In this document: positions 1 to 64,000 of the stretch, piece by piece
Layout of the letters: each line of letters starts with the position of its first letter
How positions within the stretch are numbered: position 1 is the stretch's first letter
Assembly (NCBI GenBank): GCA_003574845.1
Contig: NDHY01000005.1
Coordinates: 3,342 to 67,341 of the forward strand
Origin: a candidate division NPL-UPA2 bacterium Unc8
GTDB taxonomy: Bacteria > NPL-UPA2
DNA: 64,000 nt
Direction of reading: 5' to 3'
Program-made: the position numbers and the translations under genes
Notes under the pieces: generated by a model
The model's database searches: none
Seen by the model: only the letters and a program-made list of their open reading frames with translations
Told to the model about the DNA's origin: nothing

Positions 1-9538: not shown

Positions 9539-10028
9539 GCATCCAGCTATTTCTATCTCCCTCCTTTAGTAGTCTCCTTAACACAGGAAAAAGAAGTGGA
9601 GCCAGAATAGTATTAATCACAACGGGAAAAATTATTCCCTCCGGTGTAATAGGAGATAGGAGCCCAAAAACTAATTTTAGAAGAAGAAAGGATAGAAGAC
9701 TGGCTACGGAGGCGATAAAAGTAACCAGCAACTGCGCAAATATACTTTCTCTGTATAGTCTGCTTCTCAGGATGCCACTCAGTGTCCCGGCAATTGTTTG
9801 GGAGAATGCTCCTAATCCTACGGGGTGCACTGAGAAGTGGTCTAATAATATGCCGCCTGTAAAGCCAACGATACTCCCTTTTACCTCTCCTCCATGAAAT
9901 CCTGCAAAAATGGTGAGTAGAAGGATAAGGTTAGGCGCAACATTAAAGAGCGTTGGGGCAGCAAAGATTGTTGTCTGGAGCGCTATTGCAAGAATAATAA
10001 GGAGAAGGAGATATATTAACCTTTTCAC
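9528..10028 (-). CDS. mreD: rod shape-determining protein MreD
   Basis: Hydrophobic 166 aa, APNLILLLTI, GEVKGSIVGFTGGILLD; downstream of mreC. Confidence 0.85.
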   Translation of the reverse strand: MKRLIYLLLLIILAIALQTTIFAAPTLFNVAPNLILLLTIFAGFHGGEVKGSIVGFTGGILLDHFSVHPVGLGAFSQTIAGTLSGILRSRLYRESIFAQLLVTFIASVASLLSFLLLKLVFGLLSPITPEGIIFPVVINTILAPLLFPVLRRLLKEGDRNSWMLDK

Positions 10029-10840
10029 TTTTCCTTAAGTACAAGTACTTCCTCTAATTTGGAGAAATCAACTGCAGGAAAAATGATGGCTCGCTGAAAA
10101 TAATCTTCTTTAACAACGGAGAGCACTGAGCCAAGCCTTATGCCTGATGGGTACTTTCCTCCAACACCAGATGAAACAACGATATCCTCCTCTCTTATAT
10201 CGGCATCAATAGGAAGATATATCATCTTGCACAACCCCGTGGCGCCGCCTTTGCCCGTAACCACTCCTTTCGCCCGGATGCGCTGCACAATTGCCCCGAC
10301 AGAGACATCATTACTTAAGATAAGCCTCACTTTAGCAGCGCTAAACCCAACCTCACTGATGTAGCCAACAATTCCTTCATAATTGATAACAGGCATTCCT
10401 GCTGTTACTCCGTCATCTTTTCCCCGATCAATAAACAAGGCTTGATACCAGTTCACCGGATCTCTGCCAATAACCCTTGCGCTAACAGTTCTTCCTAAAA
10501 GCTCGCTGAACTCCTCTCTCTCTTTAAACTGAAGGAGTCTTTTTAGCCGTATGTTCTCTAATCGGACCTCTTCAAGCATGGCAACTCGGAATTGGAGAAG
10601 TTTAATATCCCTAATTAATTTTTCTCGTTCATCAACCAGGTCAAATCTCATAAAAACTCTTTCTCTTATATTGAGGAACCACTGCACCGAAGTTGTTATT
10701 CTCTGCTGGATGGGAGAGAAGAAAGAAAGAGTAAATGCAGGAGAGGCAATTCCTCTGCGAAAGTCAATTGTTGCAATAACAAGGGAAAGGAAAATCAAAA
10801 TCAGTGGGATTGCAAGTTTCCGATGTAAGATAACCCTCAC
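10025..10840 (-). CDS. mreC: rod shape-determining protein MreC
   Basis: N-terminal TM, coiled coil ENIRLKRLL, ARVIGRDP, IDRGKDDGV, GDIVVSSG-like EDIVVSSGVGG, PAVDFSKLEEV. Confidence 0.93.
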   Translation of the reverse strand: MRVILHRKLAIPLILIFLSLVIATIDFRRGIASPAFTLSFFSPIQQRITTSVQWFLNIRERVFMRFDLVDEREKLIRDIKLLQFRVAMLEEVRLENIRLKRLLQFKEREEFSELLGRTVSARVIGRDPVNWYQALFIDRGKDDGVTAGMPVINYEGIVGYISEVGFSAAKVRLILSNDVSVGAIVQRIRAKGVVTGKGGATGLCKMIYLPIDADIREEDIVVSSGVGGKYPSGIRLGSVLSVVKEDYFQRAIIFPAVDFSKLEEVLVLKEK

Positions 10841-10851
10841 TCCAAACCCTC

Positions 10852-11907
10852 TTAATCGCTGGATGCTATTCTTCTTAGTAATCTTATGTTATCCAGTAGT
10901 TTTCCCGTTCCTATTACCACCGTCTGCAGTGGATTCTCTACTACGTTGACTTCAAGACCGGTCTCTTCTCTAATCCGCTGGTCCAGTCCCTTAAGGAGAG
11001 CTCCTCCTCCTGACATTGTCATACCTTTATCAACAAGGTCAGCGGAGAGTTCTGGCGGGGTCTCTTCCAGCACCGTTTTGACGGTTTCTATAATTGTGTT
11101 GACACCGTCAGCAAGGATTTCTCGCACCTCCTGGGAAGTTATCGTTAGCGTCTTGGGAAGGCCGGCGACAAGGTCTCTCCCTCTTACCTCCATTGTCATT
11201 TCTTCATCTAATGGAAATGCTGATCCAATTTTAATTTTAACATCTTCAGCGGTTCTCTCGCCAATCATCAGATTGTAGGCTCTCTTGAGATGTTGGATTA
11301 TTGCTTCGTCCATCTCATCTCCGGCAATTTTTACCGTCTTTGAGATGACGATGCCTCCAAAAGAGATAACTGCAACCGCTGTTGTTCCTCCACCGATGTC
11401 AAGTACAAGATTTGCCCCTGGCTCTTCTACCGGTAGATCTGCTCCAATAGCTGCAGCCATTGGCTGTTCAATTGGATAGACTTCACTTGCTCCTGCCTGC
11501 CTGACTGAATCTTCTACAGCTCTTGCCTCAACCTCAGTAATCTCAGCAGGAACGGCAATGATAACCCGTGGGGCAATGAACATTCTCCGTCTGTATACCC
11601 GCCTCATAAAATATCTCAACATCTCCTCGGTAATGATGAAATCGGCAATAACTCCGTCTTTCAGCGGCCTGATGGCAACGATGTTTCCAGGAGTGCGTCC
11701 GATCATTCTCCTTGCCTCATTTCCTACCGCTGGCAGCCCATCAGCCGTTATCAAAATACGGTCACGGTCCGACCTTTTCTCTACAGCAATTACAGAGGGT
11801 TCGTTAAGAACAATCCCCCGTCCGCGAAGATAAACGAGAGTATTTGCTGTCCCCAGATCAATTCCAATATCATTAGAAAACAAGCGCGAAAAAAAATTTA
11901 ATGCCAT
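10852..11907 (-). CDS. mreB: cell-shape actin MreB
   Basis: DIGIDLGTANTL, RPLKDGVIADF, DIGGGTT, GGGALLKGLD. Confidence 0.97.
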   Translation of the reverse strand: MALNFFSRLFSNDIGIDLGTANTLVYLRGRGIVLNEPSVIAVEKRSDRDRILITADGLPAVGNEARRMIGRTPGNIVAIRPLKDGVIADFIITEEMLRYFMRRVYRRRMFIAPRVIIAVPAEITEVEARAVEDSVRQAGASEVYPIEQPMAAAIGADLPVEEPGANLVLDIGGGTTAVAVISFGGIVISKTVKIAGDEMDEAIIQHLKRAYNLMIGERTAEDVKIKIGSAFPLDEEMTMEVRGRDLVAGLPKTLTITSQEVREILADGVNTIIETVKTVLEETPPELSADLVDKGMTMSGGGALLKGLDQRIREETGLEVNVVENPLQTVVIGTGKLLDNIRLLRRIASSD

Positions 11908-12005
11908 TTTATCTCTCCTAACTAAGAAAATTCGTCGCTTTGCTCCTCATTTCCTTTTGTTTCCTCCATACCTCCTAATCCGCATAGTAAAGTTTTTATA
12001 CTTTC

Positions 12006-13037
12006 CTATGCTTTAAAGAAACTCTTTGCCATTTTATACAACTCCATATCCACTGTCTTTAGCTCACTCACTGCATCTTTGATGGGGACAGATGTGATTC
12101 TGCCTTCTTTCACTGAAGCCATTTGACCAAACATTTTATCGTGGACTAATTCAATCGCTTTTGCGCCAACTCTCATTGCCATTATTCTGTCTGCTGCCGT
12201 TGGCCGACCGCCTCGCTGGATGTGCCCAAGAACTATTGACCTTGCCTCAATTCCGGCTTTTTCTTCAATACTGCTGGATAAAGCCTGGGCAATACCTCCA
12301 AGCCGCACATGCCCAAAAGCATCTTTTTCTGCTGACTGGAAAATTAGGTCTCCTTCAGCCGCTGGTTTTGCTCCCTCAGCGACGGCAACAATGGCGTAGC
12401 TTAAACCTTTTTCATAGCGGTTCTTTAGGGTTTTCATGATTTCCTTTATGTCAAAGGCTACCTCAGGAATCAGAATGAGATGCGCTCCTCCGGCAAGTCC
12501 TGCCTGTAAGGTTAACCAGCCTGCATGCCGTCCCATTATCTCAACAACCATAACACGATGATGCGAGCGTGCTGTTGAGTGTAACTCTCCGATTGCCTCA
12601 GCGGCACGAGACACAGCAGTATCAAACCCAATGCAGTAATCAGTTCCTGAGAGATCGTTATCTATCGTTTTAGGAACTCCAACGACCGCCATCCCGCTTT
12701 TAGCAAGCTTGTTTGCCACTCCTAATGTGTCCTCTCCACCAATGGCAATTAAGGCGTCAAGTCCTAATTTTTTGAAATTATGAAATATTTCTTTTTCACC
12801 ACCCTCTTCTTTGTAGGGATTTGTTCTTGAGGTTCCTAACAGTGTCCCACCCTTAAACCAGGTGTCCTCCATCAATTCCGGGGAAAGCGACTGGGTGTGC
12901 TTCTTCAGGAGTCCTGCCCAACCATTTTTTATCCCGAGGAGATGATAGTCATAACTGCTTCCTTTAACTACAATTGCCCTGATTGCTGCATTTAATCCCG
13001 GGGCATCTCCTCCACCGGTAAGAACTCCAACTTTCAT
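12006..13037 (-). CDS. pfkA: PfkA-family 6-phosphofructokinase, predicted PPi-dependent
   Basis: TGGGDAPGLNA, GGTLLGTSR, GGEDT, PKTIDND, MGRHAGW, LGHIQRGG. Confidence 0.92.
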   Translation of the reverse strand: MKVGVLTGGGDAPGLNAAIRAIVVKGSSYDYHLLGIKNGWAGLLKKHTQSLSPELMEDTWFKGGTLLGTSRTNPYKEEGGEKEIFHNFKKLGLDALIAIGGEDTLGVANKLAKSGMAVVGVPKTIDNDLSGTDYCIGFDTAVSRAAEAIGELHSTARSHHRVMVVEIMGRHAGWLTLQAGLAGGAHLILIPEVAFDIKEIMKTLKNRYEKGLSYAIVAVAEGAKPAAEGDLIFQSAEKDAFGHVRLGGIAQALSSSIEEKAGIEARSIVLGHIQRGGRPTAADRIMAMRVGAKAIELVHDKMFGQMASVKEGRITSVPIKDAVSELKTVDMELYKMAKSFFKA

Positions 13038-13993
13038 TATGCTTTCCCTGAGCAGCCGAAAAGCTGCATTTTTGCTCTAATTGCTTCTACCATTGCCTTA
13101 CGCGCCGGGTCAAGAATCTTTCTGATGTCATATTTCGGAACGGGTAGCTCATCTCCTTCCTCAATTGCTCTCTCAAGACTTGCCATATAGTCATTTGTCT
13201 TACTGGCAAGCACCTCTCTCAGCGACTTCTCAAATGCCATTCTAATTTGGGTATCAATATTTATCTTGTTAATGCCTAATTTTATCGCCTCGCGAACAGT
13301 GTTGGAGGGAATGCCGGTGCCCCCATGCATAACAAGCGGAGTATCAATAACTGAGTTGACCGACTCAATTACAGTAAGTTCAAAGACCGCCTTTCCTTTG
13401 TAAGGACCATGCTTGGTTCCAAAGGCAATGGCTACAGCGTCAACGGAGGTTTCCATGGCAAATCTTTTAGCGTCTTTCGGCTGAGTGAGCATCTCTCTTT
13501 TTTCCGCATTGCTCATGCTATCTGAAATCTCACCCAGGGACCCGATTTCTCCTTCTACGGAGACATACTGACTTTGTGAACGTGCATATTCAACAATCTC
13601 TTTCGTTTTTCTTATGTTTTCATCAATGGATTCAACTGTTTTTCCATCAATCTTGAGTGAGCCATCTATCATTACTGATGTAAACCCGGCATCAATGCAA
13701 CGTTTACAGGACGCGAATGTCCTCCCATGGTCAAGATGTATCGCCACAGGAACCGTTGCCTTCTCCACAAGAACCTTTGCCATTGCCATCAGCTCTTCAA
13801 GCCCGGTGTAAGTTGGCTTACCTGGCTGACCAATCGTCGTTTCAGTAATTTGCAAAATAAGAGGCGCTCTTTCTGCCTCCGCGGCGGCAAGTGTTGCCTG
13901 CACGCTTTCCATATTTACTGCATTAAATGCTCCCACAGCGTAACCGCCCTTATCTGCTTCAGATAATAACTCCTTAAGGTTCGTTAATCCCAT
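13037..13993 (-). CDS. fba: class II fructose-bisphosphate aldolase
   Basis: YAVGAFN, HLDHG, SVMIDGS, VEGEIG, GTKHGPYKG, VMHGGTG, KINIDT. Confidence 0.93.
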   Translation of the reverse strand: MGLTNLKELLSEADKGGYAVGAFNAVNMESVQATLAAAEAERAPLILQITETTIGQPGKPTYTGLEELMAMAKVLVEKATVPVAIHLDHGRTFASCKRCIDAGFTSVMIDGSLKIDGKTVESIDENIRKTKEIVEYARSQSQYVSVEGEIGSLGEISDSMSNAEKREMLTQPKDAKRFAMETSVDAVAIAFGTKHGPYKGKAVFELTVIESVNSVIDTPLVMHGGTGIPSNTVREAIKLGINKINIDTQIRMAFEKSLREVLASKTNDYMASLERAIEEGDELPVPKYDIRKILDPARKAMVEAIRAKMQLFGCSGKA

Positions 13994-14122
13994 ATTCCCT
14001 CCATTATTATATTCAGAGTGCCATAAAAATACTATCCCTATTGATTTCGTAGCCTAACATACCACTATCTTTCCTGTCAATCAAATTAAAAGCGCAAGCT
14101 GAAGGCTGAAAGCCAATTTTTC

Positions 14123-14152
14123 TTGACGGGATTTTGAGGGGTGTAGTATGTT
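14123..14152 (+). promoter_or_regulatory. possible promoter for purB
   Basis: TTGACG-18 nt-TATGTT; spacer resembles the one at 34005-34033. Confidence 0.4.
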
Positions 14153-14262
14153 AGGTGTTAGGTGTTAGGTGTTAGGCGGTGCGACCCCGATTTGCATCGG
14201 GGCATGCTTATCGCACATTGTTTCTGAATTCTGGCTTCTGACTCCTGAATTCTGGCTTCTGT
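14149..14262 (+). repeat. purB leader: (TGTTAGG)x4, hairpin, TTCTGGC-family array
   Basis: 14149-14176 four perfect units; CCCCGAT-TTGC-ATCGGGG at 14185-14202; array 14222-14262. Confidence 0.85.
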
Positions 14263-14287
14263 GAGTGACTGATGCCCTGGTGATGAG

Positions 14288-15583
14288 ATGATTAAAAGAT
14301 ATACCCTTCCAGAGATGGGAAGCATCTGGAGTGATGAAAATAAGTTCAGAACAATGCTTGAAGTAGAAGTTCTTATCTGCGAAGCATTGGCTGAATTTGG
14401 TGAAATTCCTGCTCGCGCAGCCGTGAAGATAAGAAAAAAAGCAGACTTTGATTTCAAGAGAATTGCAGAAATTGAACAGGAAACGCGCCATGACGTTATC
14501 GCCTTCCTAATGGCAGTTGGCGAGAAAGTTGGCAAAGAGTCAAGATACATCCACCTCGGGATTACATCCTATGACATTGTTGATACCTCTCTTTCTTTAA
14601 GGATGAAGGAGGCGGCAGATATTATTCTTAAAGATTTGAAAAAGCTGTCTTCGGTCTTGAGGAAAAAAGCAAGAGAATATGAAAATACGGTAATGGCAGG
14701 TCGCTCACATGGCATCCATGCCGAACCAATCACATTTGGACTGAAGTTAGCTATCTGGCTGGTGGAAACGGAAAGAAACTTCAAAAGAATGCAGGCCGCA
14801 AAAGATGCAATAAGCGTAGGAAAAATCTCCGGTGCAGTAGGAACTTATGCCAACATTGACCCACGCGCCGAAATTTATGTATGTCAGAAGTTAGGACTTA
14901 CTCCAGCTTCTATTTCCTCTCAGATACTTCCCCGGGACTCTCACGCTCAATATCTTCTCACACTCTCTTTAATCGCAAGCTCCCTTGAGAAGTTTTCCCT
15001 TGAAATTCGCAACCTCAGCCGCACCGAGATTATGGAAGTGGAAGAGTATTTCTCTCCTGGACAGAAAGGCTCTTCAGCAATGCCGCATAAGCGCAATCCC
15101 ATTATCTCAGAGCAGATTGGCGGGCTCGCTCGTATCATCCGCAACAATGCTCAAGTAGCGCTTGAGAATGTTCCTCTCTGGCATGAAAGAGACCTTACCC
15201 ATTCTTCAGTAGAGAGAATAATTATTCCCGATAGCTGCATTCTCACTAACTATATCCTCAATAAATTTACTAATGTAATGAAAAATCTAATAATCTATCC
15301 GGAAAATATGATGAAAAATCTGAAGAAAACAAAAGGGCTTATCTTCTCTGAGGCTGTTCTCCTGAAACTGATTAAGAAGGGCCTAAGCCGTGAGGATGCC
15401 TATGTAATGGTGCAGCGAGCCTCTTTTCTCTCTAAGAAGGAAGGTAGGGAATTTAAGGATGTCCTCCTTCAAAATAAGGAAGTTATGTCTCACTTAAATA
15501 AAGATGAGGTAAAAGAATGCCTTGATTTGAAGCAAAACTTAAGACACATAAATAAAATATTCTCAAGACTGGAAATATCTTAA
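14288..15583 (+). CDS. purB: adenylosuccinate lyase
   Basis: MIKRYTLPEMGSIWSDENKF, ETRHDVIAF, GRSHGIHAEP, fumarate-lyase signature GSSAMPHKRNP. Confidence 0.97.
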   Translation: MIKRYTLPEMGSIWSDENKFRTMLEVEVLICEALAEFGEIPARAAVKIRKKADFDFKRIAEIEQETRHDVIAFLMAVGEKVGKESRYIHLGITSYDIVDTSLSLRMKEAADIILKDLKKLSSVLRKKAREYENTVMAGRSHGIHAEPITFGLKLAIWLVETERNFKRMQAAKDAISVGKISGAVGTYANIDPRAEIYVCQKLGLTPASISSQILPRDSHAQYLLTLSLIASSLEKFSLEIRNLSRTEIMEVEEYFSPGQKGSSAMPHKRNPIISEQIGGLARIIRNNAQVALENVPLWHERDLTHSSVERIIIPDSCILTNYILNKFTNVMKNLIIYPENMMKNLKKTKGLIFSEAVLLKLIKKGLSREDAYVMVQRASFLSKKEGREFKDVLLQNKEVMSHLNKDEVKECLDLKQNLRHINKIFSRLEIS

Positions 15584-15585
15584 AA

Positions 15586-15895
15586 AACAGGCACAAAGTA
15601 ACAAAGGCACAGAGGCACAGAGGCACAGAGAATTAAGTCGTAAGTCGTAAGTAGAGAGTAGAGAGAGATGAAATTGGAAATTGGTAATTGGAAATTGGAA
15701 ATTAGTGTTCTGGTGCACTATTTTGAAAAGGGTTCAAGGGTTCAAGTGTAAAGGCACAAACTTTTAACTTGCACTTTTGCCTTTTAACTTTTAACTTTTA
15801 AATTAGTTCTTAAATTGGTAATTAGTGATTGGTGGCCAGTTACCACCAGTTACTATTTACTAATCACCATTTACCAATTTATTTGAATTTACCCG
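15586..15895 (+). repeat. large composite heptamer region between purB and mrdA
   Basis: GGCACAG, AAGTCGT, AGAGAGT, GGAAATT, GGTTCAA, ACTTTTA, GTGATTG units in succession; final part quasi-palindromic. Confidence 0.9.
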
Positions 15896-15915
15896 AACAG
15901 AGTGAGGGTTATCTT

Positions 15916-17703
15916 GTGTTGTCACTAAATTCTGAGAAAGAACCGACGGTGTTTGAGCATCGGATAAGAACAGTAATGTGGGTAGTGATTATTCTTTTTC
16001 TTGTTCTCGCCGGTCGTCTCTGGCAGAAGCAAATCATTCAGGGAGAGCACTTTGCCGGGCTTGCTGAAAGGAATAGCATCCGCCTTGTTAATCTTCGGGC
16101 ACCACGAGGCACTATATATGATCGAGACGGCGCTATATTGGCACAAAATGCTCCACTGTTTAGAATTGTTGCCATTCCACACGAGATGACAGATAAAAGG
16201 AGAGCAGCTAAAAGAGTAAGTGAGCTTTTAGGGTTTGACGAAGAGAATGTTTTGAAAAAAATAGAGGCTAGGCATTTAAATCCATTCTCTCCTGTCTTGC
16301 TTGCTACAGGGGTTAGCCTGCAAGAAATCACAGTCACTAAAGAACATCAGAGAGAGCTTCCTGGTATCTTTGTTGAGACTGTTCCCCGCCGTGACTACCC
16401 TCATGGAGATCTGGCTTTTCATATTATTGGATATGTCGGGAAAATCCCGGATGTAAGATGGATAGAGTTGAGGGAGATAGGGTATCGCATTGACCATGTA
16501 ATTGGGAAAGATGGCATTGAAGGTCTTTTTGATACTTTACTGCAGGGAGAAGATGGCGCTCGTGAGATTCTTGTGAATATAATGGGAGAGAGGATAGAAA
16601 TATTGTCTGAACGAGAGACGATTCGCGGCAATGATATCACTCTAACGATTGATTTAAGGCTCCAGGAAATTGTTGAACGCAACCTAAAAGGAAAGAGAGG
16701 AGCAATTGTAGCTATAGACCCCCGTAATGGCGATATTCTCGCCCTGGCGAGTTCTCCTGCAATTGATCCCAATATTTTTACTTTACCTCTTGAAGAGAGA
16801 AAATTCGCCGCTATCAAAGGCGACCCCGCTCGTCCTTTCTTTAATCGCGCAATCTCCGGGGTTTATCCGCCAGGGTCTACATTTAAAATTATTATGGCAA
16901 TGGCAGGACTTGAGAAAGGGGTGATTGATGATGAAACTTATTTCCATTGCCATGGAGTGATAAGACGCGGTAGAGCTTCTTTCTTCTGCTGGAACAAAGA
17001 TGGACATGGAAGAGTTAATGTTACCCGTGCATTAGCCGCTTCCTGCAACATATTTTTCTATGAAGTGGCTGCGCTTCTCGGTATAGAAAATATAGAATAT
17101 TTTGCCAGTCGCTCTGGCCTTGGAGACCTCACTGGAATTAATCTTCCACGGGAAGCGAGGGGGAACATTCCCGCTCAGGAACAAAGAGAAAGATGGTTTT
17201 TGGGGGATATACTTCACCTGGGTATTGGGCAGGGAGAGATTCTGGTAACTCCACTTCAGATGACAGCTCTCACAGCCGCTGTAGCAAACAGAGGAATACT
17301 TTATCGCCCTCGTCTTGTCCGTGAGATAACCTCTCCTCAAGGGAAAGTAATTGAATCTTTTCCTGTGGAGCCATGGAAGCAGCTTCCTGCCTCAGAAGGC
17401 ACACTTAATTTAGTGCGTTACGGTATGTGGAAGACAGTCAATGAGATAGGAGGAACAGGAAGAAGAGCGGCACTTACCGAGATAGAGGTTGCAGGTAAGA
17501 CCGGAACAGCTCAGATAATTGGGGCCGAGTTTGGAGGGGAGGAAGGAATTCCATTTGAACTTCGTCCCCATGCCTGGTTTGTTGGCTTTGCCCCATTTGA
17601 AAATCCTGAGATTGCCCTGACCATTATAATTGAACATGGAGAATCAGGCGGTAGAGTAGCAGCACCAATTGCCCGGAAAATATTTAAGGAATTCCTTCAA
17701 TAA
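15916..17703 (+). CDS. mrdA: penicillin-binding protein 2
   Basis: APRGTIYDRDG, PPGSTFKI (SxxK), SCN (SxN), AGKTGTAQ (KTG). Start placed at GTG 15916 (SD GAGG); the 15829 start translates the repeat array. Confidence 0.95.
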   Translation: MLSLNSEKEPTVFEHRIRTVMWVVIILFLVLAGRLWQKQIIQGEHFAGLAERNSIRLVNLRAPRGTIYDRDGAILAQNAPLFRIVAIPHEMTDKRRAAKRVSELLGFDEENVLKKIEARHLNPFSPVLLATGVSLQEITVTKEHQRELPGIFVETVPRRDYPHGDLAFHIIGYVGKIPDVRWIELREIGYRIDHVIGKDGIEGLFDTLLQGEDGAREILVNIMGERIEILSERETIRGNDITLTIDLRLQEIVERNLKGKRGAIVAIDPRNGDILALASSPAIDPNIFTLPLEERKFAAIKGDPARPFFNRAISGVYPPGSTFKIIMAMAGLEKGVIDDETYFHCHGVIRRGRASFFCWNKDGHGRVNVTRALAASCNIFFYEVAALLGIENIEYFASRSGLGDLTGINLPREARGNIPAQEQRERWFLGDILHLGIGQGEILVTPLQMTALTAAVANRGILYRPRLVREITSPQGKVIESFPVEPWKQLPASEGTLNLVRYGMWKTVNEIGGTGRRAALTEIEVAGKTGTAQIIGAEFGGEEGIPFELRPHAWFVGFAPFENPEIALTIIIEHGESGGRVAAPIARKIFKEFLQ

Positions 17704-18797
17704 TGATTGACAGGCGACTGCTCAGAAATTTTAACTATCCTCTTATTTTGTTAGTGTTTATTACCTGTCTCATTGGTCTGGCGATGATTTACAGCGCTTC
17801 TCATCATCTCCAGGATATTCACGGATTTTATGCCAGACAACTTATATGGATGGGGATTAGCCTGGCAGGAATAGCGTTCATTCTCAGCATTAATTATCAG
17901 ACAATCTTAAGGCATAGCTATGGACTTCACTTTATAGTTGTTCTTCTCCTTCTAGCGGTTGTTCTGTTCGGACCAGTTGTGCGCGGTGCCCAGAGATGGA
18001 TTTTTATTGGGCCACTGTCATTTGCCCCCGCAGAGTTTGCCAAAATAACTGTCGTCCTGAGCCTGGCGTATTATTTAGGTGGTGCTGAGGAAGTAAAGAT
18101 GCTAAAAAAAATACTCACTTCACTTCTTATTGTCTTTATTCCCTTCGTTTTGATCTTCATCCAGCCGGATCTGGGAACAGCTCTTACCTTGCTTCCTACC
18201 CTCTTTGTTATGCTATACCTAACAGGTATTAAAAAGCGACACCTCCTCGCTATCGCCCTCTTTGGCATCCTAATTGTTGCTCCATTTGTTTACCATTTCT
18301 TTCTTGAGGAGTATCAACGGGTAAGAATCCAGGTTCTTTTGAATCCGGGGTTAGATCCCCTTGGAGCGTCTTTCAGTCTCAATCAGTCAAGAATTGCCAT
18401 CGGCTCCGGGGGAATTTTAGGAAGAGGATGGTTGGGTGGCTCTCAGACCCAGCTCCATTTCCTTCCAGCACAATACACTGATTTTATCTTCTCTGTTGTT
18501 GGAGAAGAGTGGGGCTTTGCAGGAGCAGTGGGTCTTCTTTTACTTTACATAGGAATATTTAAGAGTGGCGTACGGATAGCTTGCGAGGCAAAGGACCGCG
18601 CTTCATCATTCCTTGCAGCCGGGCTCACTACTATGCTCGCATCGCATGTCCTGATTAATATTGGAATGACGTTGGGAATAGTGCCTGTAGTTGGATTGCC
18701 GCTGCCTTTTCTGAGTTATGGCGGTTCTTCCCTGCTGATGGCGATGCTCTCTATCGGGCTTCTTCTGAACATTCATATGAGAAGATTCATTATTTAA
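17703..18797 (+). CDS. rodA: SEDS peptidoglycan polymerase RodA
   Basis: GAQRWI, PAEFAKI, QPDLGT, QSRIAIGSGG, TDFIFSVVGEEWG, PLPFLSYGGSS. Confidence 0.95.
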   Translation: MIDRRLLRNFNYPLILLVFITCLIGLAMIYSASHHLQDIHGFYARQLIWMGISLAGIAFILSINYQTILRHSYGLHFIVVLLLLAVVLFGPVVRGAQRWIFIGPLSFAPAEFAKITVVLSLAYYLGGAEEVKMLKKILTSLLIVFIPFVLIFIQPDLGTALTLLPTLFVMLYLTGIKKRHLLAIALFGILIVAPFVYHFFLEEYQRVRIQVLLNPGLDPLGASFSLNQSRIAIGSGGILGRGWLGGSQTQLHFLPAQYTDFIFSVVGEEWGFAGAVGLLLLYIGIFKSGVRIACEAKDRASSFLAAGLTTMLASHVLINIGMTLGIVPVVGLPLPFLSYGGSSLLMAMLSIGLLLNIHMRRFII

Positions 18798-18807
18798 TTG
18801 AGTAACA

Positions 18808-18860
18808 AAAGGCACAAAGGCACAAAGTACTAACAGCCTAAACTAATAAGCTATTAGAGA
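18808..18860 (+). repeat. short heptamer array after rodA
   Basis: aaaggcacaaaggcacaaagt. Confidence 0.7.
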
Positions 18861-18881
18861 ATTTAGAATGCGGGTGATGAA

Positions 18882-19370
18882 ATGAAAGTAAGAATAGGAG
18901 TGCTTTCGGATACGCATATACCTGTTGCAGCAAGAGAAATTCCCAGAAAAGTCCTTGAACTTTTAGGTGGCGTTGATTTGATTGCTCATGCTGGAGATAT
19001 CCTTCAACTTACAGTGTTGGAGGAATTGCAGGAATTGGCTGAGGTAAGAGCAGTATATGGTAATATGGACACGCACAGCGTTCGAGAAAAGTTGCCGGAA
19101 ATAGATGCCTTTGAGGTGCAGGGATTTAAGATAGGCATTATTCATGGGTCAGGTCCTCCTCCTTCTGGAATAGAATCGCGTATAAGAGAAAAGTTTGATG
19201 AGGTTGATGTAATTATATATGGACATTCTCACTCGCCGAAAAATGAGATAATTAATGATGTATTGTTTTTTAACCCTGGCTCTCCCACATGTAGAGTTTT
19301 TGCCCCGTGTAATTCTTTTGGCATTCTTACAATTGACAAAGAAATCAGAGGAAAAATAATAAAGATTTAA
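18882..19370 (+). CDS. YfcE/MJ0936-family metallophosphoesterase
   Basis: LSDTH, HAGDI, VYGNMD, IIHG, YGHSHSP, NPGSPT. Confidence 0.92.
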   Translation: MKVRIGVLSDTHIPVAAREIPRKVLELLGGVDLIAHAGDILQLTVLEELQELAEVRAVYGNMDTHSVREKLPEIDAFEVQGFKIGIIHGSGPPPSGIESRIREKFDEVDVIIYGHSHSPKNEIINDVLFFNPGSPTCRVFAPCNSFGILTIDKEIRGKIIKI

Positions 19371-19391
19371 AAGCGAGGGTGTGCTATATTT

Positions 19392-20978
19392 TCAACTTAA
19401 TTCTTGAGATACCGATTTTCTTCTAATCTGTTTGAGTTTACGGAAGAAATGCCCCTTTTTTAAATTAGAATGCCAGGCGTGCTCAACAATCCATCCTCCG
19501 AAACGCATCACGCTATTTCTCCAGGGCCGGTACCATACTCTCCATCCCGATTTAATATTATGCAGGGAGAAAAGCAGGGATGGAAAGTAAAAGATATTAA
19601 GAGCTACTGAAAACATATGCCTGAACCGATAGAAGCCACTCATAACTTTTCTGACAGAAGATAGCATTTCCTCGGGGGTCATTGGCTCATCAGGCTCAAA
19701 TAAAGGGAAGTATCCATCGTAATGTTCCCAGCCAATATGTTCGATGGGGTAAATTCTACCCTGAGCTTTAAGCCGTTCTCTCAATTCCGTTCCGGGTAAT
19801 GGAATTGGGAGTAAAACCTGCAGAGTATCAATTCTTGCTTTCTTTATAAATCTTCTGAGATGTCTCGCTCGTTCCATAGCGCTCATCTTAAAATTAATGT
19901 TCTCCCTCATTGGATAGCCAAAGATAAACATACCATGCACGAAAAATCCAAACTTATGAAATATTTTAATTAGGGACAGCATATCTCTTGACTTCAGGTT
20001 TTTATTCATAGCTTTCAGTTCTTCATCAATAACCGATTCAAGCCCAATAGCTACTTTGTCAATTCCCGCATCCCGCATGGCAGTGAGTAGCTCGCTGTCC
20101 TTTGCGCTATCTAATCTCATCTGGACCATTATGCTTAGTTTGCAATGAATTCTTTTTTGGTACTCCTTTAGTATTTTACAAAATCTTATTGTTTCTTTTC
20201 TCCGTTGCCCAAAAAAATCATCAACAACGAAAAAGTGCCTGGCATCTCTTGCCTCTACAAGAGAACTGATGTGTTCAAGTAGTCGTTCGGGAGGAGCGCA
20301 TCTTATCTTGCCCTTGACGGTGCAGAATTCGCAATTCATGCCGCATCCCCTTATCCTCCCCACGGGATAAACTTTAATTCTGGCATATCGCACCAGGGAA
20401 AAATCCGGCAAGGGGAGCAGGTCAAAATCTGTTATTGGTTCTCTGGAGGAAGTATAAGCCACCTCATTATTTTTTAAATATGAAATTCCCCTAACATTAT
20501 CTATGCTTTGCTTATTTTCCATGACTGATAAGAGTTCTTTAATGGTTTCTTCGCCTTCACCAATTACGATGTAATCAATACCTGAAGATAACGCCTCAAC
20601 CATAGTATCTTCGGTAAAGTGCTGACCCCCAGCAATAGTTGTTACTTTACAATACTTATTATAAAAACGCGCAATTTCATAAAGTCTCGGTATGGTACTT
20701 GTTAGCCCGCCATAAAATCCAATGACATCGGCTGGTCTTAATGCTTGTAACTGCTTATGGTCAGGCAGCCCGAATTTATCTCTGGGCCCATATTTACTGT
20801 AATTGTTCTCATCGATAATCTCAACATCCCATTTTTCCATCTTGTTAACGACAGTAGCTACACAGACCGGCCCAAGGGCAGTCATTTTCTTAAGAGAGCG
20901 AGAATAGATAGTAAGCGATGAAGAAGCCGGGATTACGACTCTCAGTTTGTATCTTTTCTTAGATGTATCAATTTTCAT
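19392..20978 (-). CDS. B12-binding domain radical SAM protein
   Basis: IAGGQHFT, DYIVIGEGEETI, RGCGMNCEFC (CxxxCxxC), VDDFF, IGLES, GMFIFG; ATG 20978 has SD GGAGG (ORF track starts at GTG 20990). Confidence 0.88.
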   Translation of the reverse strand: MKIDTSKKRYKLRVVIPASSSLTIYSRSLKKMTALGPVCVATVVNKMEKWDVEIIDENNYSKYGPRDKFGLPDHKQLQALRPADVIGFYGGLTSTIPRLYEIARFYNKYCKVTTIAGGQHFTEDTMVEALSSGIDYIVIGEGEETIKELLSVMENKQSIDNVRGISYLKNNEVAYTSSREPITDFDLLPLPDFSLVRYARIKVYPVGRIRGCGMNCEFCTVKGKIRCAPPERLLEHISSLVEARDARHFFVVDDFFGQRRKETIRFCKILKEYQKRIHCKLSIMVQMRLDSAKDSELLTAMRDAGIDKVAIGLESVIDEELKAMNKNLKSRDMLSLIKIFHKFGFFVHGMFIFGYPMRENINFKMSAMERARHLRRFIKKARIDTLQVLLPIPLPGTELRERLKAQGRIYPIEHIGWEHYDGYFPLFEPDEPMTPEEMLSSVRKVMSGFYRFRHMFSVALNIFYFPSLLFSLHNIKSGWRVWYRPWRNSVMRFGGWIVEHAWHSNLKKGHFFRKLKQIRRKSVSQELS

Positions 20979-21000
20979 TTTATCCTCCACCTATCATTTA

Positions 21001-21969
21001 CTACCCACTAATCTTATCTTTGAATAAAGAGCCTATTCTTATGGTATGCCCTGAAAGATACTCTACTGCTGACATTTTTCTTCTGTTTTCTGGTTGTAAT
21101 TCCTTGATCAGAATCGCACCTTCGGCGACATTAACCATAATTCCATTTTTCAATCCTATAATCTCACCTAACTGGTGGTTTGTCAATGAGGCTTTATTAT
21201 TTGAAATTATCTCTGTCTTCCATATTTTTAACATCTTCCTATGAAGGTGAGTGTAAGCGCCAATTCTGGGATTGAGCCCTCGCACTAAATCGTGTATCTC
21301 ATGCGCTTTAGATGACCAGCGAATTAATCCATCTGCCTTCCGGATGGAACGAGCGGTGCTTACTTCTCCTTGCTGCAGCGTATACTTTGCATTTCCTGCC
21401 TCAATCTGCTTGAGGCTTTCCTGAAGCATCCTCGCCGCAAGGGAAGATAGCCTTTGTCCCAGGTTTTGCGTTGTCTCATCAGGAGAGATATCAATTTCCT
21501 CCTGAAGGATTATATCTCCAGCATCTATTTCTTCGTTTACACGGATGATTGTTACCCCTGTTTTTTTCTCGCCCCTAATTATTGCCCATTCAATTGGCGC
21601 TGCTCCTCTATATTTTGGAAGTAGAGAAGGGTGAGCGGCAATACACTCTAACCTGGGAATATGCAGTAGTTTTACCGGTAATTTCTTCCCATAAGCAACG
21701 ACAACAATGACATCTATGTTCAGGGTGGAGAGCTTCTTTAGGAAATTACCATCTATTTTTTCTGGTTGATACAATGAAATTTTTTTATGGAGAGCAACTT
21801 CTTTGACTGCTGATAGTGTGAACTTTCTCCCTCTCCCTGCCGGCTTATCGGGCTGAGTGGCAATTCCTACTACTTTTTCATGCTGAAGAAGAGAGATAAG
21901 GCTCGGCAGTGAAAAAATAGGAGTCCCCATAAAAAAAATTCTCAAGCGCTTCTTTTTTCTTGTAATCAT
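21001..21969 (-). CDS. fmt: methionyl-tRNA formyltransferase
   Basis: FMGTPIFS, TQPDKPAGRG, VVVAYG, HPSLLPKYRGAAPI, DAGDI. Confidence 0.96.
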   Translation of the reverse strand: MITRKKKRLRIFFMGTPIFSLPSLISLLQHEKVVGIATQPDKPAGRGRKFTLSAVKEVALHKKISLYQPEKIDGNFLKKLSTLNIDVIVVVAYGKKLPVKLLHIPRLECIAAHPSLLPKYRGAAPIEWAIIRGEKKTGVTIIRVNEEIDAGDIILQEEIDISPDETTQNLGQRLSSLAARMLQESLKQIEAGNAKYTLQQGEVSTARSIRKADGLIRWSSKAHEIHDLVRGLNPRIGAYTHLHRKMLKIWKTEIISNNKASLTNHQLGEIIGLKNGIMVNVAEGAILIKELQPENRRKMSAVEYLSGHTIRIGSLFKDKISG

Positions 21970-22784
21970 TTAACTATAATCCCTGTATAGCCTACGACAG
22001 TGCTGGAGTCTCCACTGGTTTCATCTGAGGTTGCATATTGAATGAGTTCCGCTTCCGTTGCCCCAAGCGCTTTAGCGGCAGAAAGCATAGTTACTACCGG
22101 GCCGTAACCGCACATAGAAACTTCAAGGTCTTTCACTGTCTTGAGGAGCCTCTCTCCATCCAGACTAAGAATGGCATCTATTACCCTGCTGTCCTTTCGC
22201 CGCGCCACCTCCCTTGGCTCGTAATGGCTCAAATCGGAGCTGGCAATAATGAGCACTTTTTCTCCTCCTTTGACCGCTGATGCGATGGCACATCCTATCT
22301 CATAATAGGTAGCAAAGTCTCCATGAGCAAGAATAATCGGAACAAAACAAAATTTCTTAGTATAATATTGTAGGAATGGAAGCTGCACTTCAATTGAGTG
22401 TTCATACATATGAGCCTTATCATCTGCTTTGAGATTCTTGCTGTTGGCAAGAATCTTCTCTGCTAACTCGGCATCAATTGCCACCTCCCCTGAGGGAGTT
22501 TTCCAGATTCCATCAGACATCAATGAAAAGGGATATCCTTTACCGGTGTGATTTGGCCCAATGATTACAAACAGGCGAGGTAAAGTAATCCGCGCATAGA
22601 CTGCACCTGCTACTTTTCCCGAATAGATATAGCCAGCATGTGGCACTACTGCTCCTGCGACTTCCTCCCTTGCTACTTCCGCCTCAGTAAATGCCCTGAT
22701 TTGTCCTTCCAGAGATTCCATACTTGCCGGGTAGAATTGCCCTGCAAAAGCAGCTTCTCTTTTCATACCCCTACTCATACCCAA
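21966..22784 (-). CDS. Memo-family protein (AmmeMemoRadiSam protein B-like)
   Basis: AFAGQFYP, VPHAGYIYSG, IGPNHTG, EHSIEVQLPFLQ, SSDLSHY, SMCGYGP, VVGY. Confidence 0.92.
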   Translation of the reverse strand: MGMSRGMKREAAFAGQFYPASMESLEGQIRAFTEAEVAREEVAGAVVPHAGYIYSGKVAGAVYARITLPRLFVIIGPNHTGKGYPFSLMSDGIWKTPSGEVAIDAELAEKILANSKNLKADDKAHMYEHSIEVQLPFLQYYTKKFCFVPIILAHGDFATYYEIGCAIASAVKGGEKVLIIASSDLSHYEPREVARRKDSRVIDAILSLDGERLLKTVKDLEVSMCGYGPVVTMLSAAKALGATEAELIQYATSDETSGDSSTVVGYTGIIVK

Positions 22785-22831
22785 TTACCTATCACATTTT
22801 CCTTCCTATTGACAAGAAAAACATAAAACTT

Positions 22832-22860
22832 TTGCCTTAAGTTGCTTTGAATAGTAGAAT
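22832..22860 (+). promoter_or_regulatory. possible promoter for galK
   Basis: TTGCCT-17 nt-TAGAAT, 18 nt before the ATG. Confidence 0.45.
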
Positions 22861-22878
22861 AAGAACGATGAGACTTAA

Positions 22879-24054
22879 ATGGAAAGAATAAAATCTGTTC
22901 TAACTAAGTTTAAGGAGGTTTTTGGCTCTGGAGAGAGTAAAGTTTTCCTTGCCAGAGCTCCGGGAAGAGTCAACCTTATTGGAGAACATACTGATTATAA
23001 TAAAGGCTTTGTCCTGCCTATAGCTATCAATCAGGAAATAATTGCTGCCTTCCTGCCTCGCCAGGACAGATTGATTTCTCTTTGCTCCTCTAATTTCTCT
23101 TCATTCTGCCAATTTTCTCTGGATGAGGTAACTTACAATGAGAAAGAGCACTGGGCTAACTATGTCAAGGGAGTAATCCGCGTTCTGCAAGAGGAGGGAG
23201 TTAGATTATCAGGTATGAGTATGGTTTTAGAGGGAGATATTCCAATTGGTGTAGGCTTAAGCTCATCAGCAGCTACTGAGATAGTTACTGCGGTCAGCCT
23301 GCAGATAATAAATGGTTTCACTATCTCGCCATTGGAAATGGTCAAGTTATGCCAGAAGGCAGAGAATGAATTTGTCGGAGTCAATTGTGGCATTATGGAT
23401 CAGTTCACCTCTCTCCTGGGCGAAAAAGATAGGGCTCTTTTTCTGGATTGTCGCAGCCTTGAGTATAAACAGATACCCCTTCTCTTCATGGAAAATTTGA
23501 GAATAGTTATCTGCAATACACGGGTAAATAGGAGACTGGCTAAATCTGGGTATTATAATGATAGGAGGAGGGAATGCGCGGAAGGAGTTTCTCACCTCAG
23601 AGAATTTTTGCCTGAGATTGATACCTTACGCGATGTGACAATTGATAGTTTTGAGAAATATAAACATCATTTGCCGGGGAATATAAAAAAAAGATGCAGG
23701 CATGTTGTTCGGGAAAATGATAGGGTTGTTCAGGCAGTAGCTGCTTTAGGAGAGGATAATTTGGGAAAGTTTGGGGATTTGATGAATGAATCTCATCAAA
23801 GCTTGAGAGATGATTATGAAGTGAGCTGTAACGAACTGGATTTAATGGTGGAGATTGCCAGGGAAATAGATGGAGTATTGGGCGCCAGAATGACAGGCGC
23901 CGGGTTTGGTGGTTGCACAGTAAATTTTGTAGAGAAAAAGTCAATTAATCAGTTCCATAAGATAGTTACGGAAAAATATAAGAAAGAAACCGGCATTCAG
24001 CCTGAAATTTATGTCTGTCAGGCTAAAAATGGAGCTGGTGAGATTGTTCAATAA
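22879..24054 (+). CDS. galK: galactokinase
   Basis: APGRVNLIGEHTDYN, PIGVGLSSSAA, CGIMDQ, GARMTGAGFGGC. Confidence 0.96.
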   Translation: MERIKSVLTKFKEVFGSGESKVFLARAPGRVNLIGEHTDYNKGFVLPIAINQEIIAAFLPRQDRLISLCSSNFSSFCQFSLDEVTYNEKEHWANYVKGVIRVLQEEGVRLSGMSMVLEGDIPIGVGLSSSAATEIVTAVSLQIINGFTISPLEMVKLCQKAENEFVGVNCGIMDQFTSLLGEKDRALFLDCRSLEYKQIPLLFMENLRIVICNTRVNRRLAKSGYYNDRRRECAEGVSHLREFLPEIDTLRDVTIDSFEKYKHHLPGNIKKRCRHVVRENDRVVQAVAALGEDNLGKFGDLMNESHQSLRDDYEVSCNELDLMVEIAREIDGVLGARMTGAGFGGCTVNFVEKKSINQFHKIVTEKYKKETGIQPEIYVCQAKNGAGEIVQ

Positions 24055-24065
24055 TCATGGATAAC

Positions 24066-24095
24066 TTGACGATAAAGTGGAATTAATTATATAAT
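24066..24095 (+). promoter_or_regulatory. sigma70-type promoter for rny
   Basis: TTGACG-18 nt-TATAAT. Confidence 0.6.
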
Positions 24096-24133
24096 CTCTT
24101 TGAGCTTTAATTTTATGCACGGAGGTAATTAGA

Positions 24134-25696
24134 ATGACAAATATGGAAATATCTATTTTCATCATGATTCCGGTCGGAGTTTCTGCTTTCTTTATTGGCT
24201 ATTTAATAAGGAGGTTTCTTGCAGAGAGAAAAATAGGAAGGGCAGAAGCTCTTGCACGACAGATGATTAGTGAGGCGGAGATAGGGGCAGAATCAAGAAG
24301 GAGGGAAGCCTTACTGGAGGTAAGAGAAAAAATCCAAAAAATGAGGGCAGCACTTGACAGGGAATCGCGAGGAAGACGCCAGGAACTGCTCAATCTTGAG
24401 AATCGCCTGCATAACAAAGATGCCAACATTGATAGGAAGGCAAGCCTTTTAGAAAAGAAGGAGGAAGAGCTCTCCGTTCAGGATAGAGAAATTACTTCTT
24501 GGCAAGCTGAAGTTGAATCAAAGAAGAAAGAAGTAGAAAGGATTCTGAATGAAGAAAGAGATATACTGGGAAAAATTGCCAGGCTGAGCCAGGAGGAGGC
24601 TAAGGAGCTTCTTCTTAAGAAGATGGAAGAAGGGATGAGGCATGAAGCAGCGGTGATGGCAAAGAAAATTGAGCAAGAGGCGCGTGAGACTGCGATGAAA
24701 AAAGCAGGAGAGATAGTAACTCTTGCTATTCAGAAGTGTGCCGTTGACCAGACAATAGAATCAACAGTTAGCGTGGTTTCTGTTTCCGATGAGATGAAGG
24801 GTAGAATAATCGGGCGTGAAGGAAGAAACATAAGAGCATTTGAAGGAGCAACGGGAATCAATTTAATTGTTGATGACACTCCTGATGCAGTGACTCTTTC
24901 AGGATTTGACCCCGTCAGAAGAGAAATCGCCAGAATTGCGCTTGAAAAGTTGATTGCTGATGGGAGGATTCATCCTTCTCGCATTGAAGAGATTGTGAAA
25001 AAAGTGCGGCAGGATATGGAGGTTGCACTCAGGGAAGTTGGTGAACAGACAGCGTTTGAGCTTGGCATTGCAGGGTTACACCCGGAAATTATAAAATTAA
25101 TTGGGAAATTAAAGCATCGGACAAGCTATGGACAGAATGTTCTTCAACATTCAAAAGAAAGTGCTCATCTTGCAGGAGTAATTGCCGCTGAGCTTGGGAT
25201 GAATGTCAAGATGGCAAAGAGAGCGGGTCTGCTCCATGATCTTGGTAAGGCTGTTGATCATGATGTTGAAGGTACTCACATTACGATTGGTGGCGATATT
25301 GCTAAGAAGTATGATGAAGCCCCTGATATTATTAATGCTATCCTCCATCATCATGGAGAGGGAGAATCCCAAACGCTACTCGCCGTAATTATTCAAACGG
25401 TTGATGCTATCTCAGGCTCTCGTCCGGGGGCAAGAAGGGAAATTCTGGAAACCTATGTTCAGCGCCTGGGAAAGTTAGAAAAAATTGCCACTTCTTTTCC
25501 CGGAGTGGAAAAAGCATATGCTATCTCAGCCGGCCGGGAGGTGCGTGTTATGGTTAAACCTGAAAAGATAGATGATATTGGGGCGGGAAACTTAGCTGTA
25601 GAGATATCAAGGCGTATTGAAAAGGAATTAGAGTATCCCGGACAGATTAAAGTAACACTCATCAGAGAAGTAAGAGCGATGGAGTATGCGAAATAG
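24134..25696 (+). CDS. rny: ribonuclease Y
   Basis: N-terminal TM, coiled coil, KH GRIIGREGRNI, HD RTSYGQNVLQHS...LLHDLGK, DAISGSRPGAR. Confidence 0.97.
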   Translation: MTNMEISIFIMIPVGVSAFFIGYLIRRFLAERKIGRAEALARQMISEAEIGAESRRREALLEVREKIQKMRAALDRESRGRRQELLNLENRLHNKDANIDRKASLLEKKEEELSVQDREITSWQAEVESKKKEVERILNEERDILGKIARLSQEEAKELLLKKMEEGMRHEAAVMAKKIEQEARETAMKKAGEIVTLAIQKCAVDQTIESTVSVVSVSDEMKGRIIGREGRNIRAFEGATGINLIVDDTPDAVTLSGFDPVRREIARIALEKLIADGRIHPSRIEEIVKKVRQDMEVALREVGEQTAFELGIAGLHPEIIKLIGKLKHRTSYGQNVLQHSKESAHLAGVIAAELGMNVKMAKRAGLLHDLGKAVDHDVEGTHITIGGDIAKKYDEAPDIINAILHHHGEGESQTLLAVIIQTVDAISGSRPGARREILETYVQRLGKLEKIATSFPGVEKAYAISAGREVRVMVKPEKIDDIGAGNLAVEISRRIEKELEYPGQIKVTLIREVRAMEYAK

Positions 25697-25706
25697 CTCT
25701 ACCAAG

Positions 25707-26483
25707 ATGAAGATTTTGTTTATTGGAGATGTTATAGGCAGAGCTGGACGAAGCGCCATTAAGCAATTTTTGCCCCGTATAAAACAGGATAAAAAAATTT
25801 CTTTTTCCATTATTAATGGTGAGAATGTAGCTGCTGGAGTGGGACTTACTTCAAGGACCGTCAAGGAGCTTTTCTCGGATGGAATTGATGTCATTACCTC
25901 GGGCAACCATTTTTGGGACAAGAAAGACATTGCAGAAATTATTGATGTAGAAAAGAGATTATTGCGCCCCGCAAACTACCCTCCAGGAGTTCCAGGACAT
26001 GGCTCAGTTATAGTTGAAACCGCTGATGGAGAGAAAATTGGCATCATCAATGTTGCCGGAAGAGTGTTTATGCTTCCACTTGATTGCCCCTTCAGAAAGG
26101 TGGAGAGTGAAGTAGAAAGACTTCGCAAAGAAACCTCACTTATTATTATCGACATCCACGCTGAAGCCACTTCCGAAAAGATAGCTATGGGATGGTTTCT
26201 TGATGGAAAAGTCAGTGCCGTTATTGGAACGCACACCCATGTCCAGACAGCTGATGAGATAGTTCTCCCTAAGGGAACGGCATATATAACTGATATTGGA
26301 ATGACAGGATCGCGGAACTCGGTGATTGGAGTGAAAAAGGAGCTCGCACTGCATCGTTTCCTCTATCAGATGCCGATAAAACTTGAGGCTGCTGAGGGTG
26401 AAGCTGAACTTTGCGGAGTCATCCTTGACCTTGACCCAGTTACCGGGAAAGCTAATTCCATTGAGAGAATACAGATGAAGTAG
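25707..26483 (+). CDS. ymdB: YmdB/TIGR00282-family metallophosphoesterase
   Basis: MKILFIGDVIG, NGEN, TSGNH, HAEATSEK, GTHTHVQT, TDIGMTG; follows rny as usual. Confidence 0.94.
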   Translation: MKILFIGDVIGRAGRSAIKQFLPRIKQDKKISFSIINGENVAAGVGLTSRTVKELFSDGIDVITSGNHFWDKKDIAEIIDVEKRLLRPANYPPGVPGHGSVIVETADGEKIGIINVAGRVFMLPLDCPFRKVESEVERLRKETSLIIIDIHAEATSEKIAMGWFLDGKVSAVIGTHTHVQTADEIVLPKGTAYITDIGMTGSRNSVIGVKKELALHRFLYQMPIKLEAAEGEAELCGVILDLDPVTGKANSIERIQMK

Positions 26484-26517
26484 CAAAGGGACAAAGTGGC
26501 AATTGGAGTAATTAGAG
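26481..26517 (+). repeat. degenerate heptamer array ymdB-argB
   Basis: agcaaag ggacaaa gtggcaa ttggagt aattaga. Confidence 0.45.
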
Positions 26518-27378
26518 ATGATTGAAAGAGCAATAGAAAAAGCAGGTATATTGGTAGAGGCATTGCCTTACATCAAGAAATTTCATGGTAAAACGATGGT
26601 TATTAAGTACGGTGGCAGCACCATTAGTGATTCTCATATGGAGAAGAATTTTGCCCTGGACATCGTTCTAATGAAGTATGTAGGAATGAATCCGGTTATG
26701 ATTCATGGTGGTGGGCCATTTATTACCAAAGCATTGAAGGAGAGGGGGAAAGAATCGCAATTCATTGAAGGACTGCGCATCACTGATAAGGAAGACATTA
26801 ACATTGTTGCCAGAATTCTTGCTCAGATAAATCAGGAAATCGTTTCATTTATCAAGGAGGTAGGAGGGGAAGCTATTGGATTGGAGAGTGTCATTGAGGC
26901 ACAGCGATTGGCTCCTCTTGGTAGATCAGGGGAGAAAATAGACATTGGTTTTGTAGGTGAAGTAAAAGGAATAAGCGCTGAAGTCAAGAGACACATTAAA
27001 GAAAAAGCCATCCCAATCATAAACCCGCTGGGAAAAGGTGCTGGAGGAGAGGCTCTCAATGTGAATGCTGATGATGCTGCTGCTAAAGTAGCAATAGAGC
27101 TCAAAGCAGAAAAGTTTATCATTCTAACCGATGTCCCCGGAATTATGAGAAACTGGACAGACAAGGACTCTCTTATATCTACATTGACATTAGATGAGGT
27201 TAAGTTTTTGATTAAGAAAGAAGTCATTATGAGTGGGATGATTCCAAAGGTAAAGGCTTGCATCAAAGCGCTTGAGTGTGGAGTAGAAATAGTTCATATT
27301 CTTGATGGAAGGGTCAATCATTCATTGTTGTTAGAGATATTTACGGATGCTGGAATTGGAACTCAGATAGTAAAATGA
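26518..27378 (+). CDS. argB: acetylglutamate kinase
   Basis: EALPYI, VIKYGG, IHGGGP, GLRITD, NVNAD, LTDVPG, GMIPKV, ILDGR. Confidence 0.96.
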   Translation: MIERAIEKAGILVEALPYIKKFHGKTMVIKYGGSTISDSHMEKNFALDIVLMKYVGMNPVMIHGGGPFITKALKERGKESQFIEGLRITDKEDINIVARILAQINQEIVSFIKEVGGEAIGLESVIEAQRLAPLGRSGEKIDIGFVGEVKGISAEVKRHIKEKAIPIINPLGKGAGGEALNVNADDAAAKVAIELKAEKFIILTDVPGIMRNWTDKDSLISTLTLDEVKFLIKKEVIMSGMIPKVKACIKALECGVEIVHILDGRVNHSLLLEIFTDAGIGTQIVK

Positions 27379-27382
27379 TAAT

Positions 27383-28600
27383 ATGTATACAAAAGAAATT
27401 ATAGAATTAGACAAAAAATTTATTATTAATACCTATGGCGAACGTTCCTTATTAATAGTCAGAGGCCGCGGAATGCAGGTGTGGGACGCTGAAGGAAAAG
27501 AGTACCTCGACTTCTTCTCAGGCATCGGGGTAAATATCCTTGGGCATTGCCATCCAGGAATTATCTCGGCAATTAAAGAGCAAAGCGAAAAGTTTATTCA
27601 TATCTCCAATCTTTACTACAACGAACCTCAGGTAAGGCTGGCAGAGTTGCTGACGGAAAGATTTAACGGAAAGTGTTTCTTTACTAATAGTGGAGCAGAG
27701 GCAAATGAGGCAGCAATCAAGTTAGTAAGGAAGTACTATCAGGGATTATCACGTGCCTGCAAAAAAAGATATAAAATTATTACGATGAAGGACTCATTTC
27801 ATGGGAGGACGCTTGCCTCTCTTGCTGCTACAGGCCAAAGGAAGCATCAAAATGGATTTAGTCCACTTCCGTCTGGCTTTAAGTACGTTCCATTAAATGA
27901 TATAGATGCTGTTTCTGCGGCAATAGATGAGGAGACAGCGGCAGTGATGGTTGAGCCGATTCAGGGAGAAGGCGGAAACAATGTTGCTTCAAATGATTAT
28001 CTGCACTTCCTGAGAATGTTGTGCAATAAGGAGAGAATTATCCTTATTTTTGATGAGATTCAGTGTGGTCTTGGGAGAACAGGAGAGTTCTTTGCCTATG
28101 AACATGCAGGAGTTATACCCGATATTCTAACGCTGGCTAAGCCCATTGGAGGAGGTCTTCCCCTCGGGGCAATGCTGGCAAGAGATGAGATTGCTAACGC
28201 ATTTTTGCCGGGAAATCATGCTTCAACGTTTGGAGGCAACCCTGTTTCCTGTGCTGCCGGGGTAGCCCTTATTGAAACAATAATGAAAGAGAATTTACTG
28301 GAAAACGCCATTGTAATGGGAGATTACCTTTTCAAAAAGCTCAATCTTCTTAAAGAGAAAAATCCTTTTATTGTTGAGATAAGAGGGAGAAAATTGATGA
28401 TTGGGATGGAGCTTGCCTTTGGTGGTATGGAAGTCGTCCGCCAATGTCTTCTAAATGGGCTTTTGATCAACTGCACGGCAGAGAATTTCATCCGCTTCCT
28501 TCCTCCCTTGATTATTACCAGGAACGAAATTGACAAGGCACTATCTATACTTGGTCCTATTCTAAAAGAAGTTCAGGCTCAAGGAAGCAAAGGAGAATAA
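27383..28600 (+). CDS. argD: acetylornithine aminotransferase
   Basis: NSGAEANEAAIK, SFHGRT, EPIQGEGG, DEIQCGLGRTG, LAKPIGGG, HASTFGGNP; within arg cluster. Confidence 0.93.
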   Translation: MYTKEIIELDKKFIINTYGERSLLIVRGRGMQVWDAEGKEYLDFFSGIGVNILGHCHPGIISAIKEQSEKFIHISNLYYNEPQVRLAELLTERFNGKCFFTNSGAEANEAAIKLVRKYYQGLSRACKKRYKIITMKDSFHGRTLASLAATGQRKHQNGFSPLPSGFKYVPLNDIDAVSAAIDEETAAVMVEPIQGEGGNNVASNDYLHFLRMLCNKERIILIFDEIQCGLGRTGEFFAYEHAGVIPDILTLAKPIGGGLPLGAMLARDEIANAFLPGNHASTFGGNPVSCAAGVALIETIMKENLLENAIVMGDYLFKKLNLLKEKNPFIVEIRGRKLMIGMELAFGGMEVVRQCLLNGLLINCTAENFIRFLPPLIITRNEIDKALSILGPILKEVQAQGSKGE

Positions 28601-29533
28601 ATGAGGAGCCTAATCTCAATTCTTGATCTGAGTAGTGATGAGATAAGAGAAATATTTGCTCAGGCGGCAAGATTAAAGGCAGAAAGAAAAAGGTGGGAAA
28701 AATTACTTCGCGGGAAAACGCTTGGGCTTCTTTTTGATAAACCGTCTCTGCGTACGAGAGTGTCTTTTGAAGTTGGAATGCATCAACTCGGTGGATACAC
28801 TCTTTATCTTGGCCCCCATGAAGTAGGATTAGGGAAAAGAGAATCAGTAAAAGACATAGCACGTACTCTTTCTCGTTATCTTGATTGTTTAGTAGCGCGG
28901 GTATTTGACCACACAACCATTGTTGAGCTCGCTCGCGAAGCTGATATTCCGGTAATTAATGGGCTTTCAAATCTGTTCCATCCCTGTCAGATATTATCCG
29001 ATTTATTTACTATTATGGAAAAAAGAGAGAAAAAGCTGAAAGATATTAAGATTGCTTTTATTGGTGATGGCAGTAGCAATATGGCTAATTCCTGGCTTTG
29101 TGCAGCAGCACAGTTTAAAATTAACCTTGCTATCGCTACTCCTCAGAGATATGAACCTAATGCTGCAGTATTATTAAAAACGAGGGAAGCAGGTGGCAAA
29201 TCTTTTTTGAGGAACGTTTGCGTTCTTCGCGACCCGGTGGAGGCAGTAAAGGAAGCCGATGTTATCTACACCGATACATGGGTAAGTATGGGACAAGATG
29301 AAGAAAGGAAAGAAAGAAAAAGAGCATTTCGTCGTTTTCAGGTCAATGAAGAGCTGCTTCAGTCAGCCAAGCCTGATGTGATGGTAATGCATTGCCTGCC
29401 GCTTCATCGTGGAGAAGAAATAACTGATACAGTGATAGAGAGCCCGCAATCAATAATTTTTGACCAGGTAGAAAACAGACTTCATCTCCAGAAAGCGATT
29501 CTTCTGTTTCTCCTTGATAAGAAAACATATTAG
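28601..29533 (+). CDS. argF: ornithine carbamoyltransferase
   Basis: KPSLRTR, INGLS, HPCQ, YTDTWVSMG, MHCLP, ENRLH. Confidence 0.95.
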   Translation: MRSLISILDLSSDEIREIFAQAARLKAERKRWEKLLRGKTLGLLFDKPSLRTRVSFEVGMHQLGGYTLYLGPHEVGLGKRESVKDIARTLSRYLDCLVARVFDHTTIVELAREADIPVINGLSNLFHPCQILSDLFTIMEKREKKLKDIKIAFIGDGSSNMANSWLCAAAQFKINLAIATPQRYEPNAAVLLKTREAGGKSFLRNVCVLRDPVEAVKEADVIYTDTWVSMGQDEERKERKRAFRRFQVNEELLQSAKPDVMVMHCLPLHRGEEITDTVIESPQSIIFDQVENRLHLQKAILLFLLDKKTY

Positions 29534-29670
29534 AGACACAAAGGCACAGAGGCACAGAGGCACAAAGAAATAAGTGGTAAGTGGTAAGTGGTAAGTAGGG
29601 AGAGATGAAATTGGAAATTGGGAAGAGATGAAATTGGAAATTAGTAACTGGTGCTCTGGTGCTCTATTTT
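29534..29670 (+). repeat. composite heptamer element between argF and thyX
   Basis: (GGCACAG)n-(TAAGTGG)n-GGAGAGATGAAATTGGAAATTGG-CTGGTGCT. Confidence 0.9.
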
Positions 29671-29683
29671 TTAAAGAAACGAT

Positions 29684-30424
29684 ATGGCGAAGGTTAATCT
29701 GAATGTAAAACTTCTGGAGGTAACCCAGAATGCAATTGCTGTCATATACACTGCCTGCAGGCAGTGTTACTCTGCCAAATTTGCAGGCGATATTTTTGAG
29801 GAAGGTGATAAGAACCTGGATAAGCAAGTAGAGTTTGTAAAGAAAATAGTTAAATCAGGGCACGAAAGCCCGTTAGAGCATGTAAAATTCACATTTGCGA
29901 TAGAAGGAGTATCACGCGCTCTCACCCACCAATTAGTAAGACACAGAATCGCCTCCTTTTCCCAACAAAGCCAGAGGTATGTCAAGGAGGCGGAGTTTGA
30001 CTATATAATTCCTCCTTCCATAGAGACAGATAAAACTTTAAAAAAAGAATTCATAAAGATTATTAACGAAATTCAGGCAAGTTATAATAAAATACTAAAG
30101 AGATTTAGCGAGAAAGGCAAGACAGGAGAGGCGGCAAATGAGGACGCAAGGTTTATGCTGCCCCAGGCAGTGGAAACAAAGATAGTCGTAACGATGAATT
30201 GCAGGGAATTGCTCCATTTCTTCAAGCAGAGATGCTGCGCAAGGGCTCAGTGGGAAATTAGAGATTTAGCCGAGGAAATGCTCAAAACTTGCAGGAGCTA
30301 TCTGCCGGCTATATTTGTCAATGCTGGAGCAAAGTGCATCAGCCTTGATTATTGCCCGGAAGAGGAGTTTAGTTGCGGCAGAATGGAGACAAAAGAGATA
30401 GAGTGCAATCAAAAAAAATCTTAA
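29684..30424 (+). CDS. thyX: flavin-dependent thymidylate synthase
   Basis: GHESPLEH, HQLVRHRIASFSQQSQRY, EDARFMLP, AQWEIR. Confidence 0.96.
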   Translation: MAKVNLNVKLLEVTQNAIAVIYTACRQCYSAKFAGDIFEEGDKNLDKQVEFVKKIVKSGHESPLEHVKFTFAIEGVSRALTHQLVRHRIASFSQQSQRYVKEAEFDYIIPPSIETDKTLKKEFIKIINEIQASYNKILKRFSEKGKTGEAANEDARFMLPQAVETKIVVTMNCRELLHFFKQRCCARAQWEIRDLAEEMLKTCRSYLPAIFVNAGAKCISLDYCPEEEFSCGRMETKEIECNQKKS

Positions 30425-31569
30425 TAGTTTCAAGCACCACACAAACTCTGTATAATTTTAGAATTGGGTTATTAAGAGCATTAAGAGATAACAAATTTGA
30501 TGTGCGTGCCATAGCAAAGAGAGAAGAATTTGATAAAAAGCTTGAAGAAGAAGGGTTTAAATGTATTTTCCTGCAATATCTTGACAGAAAAGGGGTTAAC
30601 CCCATTGAAGATATCAAACTGATGCTGGAGCTGCGCAGAATTTATAGAGAAGAGAAGCCTGATTTAATCATTCATTACACAATAAAACCAAACATTTATG
30701 GGTCAATTGTATCCAGATTTACGGGAACTACCTCATTTTGCATGATAACAGGGCTTGGTTATGCATTTACTAAAAAGGGGGTTTTACTTAAAGTAGTAAA
30801 ACTTTTATATAAAATCTCTCTTGGCTTTACAAAAAAAATATTCTTTCAGAACGACGATGACAGAAAACTCTTTATTGAAGAAGGAATTGCCCCATCAGAT
30901 AAATCAGTCCTGCTTAGCGGAGGGGTAGACACTGAGTATTTTTCCCCAGAGGTCTGCAGAAATCTCAATAAAAAAAATAGTAATAATTTAAGTTTTCTCC
31001 TGATTGCCAGGATGCTCTGGGATAAAGGAATCGGGGAATTCGTAAAAGCGGCTGGGATAGTAAAAAAACGGTTTCCAGATACGGAATTCCAATTGCTCGG
31101 ATTCATTGACAAAGGAAATCCCTCCGTCATCCCAGAAGATAAAATAAAAGATTGGGAAAGAGAAGGGTTGATTAAGCATCTCGGGAGCACCGACGATGTG
31201 AGACCATTTATATGCAAAAGCAGTTGTGTCGTGCTGCCATCCTACAGAGAGGGGATTCCTCATTCTTTGCTTGAGGCAATGGCGATGGCAAAACCAATAA
31301 TTACAACGGACTCTGCAGGATGTAAAGAGGTAGTTGAAAACGGAAAAAATGGATTTTTAGTACCAGTGAAGGATGCAGAAGCTCTTGCCAGTGCTATTGT
31401 AAGATTTATCAACCTATCTGAGGTCAGAAAAATAAAAATGGGAGAGTATAGTAGAGAAAAAGCAATAAAGGAGTTTGATGAAAAACCCATTATTAAAATC
31501 TGTCTAAAGCATATTGAAGATGCACTTAGAAATACAAAATTCAAAAATATTAGTGGAGTAAAAAGATGA
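30403..31569 (+). CDS. glycosyltransferase family 4
   Basis: LYNFR, YTIKPNIYG, FQNDDD, ARMLWDKGIGEF, LPSYREGIPHSLLEAMAM, GCKEVV; GTG 30403 preferred start. Confidence 0.92.
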   Translation: MQSKKILIVSSTTQTLYNFRIGLLRALRDNKFDVRAIAKREEFDKKLEEEGFKCIFLQYLDRKGVNPIEDIKLMLELRRIYREEKPDLIIHYTIKPNIYGSIVSRFTGTTSFCMITGLGYAFTKKGVLLKVVKLLYKISLGFTKKIFFQNDDDRKLFIEEGIAPSDKSVLLSGGVDTEYFSPEVCRNLNKKNSNNLSFLLIARMLWDKGIGEFVKAAGIVKKRFPDTEFQLLGFIDKGNPSVIPEDKIKDWEREGLIKHLGSTDDVRPFICKSSCVVLPSYREGIPHSLLEAMAMAKPIITTDSAGCKEVVENGKNGFLVPVKDAEALASAIVRFINLSEVRKIKMGEYSREKAIKEFDEKPIIKICLKHIEDALRNTKFKNISGVKR

Positions 31570-32606
31570 TAAAAGTAGGAATCATAGGAGCGACAGGATA
31601 TGGAGGAGCAGAACTCCTCAGGCTACTTCTTTCACATCCTGAAGTAGAGGTTGCCTCTCTGGCGGCAAAGATGGACAGAGCAAGGGAGAAAATAGCCGAT
31701 ATTTTCCCACAGCTAAAAGGAAAGACAGACCTTATCTGCAACAATCTTGACATGGAGAAGATGGCAAAAGTAACAGATTTTATATTTCTTGCCCTTCCTC
31801 ATAAGACCTCTATGAAAATTGCACCCTGGCTATTAGAAGCAGATAAACGGGTCATTGACCTCAGCGCTGACTACCGACTCCAAGACGGAGAGACTTACAA
31901 AAAATGGTACAAGGTCAAACATACAAGCAAGCATCTACTTGATGAGGCTGTCTATGGCCTCCCGGAACTCTATCGCAATAAAATAAAGGATGCTGCCCTT
32001 ATTGCCAATCCTGGCTGCTATCCGACAAGTGTCATCCTGGGTTTGGCTCCGCTTCTTTCTCACAATTTAATTGAGCATGAGGAGATAATTGTTGATTCTA
32101 AATCCGGTGTATCCGGCGCAGGAAGATTCGCAGGAGATAGCTTCAATTTTTCTGAAGTTGCCGAAAATTTCAAGGCATATAAGATTATGTCCCACGCCCA
32201 TCAGCCCGAGATGGAAGAACAGTTAAGTAAGTTTTGTCAAGGAGAGGTCAAGGTTGTTTTTGTCCCCCACCTCCTCCCCTTGAAAAGAGGGATACTCTCA
32301 ACAATATATGGCAAGTTAAAGAAAGAAGCAAGAAGCAGCGAGGTGCTCAGAATATACCATAAGTTTTATCAGAATGAACCGTTCGTCAATGTGCTGGATA
32401 ATGAGCTGCCAGAGATAAGAGCCATTTCTGGAACAAATTACTGCCAGATTGGGCTGCACATTGATCGGTCAATGAAGAGAATAGTCATTATCTCTGCCCT
32501 GGACAATCTCATAAAGGGAGCTGCCGGCCAGGCAATACAAAATATGAATATTATGTGTGGATTTAATGAAACAGAGGGGCTGGGCCTCTCTACGCCTATT
32601 CCATAA
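31566..32606 (+). CDS. argC: N-acetyl-gamma-glutamyl-phosphate reductase
   Basis: IIGATGYGG, DLSADYRL, ANPGCYPT, SGVSGAGR, DNLIKGAAGQA. Confidence 0.97.
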   Translation: MIKVGIIGATGYGGAELLRLLLSHPEVEVASLAAKMDRAREKIADIFPQLKGKTDLICNNLDMEKMAKVTDFIFLALPHKTSMKIAPWLLEADKRVIDLSADYRLQDGETYKKWYKVKHTSKHLLDEAVYGLPELYRNKIKDAALIANPGCYPTSVILGLAPLLSHNLIEHEEIIVDSKSGVSGAGRFAGDSFNFSEVAENFKAYKIMSHAHQPEMEEQLSKFCQGEVKVVFVPHLLPLKRGILSTIYGKLKKEARSSEVLRIYHKFYQNEPFVNVLDNELPEIRAISGTNYCQIGLHIDRSMKRIVIISALDNLIKGAAGQAIQNMNIMCGFNETEGLGLSTPIP

Positions 32607-32613
32607 AAATAAA

Positions 32614-33810
32614 ATGATTAAAGAGATAGCTGGAGGAGTTGCTGTTCCTCATGGTTTTCGTGCAGACGGAGTTAGCTGCGGAATCAAAAAAAACGGGAAG
32701 GACTTAGCGATTATCTCATCTGAGGTCAAGGCACGGGCAGCGGCTCTTTTCACCACAAACAAGCTCCAGGCTGCTCCGCTTAAAATTACTCAGAAGCACC
32801 TAAGGAATGGAATAGCACAGGCAGTAATCATCAATAGCGGAAATGCAAACTCTGCAACCGGAGAAGAAGGCTTAAGGGATGCCCGGAAAATGGCAAAGCT
32901 CACTGCAGTAAAGTTAGGAATAAAAGAAAGCGATGTCCTCGTTTCCTCTACGGGCATTATTGGAAAAAAATTGCCGATGGATAAAATCAAAGCAGGCATT
33001 GAAAAGCTCCTCCCGCGTGGTGGTATTAATGGAAGCAGGAAGGTTGCTGAAGCAATAATGACGACGGATACGCTTCCCAAGGAAGTAGCTGTCACCATAA
33101 AAGTTGGAGGGGAAAAAATAACAGTTGGTGCTGTAGCTAAGGGAGCAGGGATGGTCTCTCCTCATCTTGCAACAATGCTTTCCTTTATTACTACTGATGC
33201 TCTAATTACGCCAGCAGCTCTCAGCTATGTGCTCCGAAAAAGTGTGGAGACCTCATTCAATATGATCACTATTGATGGTGATATGAGCACAAATGATATG
33301 GTAGTCATTCTTGCCAATGGCCTGGCAGGAAATAAGGAAATAACCATGAAAGACCTTGTAAAATTTCAGGATGCAATTACATTTGTAACTTCATCATTAG
33401 CTAAGATGATTGTCAAAAATGCTGAAGGAGCAACGAAATTCGTAACAGTAAAAGTAAAAAACGCTCCTAATCTCAACGCGGCAAAAATGGCATCTCTGGC
33501 CATTGCCAAATCAAACCTTGTGAAAGCCGCACTTTATGGATGTGACCCAAATTGGGGAAGGATTATCTCTGCACTCGGCAGCTCAGGAATAAACATTAAC
33601 TCAAAAAAGATAGACATTTACATCGGAGGAGTAATAGTTGCCCAGAATGGAGTGATGACAGAATTTAACTCTCAAATGGTTAAGAAGAAAATGACTCAGA
33701 GGACTTTTACCATCCTTGTAGATATAAAAATAGGAAATGAAGAAGCAACGGCGTGGACGTGCGACCTTTCTGAAGATTATGTAAGAATAAACTCTTCCTA
33801 CTCAACTTAG
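32614..33810 (+). CDS. argJ: bifunctional ornithine acetyltransferase
   Basis: NSGNAN, SSTGIIG, AIMTTDT, KGAGM, PHLATML, DGDMSTND, DPNWGR, CDLSEDYVRIN; ATG at 32614. Confidence 0.96.
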   Translation: MIKEIAGGVAVPHGFRADGVSCGIKKNGKDLAIISSEVKARAAALFTTNKLQAAPLKITQKHLRNGIAQAVIINSGNANSATGEEGLRDARKMAKLTAVKLGIKESDVLVSSTGIIGKKLPMDKIKAGIEKLLPRGGINGSRKVAEAIMTTDTLPKEVAVTIKVGGEKITVGAVAKGAGMVSPHLATMLSFITTDALITPAALSYVLRKSVETSFNMITIDGDMSTNDMVVILANGLAGNKEITMKDLVKFQDAITFVTSSLAKMIVKNAEGATKFVTVKVKNAPNLNAAKMASLAIAKSNLVKAALYGCDPNWGRIISALGSSGININSKKIDIYIGGVIVAQNGVMTEFNSQMVKKKMTQRTFTILVDIKIGNEEATAWTCDLSEDYVRINSSYST

Positions 33811-33842
33811 AATTAAAGAGGTCAGACCTCAATATTCATTAA

Positions 33843-33997
33843 AAAGGCACAGAGTGGCAAAGGCACAAAGGCACAAAGAAATTCAAAAATCAAAAGTCAA
33901 AATTACAATGCAAAGCTTGTGCTGAATTTATTTCAGTATGCAAAATTCAGTGATTAGTGATTGGTGACCATTGACTGTTGACTATTGACTATTGACC
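33843..33997 (+). repeat. composite heptamer region after argJ
   Basis: GGCACAA, CAAAAAT/CAAAAGT, AGTGATT, TTGACTA units; hairpin at 33920-33938. Confidence 0.85.
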
Positions 33998-34004
33998 AAT
34001 TTTT

Positions 34005-34033
34005 CTGACAGGATTTTGGGTGTGTGGTACACT
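34005..34033 (+). promoter_or_regulatory. possible promoter at left end of island
   Basis: CTGACA-17 nt-TACACT, preceded by TG. Confidence 0.4.
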
Positions 34034-34059
34034 TCAAAGCAGAGAAGGTAAGAAAAAAG

Positions 34060-34266
34060 ATGATGAAATTAGTGAATAAAAAGGGTTTTACACTGATTGG
34101 AGAAACTATTGTAGATGATAATATCTACCTCTTAGGTAACAGTCTGTGGGTATTCAAACTAGCGAAGGATGTTGTCTTGATAACCTTTGGCAAAGATTTA
34201 GATACTGCAAAACATTTCGTTAATAAGAATTTCCCAGACAAAACAAGGAACCACTATTATGTATAA
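34060..34266 (+). CDS. small hypothetical protein with prepilin-like leader (KKGFTLI), possibly a remnant
   Basis: MMKLVNKKGFTLIGE...; lacks Glu+5 and the hydrophobic helix. Confidence 0.35.
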   Translation: MMKLVNKKGFTLIGETIVDDNIYLLGNSLWVFKLAKDVVLITFGKDLDTAKHFVNKNFPDKTRNHYYV

Positions 34267-34684
34267 TCCGCCAAAACCAGAAGATTATACCCACCCGGAA
34301 GAAAAGAATGCTTTAATTAAATCCATTATTATCATGGTTATAATTCTTTTTATCTTGTCCGCATTTTCTTTTGGGATCGCATTAATTATTGTCGCTATAG
34401 GTTTAGGATATATTAGGATGCTCCAAGCCCGGCTATTAGGTGATTCAGCATTGGTCACGCGGCATAACTATGCAAAAATTGACAATCTTATCAATTTGGC
34501 TTGTCAGCGGTTAGGTGAAGAGAGACCTAAAGGCCATGTCGTTCAAGACCCCTATTTAAACGCTTTCGCACTCGGTTTTTCTTATCCTTTTTCCACGGTG
34601 ATACATTCTGCAACTATTCAGGCTATGGATAATGAAGAACTGTCATTTATCATGGGTAAAGGGGACAGACACCTTTTCTATTGA
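34259..34684 (+). pseudogene. M48-family (HtpX-like) metallopeptidase, truncated
   Basis: TM helices, then VVQDPYLNAFALG...VIHSATIQAMDNEELSFIMG; breaks where HExxH is expected, at the RAYT left repeat (34657). Confidence 0.75.
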
Positions 34685-34709
34685 CATATAGCTGCCACCA
34701 CGATATAAT
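34681..34709 (+). promoter_or_regulatory. consensus sigma70 promoter of RAYT, leaderless mRNA predicted
   Basis: TTGACA-17 nt-TATAAT; ATG follows 6 nt after the -10 with no SD. Confidence 0.75.
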
Positions 34710-34715
34710 ATCTTC

Positions 34716-35381
34716 ATGCCTAGACAAGCACGTATAGTCATACCTGAATTAGCACATCATATAACCCAGCGTGGTAATTACCGCCAGAATATCTTCGATA
34801 ATGAAGGTAATTATAGACAATACTCTAAATGGATAAATGAATATGCTAAAGAAAACAGCATGGATATATTAGCTTATTGTTTAATGAGTAACCACATACA
34901 TTTTATAGTAATTCCTAAAAAAGAAGAAGACTTGAGCAAAGTATTCAGAACCGCCCATATGCGTTATTCACACTATCTGAATCGGCAAAGATCAGCTAAA
35001 GGACATCTTTGGCAAGGAAGGTTTTATTCCTGCATATTGGGTGATAGCCACTTATATAGAGCGATAAGATATACTGAAAATAATCCTGTACGTGTAAAAA
35101 AAGTAAAGAATGCCTCAGAATATGAATGGTCAAGCGCTAAAGATCACACAGGATGCAGGAATAACAAACCTTTAATCAAGTTAGGCAAATATAAAACAAT
35201 AGAAGAAAAAGGATGGAAAGATTACTTAAGAGAAGATGATCCTGAGATGACCGAAGATATTAGATTAAAAACAAATAGAGGATTAGTTGTAGGTACAGAT
35301 AAATTCATAAAGAAACTGGAAAGAACATTAAATCGTTCCTTGAAGTGTTTAAAGCAGGGAAGGCCGAGGAAAGATAGATAA
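34716..35381 (+). CDS. REP-associated tyrosine transposase (Y1 HUH, RAYT-like)
   Basis: MPRQAR...HHITQRGNYRQNIF, AYCLMSNHIHF (HUH), GHLWQGRFYS, RYTENNPVR, YEWSS, C-terminal GRPRK. Confidence 0.9.
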   Translation: MPRQARIVIPELAHHITQRGNYRQNIFDNEGNYRQYSKWINEYAKENSMDILAYCLMSNHIHFIVIPKKEEDLSKVFRTAHMRYSHYLNRQRSAKGHLWQGRFYSCILGDSHLYRAIRYTENNPVRVKKVKNASEYEWSSAKDHTGCRNNKPLIKLGKYKTIEEKGWKDYLREDDPEMTEDIRLKTNRGLVVGTDKFIKKLERTLNRSLKCLKQGRPRKDR

Positions 35382-35549
35382 AAGGTGTCTGTCCCCTTTA
35401 TGACGACGTTTCTCCTCCTGCTGGGTGGTGGCTACCTCCCCGTGCTCGCGAGGCTTGGTTGGCTTGGCAGTTTTTTCGATGGGTTTTTCGATGGATTTTT
35501 CGACGCTAGACTGGATACCAGAGACAAATAACTATCACAGGAGGAAAAG

Positions 35550-36212
35550 ATGAAAAAAGTCATAGTGATATTCTTCATTTTGGCCATGGCTCTGGGGACA
35601 ATCTTTCTGGTGACGAGACCAGAGAGGAAAGAGCTGGTAAGAGTAACGCTTCAAGAGAGTTTAGGTGAGCCAGAGAAGCATGTAATTGTTATTAACGGAG
35701 AAGAGTATTCCTTCCTTCTTAGTAGATATGACCCTCCCTTTTTCTCTACTGAACTGGTAACTAGAGATGAGCAAGACCTCTCTACTCCAGAGGGAACGGT
35801 TCTTGCTAGGTTGTCTGCTGTGATGAGCAACGACAGAGATTGGCGCCTGTCTCTTCTTGAGGAGGACGTGCGAGAACGTAACCGTAGAGATCCAGAAGAA
35901 GAGAGAATAATTAAAGAGCACCTTAAAAGAATGCCTTTGCTTGATCCCCTGGAGAATTATCTTATACTCCTGTTCAAAGTAGAGTTCGAGTTTGAGGGCA
36001 AAAAATATGCCCTGATTCGGGACAGAGCCGTCGTTAGGGGAGTAGAGCAGCCTGGCATAGGCACTGTAGCGCTTGTCAAGCAAGGAGACATTTGGTTGGG
36101 AACAGACGACGTGTGGAAACACCCAATATTAGACCTCGTTATGCGTAGCTATGAAGAACTCAGGGAGATATTAAAAGAAGGAACCTGGGACCGGAGGCAC
36201 CGAAGACGATAA
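35550..36212 (+). CDS. hypothetical membrane-anchored/exported protein (paralog A)
   Basis: SD GGAGG; N-terminal MKKVIVIFFILAMALGTIFLV; shares motifs with 36471-37217. Confidence 0.75.
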   Translation: MKKVIVIFFILAMALGTIFLVTRPERKELVRVTLQESLGEPEKHVIVINGEEYSFLLSRYDPPFFSTELVTRDEQDLSTPEGTVLARLSAVMSNDRDWRLSLLEEDVRERNRRDPEEERIIKEHLKRMPLLDPLENYLILLFKVEFEFEGKKYALIRDRAVVRGVEQPGIGTVALVKQGDIWLGTDDVWKHPILDLVMRSYEELREILKEGTWDRRHRRR

Positions 36213-36216
36213 AGAG

Positions 36217-36450
36217 ATAGCTGCCACCTTTACCTGGAGCTTGCGCCCAGACCCAGAGTTCCCGGGAGCTTCGGTATTACCCGGGCCCGGCCCAACCACA
36301 ACCCTTACTACAACCACTGGCAAGACAGGAAAAGGAGAGATAATTGCCCGGGAGGTGCGACTCGGTGAGGAAGGAAAAGCTGATGTTGTAGTAGGCTATG
36401 CAAAACTCTTATACATTAAGGCCGTTGACCTTTCTGCCCATTTTAATTAA
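36217..36450 (+). pseudogene. 3' fragment of a larger gene (beta-strand/Ig-like, Thr-rich)
   Basis: Open frame IAATFTWSLRPDP...GPTTTLTTTTGKTGKGEIIA...; no SD or good start; ends 20 nt before paralog B. Confidence 0.4.
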
Positions 36451-36470
36451 ATAAAAACAGGAGAGTCGGG

Positions 36471-37217
36471 ATGAAAAAAAGAAGACTAATTTCGCTCGTT
36501 GTTATCGCCGCTTTAGTTGCTATCACCGCTTTATCTATTATCTTCATTGAGGGGCAACCAGGAGGCCGGGGGCCCTTTAACCTGACCAGTCCCCAGAGAA
36601 GAGTGGTAGAGATCGGAGGAGAAGTATACTTCTTCCTCTTGTTTAAATATGACCCCCCTCTCTACTTCCCCCCTTATCTATTAGAAAGCAGAGAAGAGCA
36701 AGATCTTTCTACCCCGGAAGGTAACATTATTGCCACGCAGTCTGCTTATGGACGAGACAGAGAGTGGTATATCTCTTTACATGATGAAAGTGCTCAAAAA
36801 TGGCTCTTTAAACTTGATGAACTAAGTGAGGGAAGGACATTGGGAGAGTATCTTAAAGGAACTCCCTTACCCAACCCTTTAGAGGAAACCCATGCTCAGC
36901 TTTTACACAAAGTAGAATTCCAAGTAAATAATAGGAAATACGCCGTAATTCAGATGAACCTGGTTTTTGATGGCGAAGTAATTGATGCTGGCGCCCAGTC
37001 CTTTGTCAAACAAGATGGTATTTGGTTAGGGACCGGCGATTTAGTAGGGAATCTTTTAGCATTTCTTGTTGGCACAGAAAGCTATGATGAGCTAATACAG
37101 ATGTCCCTATGTAAAGAGACACTCCTAAAACTGATTTTCACCTTGATTGTAGTTATTTTAATTGCAACCTTCTTTGGATTAAGGTTGATTTTAAAGAAAA
37201 AAGCAATTACTGGTTGA
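36471..37217 (+). CDS. hypothetical membrane-anchored protein (paralog B) with extra C-terminal TM
   Basis: SD GGAG; MKKRRLISLVVIAALVAITAL; YDPP, EQDLSTPEG, KVEF, KYA, VKQ..IWLGT shared with paralog A. Confidence 0.75.
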   Translation: MKKRRLISLVVIAALVAITALSIIFIEGQPGGRGPFNLTSPQRRVVEIGGEVYFFLLFKYDPPLYFPPYLLESREEQDLSTPEGNIIATQSAYGRDREWYISLHDESAQKWLFKLDELSEGRTLGEYLKGTPLPNPLEETHAQLLHKVEFQVNNRKYAVIQMNLVFDGEVIDAGAQSFVKQDGIWLGTGDLVGNLLAFLVGTESYDELIQMSLCKETLLKLIFTLIVVILIATFFGLRLILKKKAITG

Positions 37218-37421
37218 TAGAATACTTTAAAAACAATCAGCCCACTTCTTTAGCAGGAACGGTTCTATTTTTCTTGACACGCCACAGAAAAACCAGCGAT
37301 AGACACTATTTTCTTAACCCCTTGCCGGGAAGAAAACAAAGTCAGACCTCAACAAAATGAGTGAGTAGTGAATAGAAAGTTTGGCTGATAGCCGCTACGC
37401 TCATGGAAAAGGAAAACCTTC

Positions 37422-37796
37422 CTAGGAGCCTTTCTTCCCACCTTTTTCCACCAGCTCAATGAGAACACAAGGGGCATTATCTCCCGGGCGCGGAGATATA
37501 TGGACAAGGCTGGTATAGCCACTTTTTTGATCTTTAAAACGAGGGGCAATCTCTTTAAAAAGTTTCCTGATGACTTCTTTGTCCCCAATCACCCTTCCAA
37601 CGTTTCTTACTGATGAGAGGTCACCTCTTTGAGCAGTCGTGATGAGCCTCTCGGCCATTCTTTTTAATTCCTTCCCTCTCGCTTCCGTTGTCCTTATCCG
37701 CTCTTTAACAAAGAGAGCCTTCAGTAGATTGGCTAGGAGGGCATGGCGATGCCCTCTTGGCAAACCCAATTTTTTAACGCCTTTTTTATGTCTCAT
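37422..37796 (-). CDS. rplQ: 50S ribosomal protein L17
   Basis: MRHKKGVKKLG, ERIRTTEARGKEL, RPGDNAP; ATG at 37796. Confidence 0.96.
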   Translation of the reverse strand: MRHKKGVKKLGLPRGHRHALLANLLKALFVKERIRTTEARGKELKRMAERLITTAQRGDLSSVRNVGRVIGDKEVIRKLFKEIAPRFKDQKSGYTSLVHISPRPGDNAPCVLIELVEKGGKKGS

Positions 37797-38757
37797 TCTC
37801 CCCATCCCTGAAAGAGAGACCCATCTCTGTAAGAATTTCCTCTAATCCTTCTACGGACTTTTTACCGAAATTCTTATACTGCAGCATTTCCTTGCGTGTT
37901 TTCTGAACCAAGTCCTCTACGGTTTTGATACCTGCTATCTCAAGGCACTTTGCAGCGCGCACGGATAGCTCCAACTCACTCACGCTCATATCTAAGTGTT
38001 TCTGGCGTAGGTGTTCATCCTCACTTATTTCATCCACCTTAACTTTTTCTATCTCATCTTCTGGAGAGACAAAAATTGCAAAGTGTTTTCTCATGACATC
38101 TGCACCTTCCACGATTGCTTCCTGAGGGGAAATTGCACCATTAGTCCAGACTTCCATAATCAGACGATCATAGTCAGCTTCCTGCCCAAGACGAGAGTTT
38201 TCAACACGAAAGTTAACTTTCTTTACAGGGCTATAGATGGAATCAATGGGAATTACTCCTATTGGCTGGTCCGCGCTCTTATTCTTTTCTGCCGGCACAT
38301 AACCCTTTCCTGGACTGGCTACCATCTCCATCTGAAGATTAAAACCACTGTTCAAGGTAGCAATATGCAGATGTGGATTTAATATCTCAACACGATCGTC
38401 AGTAATAATATCAGCTGCCACTACCTCTTTTTCTCCACATGCCTTTATCCGGAGAATACTCGGGTCTTCTCCATGAAGCTTGATTGAAAGCTGTTTCAGG
38501 CTAATAACCACATCAGTAACATCCTCAAGCACGCCGGGAATTGTCCCGAATTCATGCAAAACCCCCTCAATTCTCATTGAAGTTACTGCTGCTCCACGAA
38601 TAGAGGAGAGAAGAACGCGCCGAAAATTATTTCCTATTGTTACGCCGTAACCACGTTCAAGCACTTCAACAATGAGTTTACCATAGGTTGGTGTCAATGT
38701 TTTTCCATCCCATTCTACCCTGCGAGGAAGCTCCAGCCCTTTCCATTTTAAACTCAT
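37786..38757 (-). CDS. rpoA: RNA polymerase alpha subunit
   Basis: LERGYGVTIGN, GVLHEFGTIPGVLED, IPIDSIYSPV, ELELSVRA, KNFGKKS. Confidence 0.97.
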   Translation of the reverse strand: MSLKWKGLELPRRVEWDGKTLTPTYGKLIVEVLERGYGVTIGNNFRRVLLSSIRGAAVTSMRIEGVLHEFGTIPGVLEDVTDVVISLKQLSIKLHGEDPSILRIKACGEKEVVAADIITDDRVEILNPHLHIATLNSGFNLQMEMVASPGKGYVPAEKNKSADQPIGVIPIDSIYSPVKKVNFRVENSRLGQEADYDRLIMEVWTNGAISPQEAIVEGADVMRKHFAIFVSPEDEIEKVKVDEISEDEHLRQKHLDMSVSELELSVRAAKCLEIAGIKTVEDLVQKTRKEMLQYKNFGKKSVEGLEEILTEMGLSFRDGENET

Positions 38758-38774
38758 TTTATTCCCCTAATTAT

Positions 38775-38850
38775 TGTAACAGTTCACAGGGGTCGGGGAT
38801 CAGTAATCAGCTATTCTCCCTGTTCACTGTCCACTGATCCCTGTAAACTG
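38775..38850 (+). repeat. heptamer array rpsD-rpoA spacer
   Basis: ggggtc ggggatc; cactgtc cactgat ccctgta. Confidence 0.65.
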
Positions 38851-38860
38851 GTTTGCTTTT

Positions 38861-39478
38861 CTATCTTGAGCAAAATCCGATGACAAGTTGTTCATCAACA
38901 GGAACAGATATCTCCTCCTGAGAAGGAATTTTAGAAACCTTTGCAGTTACTTTTGCTTTATTCAGTTTAAGCCATAAAGGAATCTCTCTATTCTCTGTTA
39001 TTTTCATAACTTTTTTTATTACTTTCCGGCTTTTTTCTCTTACATCAATGATGTCTCCTGCTTCAACCAGATATGAAGAGATATCCACGCGATGATTGTT
39101 AACTCGAAAATGTCCATGCCCGATGAGCTGCCTTGCTTCCCTTCTGGAGACAGCAAGCCCAAGATGAAAAATCACATTATCAAGTCGCCGCTCAAGAAAT
39201 TGCAACAGACTCTCCCAGGTAACACCGCGCCGTGCTTCCGCCATCCTAAAATAAGAACGGAACTGTTTATCAAGAATACCATACATCTGGCGCAGTTTCT
39301 GCTTCTCACGCAATTGTCGTCCATAATCAGAGATTCTTGGAGGTCTTCCTCTCTGCTCACCAGGAGGAGAGTTTCGTTTTTCAAGAGTGCACTTGGTTAC
39401 ACACCTATTCCCTTTAAGAAAAAGTTTTTCTTTCTCACGGCGACAAAGCCGACAGACAGGACCCAGATAACGAGCCAT
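38861..39478 (-). CDS. rpsD: 30S ribosomal protein S4 (Zn-type)
   Basis: MARYLGPVCRLCRRE, QLREKQK, ERRLDNV. Confidence 0.97.
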   Translation of the reverse strand: MARYLGPVCRLCRREKEKLFLKGNRCVTKCTLEKRNSPPGEQRGRPPRISDYGRQLREKQKLRQMYGILDKQFRSYFRMAEARRGVTWESLLQFLERRLDNVIFHLGLAVSRREARQLIGHGHFRVNNHRVDISSYLVEAGDIIDVREKSRKVIKKVMKITENREIPLWLKLNKAKVTAKVSKIPSQEEISVPVDEQLVIGFCSR

Positions 39479-39480
39479 TT

Positions 39481-39846
39481 CTAAACGCGCCTCCTCTTAC
39501 GAGGCCTACAGCCATTGTGAGGAATAGAGGTAACATCTCTAATCAATGTTATTTCTAATTCTGCTGACCTCAACGATTTTATTGCCGCCTCCCGACCTGA
39601 GCCAGGCCCCTTTATATAAACCTCGATATTCTTCATTCCATGCTCAATGGCTTTACGAGCACAAGCTCCAGCCGCCTCTCGTGCCGCAAATGGAGTGCTC
39701 TTTCGTGTCCCTTTAAAGCCAGAGCTTCCCGCACTTGCCCATGCCAGAGTATTGCCACTAAGATCAGTTATCGTAATGATGGTATTATTAAATGTCGCCT
39801 GAATATGTGCTATTCCCCTGGTAATCTCTCTCTCAGATTTTTTCAT
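39481..39846 (-). CDS. rpsK: 30S ribosomal protein S11
   Basis: [28 protein letters not shown]. Confidence 0.97.
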
Positions 39847-40241
39847 TTCCTGCCTTCCATCTTTTTAACAGATTCTTTTCTTCTCACCCCTACGGTCCGA
39901 CGAGGGCCCTTGCAAGTGCGAGCGTTAGTACTCGTCCTCTGTCCCCTGACGGGCAGACCACGGCGATGGCGCATCCCCCGATAGGTACCTGTACTAATCA
40001 GTCTCTTTATATTTGAAGAGACCTCACGACGCAAATTGCCCTCAATGGTATATTCTCTCTGGATGACTTCTGCTATTCTACTTATCTCCTCCCCGGTGAG
40101 GTCTTTCACCTTCATATCGGCATTTACATTTGCCTCATCAAGGACCTTTACTGCCGTTGCTTGTCCAATGCCATAGATATATGTAAGCCCAATCCGTATT
40201 TTCTTCTCTCTGGGAAGATCTATACCTACTACTCTTGCCAC
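39843..40241 (-). CDS. rpsM: 30S ribosomal protein S13
   Basis: [31 protein letters not shown]. Confidence 0.97.
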
Positions 40242-40249
40242 TTTTCCCT

Positions 40250-40325
40250 CCGCTACTCTCTACCAAACAGCTATCAGCTATCAGCTCTTGTGCCTTTGTG
40301 CCTCCCTCTTCTACTCTCTACTATT
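40250..40325 (-). repeat. heptamer array rpmJ-rpsM spacer
   Basis: On +: ctactct, cagctat x2-3, tgtgcct x2. Confidence 0.8.
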
Positions 40326-40326
40326 C

Positions 40327-40440
40327 TTATCCTTGTCTTTGTTTATGTCGGGAGTTTGTGCAAATAACTCTCAAGACACCATGACGACGAATAATCCGGC
40401 ACTTCTCACAAATTTTTTTTACTGATGCTCTAACTTTCAT
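40327..40440 (-). CDS. rpmJ: 50S ribosomal protein L36 (Zn-ribbon type)
   Basis: Below ORF-track cutoff; hand translation [37 protein letters not shown]. Confidence 0.96.
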
Positions 40441-40655
40441 TTACATCTATAGACAATTCTTCCACGCGAGAGATCATAAGGAGACAGCTCCATTTTTACT
40501 CTATCTCCGGGCAAAATTTTTATATAGTGCTTTCTCATCTTGCCACAGATATGTGCCAGAACTCTGTGGCCATTCTCTATTTCTACCCGAAACATCGCAT
40601 TCGGCAATGACTCTTTTACCACTCCTTCAACCTCTATTGCCTTTTCCTTTACTAT
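40437..40655 (-). CDS. infA: translation initiation factor IF-1 (start uncertain; AUA at 40655 gives 72 aa)
   Basis: [46 protein letters not shown]. Confidence 0.95.
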
Positions 40656-40713
40656 GTTACCTTCTGTATTCTTAACTCTCACTCTCTTTCTAAGTTTGCT
40701 TTTCGTATACACC

Positions 40714-41469
40714 CTAACTACTTTCCCTCTTTGTCAATATTTCTGCTCCATTCCTGGTAATAAGAATTGTGTGTTCAAAATGGCAGGAAGGTTTTCCATC
40801 TCTGGTAACAATTGTCCAGTTGTCCGGCTTTATTGCCACCTCCCAACTTCCAGCATTTACCATTGGCTCAATTGCTAACACCATGCCATACTTCAGTCTT
40901 GGGCCACGATGCGGTAAGCCAAAGTTCGGTACCTGTGGCGACTCATGTAGTTGCGACCCAATTCCATGGCCCATAAGGTCTCTGACCACGGAAAACCCGT
41001 TTTTTTCAGACTCATTCTGAATGGCGTAAGAGATGTCAGAAAGATAGCCGCCTGCAACTGCCTTTCCAATTCCAGCATAAAGAGCTTTTTTTGTCGTCTC
41101 AAGAAGCCTTTCTACCTCCATCTCAATGGAGCCAACCGGACAAGTAACTGCTATATCTCCATAGAAGCCTGCCTTTTTTACTCCTACATCTATACCAACA
41201 ATATCTCCTTCTTTCAATCTTCTTGATCCGGGAATTCCATGAACGACCTCATCATTAACTGACAAACAAATGCTCCCGGGAAACCCCTTGTAACCCTTAA
41301 ATGCGGATGTCGCTCCCCTCTTTTCAATAGAAATTATCGCCAACTTTTCAAGTTCTCCTGTAGAGATACCTACTTGAACAGCCGCCTCTAAAGTATGACT
41401 GACCTCAGCAGCAATACAACTTGCCGCTCTGATTAAGCCTATCTCCTGTCTGGACTTGATAGGAATCAT
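40714..41469 (-). CDS. map: methionine aminopeptidase type I
   Basis: [38 protein letters not shown]. Confidence 0.97.
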
Positions 41470-42106
41470 CTATCACCTTCAGAATATTTTTCAGTACCTT
41501 CTCTGGCTCCATATTGGAATTAACCTCTTTTAAAAGATTTCTTTCCTTATAAAATTCAAACAATGACTTAACTTCTTCCTCATACCGCAAAAGCCTCTCC
41601 TTCACTACACTTTCCTGGTCATCCTCTCTGATAACAATTTGACTGCCGCAACCATCGCATATTCCCTCTTTCCTGGGTGGCATGTTCTCTACATGATAGA
41701 GCGCCTGGCAGGAAGGACAGACTCGCCTCCCCGAGAGACGGCTGATAAGGACTTCTCGCGGAGCATCCAGATTAATTGCAATACCAGGGGCAACCCCCGA
41801 TGCTGCTTCCATATTGGAGAGTGCCTTTGCCTGATTGAGCGTACGGGGAAATCCATCAAGGATAAAACCCCTCTCACAGTCAGTAGCAGATAGCCGCTCC
41901 TTAATCAGAGAGATCATTATTTCATTGGATAGGAGCCCTCCACTCTCCACGCAAGCCTTTGCATCTCTACCCAATGGCGTCTCCTCATTAATCGCCCGGC
42001 GCAATATATCTCCCGTAGAAATATGAGGCAGGGAGAGCTTCTCAGAAAGAAGCTTTGCGATTACTCCCTTTCCTGCCCCCGGCGGGCCAAGAAGAATTAA
42101 TCTCAC
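41405..42106 (-). CDS. adk: adenylate kinase
   Basis: GPPGAGKG, HISTGD, GFILDGFPRT, Zn-lid CPSC...CDGC; 65-nt overlap with map. Confidence 0.96.
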   Translation of the reverse strand: MRLILLGPPGAGKGVIAKLLSEKLSLPHISTGDILRRAINEETPLGRDAKACVESGGLLSNEIMISLIKERLSATDCERGFILDGFPRTLNQAKALSNMEAASGVAPGIAINLDAPREVLISRLSGRRVCPSCQALYHVENMPPRKEGICDGCGSQIVIREDDQESVVKERLLRYEEEVKSLFEFYKERNLLKEVNSNMEPEKVLKNILKVIDDSYQVQTGDRLNQSGKLYCC

Positions 42107-43401
42107 CTCCTTCCCCTTACTCTTCCCTTTTTCATAAACCCATCATAGTGCCGCATAAGTAGCTGCGATTCTACACGCTTTACTGTATCCAGAGTTACTC
42201 CTACAATGATAATCATTCCTGCCCCACCGGCAAAGCTGGCAACAAGATAAGGAACTACCAACTGGCCGCTAACTATCATTGGCATTATTGCAATGAAGGC
42301 AAGAAAGACTGCTCCTACAAGAGTAATCCGATTCATCACATAGTAGAAGTAGTCCGAGGTTGTCTTGCCTGGTCTAACCCCCGGAATAAAGCTCCCGTGC
42401 TTTTTCATATTGTCTGCCAACTCCACTGGATTAAATATTATTGCTGTATAGAAATAACAGAAAAAGATAATTAAAGCGGGGAATAATATCCAGTAGGCTA
42501 TTGTTCCCGGGTTGAGACTTTCTCCAATAATCTTTACTATCTCTACGTCTGAGAACTGAGCAATTGTCGCCGGAAACATAATGAGCATTGAAGCAAAGAT
42601 AATTGGAATCATCCCTGCCAGATTAAGTCGCAGGGGAATGTAGCTTGTCTGTGAGGAGTAGACTCGACGACCAACTACTCTCTTCGCATGTTGAAGAGGG
42701 ATACGGCGCTGCGCCTGGACAAGCAGGACTATCCCCGCTGCTCCAGCTACAACAAAAGCAGGAAGCATCACTGCTAAAAACGGCCGTCCTGTCTCAATGA
42801 TCACAAGATGTCCACGAATAACGGTCATCGGAATAGCTGAGATAATACCTACCGCAATTATAAGTGATATTCCCTCTCCAACGCCCCGTTCCGTTATCTG
42901 CTCTCCCAGCCACATAAGAAAGATTGTCCCCGCAGTCAGAGTAACTATTGCTACCAACCTAAACCCCCAGCCAGGGTCAAGCACAAACCCTCCTCTTTCC
43001 AGGAAGGTTGCCATCATTAATGCCTGAAATATGCAAACTGGGACCGTTCCCAGACGCGTGTACTGGTTTATTTTTCTTCTTCCTGCTTCCCCTTCCTTGG
43101 CAAGCTTCTCAAGAAATGGTATAACTGCAGTCAAAAGCTGCATTATAATAGAGACTGTGATAAATGGCATTATACCCAGACCAAAGACTGCCCCACCACT
43201 CATTGCCCCGCCGGCAAAAAGATCTGCCAGACCAAAAATTGTTCCTTCTGCCTCGCGAAAGAACTCTCCCAGAGCAACAATGTCAATCCCCGGGGTTGGA
43301 ATATGAACTCCGATGCGAAATACAACAAGAATAGCTGCAGTGAAAATTAATCTTTTTCTCAGGTCCGGAATATGCCAGATATTCCTGAATACATTAAACA
43401 T
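42103..43401 (-). CDS. secY: preprotein translocase SecY
   Basis: [46 protein letters not shown]. Confidence 0.97.
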
Positions 43402-43828
43402 ATGAGGCGGTCCCTTTTTTCTTTTCTATTTCTTCCTTTGCTCTTCGGGAAAAGGAGTGAGCAGATACATTCAGCGCTTTTTTTAATTCCCCTTTCCCAA
43501 GGATTTTTACCAAACCTTTTTTGACCACTCCTTCCTCTTTTAGCTTTAGTGGAGTAATTTCCGTCCCGGCAGCAAATCTATTAAGTTCCCCTAAATTGAC
43601 AATGGCGTAAATTTTTCTCCTGATGCTTCTAAATCCTCGCTTGGGAACCCTCCTTATAAGCGGCGTCTGCCCCCCTTCAAATCCAGGCCTGGTACTTCCT
43701 CCCGAGCGTGCTTTGTTTCCCTTGTGCCCACGCGTTGCTGTCTTGCCATGACCAGAGCCTGGACCACGTCCAACCCGTTTACGATTCTTGAGTGAACCTG
43801 CTGTATATTTAATCTTGTGGAGCTTCAT
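43394..43828 (-). CDS. rplO: 50S ribosomal protein L15
   Basis: [22 protein letters not shown]. Confidence 0.97.
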
Positions 43829-44306
43829 TTTTTCTTCTCGCCGTCATTTCCAAAATTACTGTCAACTCCTTCAGCGCCTTCATCGTTGCCTTAACCATAT
43901 TAGAAGAATTATTTGAGCCAAGAGACTTTGCTGATATATCTTTTATTCCTGCCAATTCCAATAGTGCTTTTATTGGACTACCTGCAATCACCCCTGTTCC
44001 TTCAGCAGCAGGTTTCAGGAGAACCCTGCTTGCTCCATACTTGCCGATTATCCTGTAATGAATTGTCCGTCCTTCTCTCAGGAAAACTGAGATAAAGTTC
44101 TTCTTCGCCCTTTCTGTTCCCTTTCTCACAGCACTGGAAACCTCTTTTGCCTTCCCTAACCCATAACCAACATGGCCCTTGCCATCTCCGACAACAACAA
44201 GTGCACTGAAGCTAAAGCGCTTCCCTCCTTTAACAACTTTAGCTACACGATTTATCTTAATAACCTTTTCTGGCAGGAATTCTAACTCACCTACATCTGT
44301 TCTCAA
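43809..44306 (-). CDS. rpsE: 30S ribosomal protein S5
   Basis: [34 protein letters not shown]. Confidence 0.97.
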
Positions 44307-44644
44307 AATTCAATCCCTCCCTTTCTGGCACCCTCAGCCAGGGCACGCACTCGACCATGATAGAGATAACCTCTTCGGTCAAAGACAATGTTTTTTATTC
44401 CGAGTTCCTTTGCCGCCTCCGCCAGGAGAGCCCCAACGGCTTTAGCCGCTTCTATATTTCCTGTGGAGCCAGAGTTATGCGATCGGAATGAAGCAGAGGA
44501 ACTGGAGACACCAAGCAAGGTTTTACTGTTTTCATCATCAATTAATTGACCATAGATGTGGCGCGCGCTCCGAAAGACAGCTAACCTGGGCCTGTTCTTA
44601 CTTCCCCACACTCTTCTTTTTTGACGCTTTACTCTTTTTGCCAT
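44303..44644 (-). CDS. rplR: 50S ribosomal protein L18
   Basis: [22 protein letters not shown]. Confidence 0.97.
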
Positions 44645-45198
44645 TATTTTACGATTGCCTTTGTCTTACCGGCCTTACGGCGAATCACCTCTCCTTCATA
44701 TCTAATTCCCTTACCCTTATATGGCTCTGGAGGAAGAATGGCACGTAGCCTCGCCGCCACATCGCTGAGTTTTTCTTTATTTATTCCTGTCAGCCTAATT
44801 CTGGTAATCTGCTCCTCTCTCGCCACGATGGCATCAACTCCCTCAGAAAGACTATAATGTACAGGATGAGAAAAGCCTATCCGGAGAACAATATCTCTAT
44901 CCTTCACCTCAGCCCGATAGCCAACACCATGCATCTCCAGCTTCTTCTCAAAGCCAGAAGCAACTCCCTCAATCATATTTGCTATTAGGGTACGTGTAAG
45001 ACCATGAAGTGAGCGGTGAAGACGGCTCTCTCCAAGCCGGGAGACAACCACTTCTTTATCACGAATCGCTACCTTCAAAAGGCTGGAGATATTTCTGGTT
45101 AGCTCGCCTTTTGGTCCTGCCACGCGCAACTCATTCCCTGTTATGTGCGCCGTGACGAAACCGGGAACTTCAATTGGCTTCCTGCCTATTCTAGACAT
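44644..45198 (-). CDS. rplF: 50S ribosomal protein L6
   Basis: MSRIGRKP (ATG 45198), GVGYRA, PEPYKGKGIRY. Confidence 0.97.
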   Translation of the reverse strand: MSRIGRKPIEVPGFVTAHITGNELRVAGPKGELTRNISSLLKVAIRDKEVVVSRLGESRLHRSLHGLTRTLIANMIEGVASGFEKKLEMHGVGYRAEVKDRDIVLRIGFSHPVHYSLSEGVDAIVAREEQITRIRLTGINKEKLSDVAARLRAILPPEPYKGKGIRYEGEVIRRKAGKTKAIVK

Positions 45199-45202
45199 AT
45201 CC

Positions 45203-45634
45203 TTACCATACCCGACAGAGCAACTCCCCTCCAATTCCCTTCCTGCGACACTCAAAGCCGCTCATTATCCCCTGGGATGTGGATAAAATTGGCATGCGGT
45301 GGTCTCTCCTGATCTCATTGCTGGCTACATAAATCCGCCGTCCGGGTTTACTCACCCTCTGAATTCCGCCGATCATCTCTTCTCCACGAGAACCATACCG
45401 AAGAAAAATTCTCAGAACTCTATACTTCCCTGAGACATCGCGATCATCTTTGAGTATTTCCTTTTTACTTCCCGCCATGAGTACGCGATACTCTTTGATA
45501 AAACCTTCTTCCTTAAAGATGCGGGCAATCTCAACTTTCAACTTTGAGGAAGGCATGTCAACCTCCCTCCGCTTCTCGCGGCTCGCGTTACGCACTCTCG
45601 TCAACATATCAGCAACGGGATCTGTCATTGCCAC
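45203..45634 (-). CDS. rpsH: 30S ribosomal protein S8 (with indels)
   Basis: TDPVADMLTRVRN, EEGFI, RVSKPGRRIY, STSQG, GGELLC. Confidence 0.95.
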   Translation of the reverse strand: MAMTDPVADMLTRVRNASREKRREVDMPSSKLKVEIARIFKEEGFIKEYRVLMAGSKKEILKDDRDVSGKYRVLRIFLRYGSRGEEMIGGIQRVSKPGRRIYVASNEIRRDHRMPILSTSQGIMSGFECRRKGIGGELLCRVW

Positions 45635-45649
45635 TGGTCTTCTCCCCTA

Positions 45650-45812
45650 TTTGGTAACTGGTAAATGGTCTATGGTCAATGGTCACTAATTACCAATTAC
45701 CACTTACCAATTTCCAATTTCATCTCTCCCTACTTACCACTTACCACTTACTTCTTTATGCCTTTGTGCCTTTGTGCTTTTACCACTTTGTGCCTCTGTG
45801 CCTTCTTACTTC
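45650..45812 (-). repeat. composite heptamer element rpsN-rpsH spacer
   Basis: Reverse complement has the same module order as 29534-29670; 44-nt exact match 45707-45750 vs 29578-29621. Confidence 0.9.
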
Positions 45813-45816
45813 ACTA

Positions 45817-46002
45817 CTACCAACTTGATTTAGTCACCCCGGGAAGCTCTCCCTTCAGAGCCAAATCCCTAAAACAGATGCGACACAATTGAAAGCGCCG
45901 GAGATACCCACGAGGACGACCGCACTGCTGGCAGCGGTTATATTTCCTTACTGAGTACTTTGGCTTCTTTCTCGCTTTTACAATCAAACACTTCTTAGCC
46001 AC
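45817..46002 (-). CDS. rpsN: 30S ribosomal protein S14, Zn-binding type
   Basis: GTG 46002 gives 61 aa; RCQQCGRPR...LCRICFR. Confidence 0.96.
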
Positions 46003-46024
46003 AAAATCCTCACAAGACCTAAGC

Positions 46025-46567
46025 CTATTCCTTAAACGGCATACCAAGCAGACTAAGAAGAGCACTTGCTTCTTCATCGGTTGCGGCAGTCGTTACAACA
46101 ATAATGTCCATTCCATGAACAAGTGATATTTTCTCATGATCTATCTCAGGAAAGATTGCTTGTTCTTCAATACCAAAACTAAAGTTTCCCCGTCCATCAA
46201 AAGACCGCAGAGATATACCACGAAAATCCCGAATACGGGGGAGATTTACACTCACCAGGCGATCAAGAAATTCATACATCCTCTCCCGACGGAGCGTAAC
46301 TTTACAACCAAGCTGGACTCCCTTTTTGATCTTAAATCCAGCTACAGATTTTTTCGCTCGGGTTATCACCGGTCTCTGACCGGTAATTGCTGCCAAAGAA
46401 ATCATTGCTACCTCTAAAGATTTTGGCTCAGCCACTCCTTCTCCAAGACCAACGTTCAAGACAATTTTGTTCAGTCGTGGCACTTCCAGCCGATTGCGAT
46501 AGCCAAACTTTTTCATCATCGCGGGCAAGACTTCATTTTCATATCTATCTTTGAGTCGTGGTGTCAT
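46025..46567 (-). CDS. rplE: 50S ribosomal protein L5
   Basis: [27 protein letters not shown]. Confidence 0.97.
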
Positions 46568-46878
46568 TTCCCAATGACCTCTCCGCAGCGCCGGCAGAAT
46601 CTTACCCTTTCTCCTCCTTTAATTTCCTTTTTCCCGATGCGACTACCCACATTGCACCTCCGGCAGAAAAGCAGTATATTAGATATGTGCATAGGAGATT
46701 CTTTTTCTACAATGCCGCCTGGTTCATCCTGCGCGCGACGACGCATATGCCTCTTGACAAGATGTAACCCTTCTACAATTGCTCTCCCACTTTGAGGGAA
46801 AACACGCAACACCTTTCCTGTTTTCGCCTTATCTTTTCCAGTGATAACAACAACAAGGTCTTCTTTTCTGATTGACAC
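46564..46878 (-). CDS. rplX: 50S ribosomal protein L24
   Basis: [21 protein letters not shown]. Confidence 0.96.
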
Positions 46879-46880
46879 TT

Positions 46881-47243
46881 TTATACGACCTCCTGGCTAA
46901 GGGCTATTATTTTTGTAAACTTACTTCTCAGCTCTCTTGCCACCGGACCAAAGATGCGCGTCCCGACAGGATCATTCTGCTTATCAATGATTACTGCTGC
47001 ATTATGGTCAAACTTTATGTAGGAGCCGTCAGAGCGCCTTGTTTCTTTTTTAGTTCTGATAATAACCGCTCTCACTACTTCTCCCTTCTTAACTGCACCC
47101 TGGGGGGAAGCCTCCTTAACAGAAGCAGTAATTATATCACCCAAACCTCCATAGCGTCGCGTAGACCCAAGCGTAGTAATGCAGGCAATCTTTTTTGCTC
47201 CGGAGTTATCGGCAACAATTAACACCGACCGCATTTGAATCAT
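46881..47243 (-). CDS. rplN: 50S ribosomal protein L14
   Basis: [19 protein letters not shown]. Confidence 0.97.
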
Positions 47244-47497
47244 TTACCCTTCCCTATAATCTCCACAAGCCGCCAACTCTTGTCCTTGCTTAAAGGCCGT
47301 GTCTCCATTATCTTTACATGATCCCCGACCTTTGCTTTCTCATCTGCATCATGAACCTTAAACTTATTTTTCCTTCGAATAACACGATGATAAAGTGGAT
47401 GTCTCATTGTTCTCTCCACTGAGACCACTATTGTTTTGTCCATCTTGTCACTAACGACTCTGCCTATGCTGATTTTTCTCCTACCACGTACTCTCAT
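47240..47497 (-). CDS. rpsQ: 30S ribosomal protein S17
   Basis: [20 protein letters not shown]. Confidence 0.97.
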
Positions 47498-47685
47498 TTC
47501 TTTTCTCGCTCTATCGTCTTTACTCTGGCTATTTCCTTCCTCACCTGCCCAAATCTCCCTGAATTCTCCAACTTTCCGGAGGCACGCTGAAAGCGCAGGT
47601 CAAACAGCTCTTTCTTCAATTCTTTCTCCTTCTCCGAAAGCTCATCCAAACTCAACTGCCGCAACTCCTTCATCTTCATTGACAA
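47494..47685 (-). CDS. rpmC: 50S ribosomal protein L29
   Basis: [17 protein letters not shown]. Confidence 0.95.
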
Positions 47686-47719
47686 GAACCTCTCTCACTC
47701 CACCCGTAATAGCTCACAG

Positions 47720-47760
47720 AGGTCGGGTCTTCTTCCCCGACTTCTGACCCCTGACTTCTA
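47720..47760 (-). repeat. hairpin plus TTCTGAC-family array rplP-rpmC spacer
   Basis: GTCGGG-8 nt-CCCGAC, then ttctgac ccctgac ttcta. Confidence 0.6.
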
Positions 47761-48168
47761 TTCTTTTGTAACAAACTTCGTTCTCATAGGAAGTTTGTGT
47801 GCCGCTAATCTCATTGCCTCAAGTGCCGCGTCATGAGGAACTCCTTCTACTTCAAAGAGTATGCGCCCAGGTTTAACAACCGCTACCCACTCCTCCGGGG
47901 AACCTTTGCCTTTGCCCATCCTCGTCTCTGCCGGCTTATAAGTAACAGGCTTATCCGGAAATATTCTTATCCAGATCTTGCCTCCACGTTTTAGATACCT
48001 TACCAAAGCAACGCGAGCTGCTTCAATCTGTTTACTCGTCACCCACGAAGGCTCAAGGGACTTAAGTCCGTATTCACCAAAACTGATGGAGGAAGCTCTA
48101 CTGGCGACACCTTTCATTCTCCCACGATGATGCTTACGAAACTTTGTTCTTTTTGGTTGCAGCAGCAC
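47758..48168 (-). CDS. rplP: 50S ribosomal protein L16
   Basis: QIEAAR, RIFPDKP, RMGKGKG, KLPMRT. Confidence 0.97.
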
Positions 48169-48805
48169 CTTCCCTCTCCTTCAGCAAAACCTCTCCTTTA
48201 AAAATCCAGACTTTTACACCAACTACTCCATACACAGTCTTTGCTATGGCTGTCCCATAATCTATATCTGCTCTTAGAGTATGCATGGGAACTTTTCCTT
48301 CACGGTACCACTCACCTCGCCTCATTTCTGCTCCAGCCAAGCGGCCACTACAAGCAACTCTAACCCCTTTTGCTCCAAGCTTCATAGCTATTGATACCGC
48401 TTTCTTCATTGCTCTTCGGAATGGAGCCCTTTTCTGAAGCTGCTGAGCAATGTTCTCGGCTACAAGCCGGGCATCCAATGCCGGATTTGCAATTTCCTTA
48501 ATATCAATGAATACCTGCTTCCCTACCTCCTTTTCTATATTATCTCTTAAGCGATCAACCTCAGCCCCTTTTCTCCCAACTACCATTGCCGGATGAGCAG
48601 TGTGTATAGTAATTCTTATTCTGTCTGAGGCCCTCTCAATCTCAATCCTGGAGATTCCAGCAAAAGGAAGTCGTTGTCTAATAAGTTTGCGAGTTTTGAT
48701 ATCAACCTGGATTGCATTGCCATAATCCCTGCGAGCAAACCACCGCGAATCCCATGTGCGAATGTAACCCAATCTCAATCCAACCGGATGTGCTTTCTGT
48801 CCCAC
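48134..48805 (-). CDS. rpsC: 30S ribosomal protein S3
   Basis: [30 protein letters not shown]. Confidence 0.97.
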
Positions 48806-48807
48806 AA

Positions 48808-49146
48808 TTAATCCTTTTCCCTGAGCACAATAGTAATGTGGCTTGACCTTTTCAGTATCGGGGTAACCACACCCCTTGCCCGTGGCATTCCTCTTTTTAA
48901 AGACGGCCCTCCATCCACACGCGCCTCTGCAACATAGAGTTGGCCAACCCTTGCCTTGGTTTTTCCTTCTCCAGCATTTGAGATAGCGGATTTAAGCACC
49001 TTCTCTACAGGCTTTGCAGCAGCCCGCCGCACAAATCTAACAAGAGCAACAGCTTCCTCAACGTCTTTCCCCCTGATTAGATCAACCACCTGCCTCAATT
49101 TATATGGGGAAAGAGGGATATGTTTTGTAACTGCTTTAGCTTCCAT
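48808..49146 (-). CDS. rplV: 50S ribosomal protein L22
   Basis: SPYKLR, PRARG, KRSSHIT. Confidence 0.96.
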
Positions 49147-49151
49147 AATTC

Positions 49152-49439
49152 CTATGTCTTCGCCGCAGATTTCCTATCAGTATGAGCCCCATGTGATTTA
49201 AATATCCTTGTTGGAGCAAACTCACCTAACTTGTGTCCCACCATTTCCTCGGTTACATAAACAGGGATAAACTTTTTTCCATTATGAACTGCAAATGTAA
49301 AACCAACAAACTCCGGGGATATCATCGTCCGCCGCGCCCATGTCATGATCGCTTTCTTCTCCCCTGTTGCTTTAGCTTTCTGGATCTTCTTTAAGAGGAC
49401 AGCCTCTACATAGGGACCCTTTTTAACGGATCTTCCCAT
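49152..49439 (-). CDS. rpsS: 30S ribosomal protein S19
   Basis: [23 protein letters not shown]. Confidence 0.97.
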
Positions 49440-49440
49440 G

Positions 49441-50268
49441 CTATCTCCCTTTTTCTAATCTACTCTTCACAATATATCGATCTACACGTTTCTTTTTTCT
49501 AGTCTTGGGTCCACGCGTAAGTTTACCCCACGGAGTACAAGGATGACGACCGCCGGAGCTTTTGCCTTCGCCACCACCCAGGGGATGGTCCACAGGATTC
49601 ATAGCTACTCCTCTTACCCGGGGCCGTCTTCCCATCCAGCGGGTGCGACCAGCTTTCCCAGAGCGCACAGCGCGATGCTCTATGTTACCCACCTGGCCAA
49701 GCGTAGCCTGGCAGTCCAGCTTGATAAGCCTATGCTCTCCAGACGGCAGTCTGACCGTAGCATATTCACCTTCCTTGGATAAGATGTAGGCAACATCACC
49801 CGCGCCTCTAACAAGTTGGCCACCCATACCTGGTTTCAGCTCAATATTGTGAATTGCAACTCCCTCTGGAATGCACCGCAGAGATGTGGCATTTCCAACA
49901 TTCATTTCTACATCAACTCCTGAGGTAATCACATCCCCGGATTTTAGCCCCACAGGTGCAATGATATACCGCTTCTCGCCATCGTGATAATGAAGGAGAG
50001 CAATTCTTGAAGAGCGGTTTGGGTCATACTCAATTTCGGCTACCTTTGCAGAAATGTCATTTTTATTCCGATGGAAATCAATTACCCGATAGCAGCGCTT
50101 GTGCCCACCGCCTCGATGCCTGACTGAGATTCTTCCCTGAGAACCTCTTCCAGCCATTTTCTTTAGTGGCTTGACGAGGCTCCGCTCTGGAGAAGAACGG
50201 GTAATCTCAGCAAAATCGGAACCGGTTCTGTGTCTCATTGCAGGGGTTGTTGGCTTATATTTTTTCAT
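49441..50268 (-). CDS. rplB: 50S ribosomal protein L2
   Basis: [30 protein letters not shown]. Confidence 0.97.
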
Positions 50269-50558
50269 GTGAGCTCTATCTTATCCCCTTCTTTCAGAGT
50301 AACAATTGCCTTTTTCCGGTCAGGTCTTCTCCCAACGCGATAGCGCACGCGCTTTTTTTTACCATGCATTGTTATGGTATTTACATTCACTACACTTACT
50401 TTAAACATCTCCGAGACTGCCTTCTTTATCTGGATTTTATTGGCAGACTTTGCCACAACAAAGGCATACTTCCTATCCCCGGCCATCTCCGCTAACTTCT
50501 CAGTTATAATCGGATTCCTTATAATCGTAGAAGCATCCACTTCTTCACCTCTTGCCAC
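50265..50558 (-). CDS. rplW: 50S ribosomal protein L23
   Basis: [20 protein letters not shown]; start uncertain (GTG 50558 or 50540). Confidence 0.95.
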
Positions 50559-50559
50559 C

Positions 50560-50592
50560 TCAACCGCTCTCTCTACTCTCTACTTACTCATT
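50560..50592 (-). repeat. AGAGAGT-type array at rplD end
   Basis: On +: ctctct ctactct ctactta ctcattt. Confidence 0.6.
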
Positions 50593-51224
50593 TTGCACTT
50601 TGAAGTTCTTATGCTTTCAATAGCTTCTAAAGCATCCACTGTTAAGATGAGCTTATCATGGCTTAATATTTCATAGGCATTTAATGTCGAGGGAGAGCTC
50701 ATATTAAGTCTCTTAATATTACGCGCTGACCTTTTGAGAAGATCATCGCCACTCGTAACAACCAACAGCACCTTCTTTTTAATGTTTAGCGAATGCAGGA
50801 TTGATGCCATCTCTTTTGTCTTTCCTTTCTCCACGTTAACTCTATCAACAACAATAATGCCATCTTCTTTCATTTTTGCCATAAGTGCTGAGACAAGAGC
50901 AGATTTTCTTTGACGCTTTAAAACAGAAAGTGAGTAATCTCGTGGCTGAGGCCCAAAAGCGACACCCCCTCCCCTCCAGATCGGAGATTGCCGTGTTCCT
51001 GCACGTGCTCTTCCTGTCCCTTTCTGTCGCCAGGGCTTTCTCCTGCTGCCACTTACTTCCGATCGTCTCTTGGTGCTGGCAGTTCCGCGCCTCTGCCGCG
51101 AAAGGTGAGTACGCACTGCCTGATAAAGCAAGCCTTCATTGACAGATGCATCAAAGACCTTGTTAAGGAGAGAAATCTTGCCAATTACCTCTCCTCTAAT
51201 ATTATAAAGATCTACATTTTCCAT
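50580..51224 (-). CDS. rplD: 50S ribosomal protein L4
   Basis: [29 protein letters not shown]; ATG 51224. Confidence 0.96.
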
Positions 51225-51235
51225 CTTACACCTTC

Positions 51236-51275
51236 TCGTCACTCATCACTCATTACTCACTACTTACCACTCACT
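51236..51275 (-). repeat. heptamer array rplC-rplD spacer
   Basis: On +: cactcat cactcat tactcac tacttac cactcac. Confidence 0.8.
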
Positions 51276-51908
51276 TGTTTTTTTTATCGCTCTTCTTATA
51301 ATAACATACCCGCCATTAGCCCCGGGAATAGCACCCTTGACAGTAAGCAGATTTTCTTCCATATTAATGTGCACTATTTCTAAGTTTTGACAGGTTACTT
51401 TTGCACCACCCATTCTTCCAGGCATTTTTTTCCCCTTAAAGACGCGTGATGGATCTGCTGATCCGCTCCCGATTGAGCCCGGACGTCGATGCCATTTGTG
51501 TGCTCCATGAGTTGCCGGGCCTCCAGCAAATCCCCACCGCTTCATCACTCCGGTGAATCCTCTCCCCTTTGACACTCCTATAACATCAACATAATTCCCA
51601 ACTTTAAAGATATCCACTCTAATTTCATCTGTTTCTTTATAATCATCCAGGTTAGTAACCCTGAATTCCCGAAGTACTTTTTTTGACTTCACACCTACCC
51701 GCCTAAAATGACCACGCTCAGGACTATTACTATTCTTTTCCTTTTTATCCTCAAATCCAAGCTGAACAGCCGCATAGCCTTCTTTCTCTCGTGACTTTTT
51801 TTGAATAACCGAACATGGGCCAGCTTTTAGAATTGTTACAGGAATCACCCGTCCACCCTCATTAAAGAGTTGACCCATCCTTATCTTTTTACCAATTAAT
51901 CCAATCAT
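51264..51908 (-). CDS. rplC: 50S ribosomal protein L3
   Basis: GYAAVQLG, SKGRGFTG, GKKMPGRMG, KGAIPG. Confidence 0.97.
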   Translation of the reverse strand: MIGLIGKKIRMGQLFNEGGRVIPVTILKAGPCSVIQKKSREKEGYAAVQLGFEDKKEKNSNSPERGHFRRVGVKSKKVLREFRVTNLDDYKETDEIRVDIFKVGNYVDVIGVSKGRGFTGVMKRWGFAGGPATHGAHKWHRRPGSIGSGSADPSRVFKGKKMPGRMGGAKVTCQNLEIVHINMEENLLTVKGAIPGANGGYVIIRRAIKKTSEW

Positions 51909-51915
51909 CGGATTG

Positions 51916-52254
51916 CTATAATTTTATTCCTATGTCAATACCACTGGGGAGGTCCAGCTTTCTCAACGCCGCTACCGTCTTAGAATTTGGTTCTATTATG
52001 TCCAGTAACCTCTCATGAGTACGAATCTCAAACTGTTCTCTTGATTTCTTATCAACATGCGGGGAGCGAAGCACTGTAAATACCTCTTTTTTCGTAGGTA
52101 GAGGAATTGGGCCTGAGACATCTGCTCCAGTCCTCCTTATTGTCTCAACAACTTCCCGGGTAGATTGGTCAAGAACCCTGTGGTCATATGCCCTTATCTT
52201 GACCCTGATTCTCGCCTCCTGTTTTGCTATACTTGCTTTCTTCTTTTCCGTCAC
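51916..52254 (-). CDS. rpsJ: 30S ribosomal protein S10
   Basis: [21 protein letters not shown]. Confidence 0.97.
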
Positions 52255-52310
52255 ATCTACTCCTTAATTCCAGATAACTATTCAGGTATTCTGACTTCTT
52301 GAGTAGTTAC

Positions 52311-53507
52311 TCATTCAATAATCTCAGAAACAACTCCTGCTCCAATGGTGCGTCCTCCCTCCCTTATGGCAAAGCGCAATTCCTTCTCCATGGCAATAGG
52401 GGTAATTAGCTCTCCTTCAATGGTTACATTATCACCAGGCATCACCATTTCAACATCCTTAGGAAGTTTAGTTATCCCGGTTACGTCTGTTGTGCGAAAA
52501 TAAAACTGAGGGCGGTAACCATTAAAGAATGGAGTATGTCTGCCACCTTCCTCTTTCTTCAGGATGTACACCTGAGCCTTAAACCTGGTATGAGGAGTTA
52601 TGGAGCCTGTCTTGGCAAATACCTGCCCTCTTTTTACAACATCCTTTTCCACTCCACGTAAGAGAAGTCCGGCATTGTCTCCGGCCTGACCACTATCAAG
52701 GGTCTTACGGAACATCTCTACTCCTGTCACCACTGCTTTTTTTATCTCATCAGTCATTCCAATGACTTCTATTTCATCTCCTACCTTTACCACTCCTCTT
52801 TCAATTCTGCCAGTGCCCACAGTCCCCCGGCCAGTGATGGAGAAAACATCCTCTATTGCCATCAGGAAGGGCTTGTCTATGTCCCGTTTTGGGACAGGGA
52901 TATATTCATCAACGGCTTTTATAAGCTCCTTGATGCTATCACACTTACTATTCTCGACATCTGGAGTATTTAATGCCTCAAGAGCGCTTCCCTTGATTAC
53001 CGGAATTTCTTCTCCGGGAAACTCATACTCAGAGAGAAGTTCACGCACCTCAAGTTCAACAAGCTCTAATATCTCCGGGTCATCTACCTGGTCAACTTTG
53101 TTTAAGAAAACGACAATGTAGGGAACTCCTACCTGGCGGGCAAGGAGTATGTGTTCTCTGGTTTGGGGCATTGGCCCATCAGCGGCTGAGACCACCAGTA
53201 TTGCTCCATCCATCTGAGCAGCTCCGGTAATCATGTTTTTGATGTAATCAGCATGCCCTGGGCAATCAATGTGAGCATAGTGGCGTTTTTCTGTTTCATA
53301 CTCAGCGTGGAAGATTTGAATTGTGATCCCCCTTTCCTTCTCCTCCGGGGCACTATCAATCTCACTAACGCTCTTTGCTACGGCTCCTCCCTTAGCAGAA
53401 AGAACCCGCGTGATGGCGGCAGTCAAGGTAGTCTTGCCATGGTCAACATGACCAATTGTTCCCACATTTACATGCGGCTTGCTCCGTATGAACTTTTCCT
53501 TTGCCAT
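52311..53507 (-). CDS. tuf: elongation factor Tu
   Basis: [31 protein letters not shown]. Confidence 0.98.
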
Positions 53508-53509
53508 AG

Positions 53510-55582
53510 TTAGGGTCCTCCTGTTTTTCCCAGAATCTCCTCCTTTGTCTTCTCGGCAACCTCTCGGTAGTGCTCAAACTCCATAACAAAGTTTCCCCGG
53601 CCCTGAGTCATTGATCTTAAAACCATCGCATAGCCAAACATTTCCGAAAGAGGAACAAGTGCACTAATAATCCTTATCTCTCTGTTACCTCCCGTCTCCT
53701 CTATCTTCCCTCGCCGCGATGCAAGGTTACTTAAAACTTCCCCTGCATATTCATTAGGAACATTAACTTCAACAGCCATGATCGGCTCCATGAGAATGGA
53801 TCTTCCTTTCCTTGCTACTTCCTGAAAAGCCATTGATGCTGCCATTTCAAATGCCAAATCAGAGGAATCTACCTCATGATAAGAACCATCAATCACAGCA
53901 ACTTTAATATCAACAACAGGATATCCTGATAGAACACCATTCATCATTGCCCGACGTATCCCTCTTTCAATTGATGAGATAAATTCTCTGGGAATTGATT
54001 CTCCTTTAAGTTTGTTGACAAATTCAAATCCGCTACCTCTGGGCAATGGTTCAATTTCTATCCGTACATGACCATACTGCCCCCTCCCTCCTGTCTGACG
54101 AACAAACTTCCCTTCTCCTGCTGCCGATCTGGTTAATGTCTCTCTATAGGCTACGTGAGGAACGCCTACTTTTGTTTCAACTTTAAATTCACGGCGCAGT
54201 CTTTCTACTAAAACTTCCAGGTGAAATTCTCCCATTCCAGCAATAACTATCTGTCCCGTTTCCTTATCTACCTTTACCTTGAAAGTAGGATCTTCTTCTG
54301 AAAGCCGGCGCAGGGAGAGGCCTAACTTATCTTGATCGGCCTTAGTTTTTGACTCAACTGTAATCCAGGCTATCGGCTCAGGAAAGTGAATTGACTCCAT
54401 AATTAATGGGTAACCTACAGCAGACAGGGTATCTCCTGTTATCGTATTCTTGAGACCAACAATAGCAACAATATCTCCGGCAAGAATCTCTTCTTTTTCT
54501 TTACGTTCGTTGGCATGCATTTCTAAGACTCTTTCCACTCTTTCTTTATGCTGCAACCTGCTATTGTAGACGCTCTCACGACGAGAGAGCTTCCCTGAGT
54601 AGGCACGGATATACACCAGTCTTCCCACATAAGGATCAGAAACAATTTTAAACGCTAGCGCCGAGAAAGGAGAGCCATTGTCTGCGGCCCGCACCTCTGC
54701 GGCTCCAGTTACCGGTTCTCGCCCCTTAACTGGTGGAACATCTAAAGGAGAGGGAAGATAATCAACAATGGCATCGAGCAAAGGCTGGAGTCCCTTCATC
54801 TTCAGCGCGGCTCCACAGAGAACAGGGATAAATGACTCTTCAAGTACAATTTTGCGTAAGGAAAGTAGAAGCTCTTCAGGAGATATTTCTATCTCCTCCA
54901 GGTATTTATGCATTATCTCATCGTCGCTATGAGCTGCCCGCTCAATTAATTTGTTATGATATTCTTTAGCATCAGAAAGAAGCTCTTCTCTAATATCCTT
55001 GACTGCGCAGTCCAAATCATTTTCTTTGTAGATGATTTCCTTCATCCGCACTATATCAACTGCACCGCAAAAACCATCCTCCTTGCCAATGGGGAGCTGC
55101 ACTGGAAGCGCATCAGCACCAAGTTTTTCACTTATTTCAGCAACAACTGTCAAGAAATCTGCTCCAACCCGATCCATCTTATTAATAAAAGCAATTCTTG
55201 GAATATGATATTTATTTGCCTGGCGCCAGACAGCTTCTGACTGCGGCTCTACTCCTCCAACACCGCAAAAAACGGCCACAGAGCCGTCAAGAATTCGGAG
55301 TGACCGCTCAACCTCAGCGGTGAAATCAATATGCCCGGGGGTATCAATGATATTAATACAATGATTCTTCCAAGAACACGTTGTTGCCGCAGCAGTAATG
55401 GTTACTCCTCTCTCTTTTTCCTGCTCCATCCAGTCCATTGTTGCGGTCCCTTCATCAACCATACCAAAACGATGCACTTTCCCGGTACAATAGAGAAGCC
55501 CCTCAGTGGTGGTGGTTTTCCCAGCATCAACGTGAGCCATAATGCCAATATTCCTTACCATTGATATAGGATATTTCCGCAC
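53510..55582 (-). CDS. fusA: elongation factor G
   Basis: [27 protein letters not shown]; GTG 55582 (SD GGGAG after rpsG stop) gives 690 aa. Confidence 0.96.
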
Positions 55583-55604
55583 CGCTTGCTTACTCCCACT
55601 GTTT

Positions 55605-56075
55605 TTACCATCTGTAATGAGCAAAGGCCCTATTTGCCTCAGCCATACGATGGGTATTCTCCTTTTTCTTAACCGCGGCCCCCTCTCCTTTAGCCGCATC
55701 CATAAGCTCCCGTGCCAGCTTCTCTGTTGTCGGAAGTCCTTTTTGACTCCGTGCTGCATCAATGATCCAGCGAATAGCAAGTCTATTTCTCCTATCCGGC
55801 CCAACCTCTACGGGAATCTGATAGGTAGCACCTCCCACCCGACGTGATCTTACCTCCAGGACCGGCTTTGTCCGATCAATCGCCTCGGTGAAAACACCCA
55901 AAGGAGGCTGCTTGGTTTTTTTCTCAATCAAATCAAGAGATGAATAAAAAATAGTTTCAGCAACGCTCTTTTTCCCTTTTCGCATTAAACAGTTAATGAA
56001 CTTGGCAACAAGGTAATTATTATACCTTGAGTCAGGTGGCACCGATCGCTCTTTTACCTCTCTCCTTCTTGGCAT
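55605..56075 (-). CDS. rpsG: 30S ribosomal protein S7
   Basis: [29 protein letters not shown]. Confidence 0.97.
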
Positions 56076-56084
56076 TCTTCCTAC

Positions 56085-56150
56085 CTCTCTACTCTTTAGT
56101 CTATGGTCTATAGTCTATAGTCTATAGTCTATAGTCTATTAGTACTATAG
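56085..56150 (-). repeat. (AGTCTAT)x6 array rpsL-rpsG spacer
   Basis: 56098-56139: agtctat ggtctat agtctat agtctat agtctat agtctat. Confidence 0.9.
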
Positions 56151-56160
56151 CCTGCTTTTA

Positions 56161-56535
56161 TTAACCTTTTGGTCTTTTTGCTCCATAGTGTGAGCGACTC
56201 TTTCTTCTTCCTTCCACCCCAGCAGTATCAAGTACCCCTCTTACCACATGATATCTTATCCCAGGAAGGTCTTTCACGCTTCCTCCACGGACAAGGACAA
56301 TGGAATATTCCTGAAGATTGTGCCCAATACCCGGGATATAAGCGGTTATCACCATTCCATTAGAGAGTCTCACACGAGCTACCTTACGTAAGGCTGAATT
56401 GGGCTTCCTAGGGTTCATCGTGCTCACCTTAAGGCAGACCCCCCTCTTCTGGGGAGAACAGCGAAGGGCAGCTCTCTTTGTGCTCTTTCTTCCCTTTTTT
56501 CTTCCTTTTCTAATTAATTGATTTAACGTCGGCAT
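56161..56535 (-). CDS. rpsL: 30S ribosomal protein S12
   Basis: [21 protein letters not shown]. Confidence 0.97.
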
Positions 56536-59500
56536 CTATTGCTATATGGTAATGATGACTCATCCCCGTACCAGCAGGGATGAGACGTCCTAAAACCACA
56601 TTCTCTTTTAAGCTTTTTAGTTCATCCTTTCTTCCATTAAAAGCAGCATCGGTAAGAACACGAGTTGTCTCCTGAAAAGAGGCAGCAGCAATAAAGCTAT
56701 CTGTAGATAGAGAAGCCCTTGTAATTCCTAATATCACCGGGGCCGCCCTGGCAGGTCTCTTTCCTTCGGTTTTAAGCTTTTCATTTTCTTCCTCAAATTT
56801 CCACCTATCAATCTGATCTCCAATTAAAAATGCAGTGTCTCCTTTATTTTCAATCTCAATCCGACGTAACATCTGCCGGATGATTAACTCAATATGTTTA
56901 TCATTAATTGTTACACCTTGCAACCAATAAATTTCCTGAATCTGATCAATGAGGTGCCTTTGAAGATTCTTTATGCCCCTTACTCTCAATATATCCTGGA
57001 GCACAACTGGTCCATCAGTCAGTGGCTGACCTGCGCTGACCATCTCCCCCTTATAAATGGTCATATGTTTCCCCGGAGGAACAAGATACTCCCTTTTCAT
57101 CCCTGTTTCCTCATTCTTTACAATAATTTTTCTTTTCTCTCCAACCGACTCAGTAAATTCCACTATTCCGTCTATCTCAGTAATAACTGCTGGGTTCTTT
57201 GGTCGGCGAGCTTCAAATAATTCTACTATTCGCGGAAGGCCACCGGTAATATCAACAGTTCCAGCAACTTCCCGTGGTGTCTTAGATAGTAAATCTCCAG
57301 GAGAAACCCTGTCTCTTTCCCGAACAACTATACATGCCCGAGGTGGAAGTCCATAGTAACCAAGAATTTGTTTACTGGCATCTCTGATTACAATTTGCGG
57401 ATGAAGGTCTGCTTTGTGTTCAGTAATTACCTTTGTCGTTAGCCCGGTTGCTCGGTCAAACTCCTCCTGGACCGTCACCCCAAGTACAATGTCTTCAAAT
57501 TCAACATTTCCCTCAATCTCACTCAAGATAGGCCGCATATACGGGTCCCAGCTCGCAAGTAAATCTCCTTTGGCAACACTCACTCCACTCTCACAAGCGA
57601 TTACTGCCCCTGGAAGAACTATGTGTCGCTCAAGTTCCCCTCCTTCCTTATTGCAGATGAGAATAGCGCCATTGCGATTAAGCACAATGGTTTGCTGTTC
57701 CTTGTTTTTAATCGTTTTTAATCTATAATAGTGGACAACACCATCATCACGAGCAAAAGCCGCTGACTGTTCTATAACTCGTTGAGCTGCCCCTCCGACA
57801 TGGAATGTCCTCATTGTCAGCTGTGTTCCTGGCTCACCAATACTCTGAGCAGCGATTACCCCTACTGCTTCCCCGAGCTCAACGAGGTGGCCAGTAGATA
57901 GATTGCGGCCATAACATCGCCGGCAGATCCCCTGTCTTGTTTCACAAGTTAAAGGAGAGCGCACTTTGACTCTTTCAATCCCTGCTTCCTCAATCACATC
58001 TGCCAGTTCCTCTGTTATTTCATCTCTGTTCTTAACTATAATATTGCCTAATTGCGGAATAATGATATCATCGCATGCTATTCTTCCCACCACTCTTTTT
58101 CCCAGAGAAACGAGCTCCTCCATACCACCATAGATTGCTTCTACTTCAATGCCATTTGGCGTCCCACAATCCTCCTCAGTAATTATCAAATCCTGAGCAA
58201 CATCCACTAACCTTCGTGTCAGGTAGCCGGAGTCAGCTGTTTTTAACGCTGTATCAGCTAAGCCCTTTCTTCCTCCATGGGTAGAGAGAAAATATTCAAG
58301 GGCTGTTAACCCCTCACGGAAATTAGCAGTAATTGGAGTCTCAATAATTTCTCCAGATGACTTGGCCATTAACCCACGCATCCCCCCTAATTGTCTGATC
58401 TGTAGCCGTGAACCACGCGCTCCACTATCAGCCATCATAAAGATTGAATTAAATTGACCATCCTTACTACTTTTCTCCATCTGCTCAAAAACAAGGTTAG
58501 AAATTTTATCAGTGCAGCGGGTCCACAGGTCAATAATTCTATTGTGCCTTTCCCCGTTGGTAATCAGCCCACGATGATATTGTTCCTTAATTTCATTAAC
58601 TTTACCCTTTGCTTCCTTTAAAATACTATTCTTCGCCGGTGGAATTACACTATCATCAATAGCAATAGAAATCCCTGCAGTTGTAACAACCTCAAAACCA
58701 ATATCCTTGATACTGTCTAAGAGCTGCACTGCCTCTTCAGCGCCACACTGGCGATGAACAATGCCAATAAGATGAGAGAGGTCAGACTTCTTCAATTCCT
58801 GATTAACGAAGGGAATTAGGGGAGGAAGCAGAGTATTAAAGATGACTCTGCCAACCGTGGTTGTCACTAACTTTCTCCCTCTGCATATCTTTATCATGGC
58901 CTGGATATCAACATAGCCATTCCTCCAGGCAATCTCAACCTCGCCAGGGTCAGAGAATATTTTGCCCTCTCCCTTTGCTCCAGCTCTCTCTTTTGTCAGA
59001 TAGTAGCAGCCAAGAACAATATCCTGGGTAGGAACCGCAATCGGCTCACCACTCGCTGGCGAAAGGACATTGCGGGAGGAGAGCATAAGAAGATAAGCCT
59101 CCATCTGCGCCTCAGTAGAAAGCGGAATGTGAACAGCCATTTGGTCTCCATCAAAATCTGCATTAAAGGCAGTACAAACCAAAGGATGAATGTGAATGGC
59201 ATTCCCTTCTACCAGGGTAGGCTGAAATGCCTGAATACCAAGACGATGCAATGTTGGCGCTCTATTCAGAAGGACCATGTGGTCTTTAACAACCTCCTCT
59301 AAAATCTTCCATATCTCATGCCCTATTTTTTCGAAGGTGCGCTTAGCACCTCTAATAGTGTGTGCTAATCCACGTTCTCTTAGCTTTTCAAGAATAAATG
59401 GCTCAAATAATTCCAGTGCCATCCTCCTTGGAAGCCCGCATTGAGAGAATTTAAGCTTTGGGTTGACAACAACAACCGAGCGCCCTGAGTAGTCCGCACG

Positions 59501-62500
59501 TTTGCCAAGGAGATTCTGCCGAAATCTTCCCCCCTTTCCTTTAAGCACATCACTTAACGACTTTAGCGGCCTATTTCCTGCCCTTACTATAGGTTTTCCG
59601 CGACATCCATTGTCAAAGAGAGCATCAACCGCCTCCTGTAGCATCCGCTTCTCATTGCGAATGATAATCCCCGGAGTAACTGGGTCCTGCAGCAATTTCC
59701 TGAGCCGACTATTCCTGTTTAGTATACGGCGATATAGGTCATTCAGGTCTGATGTGGCAAATCTTCCTCCATCGTCAAGTGGAATAAGTGGGCGCAGATC
59801 AGGAGGAAGAACAGGAATTACATCCATAACCATCCACCCTAACTTATTATCTGATTGGCGAAAGCCCTCTACTATCCTTAATCTCTTCATAATTCGTAGT
59901 TGTGCCGACGAAGAAGTAGCTTTCTCAAGACCGGCGCGGAGAGTTGCCACCAGTTCATCAAGAGAGACCATCTCTAACAGCTCCCTAATCGCCTCGGCTC
60001 CTATCTCTGCTTTAAAGCAGGAACCAAACTGCTTTTGGTACAGCCAACGTTCCTCTTCCATTAGCAAGGTTCCTTTTTTTAACCCACTATCTCCTGGGTC
60101 AATTACTACGTATTTTTCATAATAAATTACCTTTTCAAGGTCGCGCATACTCATTTCCAGTATTGCTCCGATACGAGAAGGAACAATCCTAAAGAACCAG
60201 ATGTGAACAACGGGACATGCTAACTTTATATGTCCCATTCGCTCCCTTCTCACCTCCGAGCGAGTAACCTCAACCCCACAATAATCACAGATAATTCCCT
60301 TATGCTTAATCCTTTTGTACTTACCGCAATGACATTCCCAATCGTGGGCAGGGCCAAAAATCTTTTCACAGAAGAGCCCATCCTTTTCAGGCTTAAATGT
60401 TCTATAGTTTATAGTTTCAGGTTTCTTTACTTCACCACGTGACCAGGAAAAAATTGCCTCTGGGGAGGCAATGCCAATTGAGATATTGCCAGTATCACGT
60501 CTTGACAAAAACACTTTTTCTCCTACTTTTTCTTCATATCTTATGTCAAGACAGAGGCTTTGTAGTTCGCGAGTGAGAACATTAAATGATTCCGGGGTGC
60601 TTGGTGGAAAAGCGTTTTCTCCCTTAACAATTGACTCGTACATTCTTGCGCGACCGGCTACATCGTCGCTCTTTACAGTAAGAAGTTCCTGTAAGATATG
60701 GGCGGCTCCATATCCCTCAAGCGCCCATACCTCCATTTCGCCAAATCGTTGCCCTCCAAGCTGAGCTTTACCGCCAAGTGGCTGCTGGGTAATAAGAGAG
60801 TAGGGCCCAGTTGCCCTGGCATGAACCTTCTCGTCAACCAGATGATTCAATTTCATTATGTAGATGTACCCAACCGTTATCTTATTGGTAAATGGCTCAC
60901 CGGTGTAGCCGTCATAGAGAGTAGTTGTGCCATTCTCCGGGAGGCCAGCACTGCAGAGTAAGTCTTTAATGTCCTTCTCCTTGGCTCCATCAAAGACAGG
61001 GCTTGAAACATATATTCCCATGGCATGAGCAGCCCAGCCAAGATGAGCCTCTAATATCTGCCCAAGAGTCATTCGGGAAGGAACTCCCAGTGGGTTAATG
61101 ACAATCTCTACAGGTGTCCCATCAGGCAGATATGGCATATCCTCCTCGGGAAGTATGCAGGAGACTACTCCCTTATTTCCGTGTCTTCCAGAAAGCTTAT
61201 CGCCAACCTGCAACTTCTGCTTTACTGCAATATAGACCTTAGCTACCTTATTGACCCCAGAAGAAAGAGTGGTAGTGTTAAGCGCTCCACTCTGGCGTGA
61301 GAAAACCCGGACATTAATAACCGTTCCGCCGCCGCCAGGGGGAACCTTCAAGGAAGCGTCACGCACATCACCCGCTTTTTCCCCAAAGATTGCCCTCAGA
61401 AGTCTATCCTCAGGCAACAGCTCTGTCTCACCTCTCGGAGCTACCTTACCTACAAGGATATCTCCTGGATTCACCTCTGCTCCAATGCGCACAATCCCAT
61501 TCTCATCAAGGTTTCCAAGAGTATCTTCACTAACATTCGGGATGTCTCTTGTTATCTCTTCCGGCCCAAGCCTTGTATCACGCTCCTCAACTTCAAACTC
61601 CTCAATATGGATTGAAGTATAGATGTCATCTTTAACAATCTTCTCGCTGATCAGAATAGCATCCTCAAAGTTATAGCCACGCCAAGGCATAAATGCTACC
61701 AGGACATTCTTTCCTAATGCCAGCTCCCCGCCAGATGTCGCCGGACCATCAGCAATTATCTCTCCAGCCTTCACCAAATCACCAGGATAGGTAAGTGGCT
61801 TCTGGTTAAGAGAAATATTCTGATTTGAACGGTAAAATTTCTGCAGCGGGTATTTTCTTGTGCCAGATCTTCCCCGAATAATAATTTCATCAGCAATGAC
61901 CCGCTCTACTCTTCCAGCAGTCCGGGCAATGACTGTCGCACCAGCATCACGGGCAACGGTGGACTCCAGCCCCGTTCCCACCAATGGCGCCTCTGTCCTC
62001 AAGAGTGAAACTGCTTGTCTTTGCATATTTGACCCCATCAATGCCCGATTGGCATCATCATGCTCAAGAAATGGAATAAGGCCAGCAGAGACGCTCACCA
62101 GTTGCAAGGGAGAGACATCCATGTACTCTATCTCATGCGCGGGCTTCATAATAAAGTCATCCCGGAAGCGAGCAAAAACCTCTTCATCCTTAAGCCGACC
62201 TTGTTCATCAAGCTCTGTATTTATCTGTGCAATAAAATAGTTATCCTCAACATCAGCGGAAAGCCATGCAATCTCATTGGTAACCTTCCTGTCCTTCACC
62301 TTGCGGTAAGGAGTTTCCAGGAACCCATACTTATTGGTTCGCGCATAAGTAGAAAGCGAGACAATAAGCCCGATGTTCAGTCCTTCAGGAGTCTCCACAG
62401 GACAGATTCTCCCATAATGCGAGAAATGAATATCCCTTGCTTCAAAGCCTGCTCTCTCTCTACTCAACCCTCCGGGGCCAAGAGCAGAGATACGACGCTT

Positions 62501-63895
62501 ATGCGTTAATTCAGCCAAAGGATTTATCTGATCCATAAATTGGGAGAGCTGACTGCGTCCAAAGAAGTCTTTGAGGACGGAGGAAACAACTTTGAAATTA
62601 ATCATATTTCTTGGCCAGAGGTCAGTTAATTCCCGACTGTTCATTTTTTCCCTAATATTCCTCTCCATTCTCGCAAGGGCAATGCGGAATTGGGCCTCAA
62701 CAAGCTCTCCAACTAACCTCAGGCGACGATTGCCAAGGTGATCAATGTCATCAACTGAGTTATCCCCGCTCTCTAACTTGAGTAGGTAGCGGAGAATTCC
62801 AGCTAAGTCTTCTTTCCTCAAAGAGGTCATGTTTTCAGAAACGTTTGTCCCTAATCTTTGATTTAACCGATGGCGACCAACACGGCCTAAACTGTAATAG
62901 TTAGAACTAAAAAATAGCCTCTGGAAATATCTACTCGCACTTTCAGTAGTTGTCGGTTCTCCCGGACGGAGTCGCTGATAAATCTCAATGAGAGCCTCCT
63001 CCCGGGTACAGCAATGATCCATTTTTAAGGTATCGATAATTGATTTTCCCTCTTTCGTAAGGATAATTAGCCTGAGGTTGGTTCGTTCTTTGGCAATCTC
63101 AGCTAAAATCTCAGCATTCAACTCAGTTCCAAGAGGTACACTTGCCCCCTCTCTAATGATGACACTTTCAGCGAGAAGGCGACCAATTATCTTCTGATTC
63201 TCCTGAAGAGTAGCGCCCAGTTTCACCATCTCAATATCGTAAAAGAGTTTTATGATTTCCTCATCTGAAGAATAGCCAAAGGCACGCAAGAACGTAGTTG
63301 CTAAAACCCTACGGCCCCTGTCAATCGTTACCCAGAGAAGACCGTGACGATCAAACTCAAACTCTATCCACCCTCCGCGATGAGGAATAATCTTTGCTGA
63401 GTAGAGCCTTTTCCCACTGGAATGCACCTTCTCATCATAAAAGACACCAGGAGAGCGGTGTAGTTGACCAACGACGACGCGTTCAACTCCATTAATGATA
63501 AAGCTACCATTCTCACTCATCAGAGGAATCTCTCCAAGATACACCTCTTGCTTTCTGATATCTTTATCCTCACCGCCTTTATCATGCAGGACCAGCCTCA
63601 TCCTTGCCTTAAGTGGAGCAGCATAGGTCATCCCAATTTGCTGGCAATCTTCAATGGTATACCCTGGTTTTTCAATAGAGTAATTTAAAAACTCAAAGGA
63701 ACATTTTCCATCATCAGAAGTGATTGGGAATATTTCTCTGAAAACAGCCTCCAGCCCCTGCTGCCGCCTCTTATCAGGATGCATCTTTTCCTGAAGAAAT
63801 TCATCATACGAGTGTTTCTGGAGCTCTACAAGGTCAGGAGGGTCCATCACCACAGGAATCCTGGCAAACCCTTTCCTTTCAATCATTTGCCTCAT
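56510..63895 (-). CDS. rpoBC: fused RNA polymerase beta-beta' subunit (1127-aa RpoB part + 1334-aa RpoC part)
   Basis: One ORF containing RpoB motifs ([38 protein letters not shown]) and RpoC motifs ([31 protein letters not shown]). Confidence 0.95.
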
Positions 63896-63916
63896 AAGTT
63901 TCTCCCTTTATAGGAC

Positions 63917-63967
63917 GTCACGAAAGTGCTGCTATTTAATTATTAAGCCTGGAACGAGTTTCGTGAC
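63917..63967 (-). promoter_or_regulatory. inverted repeat in rplL-rpoB spacer (possible attenuator/processing stem)
   Basis: GTCACGAAA (63917-63925) and TTTCGTGAC (63959-63967), 33-nt spacer, no U-tract. Confidence 0.35.
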
Positions 63968-63973
63968 AGCATA

Positions 63974-64000
63974 TTACTTTAGTTCAACAGTAGCTCCTAC
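63974..64000 (-). CDS. rplL: 50S ribosomal protein L7/L12, last 8 codons
   Basis: VGATVELK-stop, typical L7/L12 C-terminus, upstream of rpoB. Confidence 0.8.
   Translation of the reverse strand, partial: VGATVELK

Follow-up and report, generated by a model that had tools for sequence, protein, structure and literature searches.

Three loci in the window, the whole 64,000-nt stretch of candidate division NPL-UPA2 bacterium Unc8 DNA analyzed here, carry short tandem arrays stacked in the same order around a shared core. The question they raise is whether these stacks arose separately, by slippage in place, or are copies of one sequence and, if they are copies, how they came to lie in unrelated spacers.

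Three Homologous Composites

The core 22-mer GAGAGATGAAATTGGAAATTGG is exact at 15663-15684 (+), 29600-29621 (+), and 45707-45728 (-), just where the original prediction had placed it; no match was found in 100 dinucleotide shuffles with up to three mismatches allowed, so that none is expected by chance. The second and third loci were also said to share 44 identical nucleotides, and the identical block is real but 45 nt long (29577-29621 vs. 45707-45751, inverted). The common module order at the three loci is as first described, except that the leading module A, which had been read as a heptamer, is actually an octamer, GGCACAGA/GGCACAAA or GGCACARA, with a TRF period of 8. Beyond ATTAGT the copies diverge: the first two (W1 and W2; class i) have CTGGTGCWCTATTTT as their 3′ end, and the third (W3; class ii) has arrays of (T/A)GACCAT and TTACCAR. 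All three are intergenic and in the sense orientation.

W1 (15590-15724, + strand) lies in the spacer between purB, identified by Pfam Lyase_1/ADSL_C, and mrdA, identified by Pfam PBP_dimer and Transpeptidase. Its 5′ part comprises module A (15590-15629), (GGCACARA)4-5; module B (15634-15654), (TAAGTCG)2 TAAGTAG; and module C (15650-15663), (AGTAGAG)2. Its 3′ part comprises the core GAGAGATGAAATTGG (15663-15684), module E (15670-15705), (AAATTGG/TAATTGG)4, and the tail ATTAGTGTTCTGGTGCACTATTTT (15701-15724). Further stacked arrays at 15725-15885 (+) in the same spacer, consisting of (AAGGGTTC)2, one GGCACAAA, (AACTTTT)n, and the palindrome AATTGGTAATTAGTGATTGGTGG / CCACCAGTTACTATTTACTAATCACCATTTACCAATT, are outside the shared composite yet use the same unit vocabulary, and a +7 nt strain variant (AACTTTT) occurs among them in L033 and L034. 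These arrays (inverted pairs I3 and I5) are the source of the fold of the W1 spacer RNA (z = -3.1).

W2 (29535-29672, + strand), in the argF|thyX spacer, extends from the argF stop codon up to 11 nt 5′ of the thyX ATG. Module A (29535-29566), (GGCACARA)3-4, is followed by module B (29571-29598), (TAAGTGG)3 TAAGTAG, and the core (29600-29621); the 3′ part holds a second core copy, degenerate with two mismatches (29623-29644), and then the tail (29640-29672), ATTAGTAA(CTGGTGCT)2CTATTTTTT. The RNA of this copy is unstructured, folding worse than shuffles (z = +2.4). Three other assemblies of the species have the same spacer as the window, apart from whole-unit or array variants, and strain L030 has +7 nt within W2. 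Its position exactly between stop and start is tidier than random recombination predicts, and speaks against copying from array to array.

W3 (45651-45802, - strand) occupies the rpsN|rpsH spacer inside the spc ribosomal-protein cluster. On the minus strand, (GGCACARA)~6 (A, 45755-45802) and (TAAGTGG)2 TAAGTAG (B, 45730-45750) precede the core (45707-45728), and TAAGTGG (TAATTGG) TAATTAG (E, 45686-45706) leads into an H/I tail (45651-45685) of (T/A)GACCAT x3 and TTACCAG TTACCAA. This tail is complementary to the copy's own TAAGTGG/TAATTGG arrays and pairs back onto them, and the fold z is -3.3; better-than-shuffle folding of W1 and W3 is due only to such complementary arrays. W3 is the same in four independent assemblies of the species, with a variant array in two more.

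A Dispersed Family with One Order and One Register

It had been allowed at the outset that only these three copies might exist. At least seven further copies occur in BBPD/BBPF/BBPG contigs of the same metagenome project, most copies having been found through their core 20-mer; since BBPG01 also contains a contig 99.9% identical to the window, that assembly includes this species. Copies in unrelated spacers are 88-94% identical over 80-108 nt (93.9% over 82 nt for W2 and L025; 88% over 108 nt for W2 and W1) and share exact 22- to 45-mers. The arrays are thus homologous copies of a dispersed composite rather than products of independent slippage, as the original prediction proposed, and the three loci belong by common ancestry to one dispersed family of modular repeat mosaics.

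Every copy contains a subset of the modules of one master order and is colinear with it. The 5′ part of this order runs A (GGCACARA)n, K (GGGYTCA)n, J (GCTGATA)n, B (TAAGTNG)n, and C (AGTAGAG)n, and the 3′ part D GAGAGATG, E (AAATTGG)n, F ATTAGTG, and a class-specific tail, which is G, (CTGGTGCT)n CTATTTT, in class i and H/I, ((T/A)GACCAT)n (TTACCAR)n, in class ii. Ordered module pairs fit in 126 of 134 cases, the order having been derived from the same copies that served to test its fit. The entire heptamer part keeps a single 7-nt register, the same in all copies (positions modulo 7 relative to the core: B at 6, C and J at 1, E at 0, H at 2, and I at 1), and A units lie at -57, -49, and -41 in W1, W2, and L025 alike.

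The predicted variability of unit counts is borne out both between copies and between strains, whereas a discrete element of 130-170 bp is not: sizes span 21 nt to ~250 nt (L016), and the homology has no constant 5′ or 3′ end, the 3′ halves falling into the two classes. The smallest copy, a minimal fragment with the B/C/D junction GTAAGTAGAGAGTAGAGAGAG at 50567-50587 (-), forms the whole rplD|rplW spacer and is a 21-nt exact inverted match to 15647-15667. Other stacks in the window share modules without the complete composite. Module A stands alone as an array of GGCACAAA octamers at 18808-18827 (+), 11 nt 3′ of the rodA stop. After argJ, a stack at 33843-33996 (+) has other units in the same order, (GGCACARA)3, (AAATTCA/AAAATCA)n, (AGTGATT)n, and (TGACTAT/TGACCAT)n, and the rpmJ|rpsM spacer holds one at 40268-40327 (-) that reads AGTAGAG, (GGCACAAR)2, (GCTGATA)2 on the sense strand and whose A-J junction is found again in L016 and L020. 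TRF rows are mostly arrays of period 7-8, and such arrays account for 22% of intergenic but 0.4% of ORF bases. The composite is one subfamily within a wider system of stacked 7/8-nt arrays, present throughout the genome and the clade, that the original prediction missed.

Gain and Turnover in Relatives

Filled sites were compared with empty ones, as had been proposed. In relatives with ~80-86% DNA identity the sites are empty and other stacks lie at different places: the argF|thyX spacer is 150 nt here vs. 0 nt in L038, where the TAA abuts the ATG, and rpsN|rpsH is 184 nt here vs. 26 nt in L011 and 13 nt in L013. Conversely, the relatives' stacks sit in spacers that are short here (L6|L18, 117 vs. 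10 nt; S10|L3, 133 vs. 5 nt), and the occupied spacers differ in every genome compared. Composites have been gained between essential genes, in spacers that measure 0-26 nt in sister lineages. Gradual expansion in place, the alternative originally allowed for, is not seen in the orthologous spacers of these relatives, where the difference is the gain of a whole composite.

Within the species, the ~64 kb of contig sequence aligned to the window differs from it by only four indels (+7, -7, +7, and +42 nt), all of them inside arrays, against ~35 point differences. This change of length by whole units between strains points to replication slippage, which is seen only between strains of this species, with the composite already in place.

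Stacks start just 3′ of the preceding stop codon; usually, more than 10 nt separate their end from the next start. Modules A-E are sense-oriented in seven of the eight co-directional window spacers, as are all six core copies with a co-oriented upstream gene; the exception, L022, lies behind a divergent gene. The sense-strand GC skew in stacks is +0.33. Since G exceeds C on the sense strand in 21 of 21 spacers of this genome, a strand asymmetry of general nature, and not selection acting on stacks, may account for the orientation bias. The three spacers contain no match to a sigma-70-type promoter or intrinsic terminator consensus, which makes it most likely, judging from the sequence, that the stacks are co-transcribed with their operons. 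Scanning the window with Rfam at gathering thresholds returned tRNA-Val only, and permissive scans of the three spacers gave just sub-threshold matches to generic hairpins.

How the Composites Spread

We favor, at roughly even confidence, a co-transcribed repeat mosaic of the STRR/BIME kind that changes length by slippage and spreads by copying from array to array. The stacks would be mainly selfish or neutral passengers, like the STRR arrays of cyanobacteria and the BIME mosaics of E. coli, and would spread among spacers as arrays copy from one another through homology or microhomology, by ectopic gene conversion or template switching, and not by cut-and-paste transposition; this copying mechanism is reached by exclusion. 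C-rich, unstructured RNA loads Rho and causes polarity. The opposite strand of a stack would give C-rich, unstructured RNA of this kind, and stacks may persist only in the orientation that yields G-rich, C-poor untranslated RNA. The class ii tail would give a copy the form of an intercistronic hairpin, with possible incidental effects on the processing or stability of the mRNA.

A different account, possible though on balance unlikely, makes the composite a true non-autonomous element, MITE- or REPIN-like, that an HUH/Y1 transposase mobilizes in trans in single-stranded form, with slippage acting only after insertion. Enzyme-mediated mobility is kept in play by two observations. The window encodes a RAYT-like Y1 transposase at 34716-35381 (PF01797 Y1_Tnp, E = 5.5e-17), and the sister lineage L013 has an analogous dispersed heptamer composite with true inverted termini in three spacers. 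The RAYT-like protein scores 73.3 bits against NF047646 REP_Tyr_transpos (E = 1.8e-20), compared with 29.8 bits against the IS200 model, but this is under the curated NCBIfam cutoff of 80. Enzymes of the IS200/IS605 and RAYT type produce insertions without target duplication or classical terminal inverted repeats, as would be needed here: W2 contains no inverted pair, W1 and W3 contain only internal complementary arrays, and no direct repeat flanks W2 or W3 at the junctions with the empty sites of L038, L011, and L013, where short, diverged ancestral spacers keep the junctions from being placed to the base. Also in keeping with a mobile element are the filled and empty sites among close relatives, the imperfect complementarity, read by eye, between the (GCACAGAG)n at which class i copies start and the (GGTGCTCT)n at which they end, the hairpins predicted for class ii copies, and the breaks in assemblies and differing neighbors at stacks. 

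Against such an element, an alignment of nine copies shows no constant ends, only the two classes of 3′ tail, and sizes range from 21 to ~250 nt. In REP/RAYT systems the repeats flanking the gene are the dispersed repeats, whereas the gene here lies between two perfect 21-bp inverted repeats of its own, TAAAGGGGACAGACACCTTTT, which have nothing in common with the stack vocabulary and recur neither elsewhere in the window (up to three mismatches) nor in 34 comparison loci; this speaks against a REPIN/REP system whose dispersed repeat flanks the RAYT gene. Orientation, moreover, tracks the strand of the neighboring genes, both within L016 and on either side of a strand switch (16 kb apart), rather than following one replication direction as insertion of the IS200/IS605 type would. 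A classical MITE was rejected for want of fixed ends, terminal inverted repeats, and target duplication; the filled and empty sites among related genomes are the one MITE feature present.

We regard as doubtful, its two versions taken jointly, the idea that the composite is a functional cis-acting RNA module. It would serve either as a multivalent platform that binds an RNA-binding protein akin to CsrA, cold-shock proteins, or S1, as has been proposed for TAACTGA repeats, or, through its core, as a translation start (a purine run plus ATG opening a mini-ORF MKLEIG...) that holds ribosomes on the long untranslated spacer and re-establishes coupling with the gene downstream. The strict sense orientation and position inside operons fit such a module, and (AAATTGG)n offers a GGA motif every 7 nt. 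For the translation start, ATG AAA TTG GAA ATT occurs in the core of every copy and opens ORFs of 7-27 codons, although conservation of the core is partly ascertainment, as the core was the search query. The first mini-ORF of W2 terminates at an ATGA shared with a second, which crosses the start of thyX, a gene that has no Shine-Dalgarno sequence and that abuts the argF stop in L038. In L021 the mini-ORF stop overlaps the GGAG of the next gene, and those 20-mer matches in unrelated genomes that were inspected lie, on a by-eye reading, at apparent ORF starts (MKLEI...). The purine run, however, stops 2 nt before the ATG and in W1 lacks GGAG; neither the length nor the stop of the mini-ORF is conserved, with 66-160 nt left between the end of the ORF and the next gene in W1 and W3. 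Unit numbers also vary from strain to strain. Relatives do without a stack at the same spacers, and no gene-specific function is conserved.

Quite improbable, in our judgment, is an undescribed class of mobile DNA in which phase-locked heptamer composites copy themselves into stop-start gaps, oriented with transcription, via HUH/Y1 action on a displaced strand or via template switching, and bring along their own translation start (purine run plus ATG, MKLEIG...) to restore ribosome traffic and coupling across the spacer. Finally, slippage is demonstrably active and short-read assemblies break inside arrays, but independent expansions in place, alike by chance or mutational bias, or an assembly artefact are highly improbable given exact 22- to 45-mers across non-repetitive junctions, the same registers and unit positions at unrelated loci, the zero shuffle matches, and the agreement of the W2 and W3 spacers with three and four other assemblies of the species, respectively, bar whole-unit or array variants.

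Comparison with Known Repeat Systems

The favored reading, a repeat mosaic spreading from array to array, has its closest parallels in other short-repeat systems. Cyanobacterial STRR (short tandemly repeated repetitive) heptanucleotide arrays, with small dispersed repeats (SDR) nested in them, are reportedly the subject of work by Mazel and colleagues in 1990 and Elhai and colleagues in 2008. Like STRR, the stacks are intergenic tandem heptamers of several unit types at many loci, with unique sequences embedded in phase, and TGACCAT here is one base from TGACCAA, the reverse complement of the STRR2 unit. Canonical STRR units (CCCCA[A/G]T, TT[G/T]GTCA, and CAACAGT) form no tandem dimer in the same-species set, the lineage is not cyanobacterial (its best named protein relatives are Nitrospirota and Omnitrophota), and the stacks here have a fixed order and are copied as a composite with an octamer.

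TAACTGA repeats occur sporadically in marine Beggiatoaceae, some Cyanobacteria, and Bacteroidetes, and a post-transcriptional role or mobile origin is suspected, with no mechanism evident (MacGregor 2015, PMC4679880). They too are short intergenic heptamer arrays, many in ribosomal-protein operons near gene boundaries, but have one dominant unit, usually in 2-6 copies, directly upstream of start codons (PMC4679880). The stacks here combine many units, extend to ~250 nt, and start right behind stop codons; the same-species set has no TAACTGA tandems. In the long simple sequence repeats (LSSR) of Mrazek et al. 2007, with units of 5-11 nt, heptanucleotides dominate and polymerase slippage is proposed, according to the account in PMC4679880. 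The whole-unit length changes between strains are LSSR-like; LSSR are treated as locus-by-locus expansions, whereas here a multi-array composite with conserved junctions is dispersed. Contingency (phase-variation) repeats lie in the promoter or reading frame of a surface or virulence gene, whose expression switches with unit changes. The stacks do not fit this class: their unit counts do change from strain to strain, but the hosts are the housekeeping operons purB|mrdA, argF|thyX, and rpsN|rpsH.

Bacterial interspersed mosaic elements (BIMEs) of E. coli, which are linked to RAYT transposases, and the BOX elements (boxA-(boxB)n-boxC) of Streptococcus pneumoniae are built of palindromic modules of 30-50 nt. 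The stacks resemble them as dispersed, non-coding, intergenic, most likely co-transcribed mosaics of a few motifs in fixed order with variable internal units, and differ in being 7-8 nt tandem arrays and in that the repeats flanking the RAYT-like gene occur only at that gene. With REPINs and their RAYT transposases (Bertels & Rainey 2011, PMC3116915) they share short, non-coding, dispersed repeats able to form hairpins and a RAYT-like Y1 gene in the genome; unlike a REPIN, the composite is not a pair of inverted REPs, and class i copies are unstructured. The family joins multi-unit stacks of 7/8-nt arrays, in fixed order and copied as one composite with an octamer module, and it resembles the heptamer repeats, themselves unexplained, found in cyanobacteria and giant sulfur bacteria.

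Ordered array composites in housekeeping operons

The 22-mer GAGAGATGAAATTGGAAATTGG is present at all three reported sites, exact at 15663-15684 (+), 29600-29621 (+) and 45707-45728 (-), and a fourth copy with two mismatches follows at 29623-29644; shuffles of the window gave no match to it, even with three mismatches permitted. The copies at about 29.5 and 45.7 kb (W2 and W3) are exactly identical around this core, as had been claimed, although over 45 nt (29577-29621 = 45707-45751 inverted) rather than 44. The module order described for the three loci is real; its first module, taken originally for a heptamer, is the octamer GGCACAGA/GGCACAAA (TRF period 8), and 3' of ATTAGT the copies part company into two kinds of tail.

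Each of the three copies sits between two genes, in sense relative to both: W1, at about 15.6 kb, in the purB / mrdA-rodA spacer, W2 between argD-argF and thyX, and W3 between rpsN and rpsH, within the spc ribosomal-protein cluster. The uncultured bacterium's sequence around them is core housekeeping DNA, with nearest named relatives in Nitrospirota for L5 (61-64% identity) and in Omnitrophota for OTC (53-59%). The same spacers are present in independent same-species assemblies (three NCBI MAG series and several Logan runs) that match the window at 99.9%; this agreement, together with the shared junctions, excludes both assembly artefact and independent slippage, the latter in line with the original prediction.

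Two further features of these genes were observed. The motif GAGTGAGGGTTATCTT lies directly 5' of three gene starts (5677-5691 (-), 10827-10842 (-) and 15900-15917 (+)), and similar GAGTGAGG motifs precede genes in two contigs from relatives, L011 and L013; this is probably the clade's preferred ribosome-binding context, and its last occurrence places the true mrdA start near 15915 and not at the TTG at 15829. Upstream of rpsL, a 2461-aa single ORF (56510-63895, minus strand) is a fused beta-beta' RNA polymerase gene, with the full Pfam sets of RpoB (Rpb2 domains 1-7, at residues 22-1121) and RpoC (Rpb1 domains 1-5, at residues 1137-2398); fusions of this kind occur in Helicobacter and Wolbachia.

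Further copies and anatomy of the composite

That other copies should exist was borne out: the core 20-mer occurs in seven metagenome contigs of the BBPD/BBPF/BBPG project, a source of contigs of the window's species (L037, a BBPG01 contig, matches the window at 99.9% identity), and these represent six distinct loci with seven copies, L019 being a duplicate of L021 and L022 holding two. The copies are related by common descent. Between unrelated loci, identity is 88-94% in alignments of 80-108 nt (W2 with L025, W2 with W1), and an alignment of nine copies is conserved from the GGCACARA array, via the core, into the AAATTGG array. Beyond this, class i tails (W1, W2, L016, L021) read ...AAATTAGT..(CTGGTGCT)n CTATTTT, and class ii tails (W3, L024, L025) read ...TAATTAGTGACCAT((T/A)GACCAT)n TTACCAG TTACCAA. 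The heptamers keep the same phase in every copy: counted from the core start, offsets modulo 7 are 6 for TAAGT, 1 for AGTAGAG and GCTGATA, 0 for AAATTGG-type units, 2 for GACCAT and 1 for TTACCA, and GGCACA units at -57, -49 and -41 are common to W1, W2 and L025. With modules lettered A (GGCACARA), K (GGGYTCA), J (GCTGATA), B (TAAGTNG), C (AGTAGAG), D (core), E (AAATTGG), F (ATTAGTG), G (class i tail) and H/I (class ii tail), 126 of the 134 ordered module pairs in 17 stacks fit a master order A-K-J-B-C-D-E-F-G/H-I that was derived from the same data. The discrete size of 130-170 bp proposed originally did not hold, since copies have no fixed ends and vary in length between 21 nt, for the fragment that makes up the entire rplD|rplW spacer (50567-50587), and about 250 nt in L016; neither terminal inverted repeats nor target duplications were found in the copies compared.

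The core 20-mer had no match in viral contigs, and thus shows no sign of phage origin. In the species-representative genome collection it gave only three single matches, in unrelated taxa, two of them ordinary sequence. The third, L002:4396-4440 in a Bacteroidales MAG (JAIOYV010000093.1), reads GAGAGATG(AAATTGG)2(AAATTAG)2, is embedded in heptamer arrays of its own (AGTTGGC, ACCCAGT) and has an exact 27-nt match to the L016 copy. We rejected it as evidence of transfer: the resemblance is probably a common array unit plus a 7-nt coincidence, while cross-phylum sharing or mis-binning could conceivably account for it. Literature searches turned up no account of heptamer repeats in Nitrospirota or Omnitrophota, and searches by accession number were likewise empty.

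A genome-wide array system

Most of the longer window spacers hold period-7 or period-8 arrays by TRF, for example at 3520, 6378, 9451, 14149, 14222, 18808, 33843-33996, 40268-40327, 50569, 51235 and 56093; such arrays make up 22% of intergenic bases vs 0.4% of ORF bases. The GGCACARA module in particular recurs at 9350, 9440, 15752, 18808, 33843 and 40288.

Several side observations concern this wider system. A second dispersed composite, also found in L020 and L021, is marked by a 33-nt exact direct repeat at 6382-6414 (antisense strand of the L20 gene) and 14229-14261 (purB 5' leader), made of the 21-nt higher-order unit TTCTGGC TTCTGAC TCCTGAA; it is 42 nt longer in strain L033. Arrays extend into the 3' ends of reading frames at window 6370-6450 (-), L016:7905-7991 and L025:1960-2003, so that the L20 ORF (6370-6780) gains a tail of ~25 aa from (CAGAAGC)n past its Pfam domain, and two ORFs, in L016 and L025, terminate within GGCACARA or GGGYTCA arrays. 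A promoter-like motif, TTGACG/CTGACA-GGATTTTGRGGGTGT-GTA, is common to 14123-14150, 5' of purB, and 34005-34031, 5' of the ORF at 34024; a (TGTTAGG)n array starts right after the purB motif, which places arrays in 5' leaders also. The motif GTCAGACCTCAA(C/T)A..ATGAGTG lies beside arrays in three spacers (window 33821-33832 and 37341-37352; L022:7461), a borderline result in the window alone, with two matches vs 0.37 expected and two reached in 3 of 100 shuffles. The spacer at 9349-9527, between mreD and tRNA-Val (both minus strand), carries (GTGATTG)n and CTGGTGCTC in sense and GGCACAA units inverted, the sole co-directional window spacer with antisense module A; its junction of A with reversed G, GGCACAA..GAGCACCAG, is also present at L020:1010-1062.

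Empty sites, turnover and slippage

Copies were gained in spacers after the split from relatives. Gradual in situ expansion was not seen at orthologous spacers, in agreement with the original prediction: the sites of relatives are empty or short (0-26 nt). In L011 and L013, about 80-86% identical to the window in ribosomal-gene DNA, the rpsN|rpsH spacer is 26 and 13 nt, respectively, vs 184 nt in the window, and at argF|thyX in L038, a contig of the sample that also gave L011, TAA directly abuts ATG, vs 150 nt. The same relatives hold stacks of adjoining arrays where the window genome has almost none, their spacers being 117 vs 10 nt at L6/L18, 197 vs 33 nt at tuf/S10, 133 vs 5 nt at S10/L3, 184 vs 54 nt at L16/L29 and 193 vs 84 nt at S4/rpoA. 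Their repeat units differ in part from those of the window. L013 (about 82% DNA identity) carries a dispersed composite of its own, ACGCATTAAATATTTGCACAGCAC-(AGACATC)n...(AAGTCTG)n...TGCAAATATTTATTTCG, in three ribosomal spacers (96-250, 4906-5065 and 12429-12568); with unique inverted termini ACGCATTAAATATTTGCACA / TGTGCAAATATTTATTTCG around complementary arrays, it looks more MITE-like than the window family. A closer relative, L040, has the units GGCACAAA, CTGGTGC and GGTTCAA in common with the window. Shared units in differing spacers indicate that the vocabulary predates the species and that spacer occupancy turns over fast.

Within the species, slippage by whole units is ongoing. In ~64 kb of contig sequence aligned to the window, indels are only of whole units inside arrays: +7 nt (GAAATTG) at 29630 in L030, -7 nt (TGTTAGG) at 14149 in L034, +7 nt (AACTTTT) in L033 and L034, and +42 nt (two 21-nt higher-order units) at 14222-14261 in L033; the remaining differences are about 35 point differences. 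In two assemblies the rpsN|rpsH array is a variant one, in which the first GGCACAGAG is followed by (AAACAGAG)n; several short-read contigs terminate within arrays. In L033 (GCA_018725355.1; L033:2797-3719 vs window 15584-15900) mrdA is missing from its place after the purB stack: the sequence departs within the arrays and continues into an oppositely oriented B12-binding-domain gene, the result of either a chimeric contig or a rearrangement that took place at the stack.

Orientation and a possible mode of spread

Scans for sigma-70-type promoters and for an intrinsic-terminator consensus found no site in any of the three spacers, and an Rfam scan of them at gathering and permissive thresholds returned nothing meaningful; a reading of the GGCACA arrays by eye as sigma-54 sites was rejected on spacing. 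The W2 RNA folds worse than shuffles (z = +2.4). Better-than-shuffle folding in W3 (z = -3.3) and W1 (z = -3.1) comes solely from pairing of complementary arrays: in W3, TTACCAR pairs with GGTAAGT/GGTAATT, and in W1 the pairing is that of a separate palindrome (15811-15881). The shared part is thus an unstructured, purine-rich, C-poor tract, which class ii tails make into a long imperfect hairpin.

Modules A-E are in sense in 7 of the 8 co-directional window spacers, and the core has the orientation of the upstream gene in all six copies with a co-oriented one, the upstream gene in L022 being divergent. Where the gene strand switches, so does the orientation, within 16 kb between W2 and W3 and within 4 kb in L016; transcription is thus what it follows, and replication strand was rejected as the cause. 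The sense strand has G>C in all 21 co-directional spacers of the species, on average by +0.33 in stacks and +0.22 in other spacers, so that the orientation bias runs with a genome-wide strand asymmetry and accentuates it.

We give even odds to the stacks being STRR/BIME-like passengers that spread by inter-array copying and are limited in orientation. They would be copied between arrays by gene conversion or template switching, with no dedicated transposase, and would be tolerated only in the orientation that gives G-rich, C-poor untranslated RNA. Rho loads on C-rich unstructured RNA, and the reverse orientation would yield a substrate of that type.

Mobilisation in trans by an HUH/Y1 enzyme is unlikely: such enzymes leave no terminal inverted repeats or target duplications and a RAYT-like gene is present (34716-35381), but the copies lack fixed ends and the 21-bp repeats flanking the Y1 gene, which recur nowhere else in the window or retrieved loci, are unrelated to the stacks, so the RAYT link was rejected. 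The gene itself lies in a 748-bp cassette (34654-35401, plus strand) encoding a 221-aa Y1/HUH transposase (PF01797), for which the nearest NCBIfam model is REP-associated tyrosine transposase, at 73 bits under a cutoff of 80. Bounded by perfect inverted repeats TAAAGGGGACAGACACCTTTT (34657-34677 / 35380-35400), the cassette interrupts an M48/HtpX-like ORF (34259-34684) just ahead of the expected HExxH motif, and its identical occurrence with other flanks in MAG L036 makes it look mobile. Slightly less probable again is a functional RNA platform or mini-ORF start, for which the core offers a purine run followed by ATG AAA TTG GAA ATT and W2 offers two successive mini-ORFs that span the spacer and reach into the start of thyX, a gene that lacks a Shine-Dalgarno sequence; spacer occupancy is not conserved among relatives, however, ORF ends vary, and only 2 nt separate the purine run from the ATG.

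Comparison with known repeat systems

It is decades since heptamer arrays were first recognised in cyanobacteria, Beggiatoaceae and some Bacteroidetes, and to our knowledge neither mechanism nor function has been assigned to them. The present lineage provides unusually clean material: a multi-array composite with conserved junctions in one register, many copies, close relatives in which the sites are exactly empty, unit slippage that can be measured between strains, and insertions within essential operons such as spc. It makes testable the copying of repeats between loci, the cause of their sense orientation, and the effect of a 150-180 nt untranslated insert on operon expression and translational coupling. 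Stacks also interrupt short-read assemblies and may yield chimeric joins in metagenome-assembled genomes.

The nearest known kinds are cyanobacterial STRR arrays with the small dispersed repeats nested in them, MacGregor's TAACTGA repeats (PMC4679880), Mrazek's long simple sequence repeats, and mosaics such as BIME and BOX. The canonical units of the STRR and TAACTGA systems do not occur in tandem in the same-species sequence set, and the host lineage differs from theirs. One trait, for which we found no earlier description, sets this family apart: units of several types are joined in a fixed, phase-locked order, and the whole is copied as a single composite into the stop-start gaps of essential operons.

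Follow-up and report, generated by a model that had tools for sequence, protein, structure and literature searches.

This study concerns a 64-kb stretch of DNA (the window), in which the gene of a RAYT-like transposase is followed by two units of similar build, each composed of a startless tail and a small gene for a membrane-anchored protein. The question raised by this locus is whether the units are modules captured one after the other, possibly by the transposase, as an earlier note on the same DNA had proposed, or whether they have another origin. The locus is an island of the Candidatus Psychracetigena formicireducens genome that varies between strains and is flanked by argJ and the rplQ-rpoA operon. 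Ca. P. formicireducens is a candidate-phylum bacterium of serpentinite springs; the transposase belongs to Ca. Lithacetigenota, a candidate phylum reported only from such springs (PMC9751293). The data presented below depict an island in which genes have decayed, and which differs from strain to strain, rather than an array of assembled cassettes; at an earlier stage the island probably contained a conserved operon of two genes in duplicate, since decayed.

The island and its variation among strains

The composition of the island is a mosaic, with modules of 45-53% GC and a RAYT-like element of 33-36% GC. Both the number and the order of the units differ between strains, as had been envisaged for the cassette number, and P1-type genes (see below) were found at 2-5x single-copy depth in run X4. 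Homology between alleles ends at the P1 ribosome-binding site (position 35538) and just past the P1 stop codon. This population picture is drawn from metagenome contigs and unitigs of mixed strains, in which chimeras are possible, and the ends of contig L005 overlap. Runs X1-X8 stem from groundwater of The Cedars and Hakuba Happo. Scans of genome and metagenome contexts returned nothing beyond contigs of Ca. P. formicireducens itself, an Rfam search of positions 33700-37500 gave nothing useful, and a six-frame scan of the window revealed no further copies of the module.

P1 and P2 are paralogs of a rare family

The first small gene, P1 (positions 35550-36212, forward strand), is complete and encodes an exported or membrane-anchored protein of 220 amino acids, with an N-terminal helix followed by a domain of about 190 residues. 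The second, P2 (36471-37217, forward strand; 248 amino acids), is also complete and shows membrane helices at the N- and C-terminus around the same domain. BLASTP aligned the two proteins with 39% identity over 210 residues (E 6e-35), and sequence comparison confirmed them as true paralogs. All the shared motifs reported previously (YDPP, EQDLSTPEG, DR(D/E)W, KVEF, KYA and VKQ..IWLGT) fall in aligned columns, and the paralogs and startless tails were found, item by item, as they had been described. The proposed membrane anchoring is borne out by a hydrophobic helix that opens both proteins, and by a further one that ends P2; the AlphaFold2 model of P2 places its helices at residues 2-26 and 215-247. 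The P1 C-terminus, KEGxW, is native to the family.

Specifically, the family comprises 65 representative clusters among 1.84 billion proteins, 13 of them at E<=1e-30, and was visible only by exhaustive representative search, a word-indexed protein search having given 1, then 7 relatives. No Pfam model covers it, and Pfam, NCBIfam and PADLOC searches with P1, P2 and the tails gave nothing useful. The member HMM matched P1 at E 8e-61 and P2 at E 2e-68, and the family-invariant Y, P, P, E, S and W are all present in both. Some members are fused to GspG pseudopilin, thioredoxin-like, Ig-like or extra beta domains; the pseudopilin, thioredoxin-like and extra beta fusions would be features favouring an envelope or assembly role.

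The structural check suggested earlier was carried out on P2 and gave a confident model (pLDDT 93.3, pTM 0.80), but no significant fold match. The better-aligned Foldseek matches are nearly all NTF2-like, including 2jq5 (probability 0.95, TM 0.47, the best TM obtained), 3k7c, the N-terminal domains of PBP2a and PBP5, Csd6 and Bd1075; this assignment lies below significance, with a best E of 0.02 and none at E<=0.001. In addition, SnoaL_2 was matched by two of the 52 family members, both distant, at 6e-5. In the model, the domain of P1 and P2 looks loosely like a compact alpha+beta, NTF2-like fold; known NTF2-like proteins form an alpha+beta cone in which a curved sheet is packed against three helices. 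Foldseek searches against viral structures gave nothing useful, and sequence profiles from the PDB matched neither the members nor the C-terminal domain of the partner described in the following section.

Family members follow a large secreted partner

In six unrelated metagenome contexts, a family member was found 3-42 nt downstream of a gene for a large secreted protein, here called the partner (intact pairs at L008, L009, L012, L013/14, L021 and L022). These are the loci that supply the conserved upstream partner looked for among homologs of P1 and P2. The partner has a signal peptide, Ig-like/PKD domains in variable number (matches to PKD, Big_1, Invasin_D3 and Big_2) and, at its C-terminus, a conserved domain of about 320 amino acids, the C-domain, which opens with AKLSYIEAVD..R.S..LQMVS and closes with VW(E/D)GI.G..TVDLS..F. 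Conservation is concentrated in the C-domain, with 37-55% identity, and variation in the N-terminal Ig part, total lengths ranging from 358 to 824 amino acids; P0073 consists of signal peptide and C-domain alone. The small gene of each pair encodes an exported product of about 200 amino acids, held at the membrane via an N-terminal helix, a signal peptide or a lipobox. The earlier suggestion of a surface protein with its partner agrees with this architecture, that is, with a signal peptide and Ig/PKD domains.

The C-domain is unassigned, with no match in Pfam, NCBIfam, PADLOC or the PDB; the sole outside hint is a sub-threshold match to MipA (E 0.004), and its structure model, built from a 4-sequence alignment, is poor (pLDDT 32). 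A full-length partner gene is absent from the 64-kb window. In conclusion, a member directly downstream of a C-domain partner is seen in six intact pairs, while the partner of P2 is preserved as a relic, as shown below.

Tail 2 is a relic of the partner gene

Tail 2 (36217-36450, forward strand) was assigned to the conserved upstream partner by profile match and alignment. It reads in frame through a degenerate PKD-like part and the stretch ..YAKLLYIKAVD to the last six partner codons, LSAHFN-stop, and corresponds to about positions 67-129 of the partner profile, together with its final 6 residues. Among approximately 1,270 six-frame decoys it gave the top match to the partner profile (E 0.046-0.06, compared to 2.7 for the best decoy). 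The junction of the deletion maps to a CCGTTGACC microhomology at about 36421-36430.

A sister strain (L001) carries a longer, frameshifted tail 2, with about 330 nt more between two copies of CCGTTGACC, which form 9-nt direct repeats. This longer tail matches the partner profile in three successive frames (E 1.3e-15, 3.5e-11 and 6.9e-9), contains two frameshifts and lacks positions 176-361. By sequence, tail 2 is a coding relic of the partner gene, trimmed by deletions. The idea that the tails are captured or orphan modules had to be abandoned in favour of deletion relics of former resident genes, tail 2 retaining six codons of the C-domain.

Tail 1 is the truncated end of a longer sequence

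Tail 1 (35402-35531, forward strand) was recognised, by comparison with the L020 allele, as the 3' end of a longer upstream sequence cut by the RAYT-like element. In this RAYT-free allele tail 1 is uninterrupted and continues for 105 nt or more in the upstream direction, two frames being open. Because L020 continues upstream, tail 1 is real as a truncated sequence. The 12-nt repeat noticed in this tail is present: TTTTTCGATGGA occurs in 2.7 copies with 95% matches at 35472-35503 and forms a hypervariable core. Length differences among three alleles of tail 1 are all multiples of 3 nt, and in L005 and X4 the tail is exchanged for an unrelated 106-nt spacer.

The sequence upstream of tail 1 in L020 resembled the partner C-terminus by eye; this candidate relic was rejected, as profiles found no match. 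Neither the profile of the partner C-terminus nor the full partner profile matched tail 1 in any frame, tblastn against the loci of the comparison set returned nothing, and codon-usage scoring did not separate the frames, the coding signal not rising above background in any of them. As no similarity between tail 1 and the partner family could be detected, the case for two operons is proven for one only. Accordingly, the proposed unit of gene tail and paralog is real for the second cassette, in which the tail is a partner relic, but the first tail could not be tied to the partner family.

Both tails bear on an alternative in which they would be non-coding spacers, with P1 and P2 stand-alone duplicated genes devoid of a partner. 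The lack of a coding signal and of a homolog for tail 1, the lack of a Pfam match in either tail, and a P2-like gene of another metagenome (L015-L019), which is split and has no partner upstream, are in line with this idea. However, tail 2 and its L001 version match the partner profile far above decoys, which refutes the alternative for tail 2, the partner lies upstream at six independent loci, and tail 1 shows allele lengths in multiples of 3 nt and an upstream continuation in L020. Because the partner is conserved and tail 2 is its coding relic, the picture of homologs standing alone behind non-coding tails does not apply here, and we regard it as scarcely credible.

A RAYT-like element in several genomic contexts

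The RAYT-like Y1-transposase element measures 748 bp (34654-35401, forward strand) and is made up of terminal hairpin repeats, its own promoter and a transposase gene. The left terminal inverted repeat, TAAAGGGGACAGACACCTTTT (34657-34677, 21 nt), is 100% complementary to the right one (35380-35400, 21 nt). A sigma-70-type promoter (34681-34709, forward strand; TTGACA, 17 nt, TATAAT) with 12/12 consensus matches precedes the gene for a HUH/Y1 transposase of 221 amino acids (34716-35381, forward strand; Pfam Y1_Tnp, E 5.5e-17). The protein scored 73.3 bits against the NCBIfam model REP_Tyr_transpos (cut-off 80) and 29.8 bits against the IS200 model (cut-off 55); by these scores it appears closer to RAYT than to IS200, though under the curated threshold. 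Both terminal repeats fold as small hairpins (DNA fold), the left stem being AAAGG/CCTTT, and the gene has the inverted flanking hairpins expected of a RAYT, here perfect 21-nt repeats. RAYTs are typically accompanied by their REP/REPIN sequences at numerous sites of the genome; a search for such dispersed copies (<=3 mismatches) detected only the two flanking repeats in the 64-kb window.

In L005 a copy with 100% identity covers precisely 34654-35401 and is flanked by different DNA on either side; the element is also found in L004 and L006, and junction variants were recovered from runs X1, X2, X4 and X5. All together, co-occurring Ca. P. formicireducens strains carry the identical element with three or more different left flanks and two or more right ones. 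One left junction is with an M48 fragment (depth about 9 in X1 and X2); another, at the P1' stop codon, shows three different joints (depth about 11 in X1, 8.6 in X2 and 7 in X5). On the right, the element joins either tail 1 or the L005 spacer (X4, depth 26.5). The depth of the element itself is close to single copy (about 28 vs about 25 in X1), and no excision or circle joints were seen at contig level in DNA or RNA runs. IS200/IS605 elements are present in multiple copies per genome and insert beside a short specific target without duplicating it. Here the left flanks end in ..ATGG, ..TATGG, ..ATAGG and ..TAGGA, which is suggestive of a target, with too few cases to define one.

The M48 fragment (34259-34684, forward strand) is the N-terminal 141-aa part of an M48/HtpX-type peptidase. 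It matches Pfam Peptidase_M48 at 22.7 bits (cut-off 20.3) over profile positions 21-70 of 186, gives weak NCBIfam HtpX matches and ends just ahead of the expected HExxH motif, its last approximately 9 codons and stop being supplied by the left repeat of the element. This fragment is strain-specific, because its depth is about 9, compared to about 25 for single-copy DNA, in X1/X2, and 0 in X4/X5. The element truncates both tail 1 and the M48 peptidase gene.

The shared 12-mer and the proposed assembly by the transposase

The earlier note had pointed to a 12-mer common to tail 2 and the spacer of the transposase promoter. Both copies of ATAGCTGCCACC are present, at 34688-34699, within the spacer of that promoter, and at 36217-36228, and there are exactly two in the window. 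The accompanying caution that this could be chance proved justified: shuffled sequences gave a mean of 0.24 matches, two were reached in 2 of 100 shuffles, about 0.3 exact repeated 12-mers are expected per 3-kb stretch, and other repeated 12-mers exist, for example AAAGCAGAGAAG. As a recognition site, ATAGCTGCCACC was rejected on account of this chance-level recurrence. The CC-TTTA string seen before both tails is there, but it is trivially short. A further candidate for a decayed terminal repeat was the segment 36212-36234, in which 74% of the positions complement the left one; it was discarded, since 36205-36240 forms no hairpin comparable to the element's repeats (DNA fold) and the segment is in frame with the partner relic.

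These data address the possibility that the transposase lined up tail-plus-gene modules serially, leaving ATAGCTGCCACC and ..CCTTTA at the joints. Such an assembly would draw support from an element that was recently mobile or recombinogenic, from the sharp cassette boundaries at the P1 ribosome-binding site and past its stop, from the partial complementarity at 36212-36234, and from a RAYT-like gene directly after a family member in the distant L009, with homologous hairpins, and directly after P1' in L005 and L006. However, partner followed by member is the order of an ordinary operon in transposase-free loci (L008, L012, L013, L021 and L022), and tail 2 derives from that operon by deletions, with an intermediate kept in L001. 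The shared 12-mer is at chance level, the candidate repeat has no hairpin and reads as partner, and the window holds one element and no dispersed repeat copies. We therefore consider assembly by the transposase very unlikely; instead of building the array, the element behaves as an agent of insertion or rearrangement that truncated tail 1 and the M48 gene.

A different link between element and gene pair is also conceivable, in which the element would be functionally tied to the pair and would shuffle, duplicate or switch member cassettes between strains; we judge this improbable. The transposase is 47% identical to the one adjoining a family member in L009, where the hairpin is homologous with compensating changes (AATAGG/CCTATT). 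The element follows a family member in two very distant lineages, in which members are about 30% and transposases 47% identical and the hairpins co-vary. If such a tie existed, the surviving small genes would represent a variable repertoire for immunity or surface recognition, directed, in this deep-branching candidate phylum, at secreted beta-rich effectors of a new class.

Transcription, allele differences and the toxin/immunity alternative

In RNA run X3 the depth was highest on P1 (about 90-126, vs 35 on the RAYT-like gene and 24 on P2). P2 is identical across L001, L002 and L003. The P1 alleles differ by 15 nonsynonymous vs 2 synonymous changes in one pair and 12 vs 0 in another; the excess is not significant for the 15:2 pair (binomial estimate ~0.23) and marginal for 12:0 (~0.05). 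Taken on sequence, these differences would fit relaxed or diversifying selection rather than conservation.

An array of orphan toxin and immunity genes would account for several of these observations. According to this alternative, the secreted protein would be an envelope-targeting toxin, for example with a beta-rich, membrane-inserting C-domain delivered via Ig-like binding domains, and P1 and P2 would be exported immunity proteins retained after loss of the toxins to survive neighbours still making them. In each of the intact pairs the partner gene is immediately followed by a small exported gene, P1 and P2 remain whole and transcribed next to wrecked upstream genes, the P1 allele differences are almost all amino-acid changes, the locus is strain-variable, the C-domain gives a weak MipA-like beta-barrel hint, and NTF2 is a known immunity fold, with Imm-NTF2 and Imm-NTF2-2 as examples (PMC3482391). 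Against these points, the architecture is reversed with respect to polymorphic toxins, given that conservation here lies in the C-domain and variability in the N-terminal Ig part. Moreover, the stubs hold no usable toxin domain, no toxin, PADLOC or Pfam match was obtained, the nonsynonymous excess has the modest statistics given above, and strongly conserved surface motifs such as STPEG, YDPPY and WYLSL, as well as fusions to pseudopilin, thioredoxin-like or Ig-like domains, would be unusual for immunity proteins. On balance, a toxin/immunity array appears unlikely.

Proposed history of the island

The reading that we favour, decay of a duplicated operon, would start from an ancestral state with two copies of an operon in which a gene for a large secreted protein preceded one for a small exported protein. 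Both first genes, in this reading, have been destroyed; the second genes, P1 and P2, have stayed intact and are transcribed. Frameshifts and successive deletions, one of them between 9-nt direct repeats, whittled the partner of P2 down to an in-frame stub of 234 nt. Upstream of P1, the 748-bp RAYT-like element cut the resident sequence, and it truncated the M48 peptidase gene as well. Much of the rearrangement may derive from an element that moves, or that promotes recombination at its hairpin ends.

The small protein may bind the conserved C-domain of its partner on the outer side of the membrane. Its most likely role, which we put forward tentatively, would be tethering, or help in the assembly, of a surface adhesin-like protein; protection from the partner, in the manner of an immunity protein, is a possible but somewhat unlikely alternative. 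As a counterpoint, small proteins serving lost partners alone should decay too.

In conclusion, the locus points to an undescribed and rare two-gene module, in which a secreted multi-Ig protein with a new C-domain of about 320 amino acids is followed by an exported, NTF2-like-looking protein, neither having a Pfam model or a solved relative. The confident structure model of the small protein and the set of intact pairs constitute a resource, and the locus offers a natural snapshot of a RAYT-like transposase behaving in the manner of an insertion sequence, in that several contexts harbour the same unit without any change. In genome annotation, stubs of startless ORFs beside intact small genes may be deletion relics of operon partners rather than exchangeable cassettes. 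These findings do not overturn current understanding, and the function of the module is inferred.

Comparison with known systems

Like orphan toxin-tail/immunity arrays such as those of CDI and Rhs systems (PMC3482391), the locus is strain-variable and shows tandem startless 3' fragments, each followed by a small gene, for which NTF2-fold immunity proteins offer a precedent. Unlike the complete, exchangeable toxin domains of polymorphic-toxin arrays, the fragments are eroded, down to six C-domain codons in tail 2. The locus lacks an upstream full-length gene as well as any recognised toxin or trafficking domain and, in place of a conserved N-terminus with a variable C-domain, shows the reverse.

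The intact partners resemble surface adhesin-like proteins with PKD/Big arrays, having a signal peptide and PKD, Big_1/Invasin_D3 or Big_2 domains. They differ in ending with an uncharacterised domain of about 320 amino acids, which takes the place of known anchors (LPXTG, SLH, autotransporter barrel or T9SS sorting domain), and in being always paired with a small exported protein.

As for the small proteins, a membrane helix at the N-terminus and, after it, a compact alpha+beta domain outside the cytoplasm recall membrane-tethered extracytoplasmic NTF2-like domains (PBP2a/PBP5, Csd6, Bd1075 and SnoaL-like proteins). Here the structural similarity is weak, TM not exceeding 0.47 and E not falling below 0.02; the YDPPY motif sits on an additional beta-hairpin at the N-terminus, no enzyme domain is attached, and no Pfam, NCBIfam or PDB match exists at the sequence level.

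Compared to IS200/IS605 elements, with their multiple copies per genome, the RAYT-like element has one copy in the window and single-copy depth. RAYTs are described as immobile, vertically inherited, housekeeping-like or domesticated genes with about one copy per genome (PMC5581495). The element shares with them this copy number, a HUH/Y1 domain whose best NCBIfam match is the RAYT model, and a transposase gene between inverted hairpin-forming repeats. It departs from them in a score just below the cut-off, in the lack of dispersed REP/REPIN copies in 64 kb and, in the manner of an insertion sequence, in the occurrence of the whole 748-bp unit, promoter included, in several contexts among near-identical strains.

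Organisation of the locus and its host

On the sequence and ORFs of 34000-38500, all genes from argC and argJ (ending at 33810) to P2 lie on the forward strand. A low-complexity intergenic stretch separates argJ from a small ORF (34024-34266), followed by a 141-aa ORF encoding an M48/HtpX peptidase fragment (34259-34684), a transposase gene (221 aa, 34716-35381), a first stub (tail 1, 35402-35531), P1 (35550-36212), a second stub (tail 2, 36217-36450) and P2 (36471-37217), downstream of which lies the convergent rplQ-rpoA-rpsD-rpsK-rpsM operon. The GC content is 45-53% in the part from P1 to tail 2, 32-36% in the RAYT-like element and the M48 fragment, and about 40-45% in the flanking core genes, a compositional mosaic which suggests that the parts of this island differ in origin. 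Serpentinite-hosted groundwater has yielded MAG and metagenome contigs with the same genes, and the sole species-representative match is 'Candidatus Psychracetigena formicireducens BS525', a species placed in the candidate phylum Lithacetigenota (PMC9751293).

Many intergenic regions of the window (6375-6442, 14208-14261, 15581-15705, 18810-18847, 29526-29651 and 33837-33996) carry short tandem repeats with 7-8 nt units (AAAGGCAC, AAATTGG, TGACTAT, AGTGATT, GGCTTCTG). In the metagenome runs, k-mer depth over 33900-34016 is about 586 versus about 25 for single-copy DNA, and many contigs break there; therefore, these repeats are spread genome-wide and mark assembly breakpoints. On the reverse strand, a single 2461-aa ORF (56510-63895) is a fused rpoB-rpoC gene, with full beta and beta-prime sets of domains (Rpb2 at residues 22-1121, Rpb1 at 1137-2398), lying directly upstream of genes that resemble rpsL, rpsG, fusA and tuf by position and size. 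Fusions of rpoB and rpoC are known from a few lineages only, such as Helicobacter and Wolbachia.

P1 and P2 define a protein family

P1 and P2 are indeed paralogs, as the earlier note had claimed from shared motifs: their alignment spans 210 residues at 39% identity (E 6e-35) and places every one of these motifs in matching columns. Neither protein matched Pfam, NCBIfam, PADLOC or PDB sequences, and a word-indexed protein search for relatives returned almost nothing; a family of 65 clusters, 13 with E<=1e-30, emerged when 1.84 billion representatives were searched exhaustively with a profile. Members are usually 200-250 aa long, with an N-terminal signal peptide, lipobox or membrane helix and the motifs YNLxxPE, KYDPPY, STPEGT, RDxDWYLSLxDE, YKVEF..GKxYAII, FVKQGxxWL and KxGxW. 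Since the C-terminus of P1 (LKEGTW..) is the native end of the family, P1 is complete, while the extra C-terminal membrane helix of P2 is found also in two relatives (P0009 and P0014). Some relatives carry extra domains, namely a GspG pseudopilin domain, a thioredoxin-like domain or beta-rich extensions.

The confident AlphaFold2 model obtained from a 52-sequence alignment (pLDDT 93.3, pTM 0.80) comprises a beta-hairpin, three helices and a four-stranded sheet, set between two membrane helices. Foldseek found no significant match for it in the PDB (best E 0.02); the better-aligned matches are nearly all NTF2-like, including the membrane-tethered N-terminal domains of PBP2a, PBP5 and LD-transpeptidases, and two distant members match SnoaL_2. 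On these matches, an NTF2-like fold is a reasonable but unproven prediction for the members.

Metatranscriptome contigs span the whole stretch. Their depth, which tracks expression only roughly, peaks at about 90-200 on tail 1 and P1, compared with about 35 on the element and about 24 on P2. P2 is invariant in four copies. P1 alleles differ by 15 nonsynonymous versus 2 synonymous changes and by 12 versus 0, an excess at most marginally significant by a binomial estimate, which indicates the lack of recent purifying selection and either relaxed or diversifying selection.

A conserved partner gene lies upstream of the family members

The contexts of relatives bear out the conserved upstream partner envisaged in the earlier note. 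At six loci (L008, L009, L012, L013/L014, L021 and L022) a large gene ends 3-42 nt ahead of the member, and the downstream genes were verified by the member profile (E 7e-82 and 8e-74). The partner proteins, up to 742-824 aa long, carry a signal peptide, Ig-like domains that vary from protein to protein (PKD, Big_1/Invasin_D3, Big_2) and, at the C-terminus, a conserved domain of about 320 aa, which begins 'AKLSYIEAVDxxDxxRRSxxxLQMVS', ends 'VW(E/D)GIxGxxTVDLSxxF..' and has no database match; one relative, P0073, is a signal peptide plus this domain and nothing more. The partner-member gene pair is undescribed.

An exception is a gene 84% identical to P2 in another metagenome (BRAZ22 scaffolds L015-L019), which is split in two ORFs of about 95 aa and has no upstream partner. 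It is preceded by a 209-aa membrane protein other than the Ig-domain partner, whose C-terminal part (..RLDGTVETVSEY..) may resemble pseudopilin-like 'H-X9-DG' proteins. Near the intact pair of L022 (4024-5668), a 261-aa gene matching no family is followed by an AbiEii-family toxin gene (Pfam match); the two could form an AbiE-type toxin-antitoxin pair, in which case the surroundings, too, may represent an island of variable or defence type.

The two stubs

Tail 2 reads '..TFTWSL..(degenerate PKD-like)..VVVGYAKLLYIKAVD|LSAHFN-stop', that is, the start of the partner C-domain fused to its last six residues, and it is the top partner-profile match among about 1,270 decoys (E 0.046, versus 2.7 for the best decoy). 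In the sister contig L001, P2 is identical and about 330 additional nt are retained between two copies of CCGTTGACC. Searched with a partner profile built without it, the L001 tail matched in three successive frames at positions 113-147 (E 3.5e-11), 148-175 (6.9e-9) and 362-429 (1.3e-15), which makes it a pseudogene that has undergone two frameshifts and lost a large internal segment. Judged from these alignments, tail 2 is a relic of the upstream partner gene, with the intact partner, the L001 stage and the window stage forming a decay series. Run X4 holds another tail 2 variant, after 36238.

Tail 1 is startless by truncation: in L020, it extends at least 105 nt further upstream, starting exactly at the position of the element's right end in the window, with two frames open to the contig end. 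A partner-type origin of tail 1 found no such backing, as neither of two partner profiles nor tblastn against every comparison locus retrieved relatives, and codon-usage scoring gave no identification. The 12-nt repeat reported there is real (35472-35503, 2.7 copies). The core of tail 1 is hypervariable, its three alleles (window, L020 and run X5) showing many substitutions and a length difference of exactly 3 nt, a step that hints at a coding past.

The RAYT-like element and its contexts

The transposase gene lies between perfect inverted repeats of 21 nt (34657-34677 and 35380-35400), which have no further copies elsewhere in the window. It encodes a transposase of the Y1/HUH type (Pfam E 5.5e-17) that scores 73.3 bits against the NCBIfam RAYT model (cut-off 80), the IS200 model being more distant. 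The left-hand ORF runs from the N-terminus through the first third of an M48/HtpX peptidase and stops just short of the expected HExxH motif, its final codons coming from the inverted repeat. Contig comparison sets the bounds of the element at 34654-35401 (748 bp), which are 100% identical in L005 with both flanks different. The element is a compact unit cutting two sequences, the M48/HtpX gene and tail 1.

Its left flank is the M48 fragment in the window and L004, and the 3' end of P1', a P1-like gene of other strains, in L005, L006 and run X5, with three slightly different joints; its right flank is tail 1 in the window, L004 and L006, and an unrelated 106-nt spacer in L005 and run X4. In run X1, depth is about 28 for the element, 25 for single-copy neighbours, 9 for the M48-element joint and 11 for the P1'-element joint. 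The L020 allele carries P1' without the element on either side. These are contig-level data from mixed strains, so that single arrangements may be chimeric, yet the junctions recur across independent runs. In run X4, P1-type sequence reaches a depth of 43-115 versus 20-26 for P2 and the element, indicating that member gene number differs between populations.

The 1610-bp contig L005 (QLTW01000388.1, 1-1610) has about 90 nt of overlapping P1-type sequence at its two ends, with a few mismatches, which could reflect the collapse of a tandem [P1-RAYT]n repeat, a pair of near-identical members on either side of the element, or a circular molecule. The 106-nt spacer (L005 909-1014) has hairpin-like inverted repeats of its own (ATGTCC..GGACAT), and its final 10 nt, TCCCCTTTAT, are shared with the right end of the element; this spacer may represent another REP-like unit, distinct from the first. 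The 10-nt sequence CACCACGATA occurs as a direct repeat at the end of P1' and within the element promoter (..GCTGCCACCACGATATAAT; L006 25-125, L005 140-215), its two copies bracketing the left repeat and the -35 box, and may be a microhomology used in joining the element to P1'.

Five intact partner-member operons without a transposase argue against an assembly of the cassettes by the RAYT, which the earlier note had suggested as a possibility, and so does tail 2, which deletions explain; moreover, 36205-36240 has no hairpin comparable to the element's and reads in frame as partner sequence. The 12-mer ATAGCTGCCACC, pointed out in tail 2 and in the RAYT promoter spacer, is present exactly twice, once between the boxes of a promoter with 12/12 matches, and its recurrence is at chance level (mean of 0.24 matches in shuffles, other repeated 12-mers existing nearby). 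A functional RAYT-member link is improbable, two cases being too few to call: P1' directly precedes the element in L005 and L006, and in L009 a RAYT-like gene, 47% identical to that of the window, directly follows the operon of a distant relative whose member shows about 30% identity, with homologous hairpins and a compensating stem change (AAAGG/CCTTT to AATAGG/CCTATT).

Possible role and comparison with known systems

Beyond the gene anatomy, conserved gene order, decay series and multiple element contexts observed here, the small member protein would bind the conserved C-domain of its secreted partner on the outer side of the membrane. We tentatively favour a member acting as tether or assembly factor for an adhesin-like surface protein, in view of the partner without a recognised anchor, the strongly conserved surface motifs of the members and the fusion of some of them to envelope-machinery domains. 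The second-ranked and rather unlikely reading, an immunity protein against a beta-rich secreted effector, is consistent with the survival of orphan small genes, the amino acid variation of P1 alleles and the known immunity precedent of Imm-NTF2 (PMC3482391).

In conclusion, the locus is best explained by operon decay and insertion-sequence activity, and it reveals a new uncharacterised two-gene family. Its likeness to the orphan toxin/immunity arrays of polymorphic toxins is superficial only: those arrays have a complete C-terminal domain per orphan, unlike the stubs of the window, a conserved N-terminus joined to C-termini that vary, a feature absent here, and a full-length gene upstream, which the window lacks. 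With RAYTs the element shares flanking hairpins, a transposase that comes close to the RAYT model but stays below its cut-off, and a depth of about one copy, whereas dispersed REPs are absent within the 64-kb window, and, unlike RAYTs, which are described as housekeeping-like (PMC5581495), it seems to act like an insertion sequence.

Follow-up and report, generated by a model that had tools for sequence, protein, structure and literature searches.

Our analysis shows a third, independent, clade-wide fusion of the RNA polymerase beta and beta' subunits in an uncultured lineage that lies close to candidate division NPL-UPA2. In the window, i.e., the whole stretch of 64,000 nucleotides analyzed here, rpoBC was a single open reading frame with an ATG start, encoding 2461 amino acids plus stop, and its translation ran unbroken by any stop codon from the RpoB N terminus, across the junction, to the RpoC C terminus. 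To our knowledge, beta-beta' fusions are textbook rarities that are quoted for Helicobacteraceae and Wolbachia only. A literature search found no paper that mentions a fused rpoBC for NPL-UPA2 or for Omnitrophota, and a search on the assembly and run accessions gave no match. The relevant features of the window are as follows.

56510..63895, minus strand: rpoBC, fused beta-beta' subunit (open reading frame, translation, Pfam, NCBIfam)
60527..63895, minus strand: beta (RpoB) module, amino acids 1-1123 (NF001616, TIGR02013, alignment)
56510..60514, minus strand: beta' (RpoC) module, amino acids 1128-2461 plus stop (TIGR02386, motifs)
60476..60535, minus strand: junction or linker, amino acids 1121-1140, purine-rich and variable (dN/dS, alignment)
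60527..60531, minus strand: A5 run in GAA GAA AAA, a substitution relative to GAA GAA GAA in relatives
60520..60525, minus strand: out-of-frame TAG overlapping the Shine-Dalgarno (SD)-like AGGAG; strain-specific, with GCA to GTA and ARA to GGA substitutions
60512..60514, minus strand: in-frame GTG encoding Val1128, where unfused beta' has Met1 (N-terminus comparison)
56161..56535, minus strand: rpsL (S12); its start and the final 26 nt of rpoBC overlap

Precomputed Pfam matches placed all RpoB domains (Rpb2_1, 2, 3, 45, 6, and 7) ahead of all RpoC domains (Rpb1_1-5) in this one frame, confirming the RpoB-RpoC fusion that an earlier reading, made from the sequence only, had proposed. The protein scored well above the curated cutoffs of the families for both subunits: 1686.8 bits over the whole protein for the RpoB family TIGR02013 (cutoff, 801.15), 1635.9 bits for the RpoB family NF001616 (cutoff, 896; amino acids 6-1121 matched to profile positions 2-1095 of 1096), and 1713.2 bits for the RpoC family TIGR02386 (cutoff, 963.5; amino acids 1138-2448 matched to profile positions 2-1145 of 1147). 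The N-terminal zinc-binding Cys motif and the catalytic NADFDGD motif of the beta' module could both be read in the translation and were intact. With one frame free of stops, reproduced across assemblies and conserved in relatives, rpoBC belongs to the general class of natural beta-beta' fusions.

Passages in two papers refer to natural members of that class, in Helicobacteraceae (PMC1557499, citing Zakharova et al. 1999) and in Wolbachia (PMC7483510, citing Lane & Darst 2010), and a passage in a third cites a synthetic Escherichia coli rpoB-rpoC fusion as functional (bioRxiv 10.1101/2021.11.05.467461). Like the Helicobacter/Wolinella rpoBC (NF007172 / PRK09603), the window gene is one open reading frame encoding beta and then beta' within the operon context rplKAJL-rpoBC-rpsL..., and each of the two fusions is fixed in its clade, that of Helicobacter/Wolinella being treated as a rare genomic change. 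The two differ in phylum, in size (the Helicobacter protein is about 2890 amino acids and has lineage-specific insertions, compared to 2461 amino acids here), and in the junction, which is longer and unrelated in sequence in Helicobacter but minimal in the window. The Wolbachia rpoBC (NF011417 / PRK14844) is likewise a natural fusion conserved in its lineage, but it is alphaproteobacterial and its profile spans about 2839 amino acids. Against the Helicobacter-type equivalog NF007172, the window protein reached 2748.6 bits in 5 separate matched stretches (cutoff, 5372), and against the Wolbachia-type equivalog NF011417, it reached 2647.6 bits (cutoff, 4632). Because it falls below the cutoffs of both curated fused families, it represents a separate fusion family; these scores, the different lineage, and the unrelated junction sequence uphold the independence from both known fusions that had been suggested earlier. 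That the curated fused models stay below their cutoffs also accounts for the NCBI label "hypothetical protein, partial" on such a protein.

On the minus strand, the junction reads TAT GAA GAA AAA GTA GGA GAA AAA GTG TTT. Direct counting placed the A5 run at 60527-60531, the +1-frame TAG at 60523-60525, AGGAG at 60520-60524, and the in-frame GTG at 60512-60514 (first base, 60514), all in agreement with the sequence-only reading, and deletion of one A does yield GAA GAA AAG TAG, as it had stated. Its remark that no linker is present was also correct: only 14 residues lie between the conserved end of beta (LDIRY) and the conserved start of beta'. Of the 26 fused proteins found, this one has the shortest junction, and joining the two E. 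coli subunits end to end would presumably place 19 residues between the same points. The claim that GTG stands at the start of beta' fits the N termini of unfused proteins, as Val1128 lies 32 residues before ETINYR, the modal position of Met1 and that seen in many Omnitrophica-type unfused beta' subunits. Because it aligns with Met1 of unfused relatives, the GTG at 60512-60514 may be a vestigial or weak internal start. Separate rpoB and rpoC genes, in Omnitrophota as in other bacteria, have the same domains in the same order, but there rpoB still ends in a stop codon and a spacer precedes the separate start of rpoC.

That deletion of a single base restores two plausible genes, complete with an SD element, had led to the suggestion of a homopolymer error in sequencing or assembly, the true genome having A4, a separate rpoB ending in TAG, and a separate rpoC starting with GTG; in metagenome protein sets, certain other fragments that span the junction do resemble read-through artifacts of this kind (translated intergenic sequence and then Met). 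The independent assemblies did not bear this out. The exact rpoBC protein was present on 7 contigs, and DNA from GCA_018725355.1 (NCBI) and from the runs SRR8194967 and SRR21439978 (both Logan) had 0 differences from the window over 7386 nt; one of these three assemblies carries a 7-nt indel relative to the window outside rpoBC, and the assemblies, which derive from different runs, are therefore separate. All close relatives were fused in the same frame despite having no A5 run, and not one unfused beta above 55% identity was found among the 120 best-scoring homologs in a collection of 15 billion proteins. A scan of metagenome contigs with a 50-amino-acid junction peptide returned one irrelevant partial match, with no further close relatives and no A4 allele. 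We regard the probability of such an error as close to negligible.

The same nearness to a two-gene arrangement, together with a GTG at the canonical beta' start position, underlay the proposal that the fusion is a recent, strain-level event in which one base (+1) was inserted into an A4 run. The survey of rpoB/rpoC junctions that the sequence-only reading had called for found the relatives to be fused, not all unfused: four relatives, with 81-91% amino acid identity and dS of up to 0.9, shared the frame of the window. Three of them (L085, L087, and L088) were collinear with the window through the whole junction, each codon paired and no indel present, and the fourth (L084) had one extra codon; the junction codons of L085, L087, and L088 were GAA GAA GAA GCA AGA..., GAA GAG GAA GCG AAA..., and GAC AAA AAA GCA AAG..., respectively. 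Since relatives align across the junction without an indel, the A5 run reflects a GAA to AAA substitution (G to A), and the TAG a GCA to GTA substitution; since L085, L087, and L088 keep the same codon count without the A5 run of the window, the reading frame predates that run. Values of dS between the window and these relatives were 0.25-0.94, and because dS reaches 0.94 within the fused clade and the fusion is also present in a sister clade at about 65% identity, it is old. Neither "recent" nor "by +1 slippage" withstood these comparisons, and a strain-level origin of this sort is highly improbable. The ratio of dN to dS was 0.11-0.18 in beta and 0.10-0.19 in beta'; it was 0.41-0.68 in the linker, which in the alignment of the 26 fused homologs varied in both sequence and length; judged by these ratios, both halves are under strong purifying selection, and constraint on the junction is relaxed.

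The junction elements could nevertheless make rpoBC a dual-output gene in this strain, giving the fusion plus free beta' through AGGAG-N5-GTG (60514) and/or free beta through a +1 slip from AAA-G to AAG-TAG. Genuine genes of the window (rpoBC, tuf, rpsJ, and rpsS) have an SD of matching style and spacing, and because the organism uses GGAG-type ribosome-binding sites, some internal initiation is possible in this strain. In its strict form (out-of-frame stop, AGGAG, 5 nt, in-frame start), the motif occurs once in 2462 codons and exactly at the junction, so that pure coincidence, at roughly 0.6-8% depending on stringency, is not trivial; moreover, L087 carries ATG at the position of the GTG codon. 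Conservation argues against such output. The codon in question is GTG, GGG, GCG, ATG, or ATA among five close relatives, a start codon in only 2 of the 5, and internal initiation is therefore not conserved; GGAG is likewise found in 2 of the 5, as is an out-of-frame TAG, with the frames differing. The A5 run is absent from L084, L085, and L087, relatives lack the TAG or have it in another frame, and in L088, an A6 run lies one codon upstream and is not followed by an out-of-frame stop or an SD-like element. The NPL-UPA2-like L089 has none of these elements, and its linker contains no start codon at all. Thus, neither an SD and start codon conserved at the beta' boundary, as for an internal start, nor a conserved slippery sequence with a stimulatory element, as for prfB- or dnaX-like recoding sites, was found in the relatives. 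A5 is also short for efficient slippage, no stimulatory structure is conserved, and a purine-rich linker coding for Glu, Lys, and Gly yields SD-like strings unaided. We consider dual output unlikely. It is very unlikely, too, that an old rpoBC fusion has here secondarily regained a working boundary, with AGGAG-N5-GTG giving free beta' and AAA-G/TAG giving occasional +1-terminated free beta; if it had, one gene would supply both the fused protein and separate subunits and would represent a living intermediate state of RNA polymerase, between fused and split. A terminator-like hairpin at 60453-60472 was dismissed as a chance occurrence, not being conserved in relatives.

In addition to the window protein, 25 further full-length fused homologs (2445-2800 amino acids, 91% down to 50% identity) and one truncated homolog were recovered from NCBI, JGI, ENA, and Logan, and the junction was read through in frame in all of those whose junction motifs were located by scan (24/24). 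The sister group, at 64-66% identity, was also fused and includes a protein named candidate division NPL-UPA2 by NCBI; MCD5402037.1, which carries that name, continues in frame from one side of the junction to the other. Both the window clade, made up of uncultured bacteria, and its sister clade, which contains metagenome-assembled genomes (MAGs) named candidate division NPL-UPA2, have the fusion as a fixed trait. The nearest named relatives were likewise NPL-UPA2, at 64% for SecY and at 65% for RpoBC (to a 90%-identity cluster containing MCD5402037.1), a comparison of two named proteins in which about 65% does not fix the phylum; the window has no 16S rRNA gene.

Neighbor-joining of the RpoB part gave the window clade (P0001-5) a bootstrap value of 100 and its union with the NPL-UPA2-like P0006-9 a value of 95, while a single clade of all fused proteins appeared in 0/100 replicates; shallow clades alone were resolved. 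On this tree, a single origin is supported for the P0001-9 clade only. One event is the more parsimonious explanation for P0001-9, given its 95% support and the fusion of every member found, although separate fusions in its two subclades are formally possible because their linkers, unequal in length, cannot be aligned. Several independent fusions (in the window clade, in the NPL-UPA2 clade, and in some Omnitrophota-like lineages) instead of one are a real but somewhat less than even possibility, against which the well-supported and wholly fused P0001-9 clade speaks. Besides the linkers and the lack of bootstrap support for one clade of all fused proteins, this possibility draws on the fused P0021, which shares a contig with a SecY that matches Omnitrophota-named SecY proteins at about 70% identity; on the nearest beta' N termini, 113/120 of which were unfused and many of which were labeled Omnitrophica; on a scattered fusion in a Paceibacterota MAG (L030); and on at least 20 full-length-sized matches (1.9-2.8 kaa) in which the junction query matched mid-protein. 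These observations hint at further scattered fusions, in an Omnitrophota-like organism and in the Paceibacterota MAG. Among diverse genomes, rpoB and rpoC were separate in 75 of the 77 scored, a sample biased towards same-frame gene pairs; it came from a scan of genome contigs with a 501-amino-acid junction query, in which the universal FGEMEVWA pattern dominated and no close relatives were returned. A beta'-only homolog search returned only partial proteins of at most 1047 amino acids and served for N-terminus positions and names, without ranking fused against unfused.

Taken on its sequence, rpoBC is very probably a functional, vertically inherited gene for one polypeptide, which would be expressed as a single chain without proteolytic processing. 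The native beta C terminus would be joined directly to the native beta' N terminus in a polypeptide of approximately 275 kDa, as first estimated by the sequence-only reading, and because beta and beta' form one polypeptide, the core enzyme would have the composition alpha2(beta-beta')omega. The layout of the junction (beta end, about 4 codons, former beta' start position) would be that of the ancestral two-gene boundary; since this layout is retained, the fusion probably arose long ago, when the stop of rpoB was lost or bypassed and the spacer behind it was very short. Later point substitutions in the Glu/Lys/Gly-rich linker of this strain would have created the A5 run, the out-of-frame TAG, and AGGAG, which would be by-products rather than a mechanism. 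The junction, at approximately 15-20 residues, drifts as a flexible tether and would enforce 1:1 stoichiometry and co-assembly of beta and beta'. An AlphaFold2 model of amino acids 897-1496 from a 16-sequence alignment was uninformative (mean pLDDT, 44.3), and a sequence search of the PDB found no fused chain among the best 60 matches. The engineered E. coli rpoB-rpoC fusion, reportedly that of Severinov et al. in 1997, is artificial, but it too tethers the beta C terminus to the beta' N terminus; because it assembles and is active, the window protein is expected to work as well.

The rpoBC fusion opens no new mechanism. Its occurrence here suggests that tethering of the two large subunits is a solution that recurs and is tolerated, and the fusion could act as a rare-genomic-change marker when these MAGs are classified.

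The fused rpoB-rpoC gene (rpoBC) appears in the ORF listing of the window as a single reading frame (56510..63895, minus strand; ATG start; 2461 aa), and, as the sequence-only reading had described, its translation runs from the RpoB start to the RpoC end with no stop between. The RpoB part carries a universal motif of 14 residues and PESFNVL, after which a further 52 residues were read; the beta' part carries a 23-residue zinc-binding motif and the catalytic NADFDGD. Across the junction, the minus strand reads TAT GAA GAA AAA GTA GGA GAA AAA GTG TTT, and re-reading it placed four elements exactly where they had first been reported:

60527-60531, minus strand, run of five A (A5)
60523-60525, minus strand, TAG in the +1 frame
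60520-60524, minus strand, AGGAG
at 60514, minus strand, GTG (Val1128)

The absence of a linker likewise held, as in the alignment the conserved beta end is only 14 residues from where conserved beta' sequence begins. Simple concatenation of Escherichia coli beta and beta' would give 19 residues across the same interval.

An A4 allele would have separate beta and beta' as its products, and a homopolymer error had been allowed for. Identical rpoBC protein was found on seven contigs, and the DNA of the three compared (NCBI GCA_018725355.1, Logan SRR8194967, and Logan SRR21439978) showed no differences from the window over the 7,386-nt ORF. One of the three departs from the window by an indel of 7 nt between rpsL and rpsG, so the contigs were assembled separately from one population and do not duplicate a single record. 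Among the best 120 homologs in a 15-billion-protein collection, there was no unfused beta of >55% identity. The fused gene is real and not an artefact.

A whole-protein search returned 25 more full-length fused homologs (2445-2800 aa) and one truncated one: four at 81-91% identity to the window protein (P0002-5), four at 64-66% (P0006-9, an NPL-UPA2-like sister group), fifteen at 59-63%, and two at about 50%. A survey of junctions in relatives, proposed with the sequence-only reading, found the frame continuous in each of the 24 homologs in which the scan located the junction motifs, with linkers varying in length and sequence. Beta is compact in the window clade, at about 1120 aa; in the fused relatives P0010-P0023 it has about 110-180 additional residues, with precomputed matches to PF01333, PF01551, and PF25984, which suggests a lineage-specific insertion.

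Junction codons of the window and four close relatives (DNA loci)
window: GAA GAA AAA GTA GGA GAA AAA GTG TTT
L085: GAA GAA GAA GCA AGA GAA AAG GCG TTT
L087: GAA GAG GAA GCG AAA GAA AAG ATG TTT
L088: GAC AAA AAA GCA AAG GAA GAA ATA TTT
L084: GAA GAA GAA AAT AGA GGA GAG AAG GGG TTT

The codon count equals the window's in L085, L087, and L088 and is one greater in L084; the equal counts indicate that the fused frame predates the A5 run. From these codons, the run appears to derive from a G-to-A substitution, TAG from GCA to GTA, and GGAG from ARA to GGA. When the window was compared with these relatives, dS came to 0.25-0.94. The dN/dS ratio was 0.41-0.68 in the 21-codon junction, against 0.11-0.18 in beta and 0.10-0.19 in beta'; both halves are kept by selection. 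A neighbor-joining tree of the RpoB part gave bootstrap values of 100 for P0001-5 (the window clade) and 95 for P0001-9. Codon collinearity, dS, dN/dS, and bootstrap together argue that the fusion is old: evidently its age is no less than that of the P0001-5 clade, and the most parsimonious reading dates it to P0001-9. The proposed recent origin by +1 slippage therefore fails, given same-frame relatives without an indel and dS up to 0.94.

Val1128 lies 32 residues upstream of ETINYR, the very position of Met1 in many unfused, Omnitrophica-labelled beta' proteins, so the junction appears to retain the layout of a two-gene boundary; its variable codon (GTG, ATG, ATA, GCG, or GGG) is plausibly a former start in decay. 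The window organism uses GGAG-type ribosome-binding sites, and AGGAG-N5-GTG accordingly looks competent. Counted loosely, as an in-frame start with an SD-like core and an out-of-frame stop close by, the arrangement turns up 14 times within rpoBC, and the strict form with full AGGAG only at the junction, giving a chance placement there of about 0.6-8%, a signal that is not negligible yet not compelling. Among five close relatives, a start codon is present in two, GGAG in two, and TAG in two in differing frames; none of the three occurs at the junction of the NPL-UPA2-like locus L089. The look of being one base from two ordinary genes is as claimed in the DNA but peculiar to the window strain. 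We read these elements as probable by-products of a purine-rich Glu/Lys/Gly linker, with low-level internal initiation in the window strain a minority possibility. About 40 nt past the GTG, a terminator-like hairpin (60453-60472, minus strand; 8-bp stem, then T5) sits within codons for 12 residues; its stem was disrupted in all five relatives checked.

The rpsL start, with its canonical first 12 residues, lies 26 nt ahead of the rpoBC stop codon (window 56510-56535); a shorter rpsL was chosen by gene callers on the Logan contigs. The overlap is 26 nt in the window, L085, and L087 and 47 nt in L089, whereas L084 has a 390-nt gap; where the genes overlap, rpsL (str operon) may be translationally coupled to rpoBC. 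Farther along, the 764-aa fusA of the ORF listing (53510-55804, minus strand), from an upstream TTG overlapping rpsG, was rejected as a start-codon artefact of mechanical listing, since gene callers on identical DNA give a 690-aa EF-G with a GTG start. Directly upstream of rpoBC, rplL (L7/L12; typically about 125 aa) is unusually long in this group:

L081 2407-2922, 171 aa, window's strain
L091 1226-1831, 201 aa, Omnitrophota-like contig
L089 3170-3904, 244 aa, NPL-UPA2-like contig, without a Pfam match

The 90%-identity cluster of P0007 includes NCBI MCD5402037.1 (P0124), an RpoBC fragment of an NPL-UPA2 MAG that crosses the junction in frame. NCBI annotates it as "hypothetical protein, partial," likely because curated fused models miss their cutoffs for this family. 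For the window SecY, identity was 89-94% to a close group and 64% to named NPL-UPA2, falling to about 55% for Omnitrophota, Chlamydiota, and "Ca. Ancaeobacter." On the cluster and SecY matches, the host is an uncultured bacterium, and among named lineages its nearest relatives are NPL-UPA2. This candidate phylum is known to occur at serpentinizing sites (PMC6305446, which makes no mention of RNA polymerase genes).

In a set of 77 diverse genomes, fusion was limited to Helicobacter muridarum and one Paceibacterota MAG. The latter (DATJQA010000074.1) has one uninterrupted 2284-aa rpoB-rpoC ORF in a single assembly, which may be another fusion of separate origin, in the CPR, or an artefact of assembly. 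A search of 1.84 billion representatives gave at least 20 matches of full-length size (1.9-2.8 kaa) with the junction query matching mid-protein, along with many fragments, some evident read-through artefacts. In P0370, P0381, P0393, P0416, and others, an intergenic stretch translated as Arg/Gly-rich sequence precedes an ordinary beta' N-terminus with its Met; many short "fused" fragments in metagenome protein sets are likely such artefacts, a caution for any fusion census. A 2580-aa fused protein (P0021; L091/L093, JGI Ga0118719_1000909) was assembled on 11 contigs; a SecY encoded on one contig with it has about 70% identity to Omnitrophota-named SecY proteins, which makes the organism Omnitrophota-like. 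Of the 120 nearest beta' N-termini, 113 were unfused, many labelled Omnitrophica. Outside P0001-9, fusion is thus a patchy trait, including within or near Omnitrophota.

Natural fusions have been named for Helicobacter/Wolinella (PMC1557499) and for Helicobacteraceae and Wolbachia (PMC7483510), and a passage of bioRxiv 10.1101/2021.11.05.467461 cites a synthetic fusion of rpoB and rpoC that is functional. The window protein comfortably exceeded the cutoffs of the ordinary rpoB and rpoC NCBIfam models but reached neither that of the Helicobacter-type equivalog NF007172 (2748.6 bits; cutoff, 5372) nor that of the Wolbachia-type NF011417 (2647.6 bits; cutoff, 4632), and the Helicobacter junction sequence is unrelated to that of the window. 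These differences mark an independent fusion family, as had been proposed. By analogy, the window fusion is predicted to work like known beta-beta' tethers, and it is another natural beta-beta' fusion, ancient and separate in origin from the known cases.
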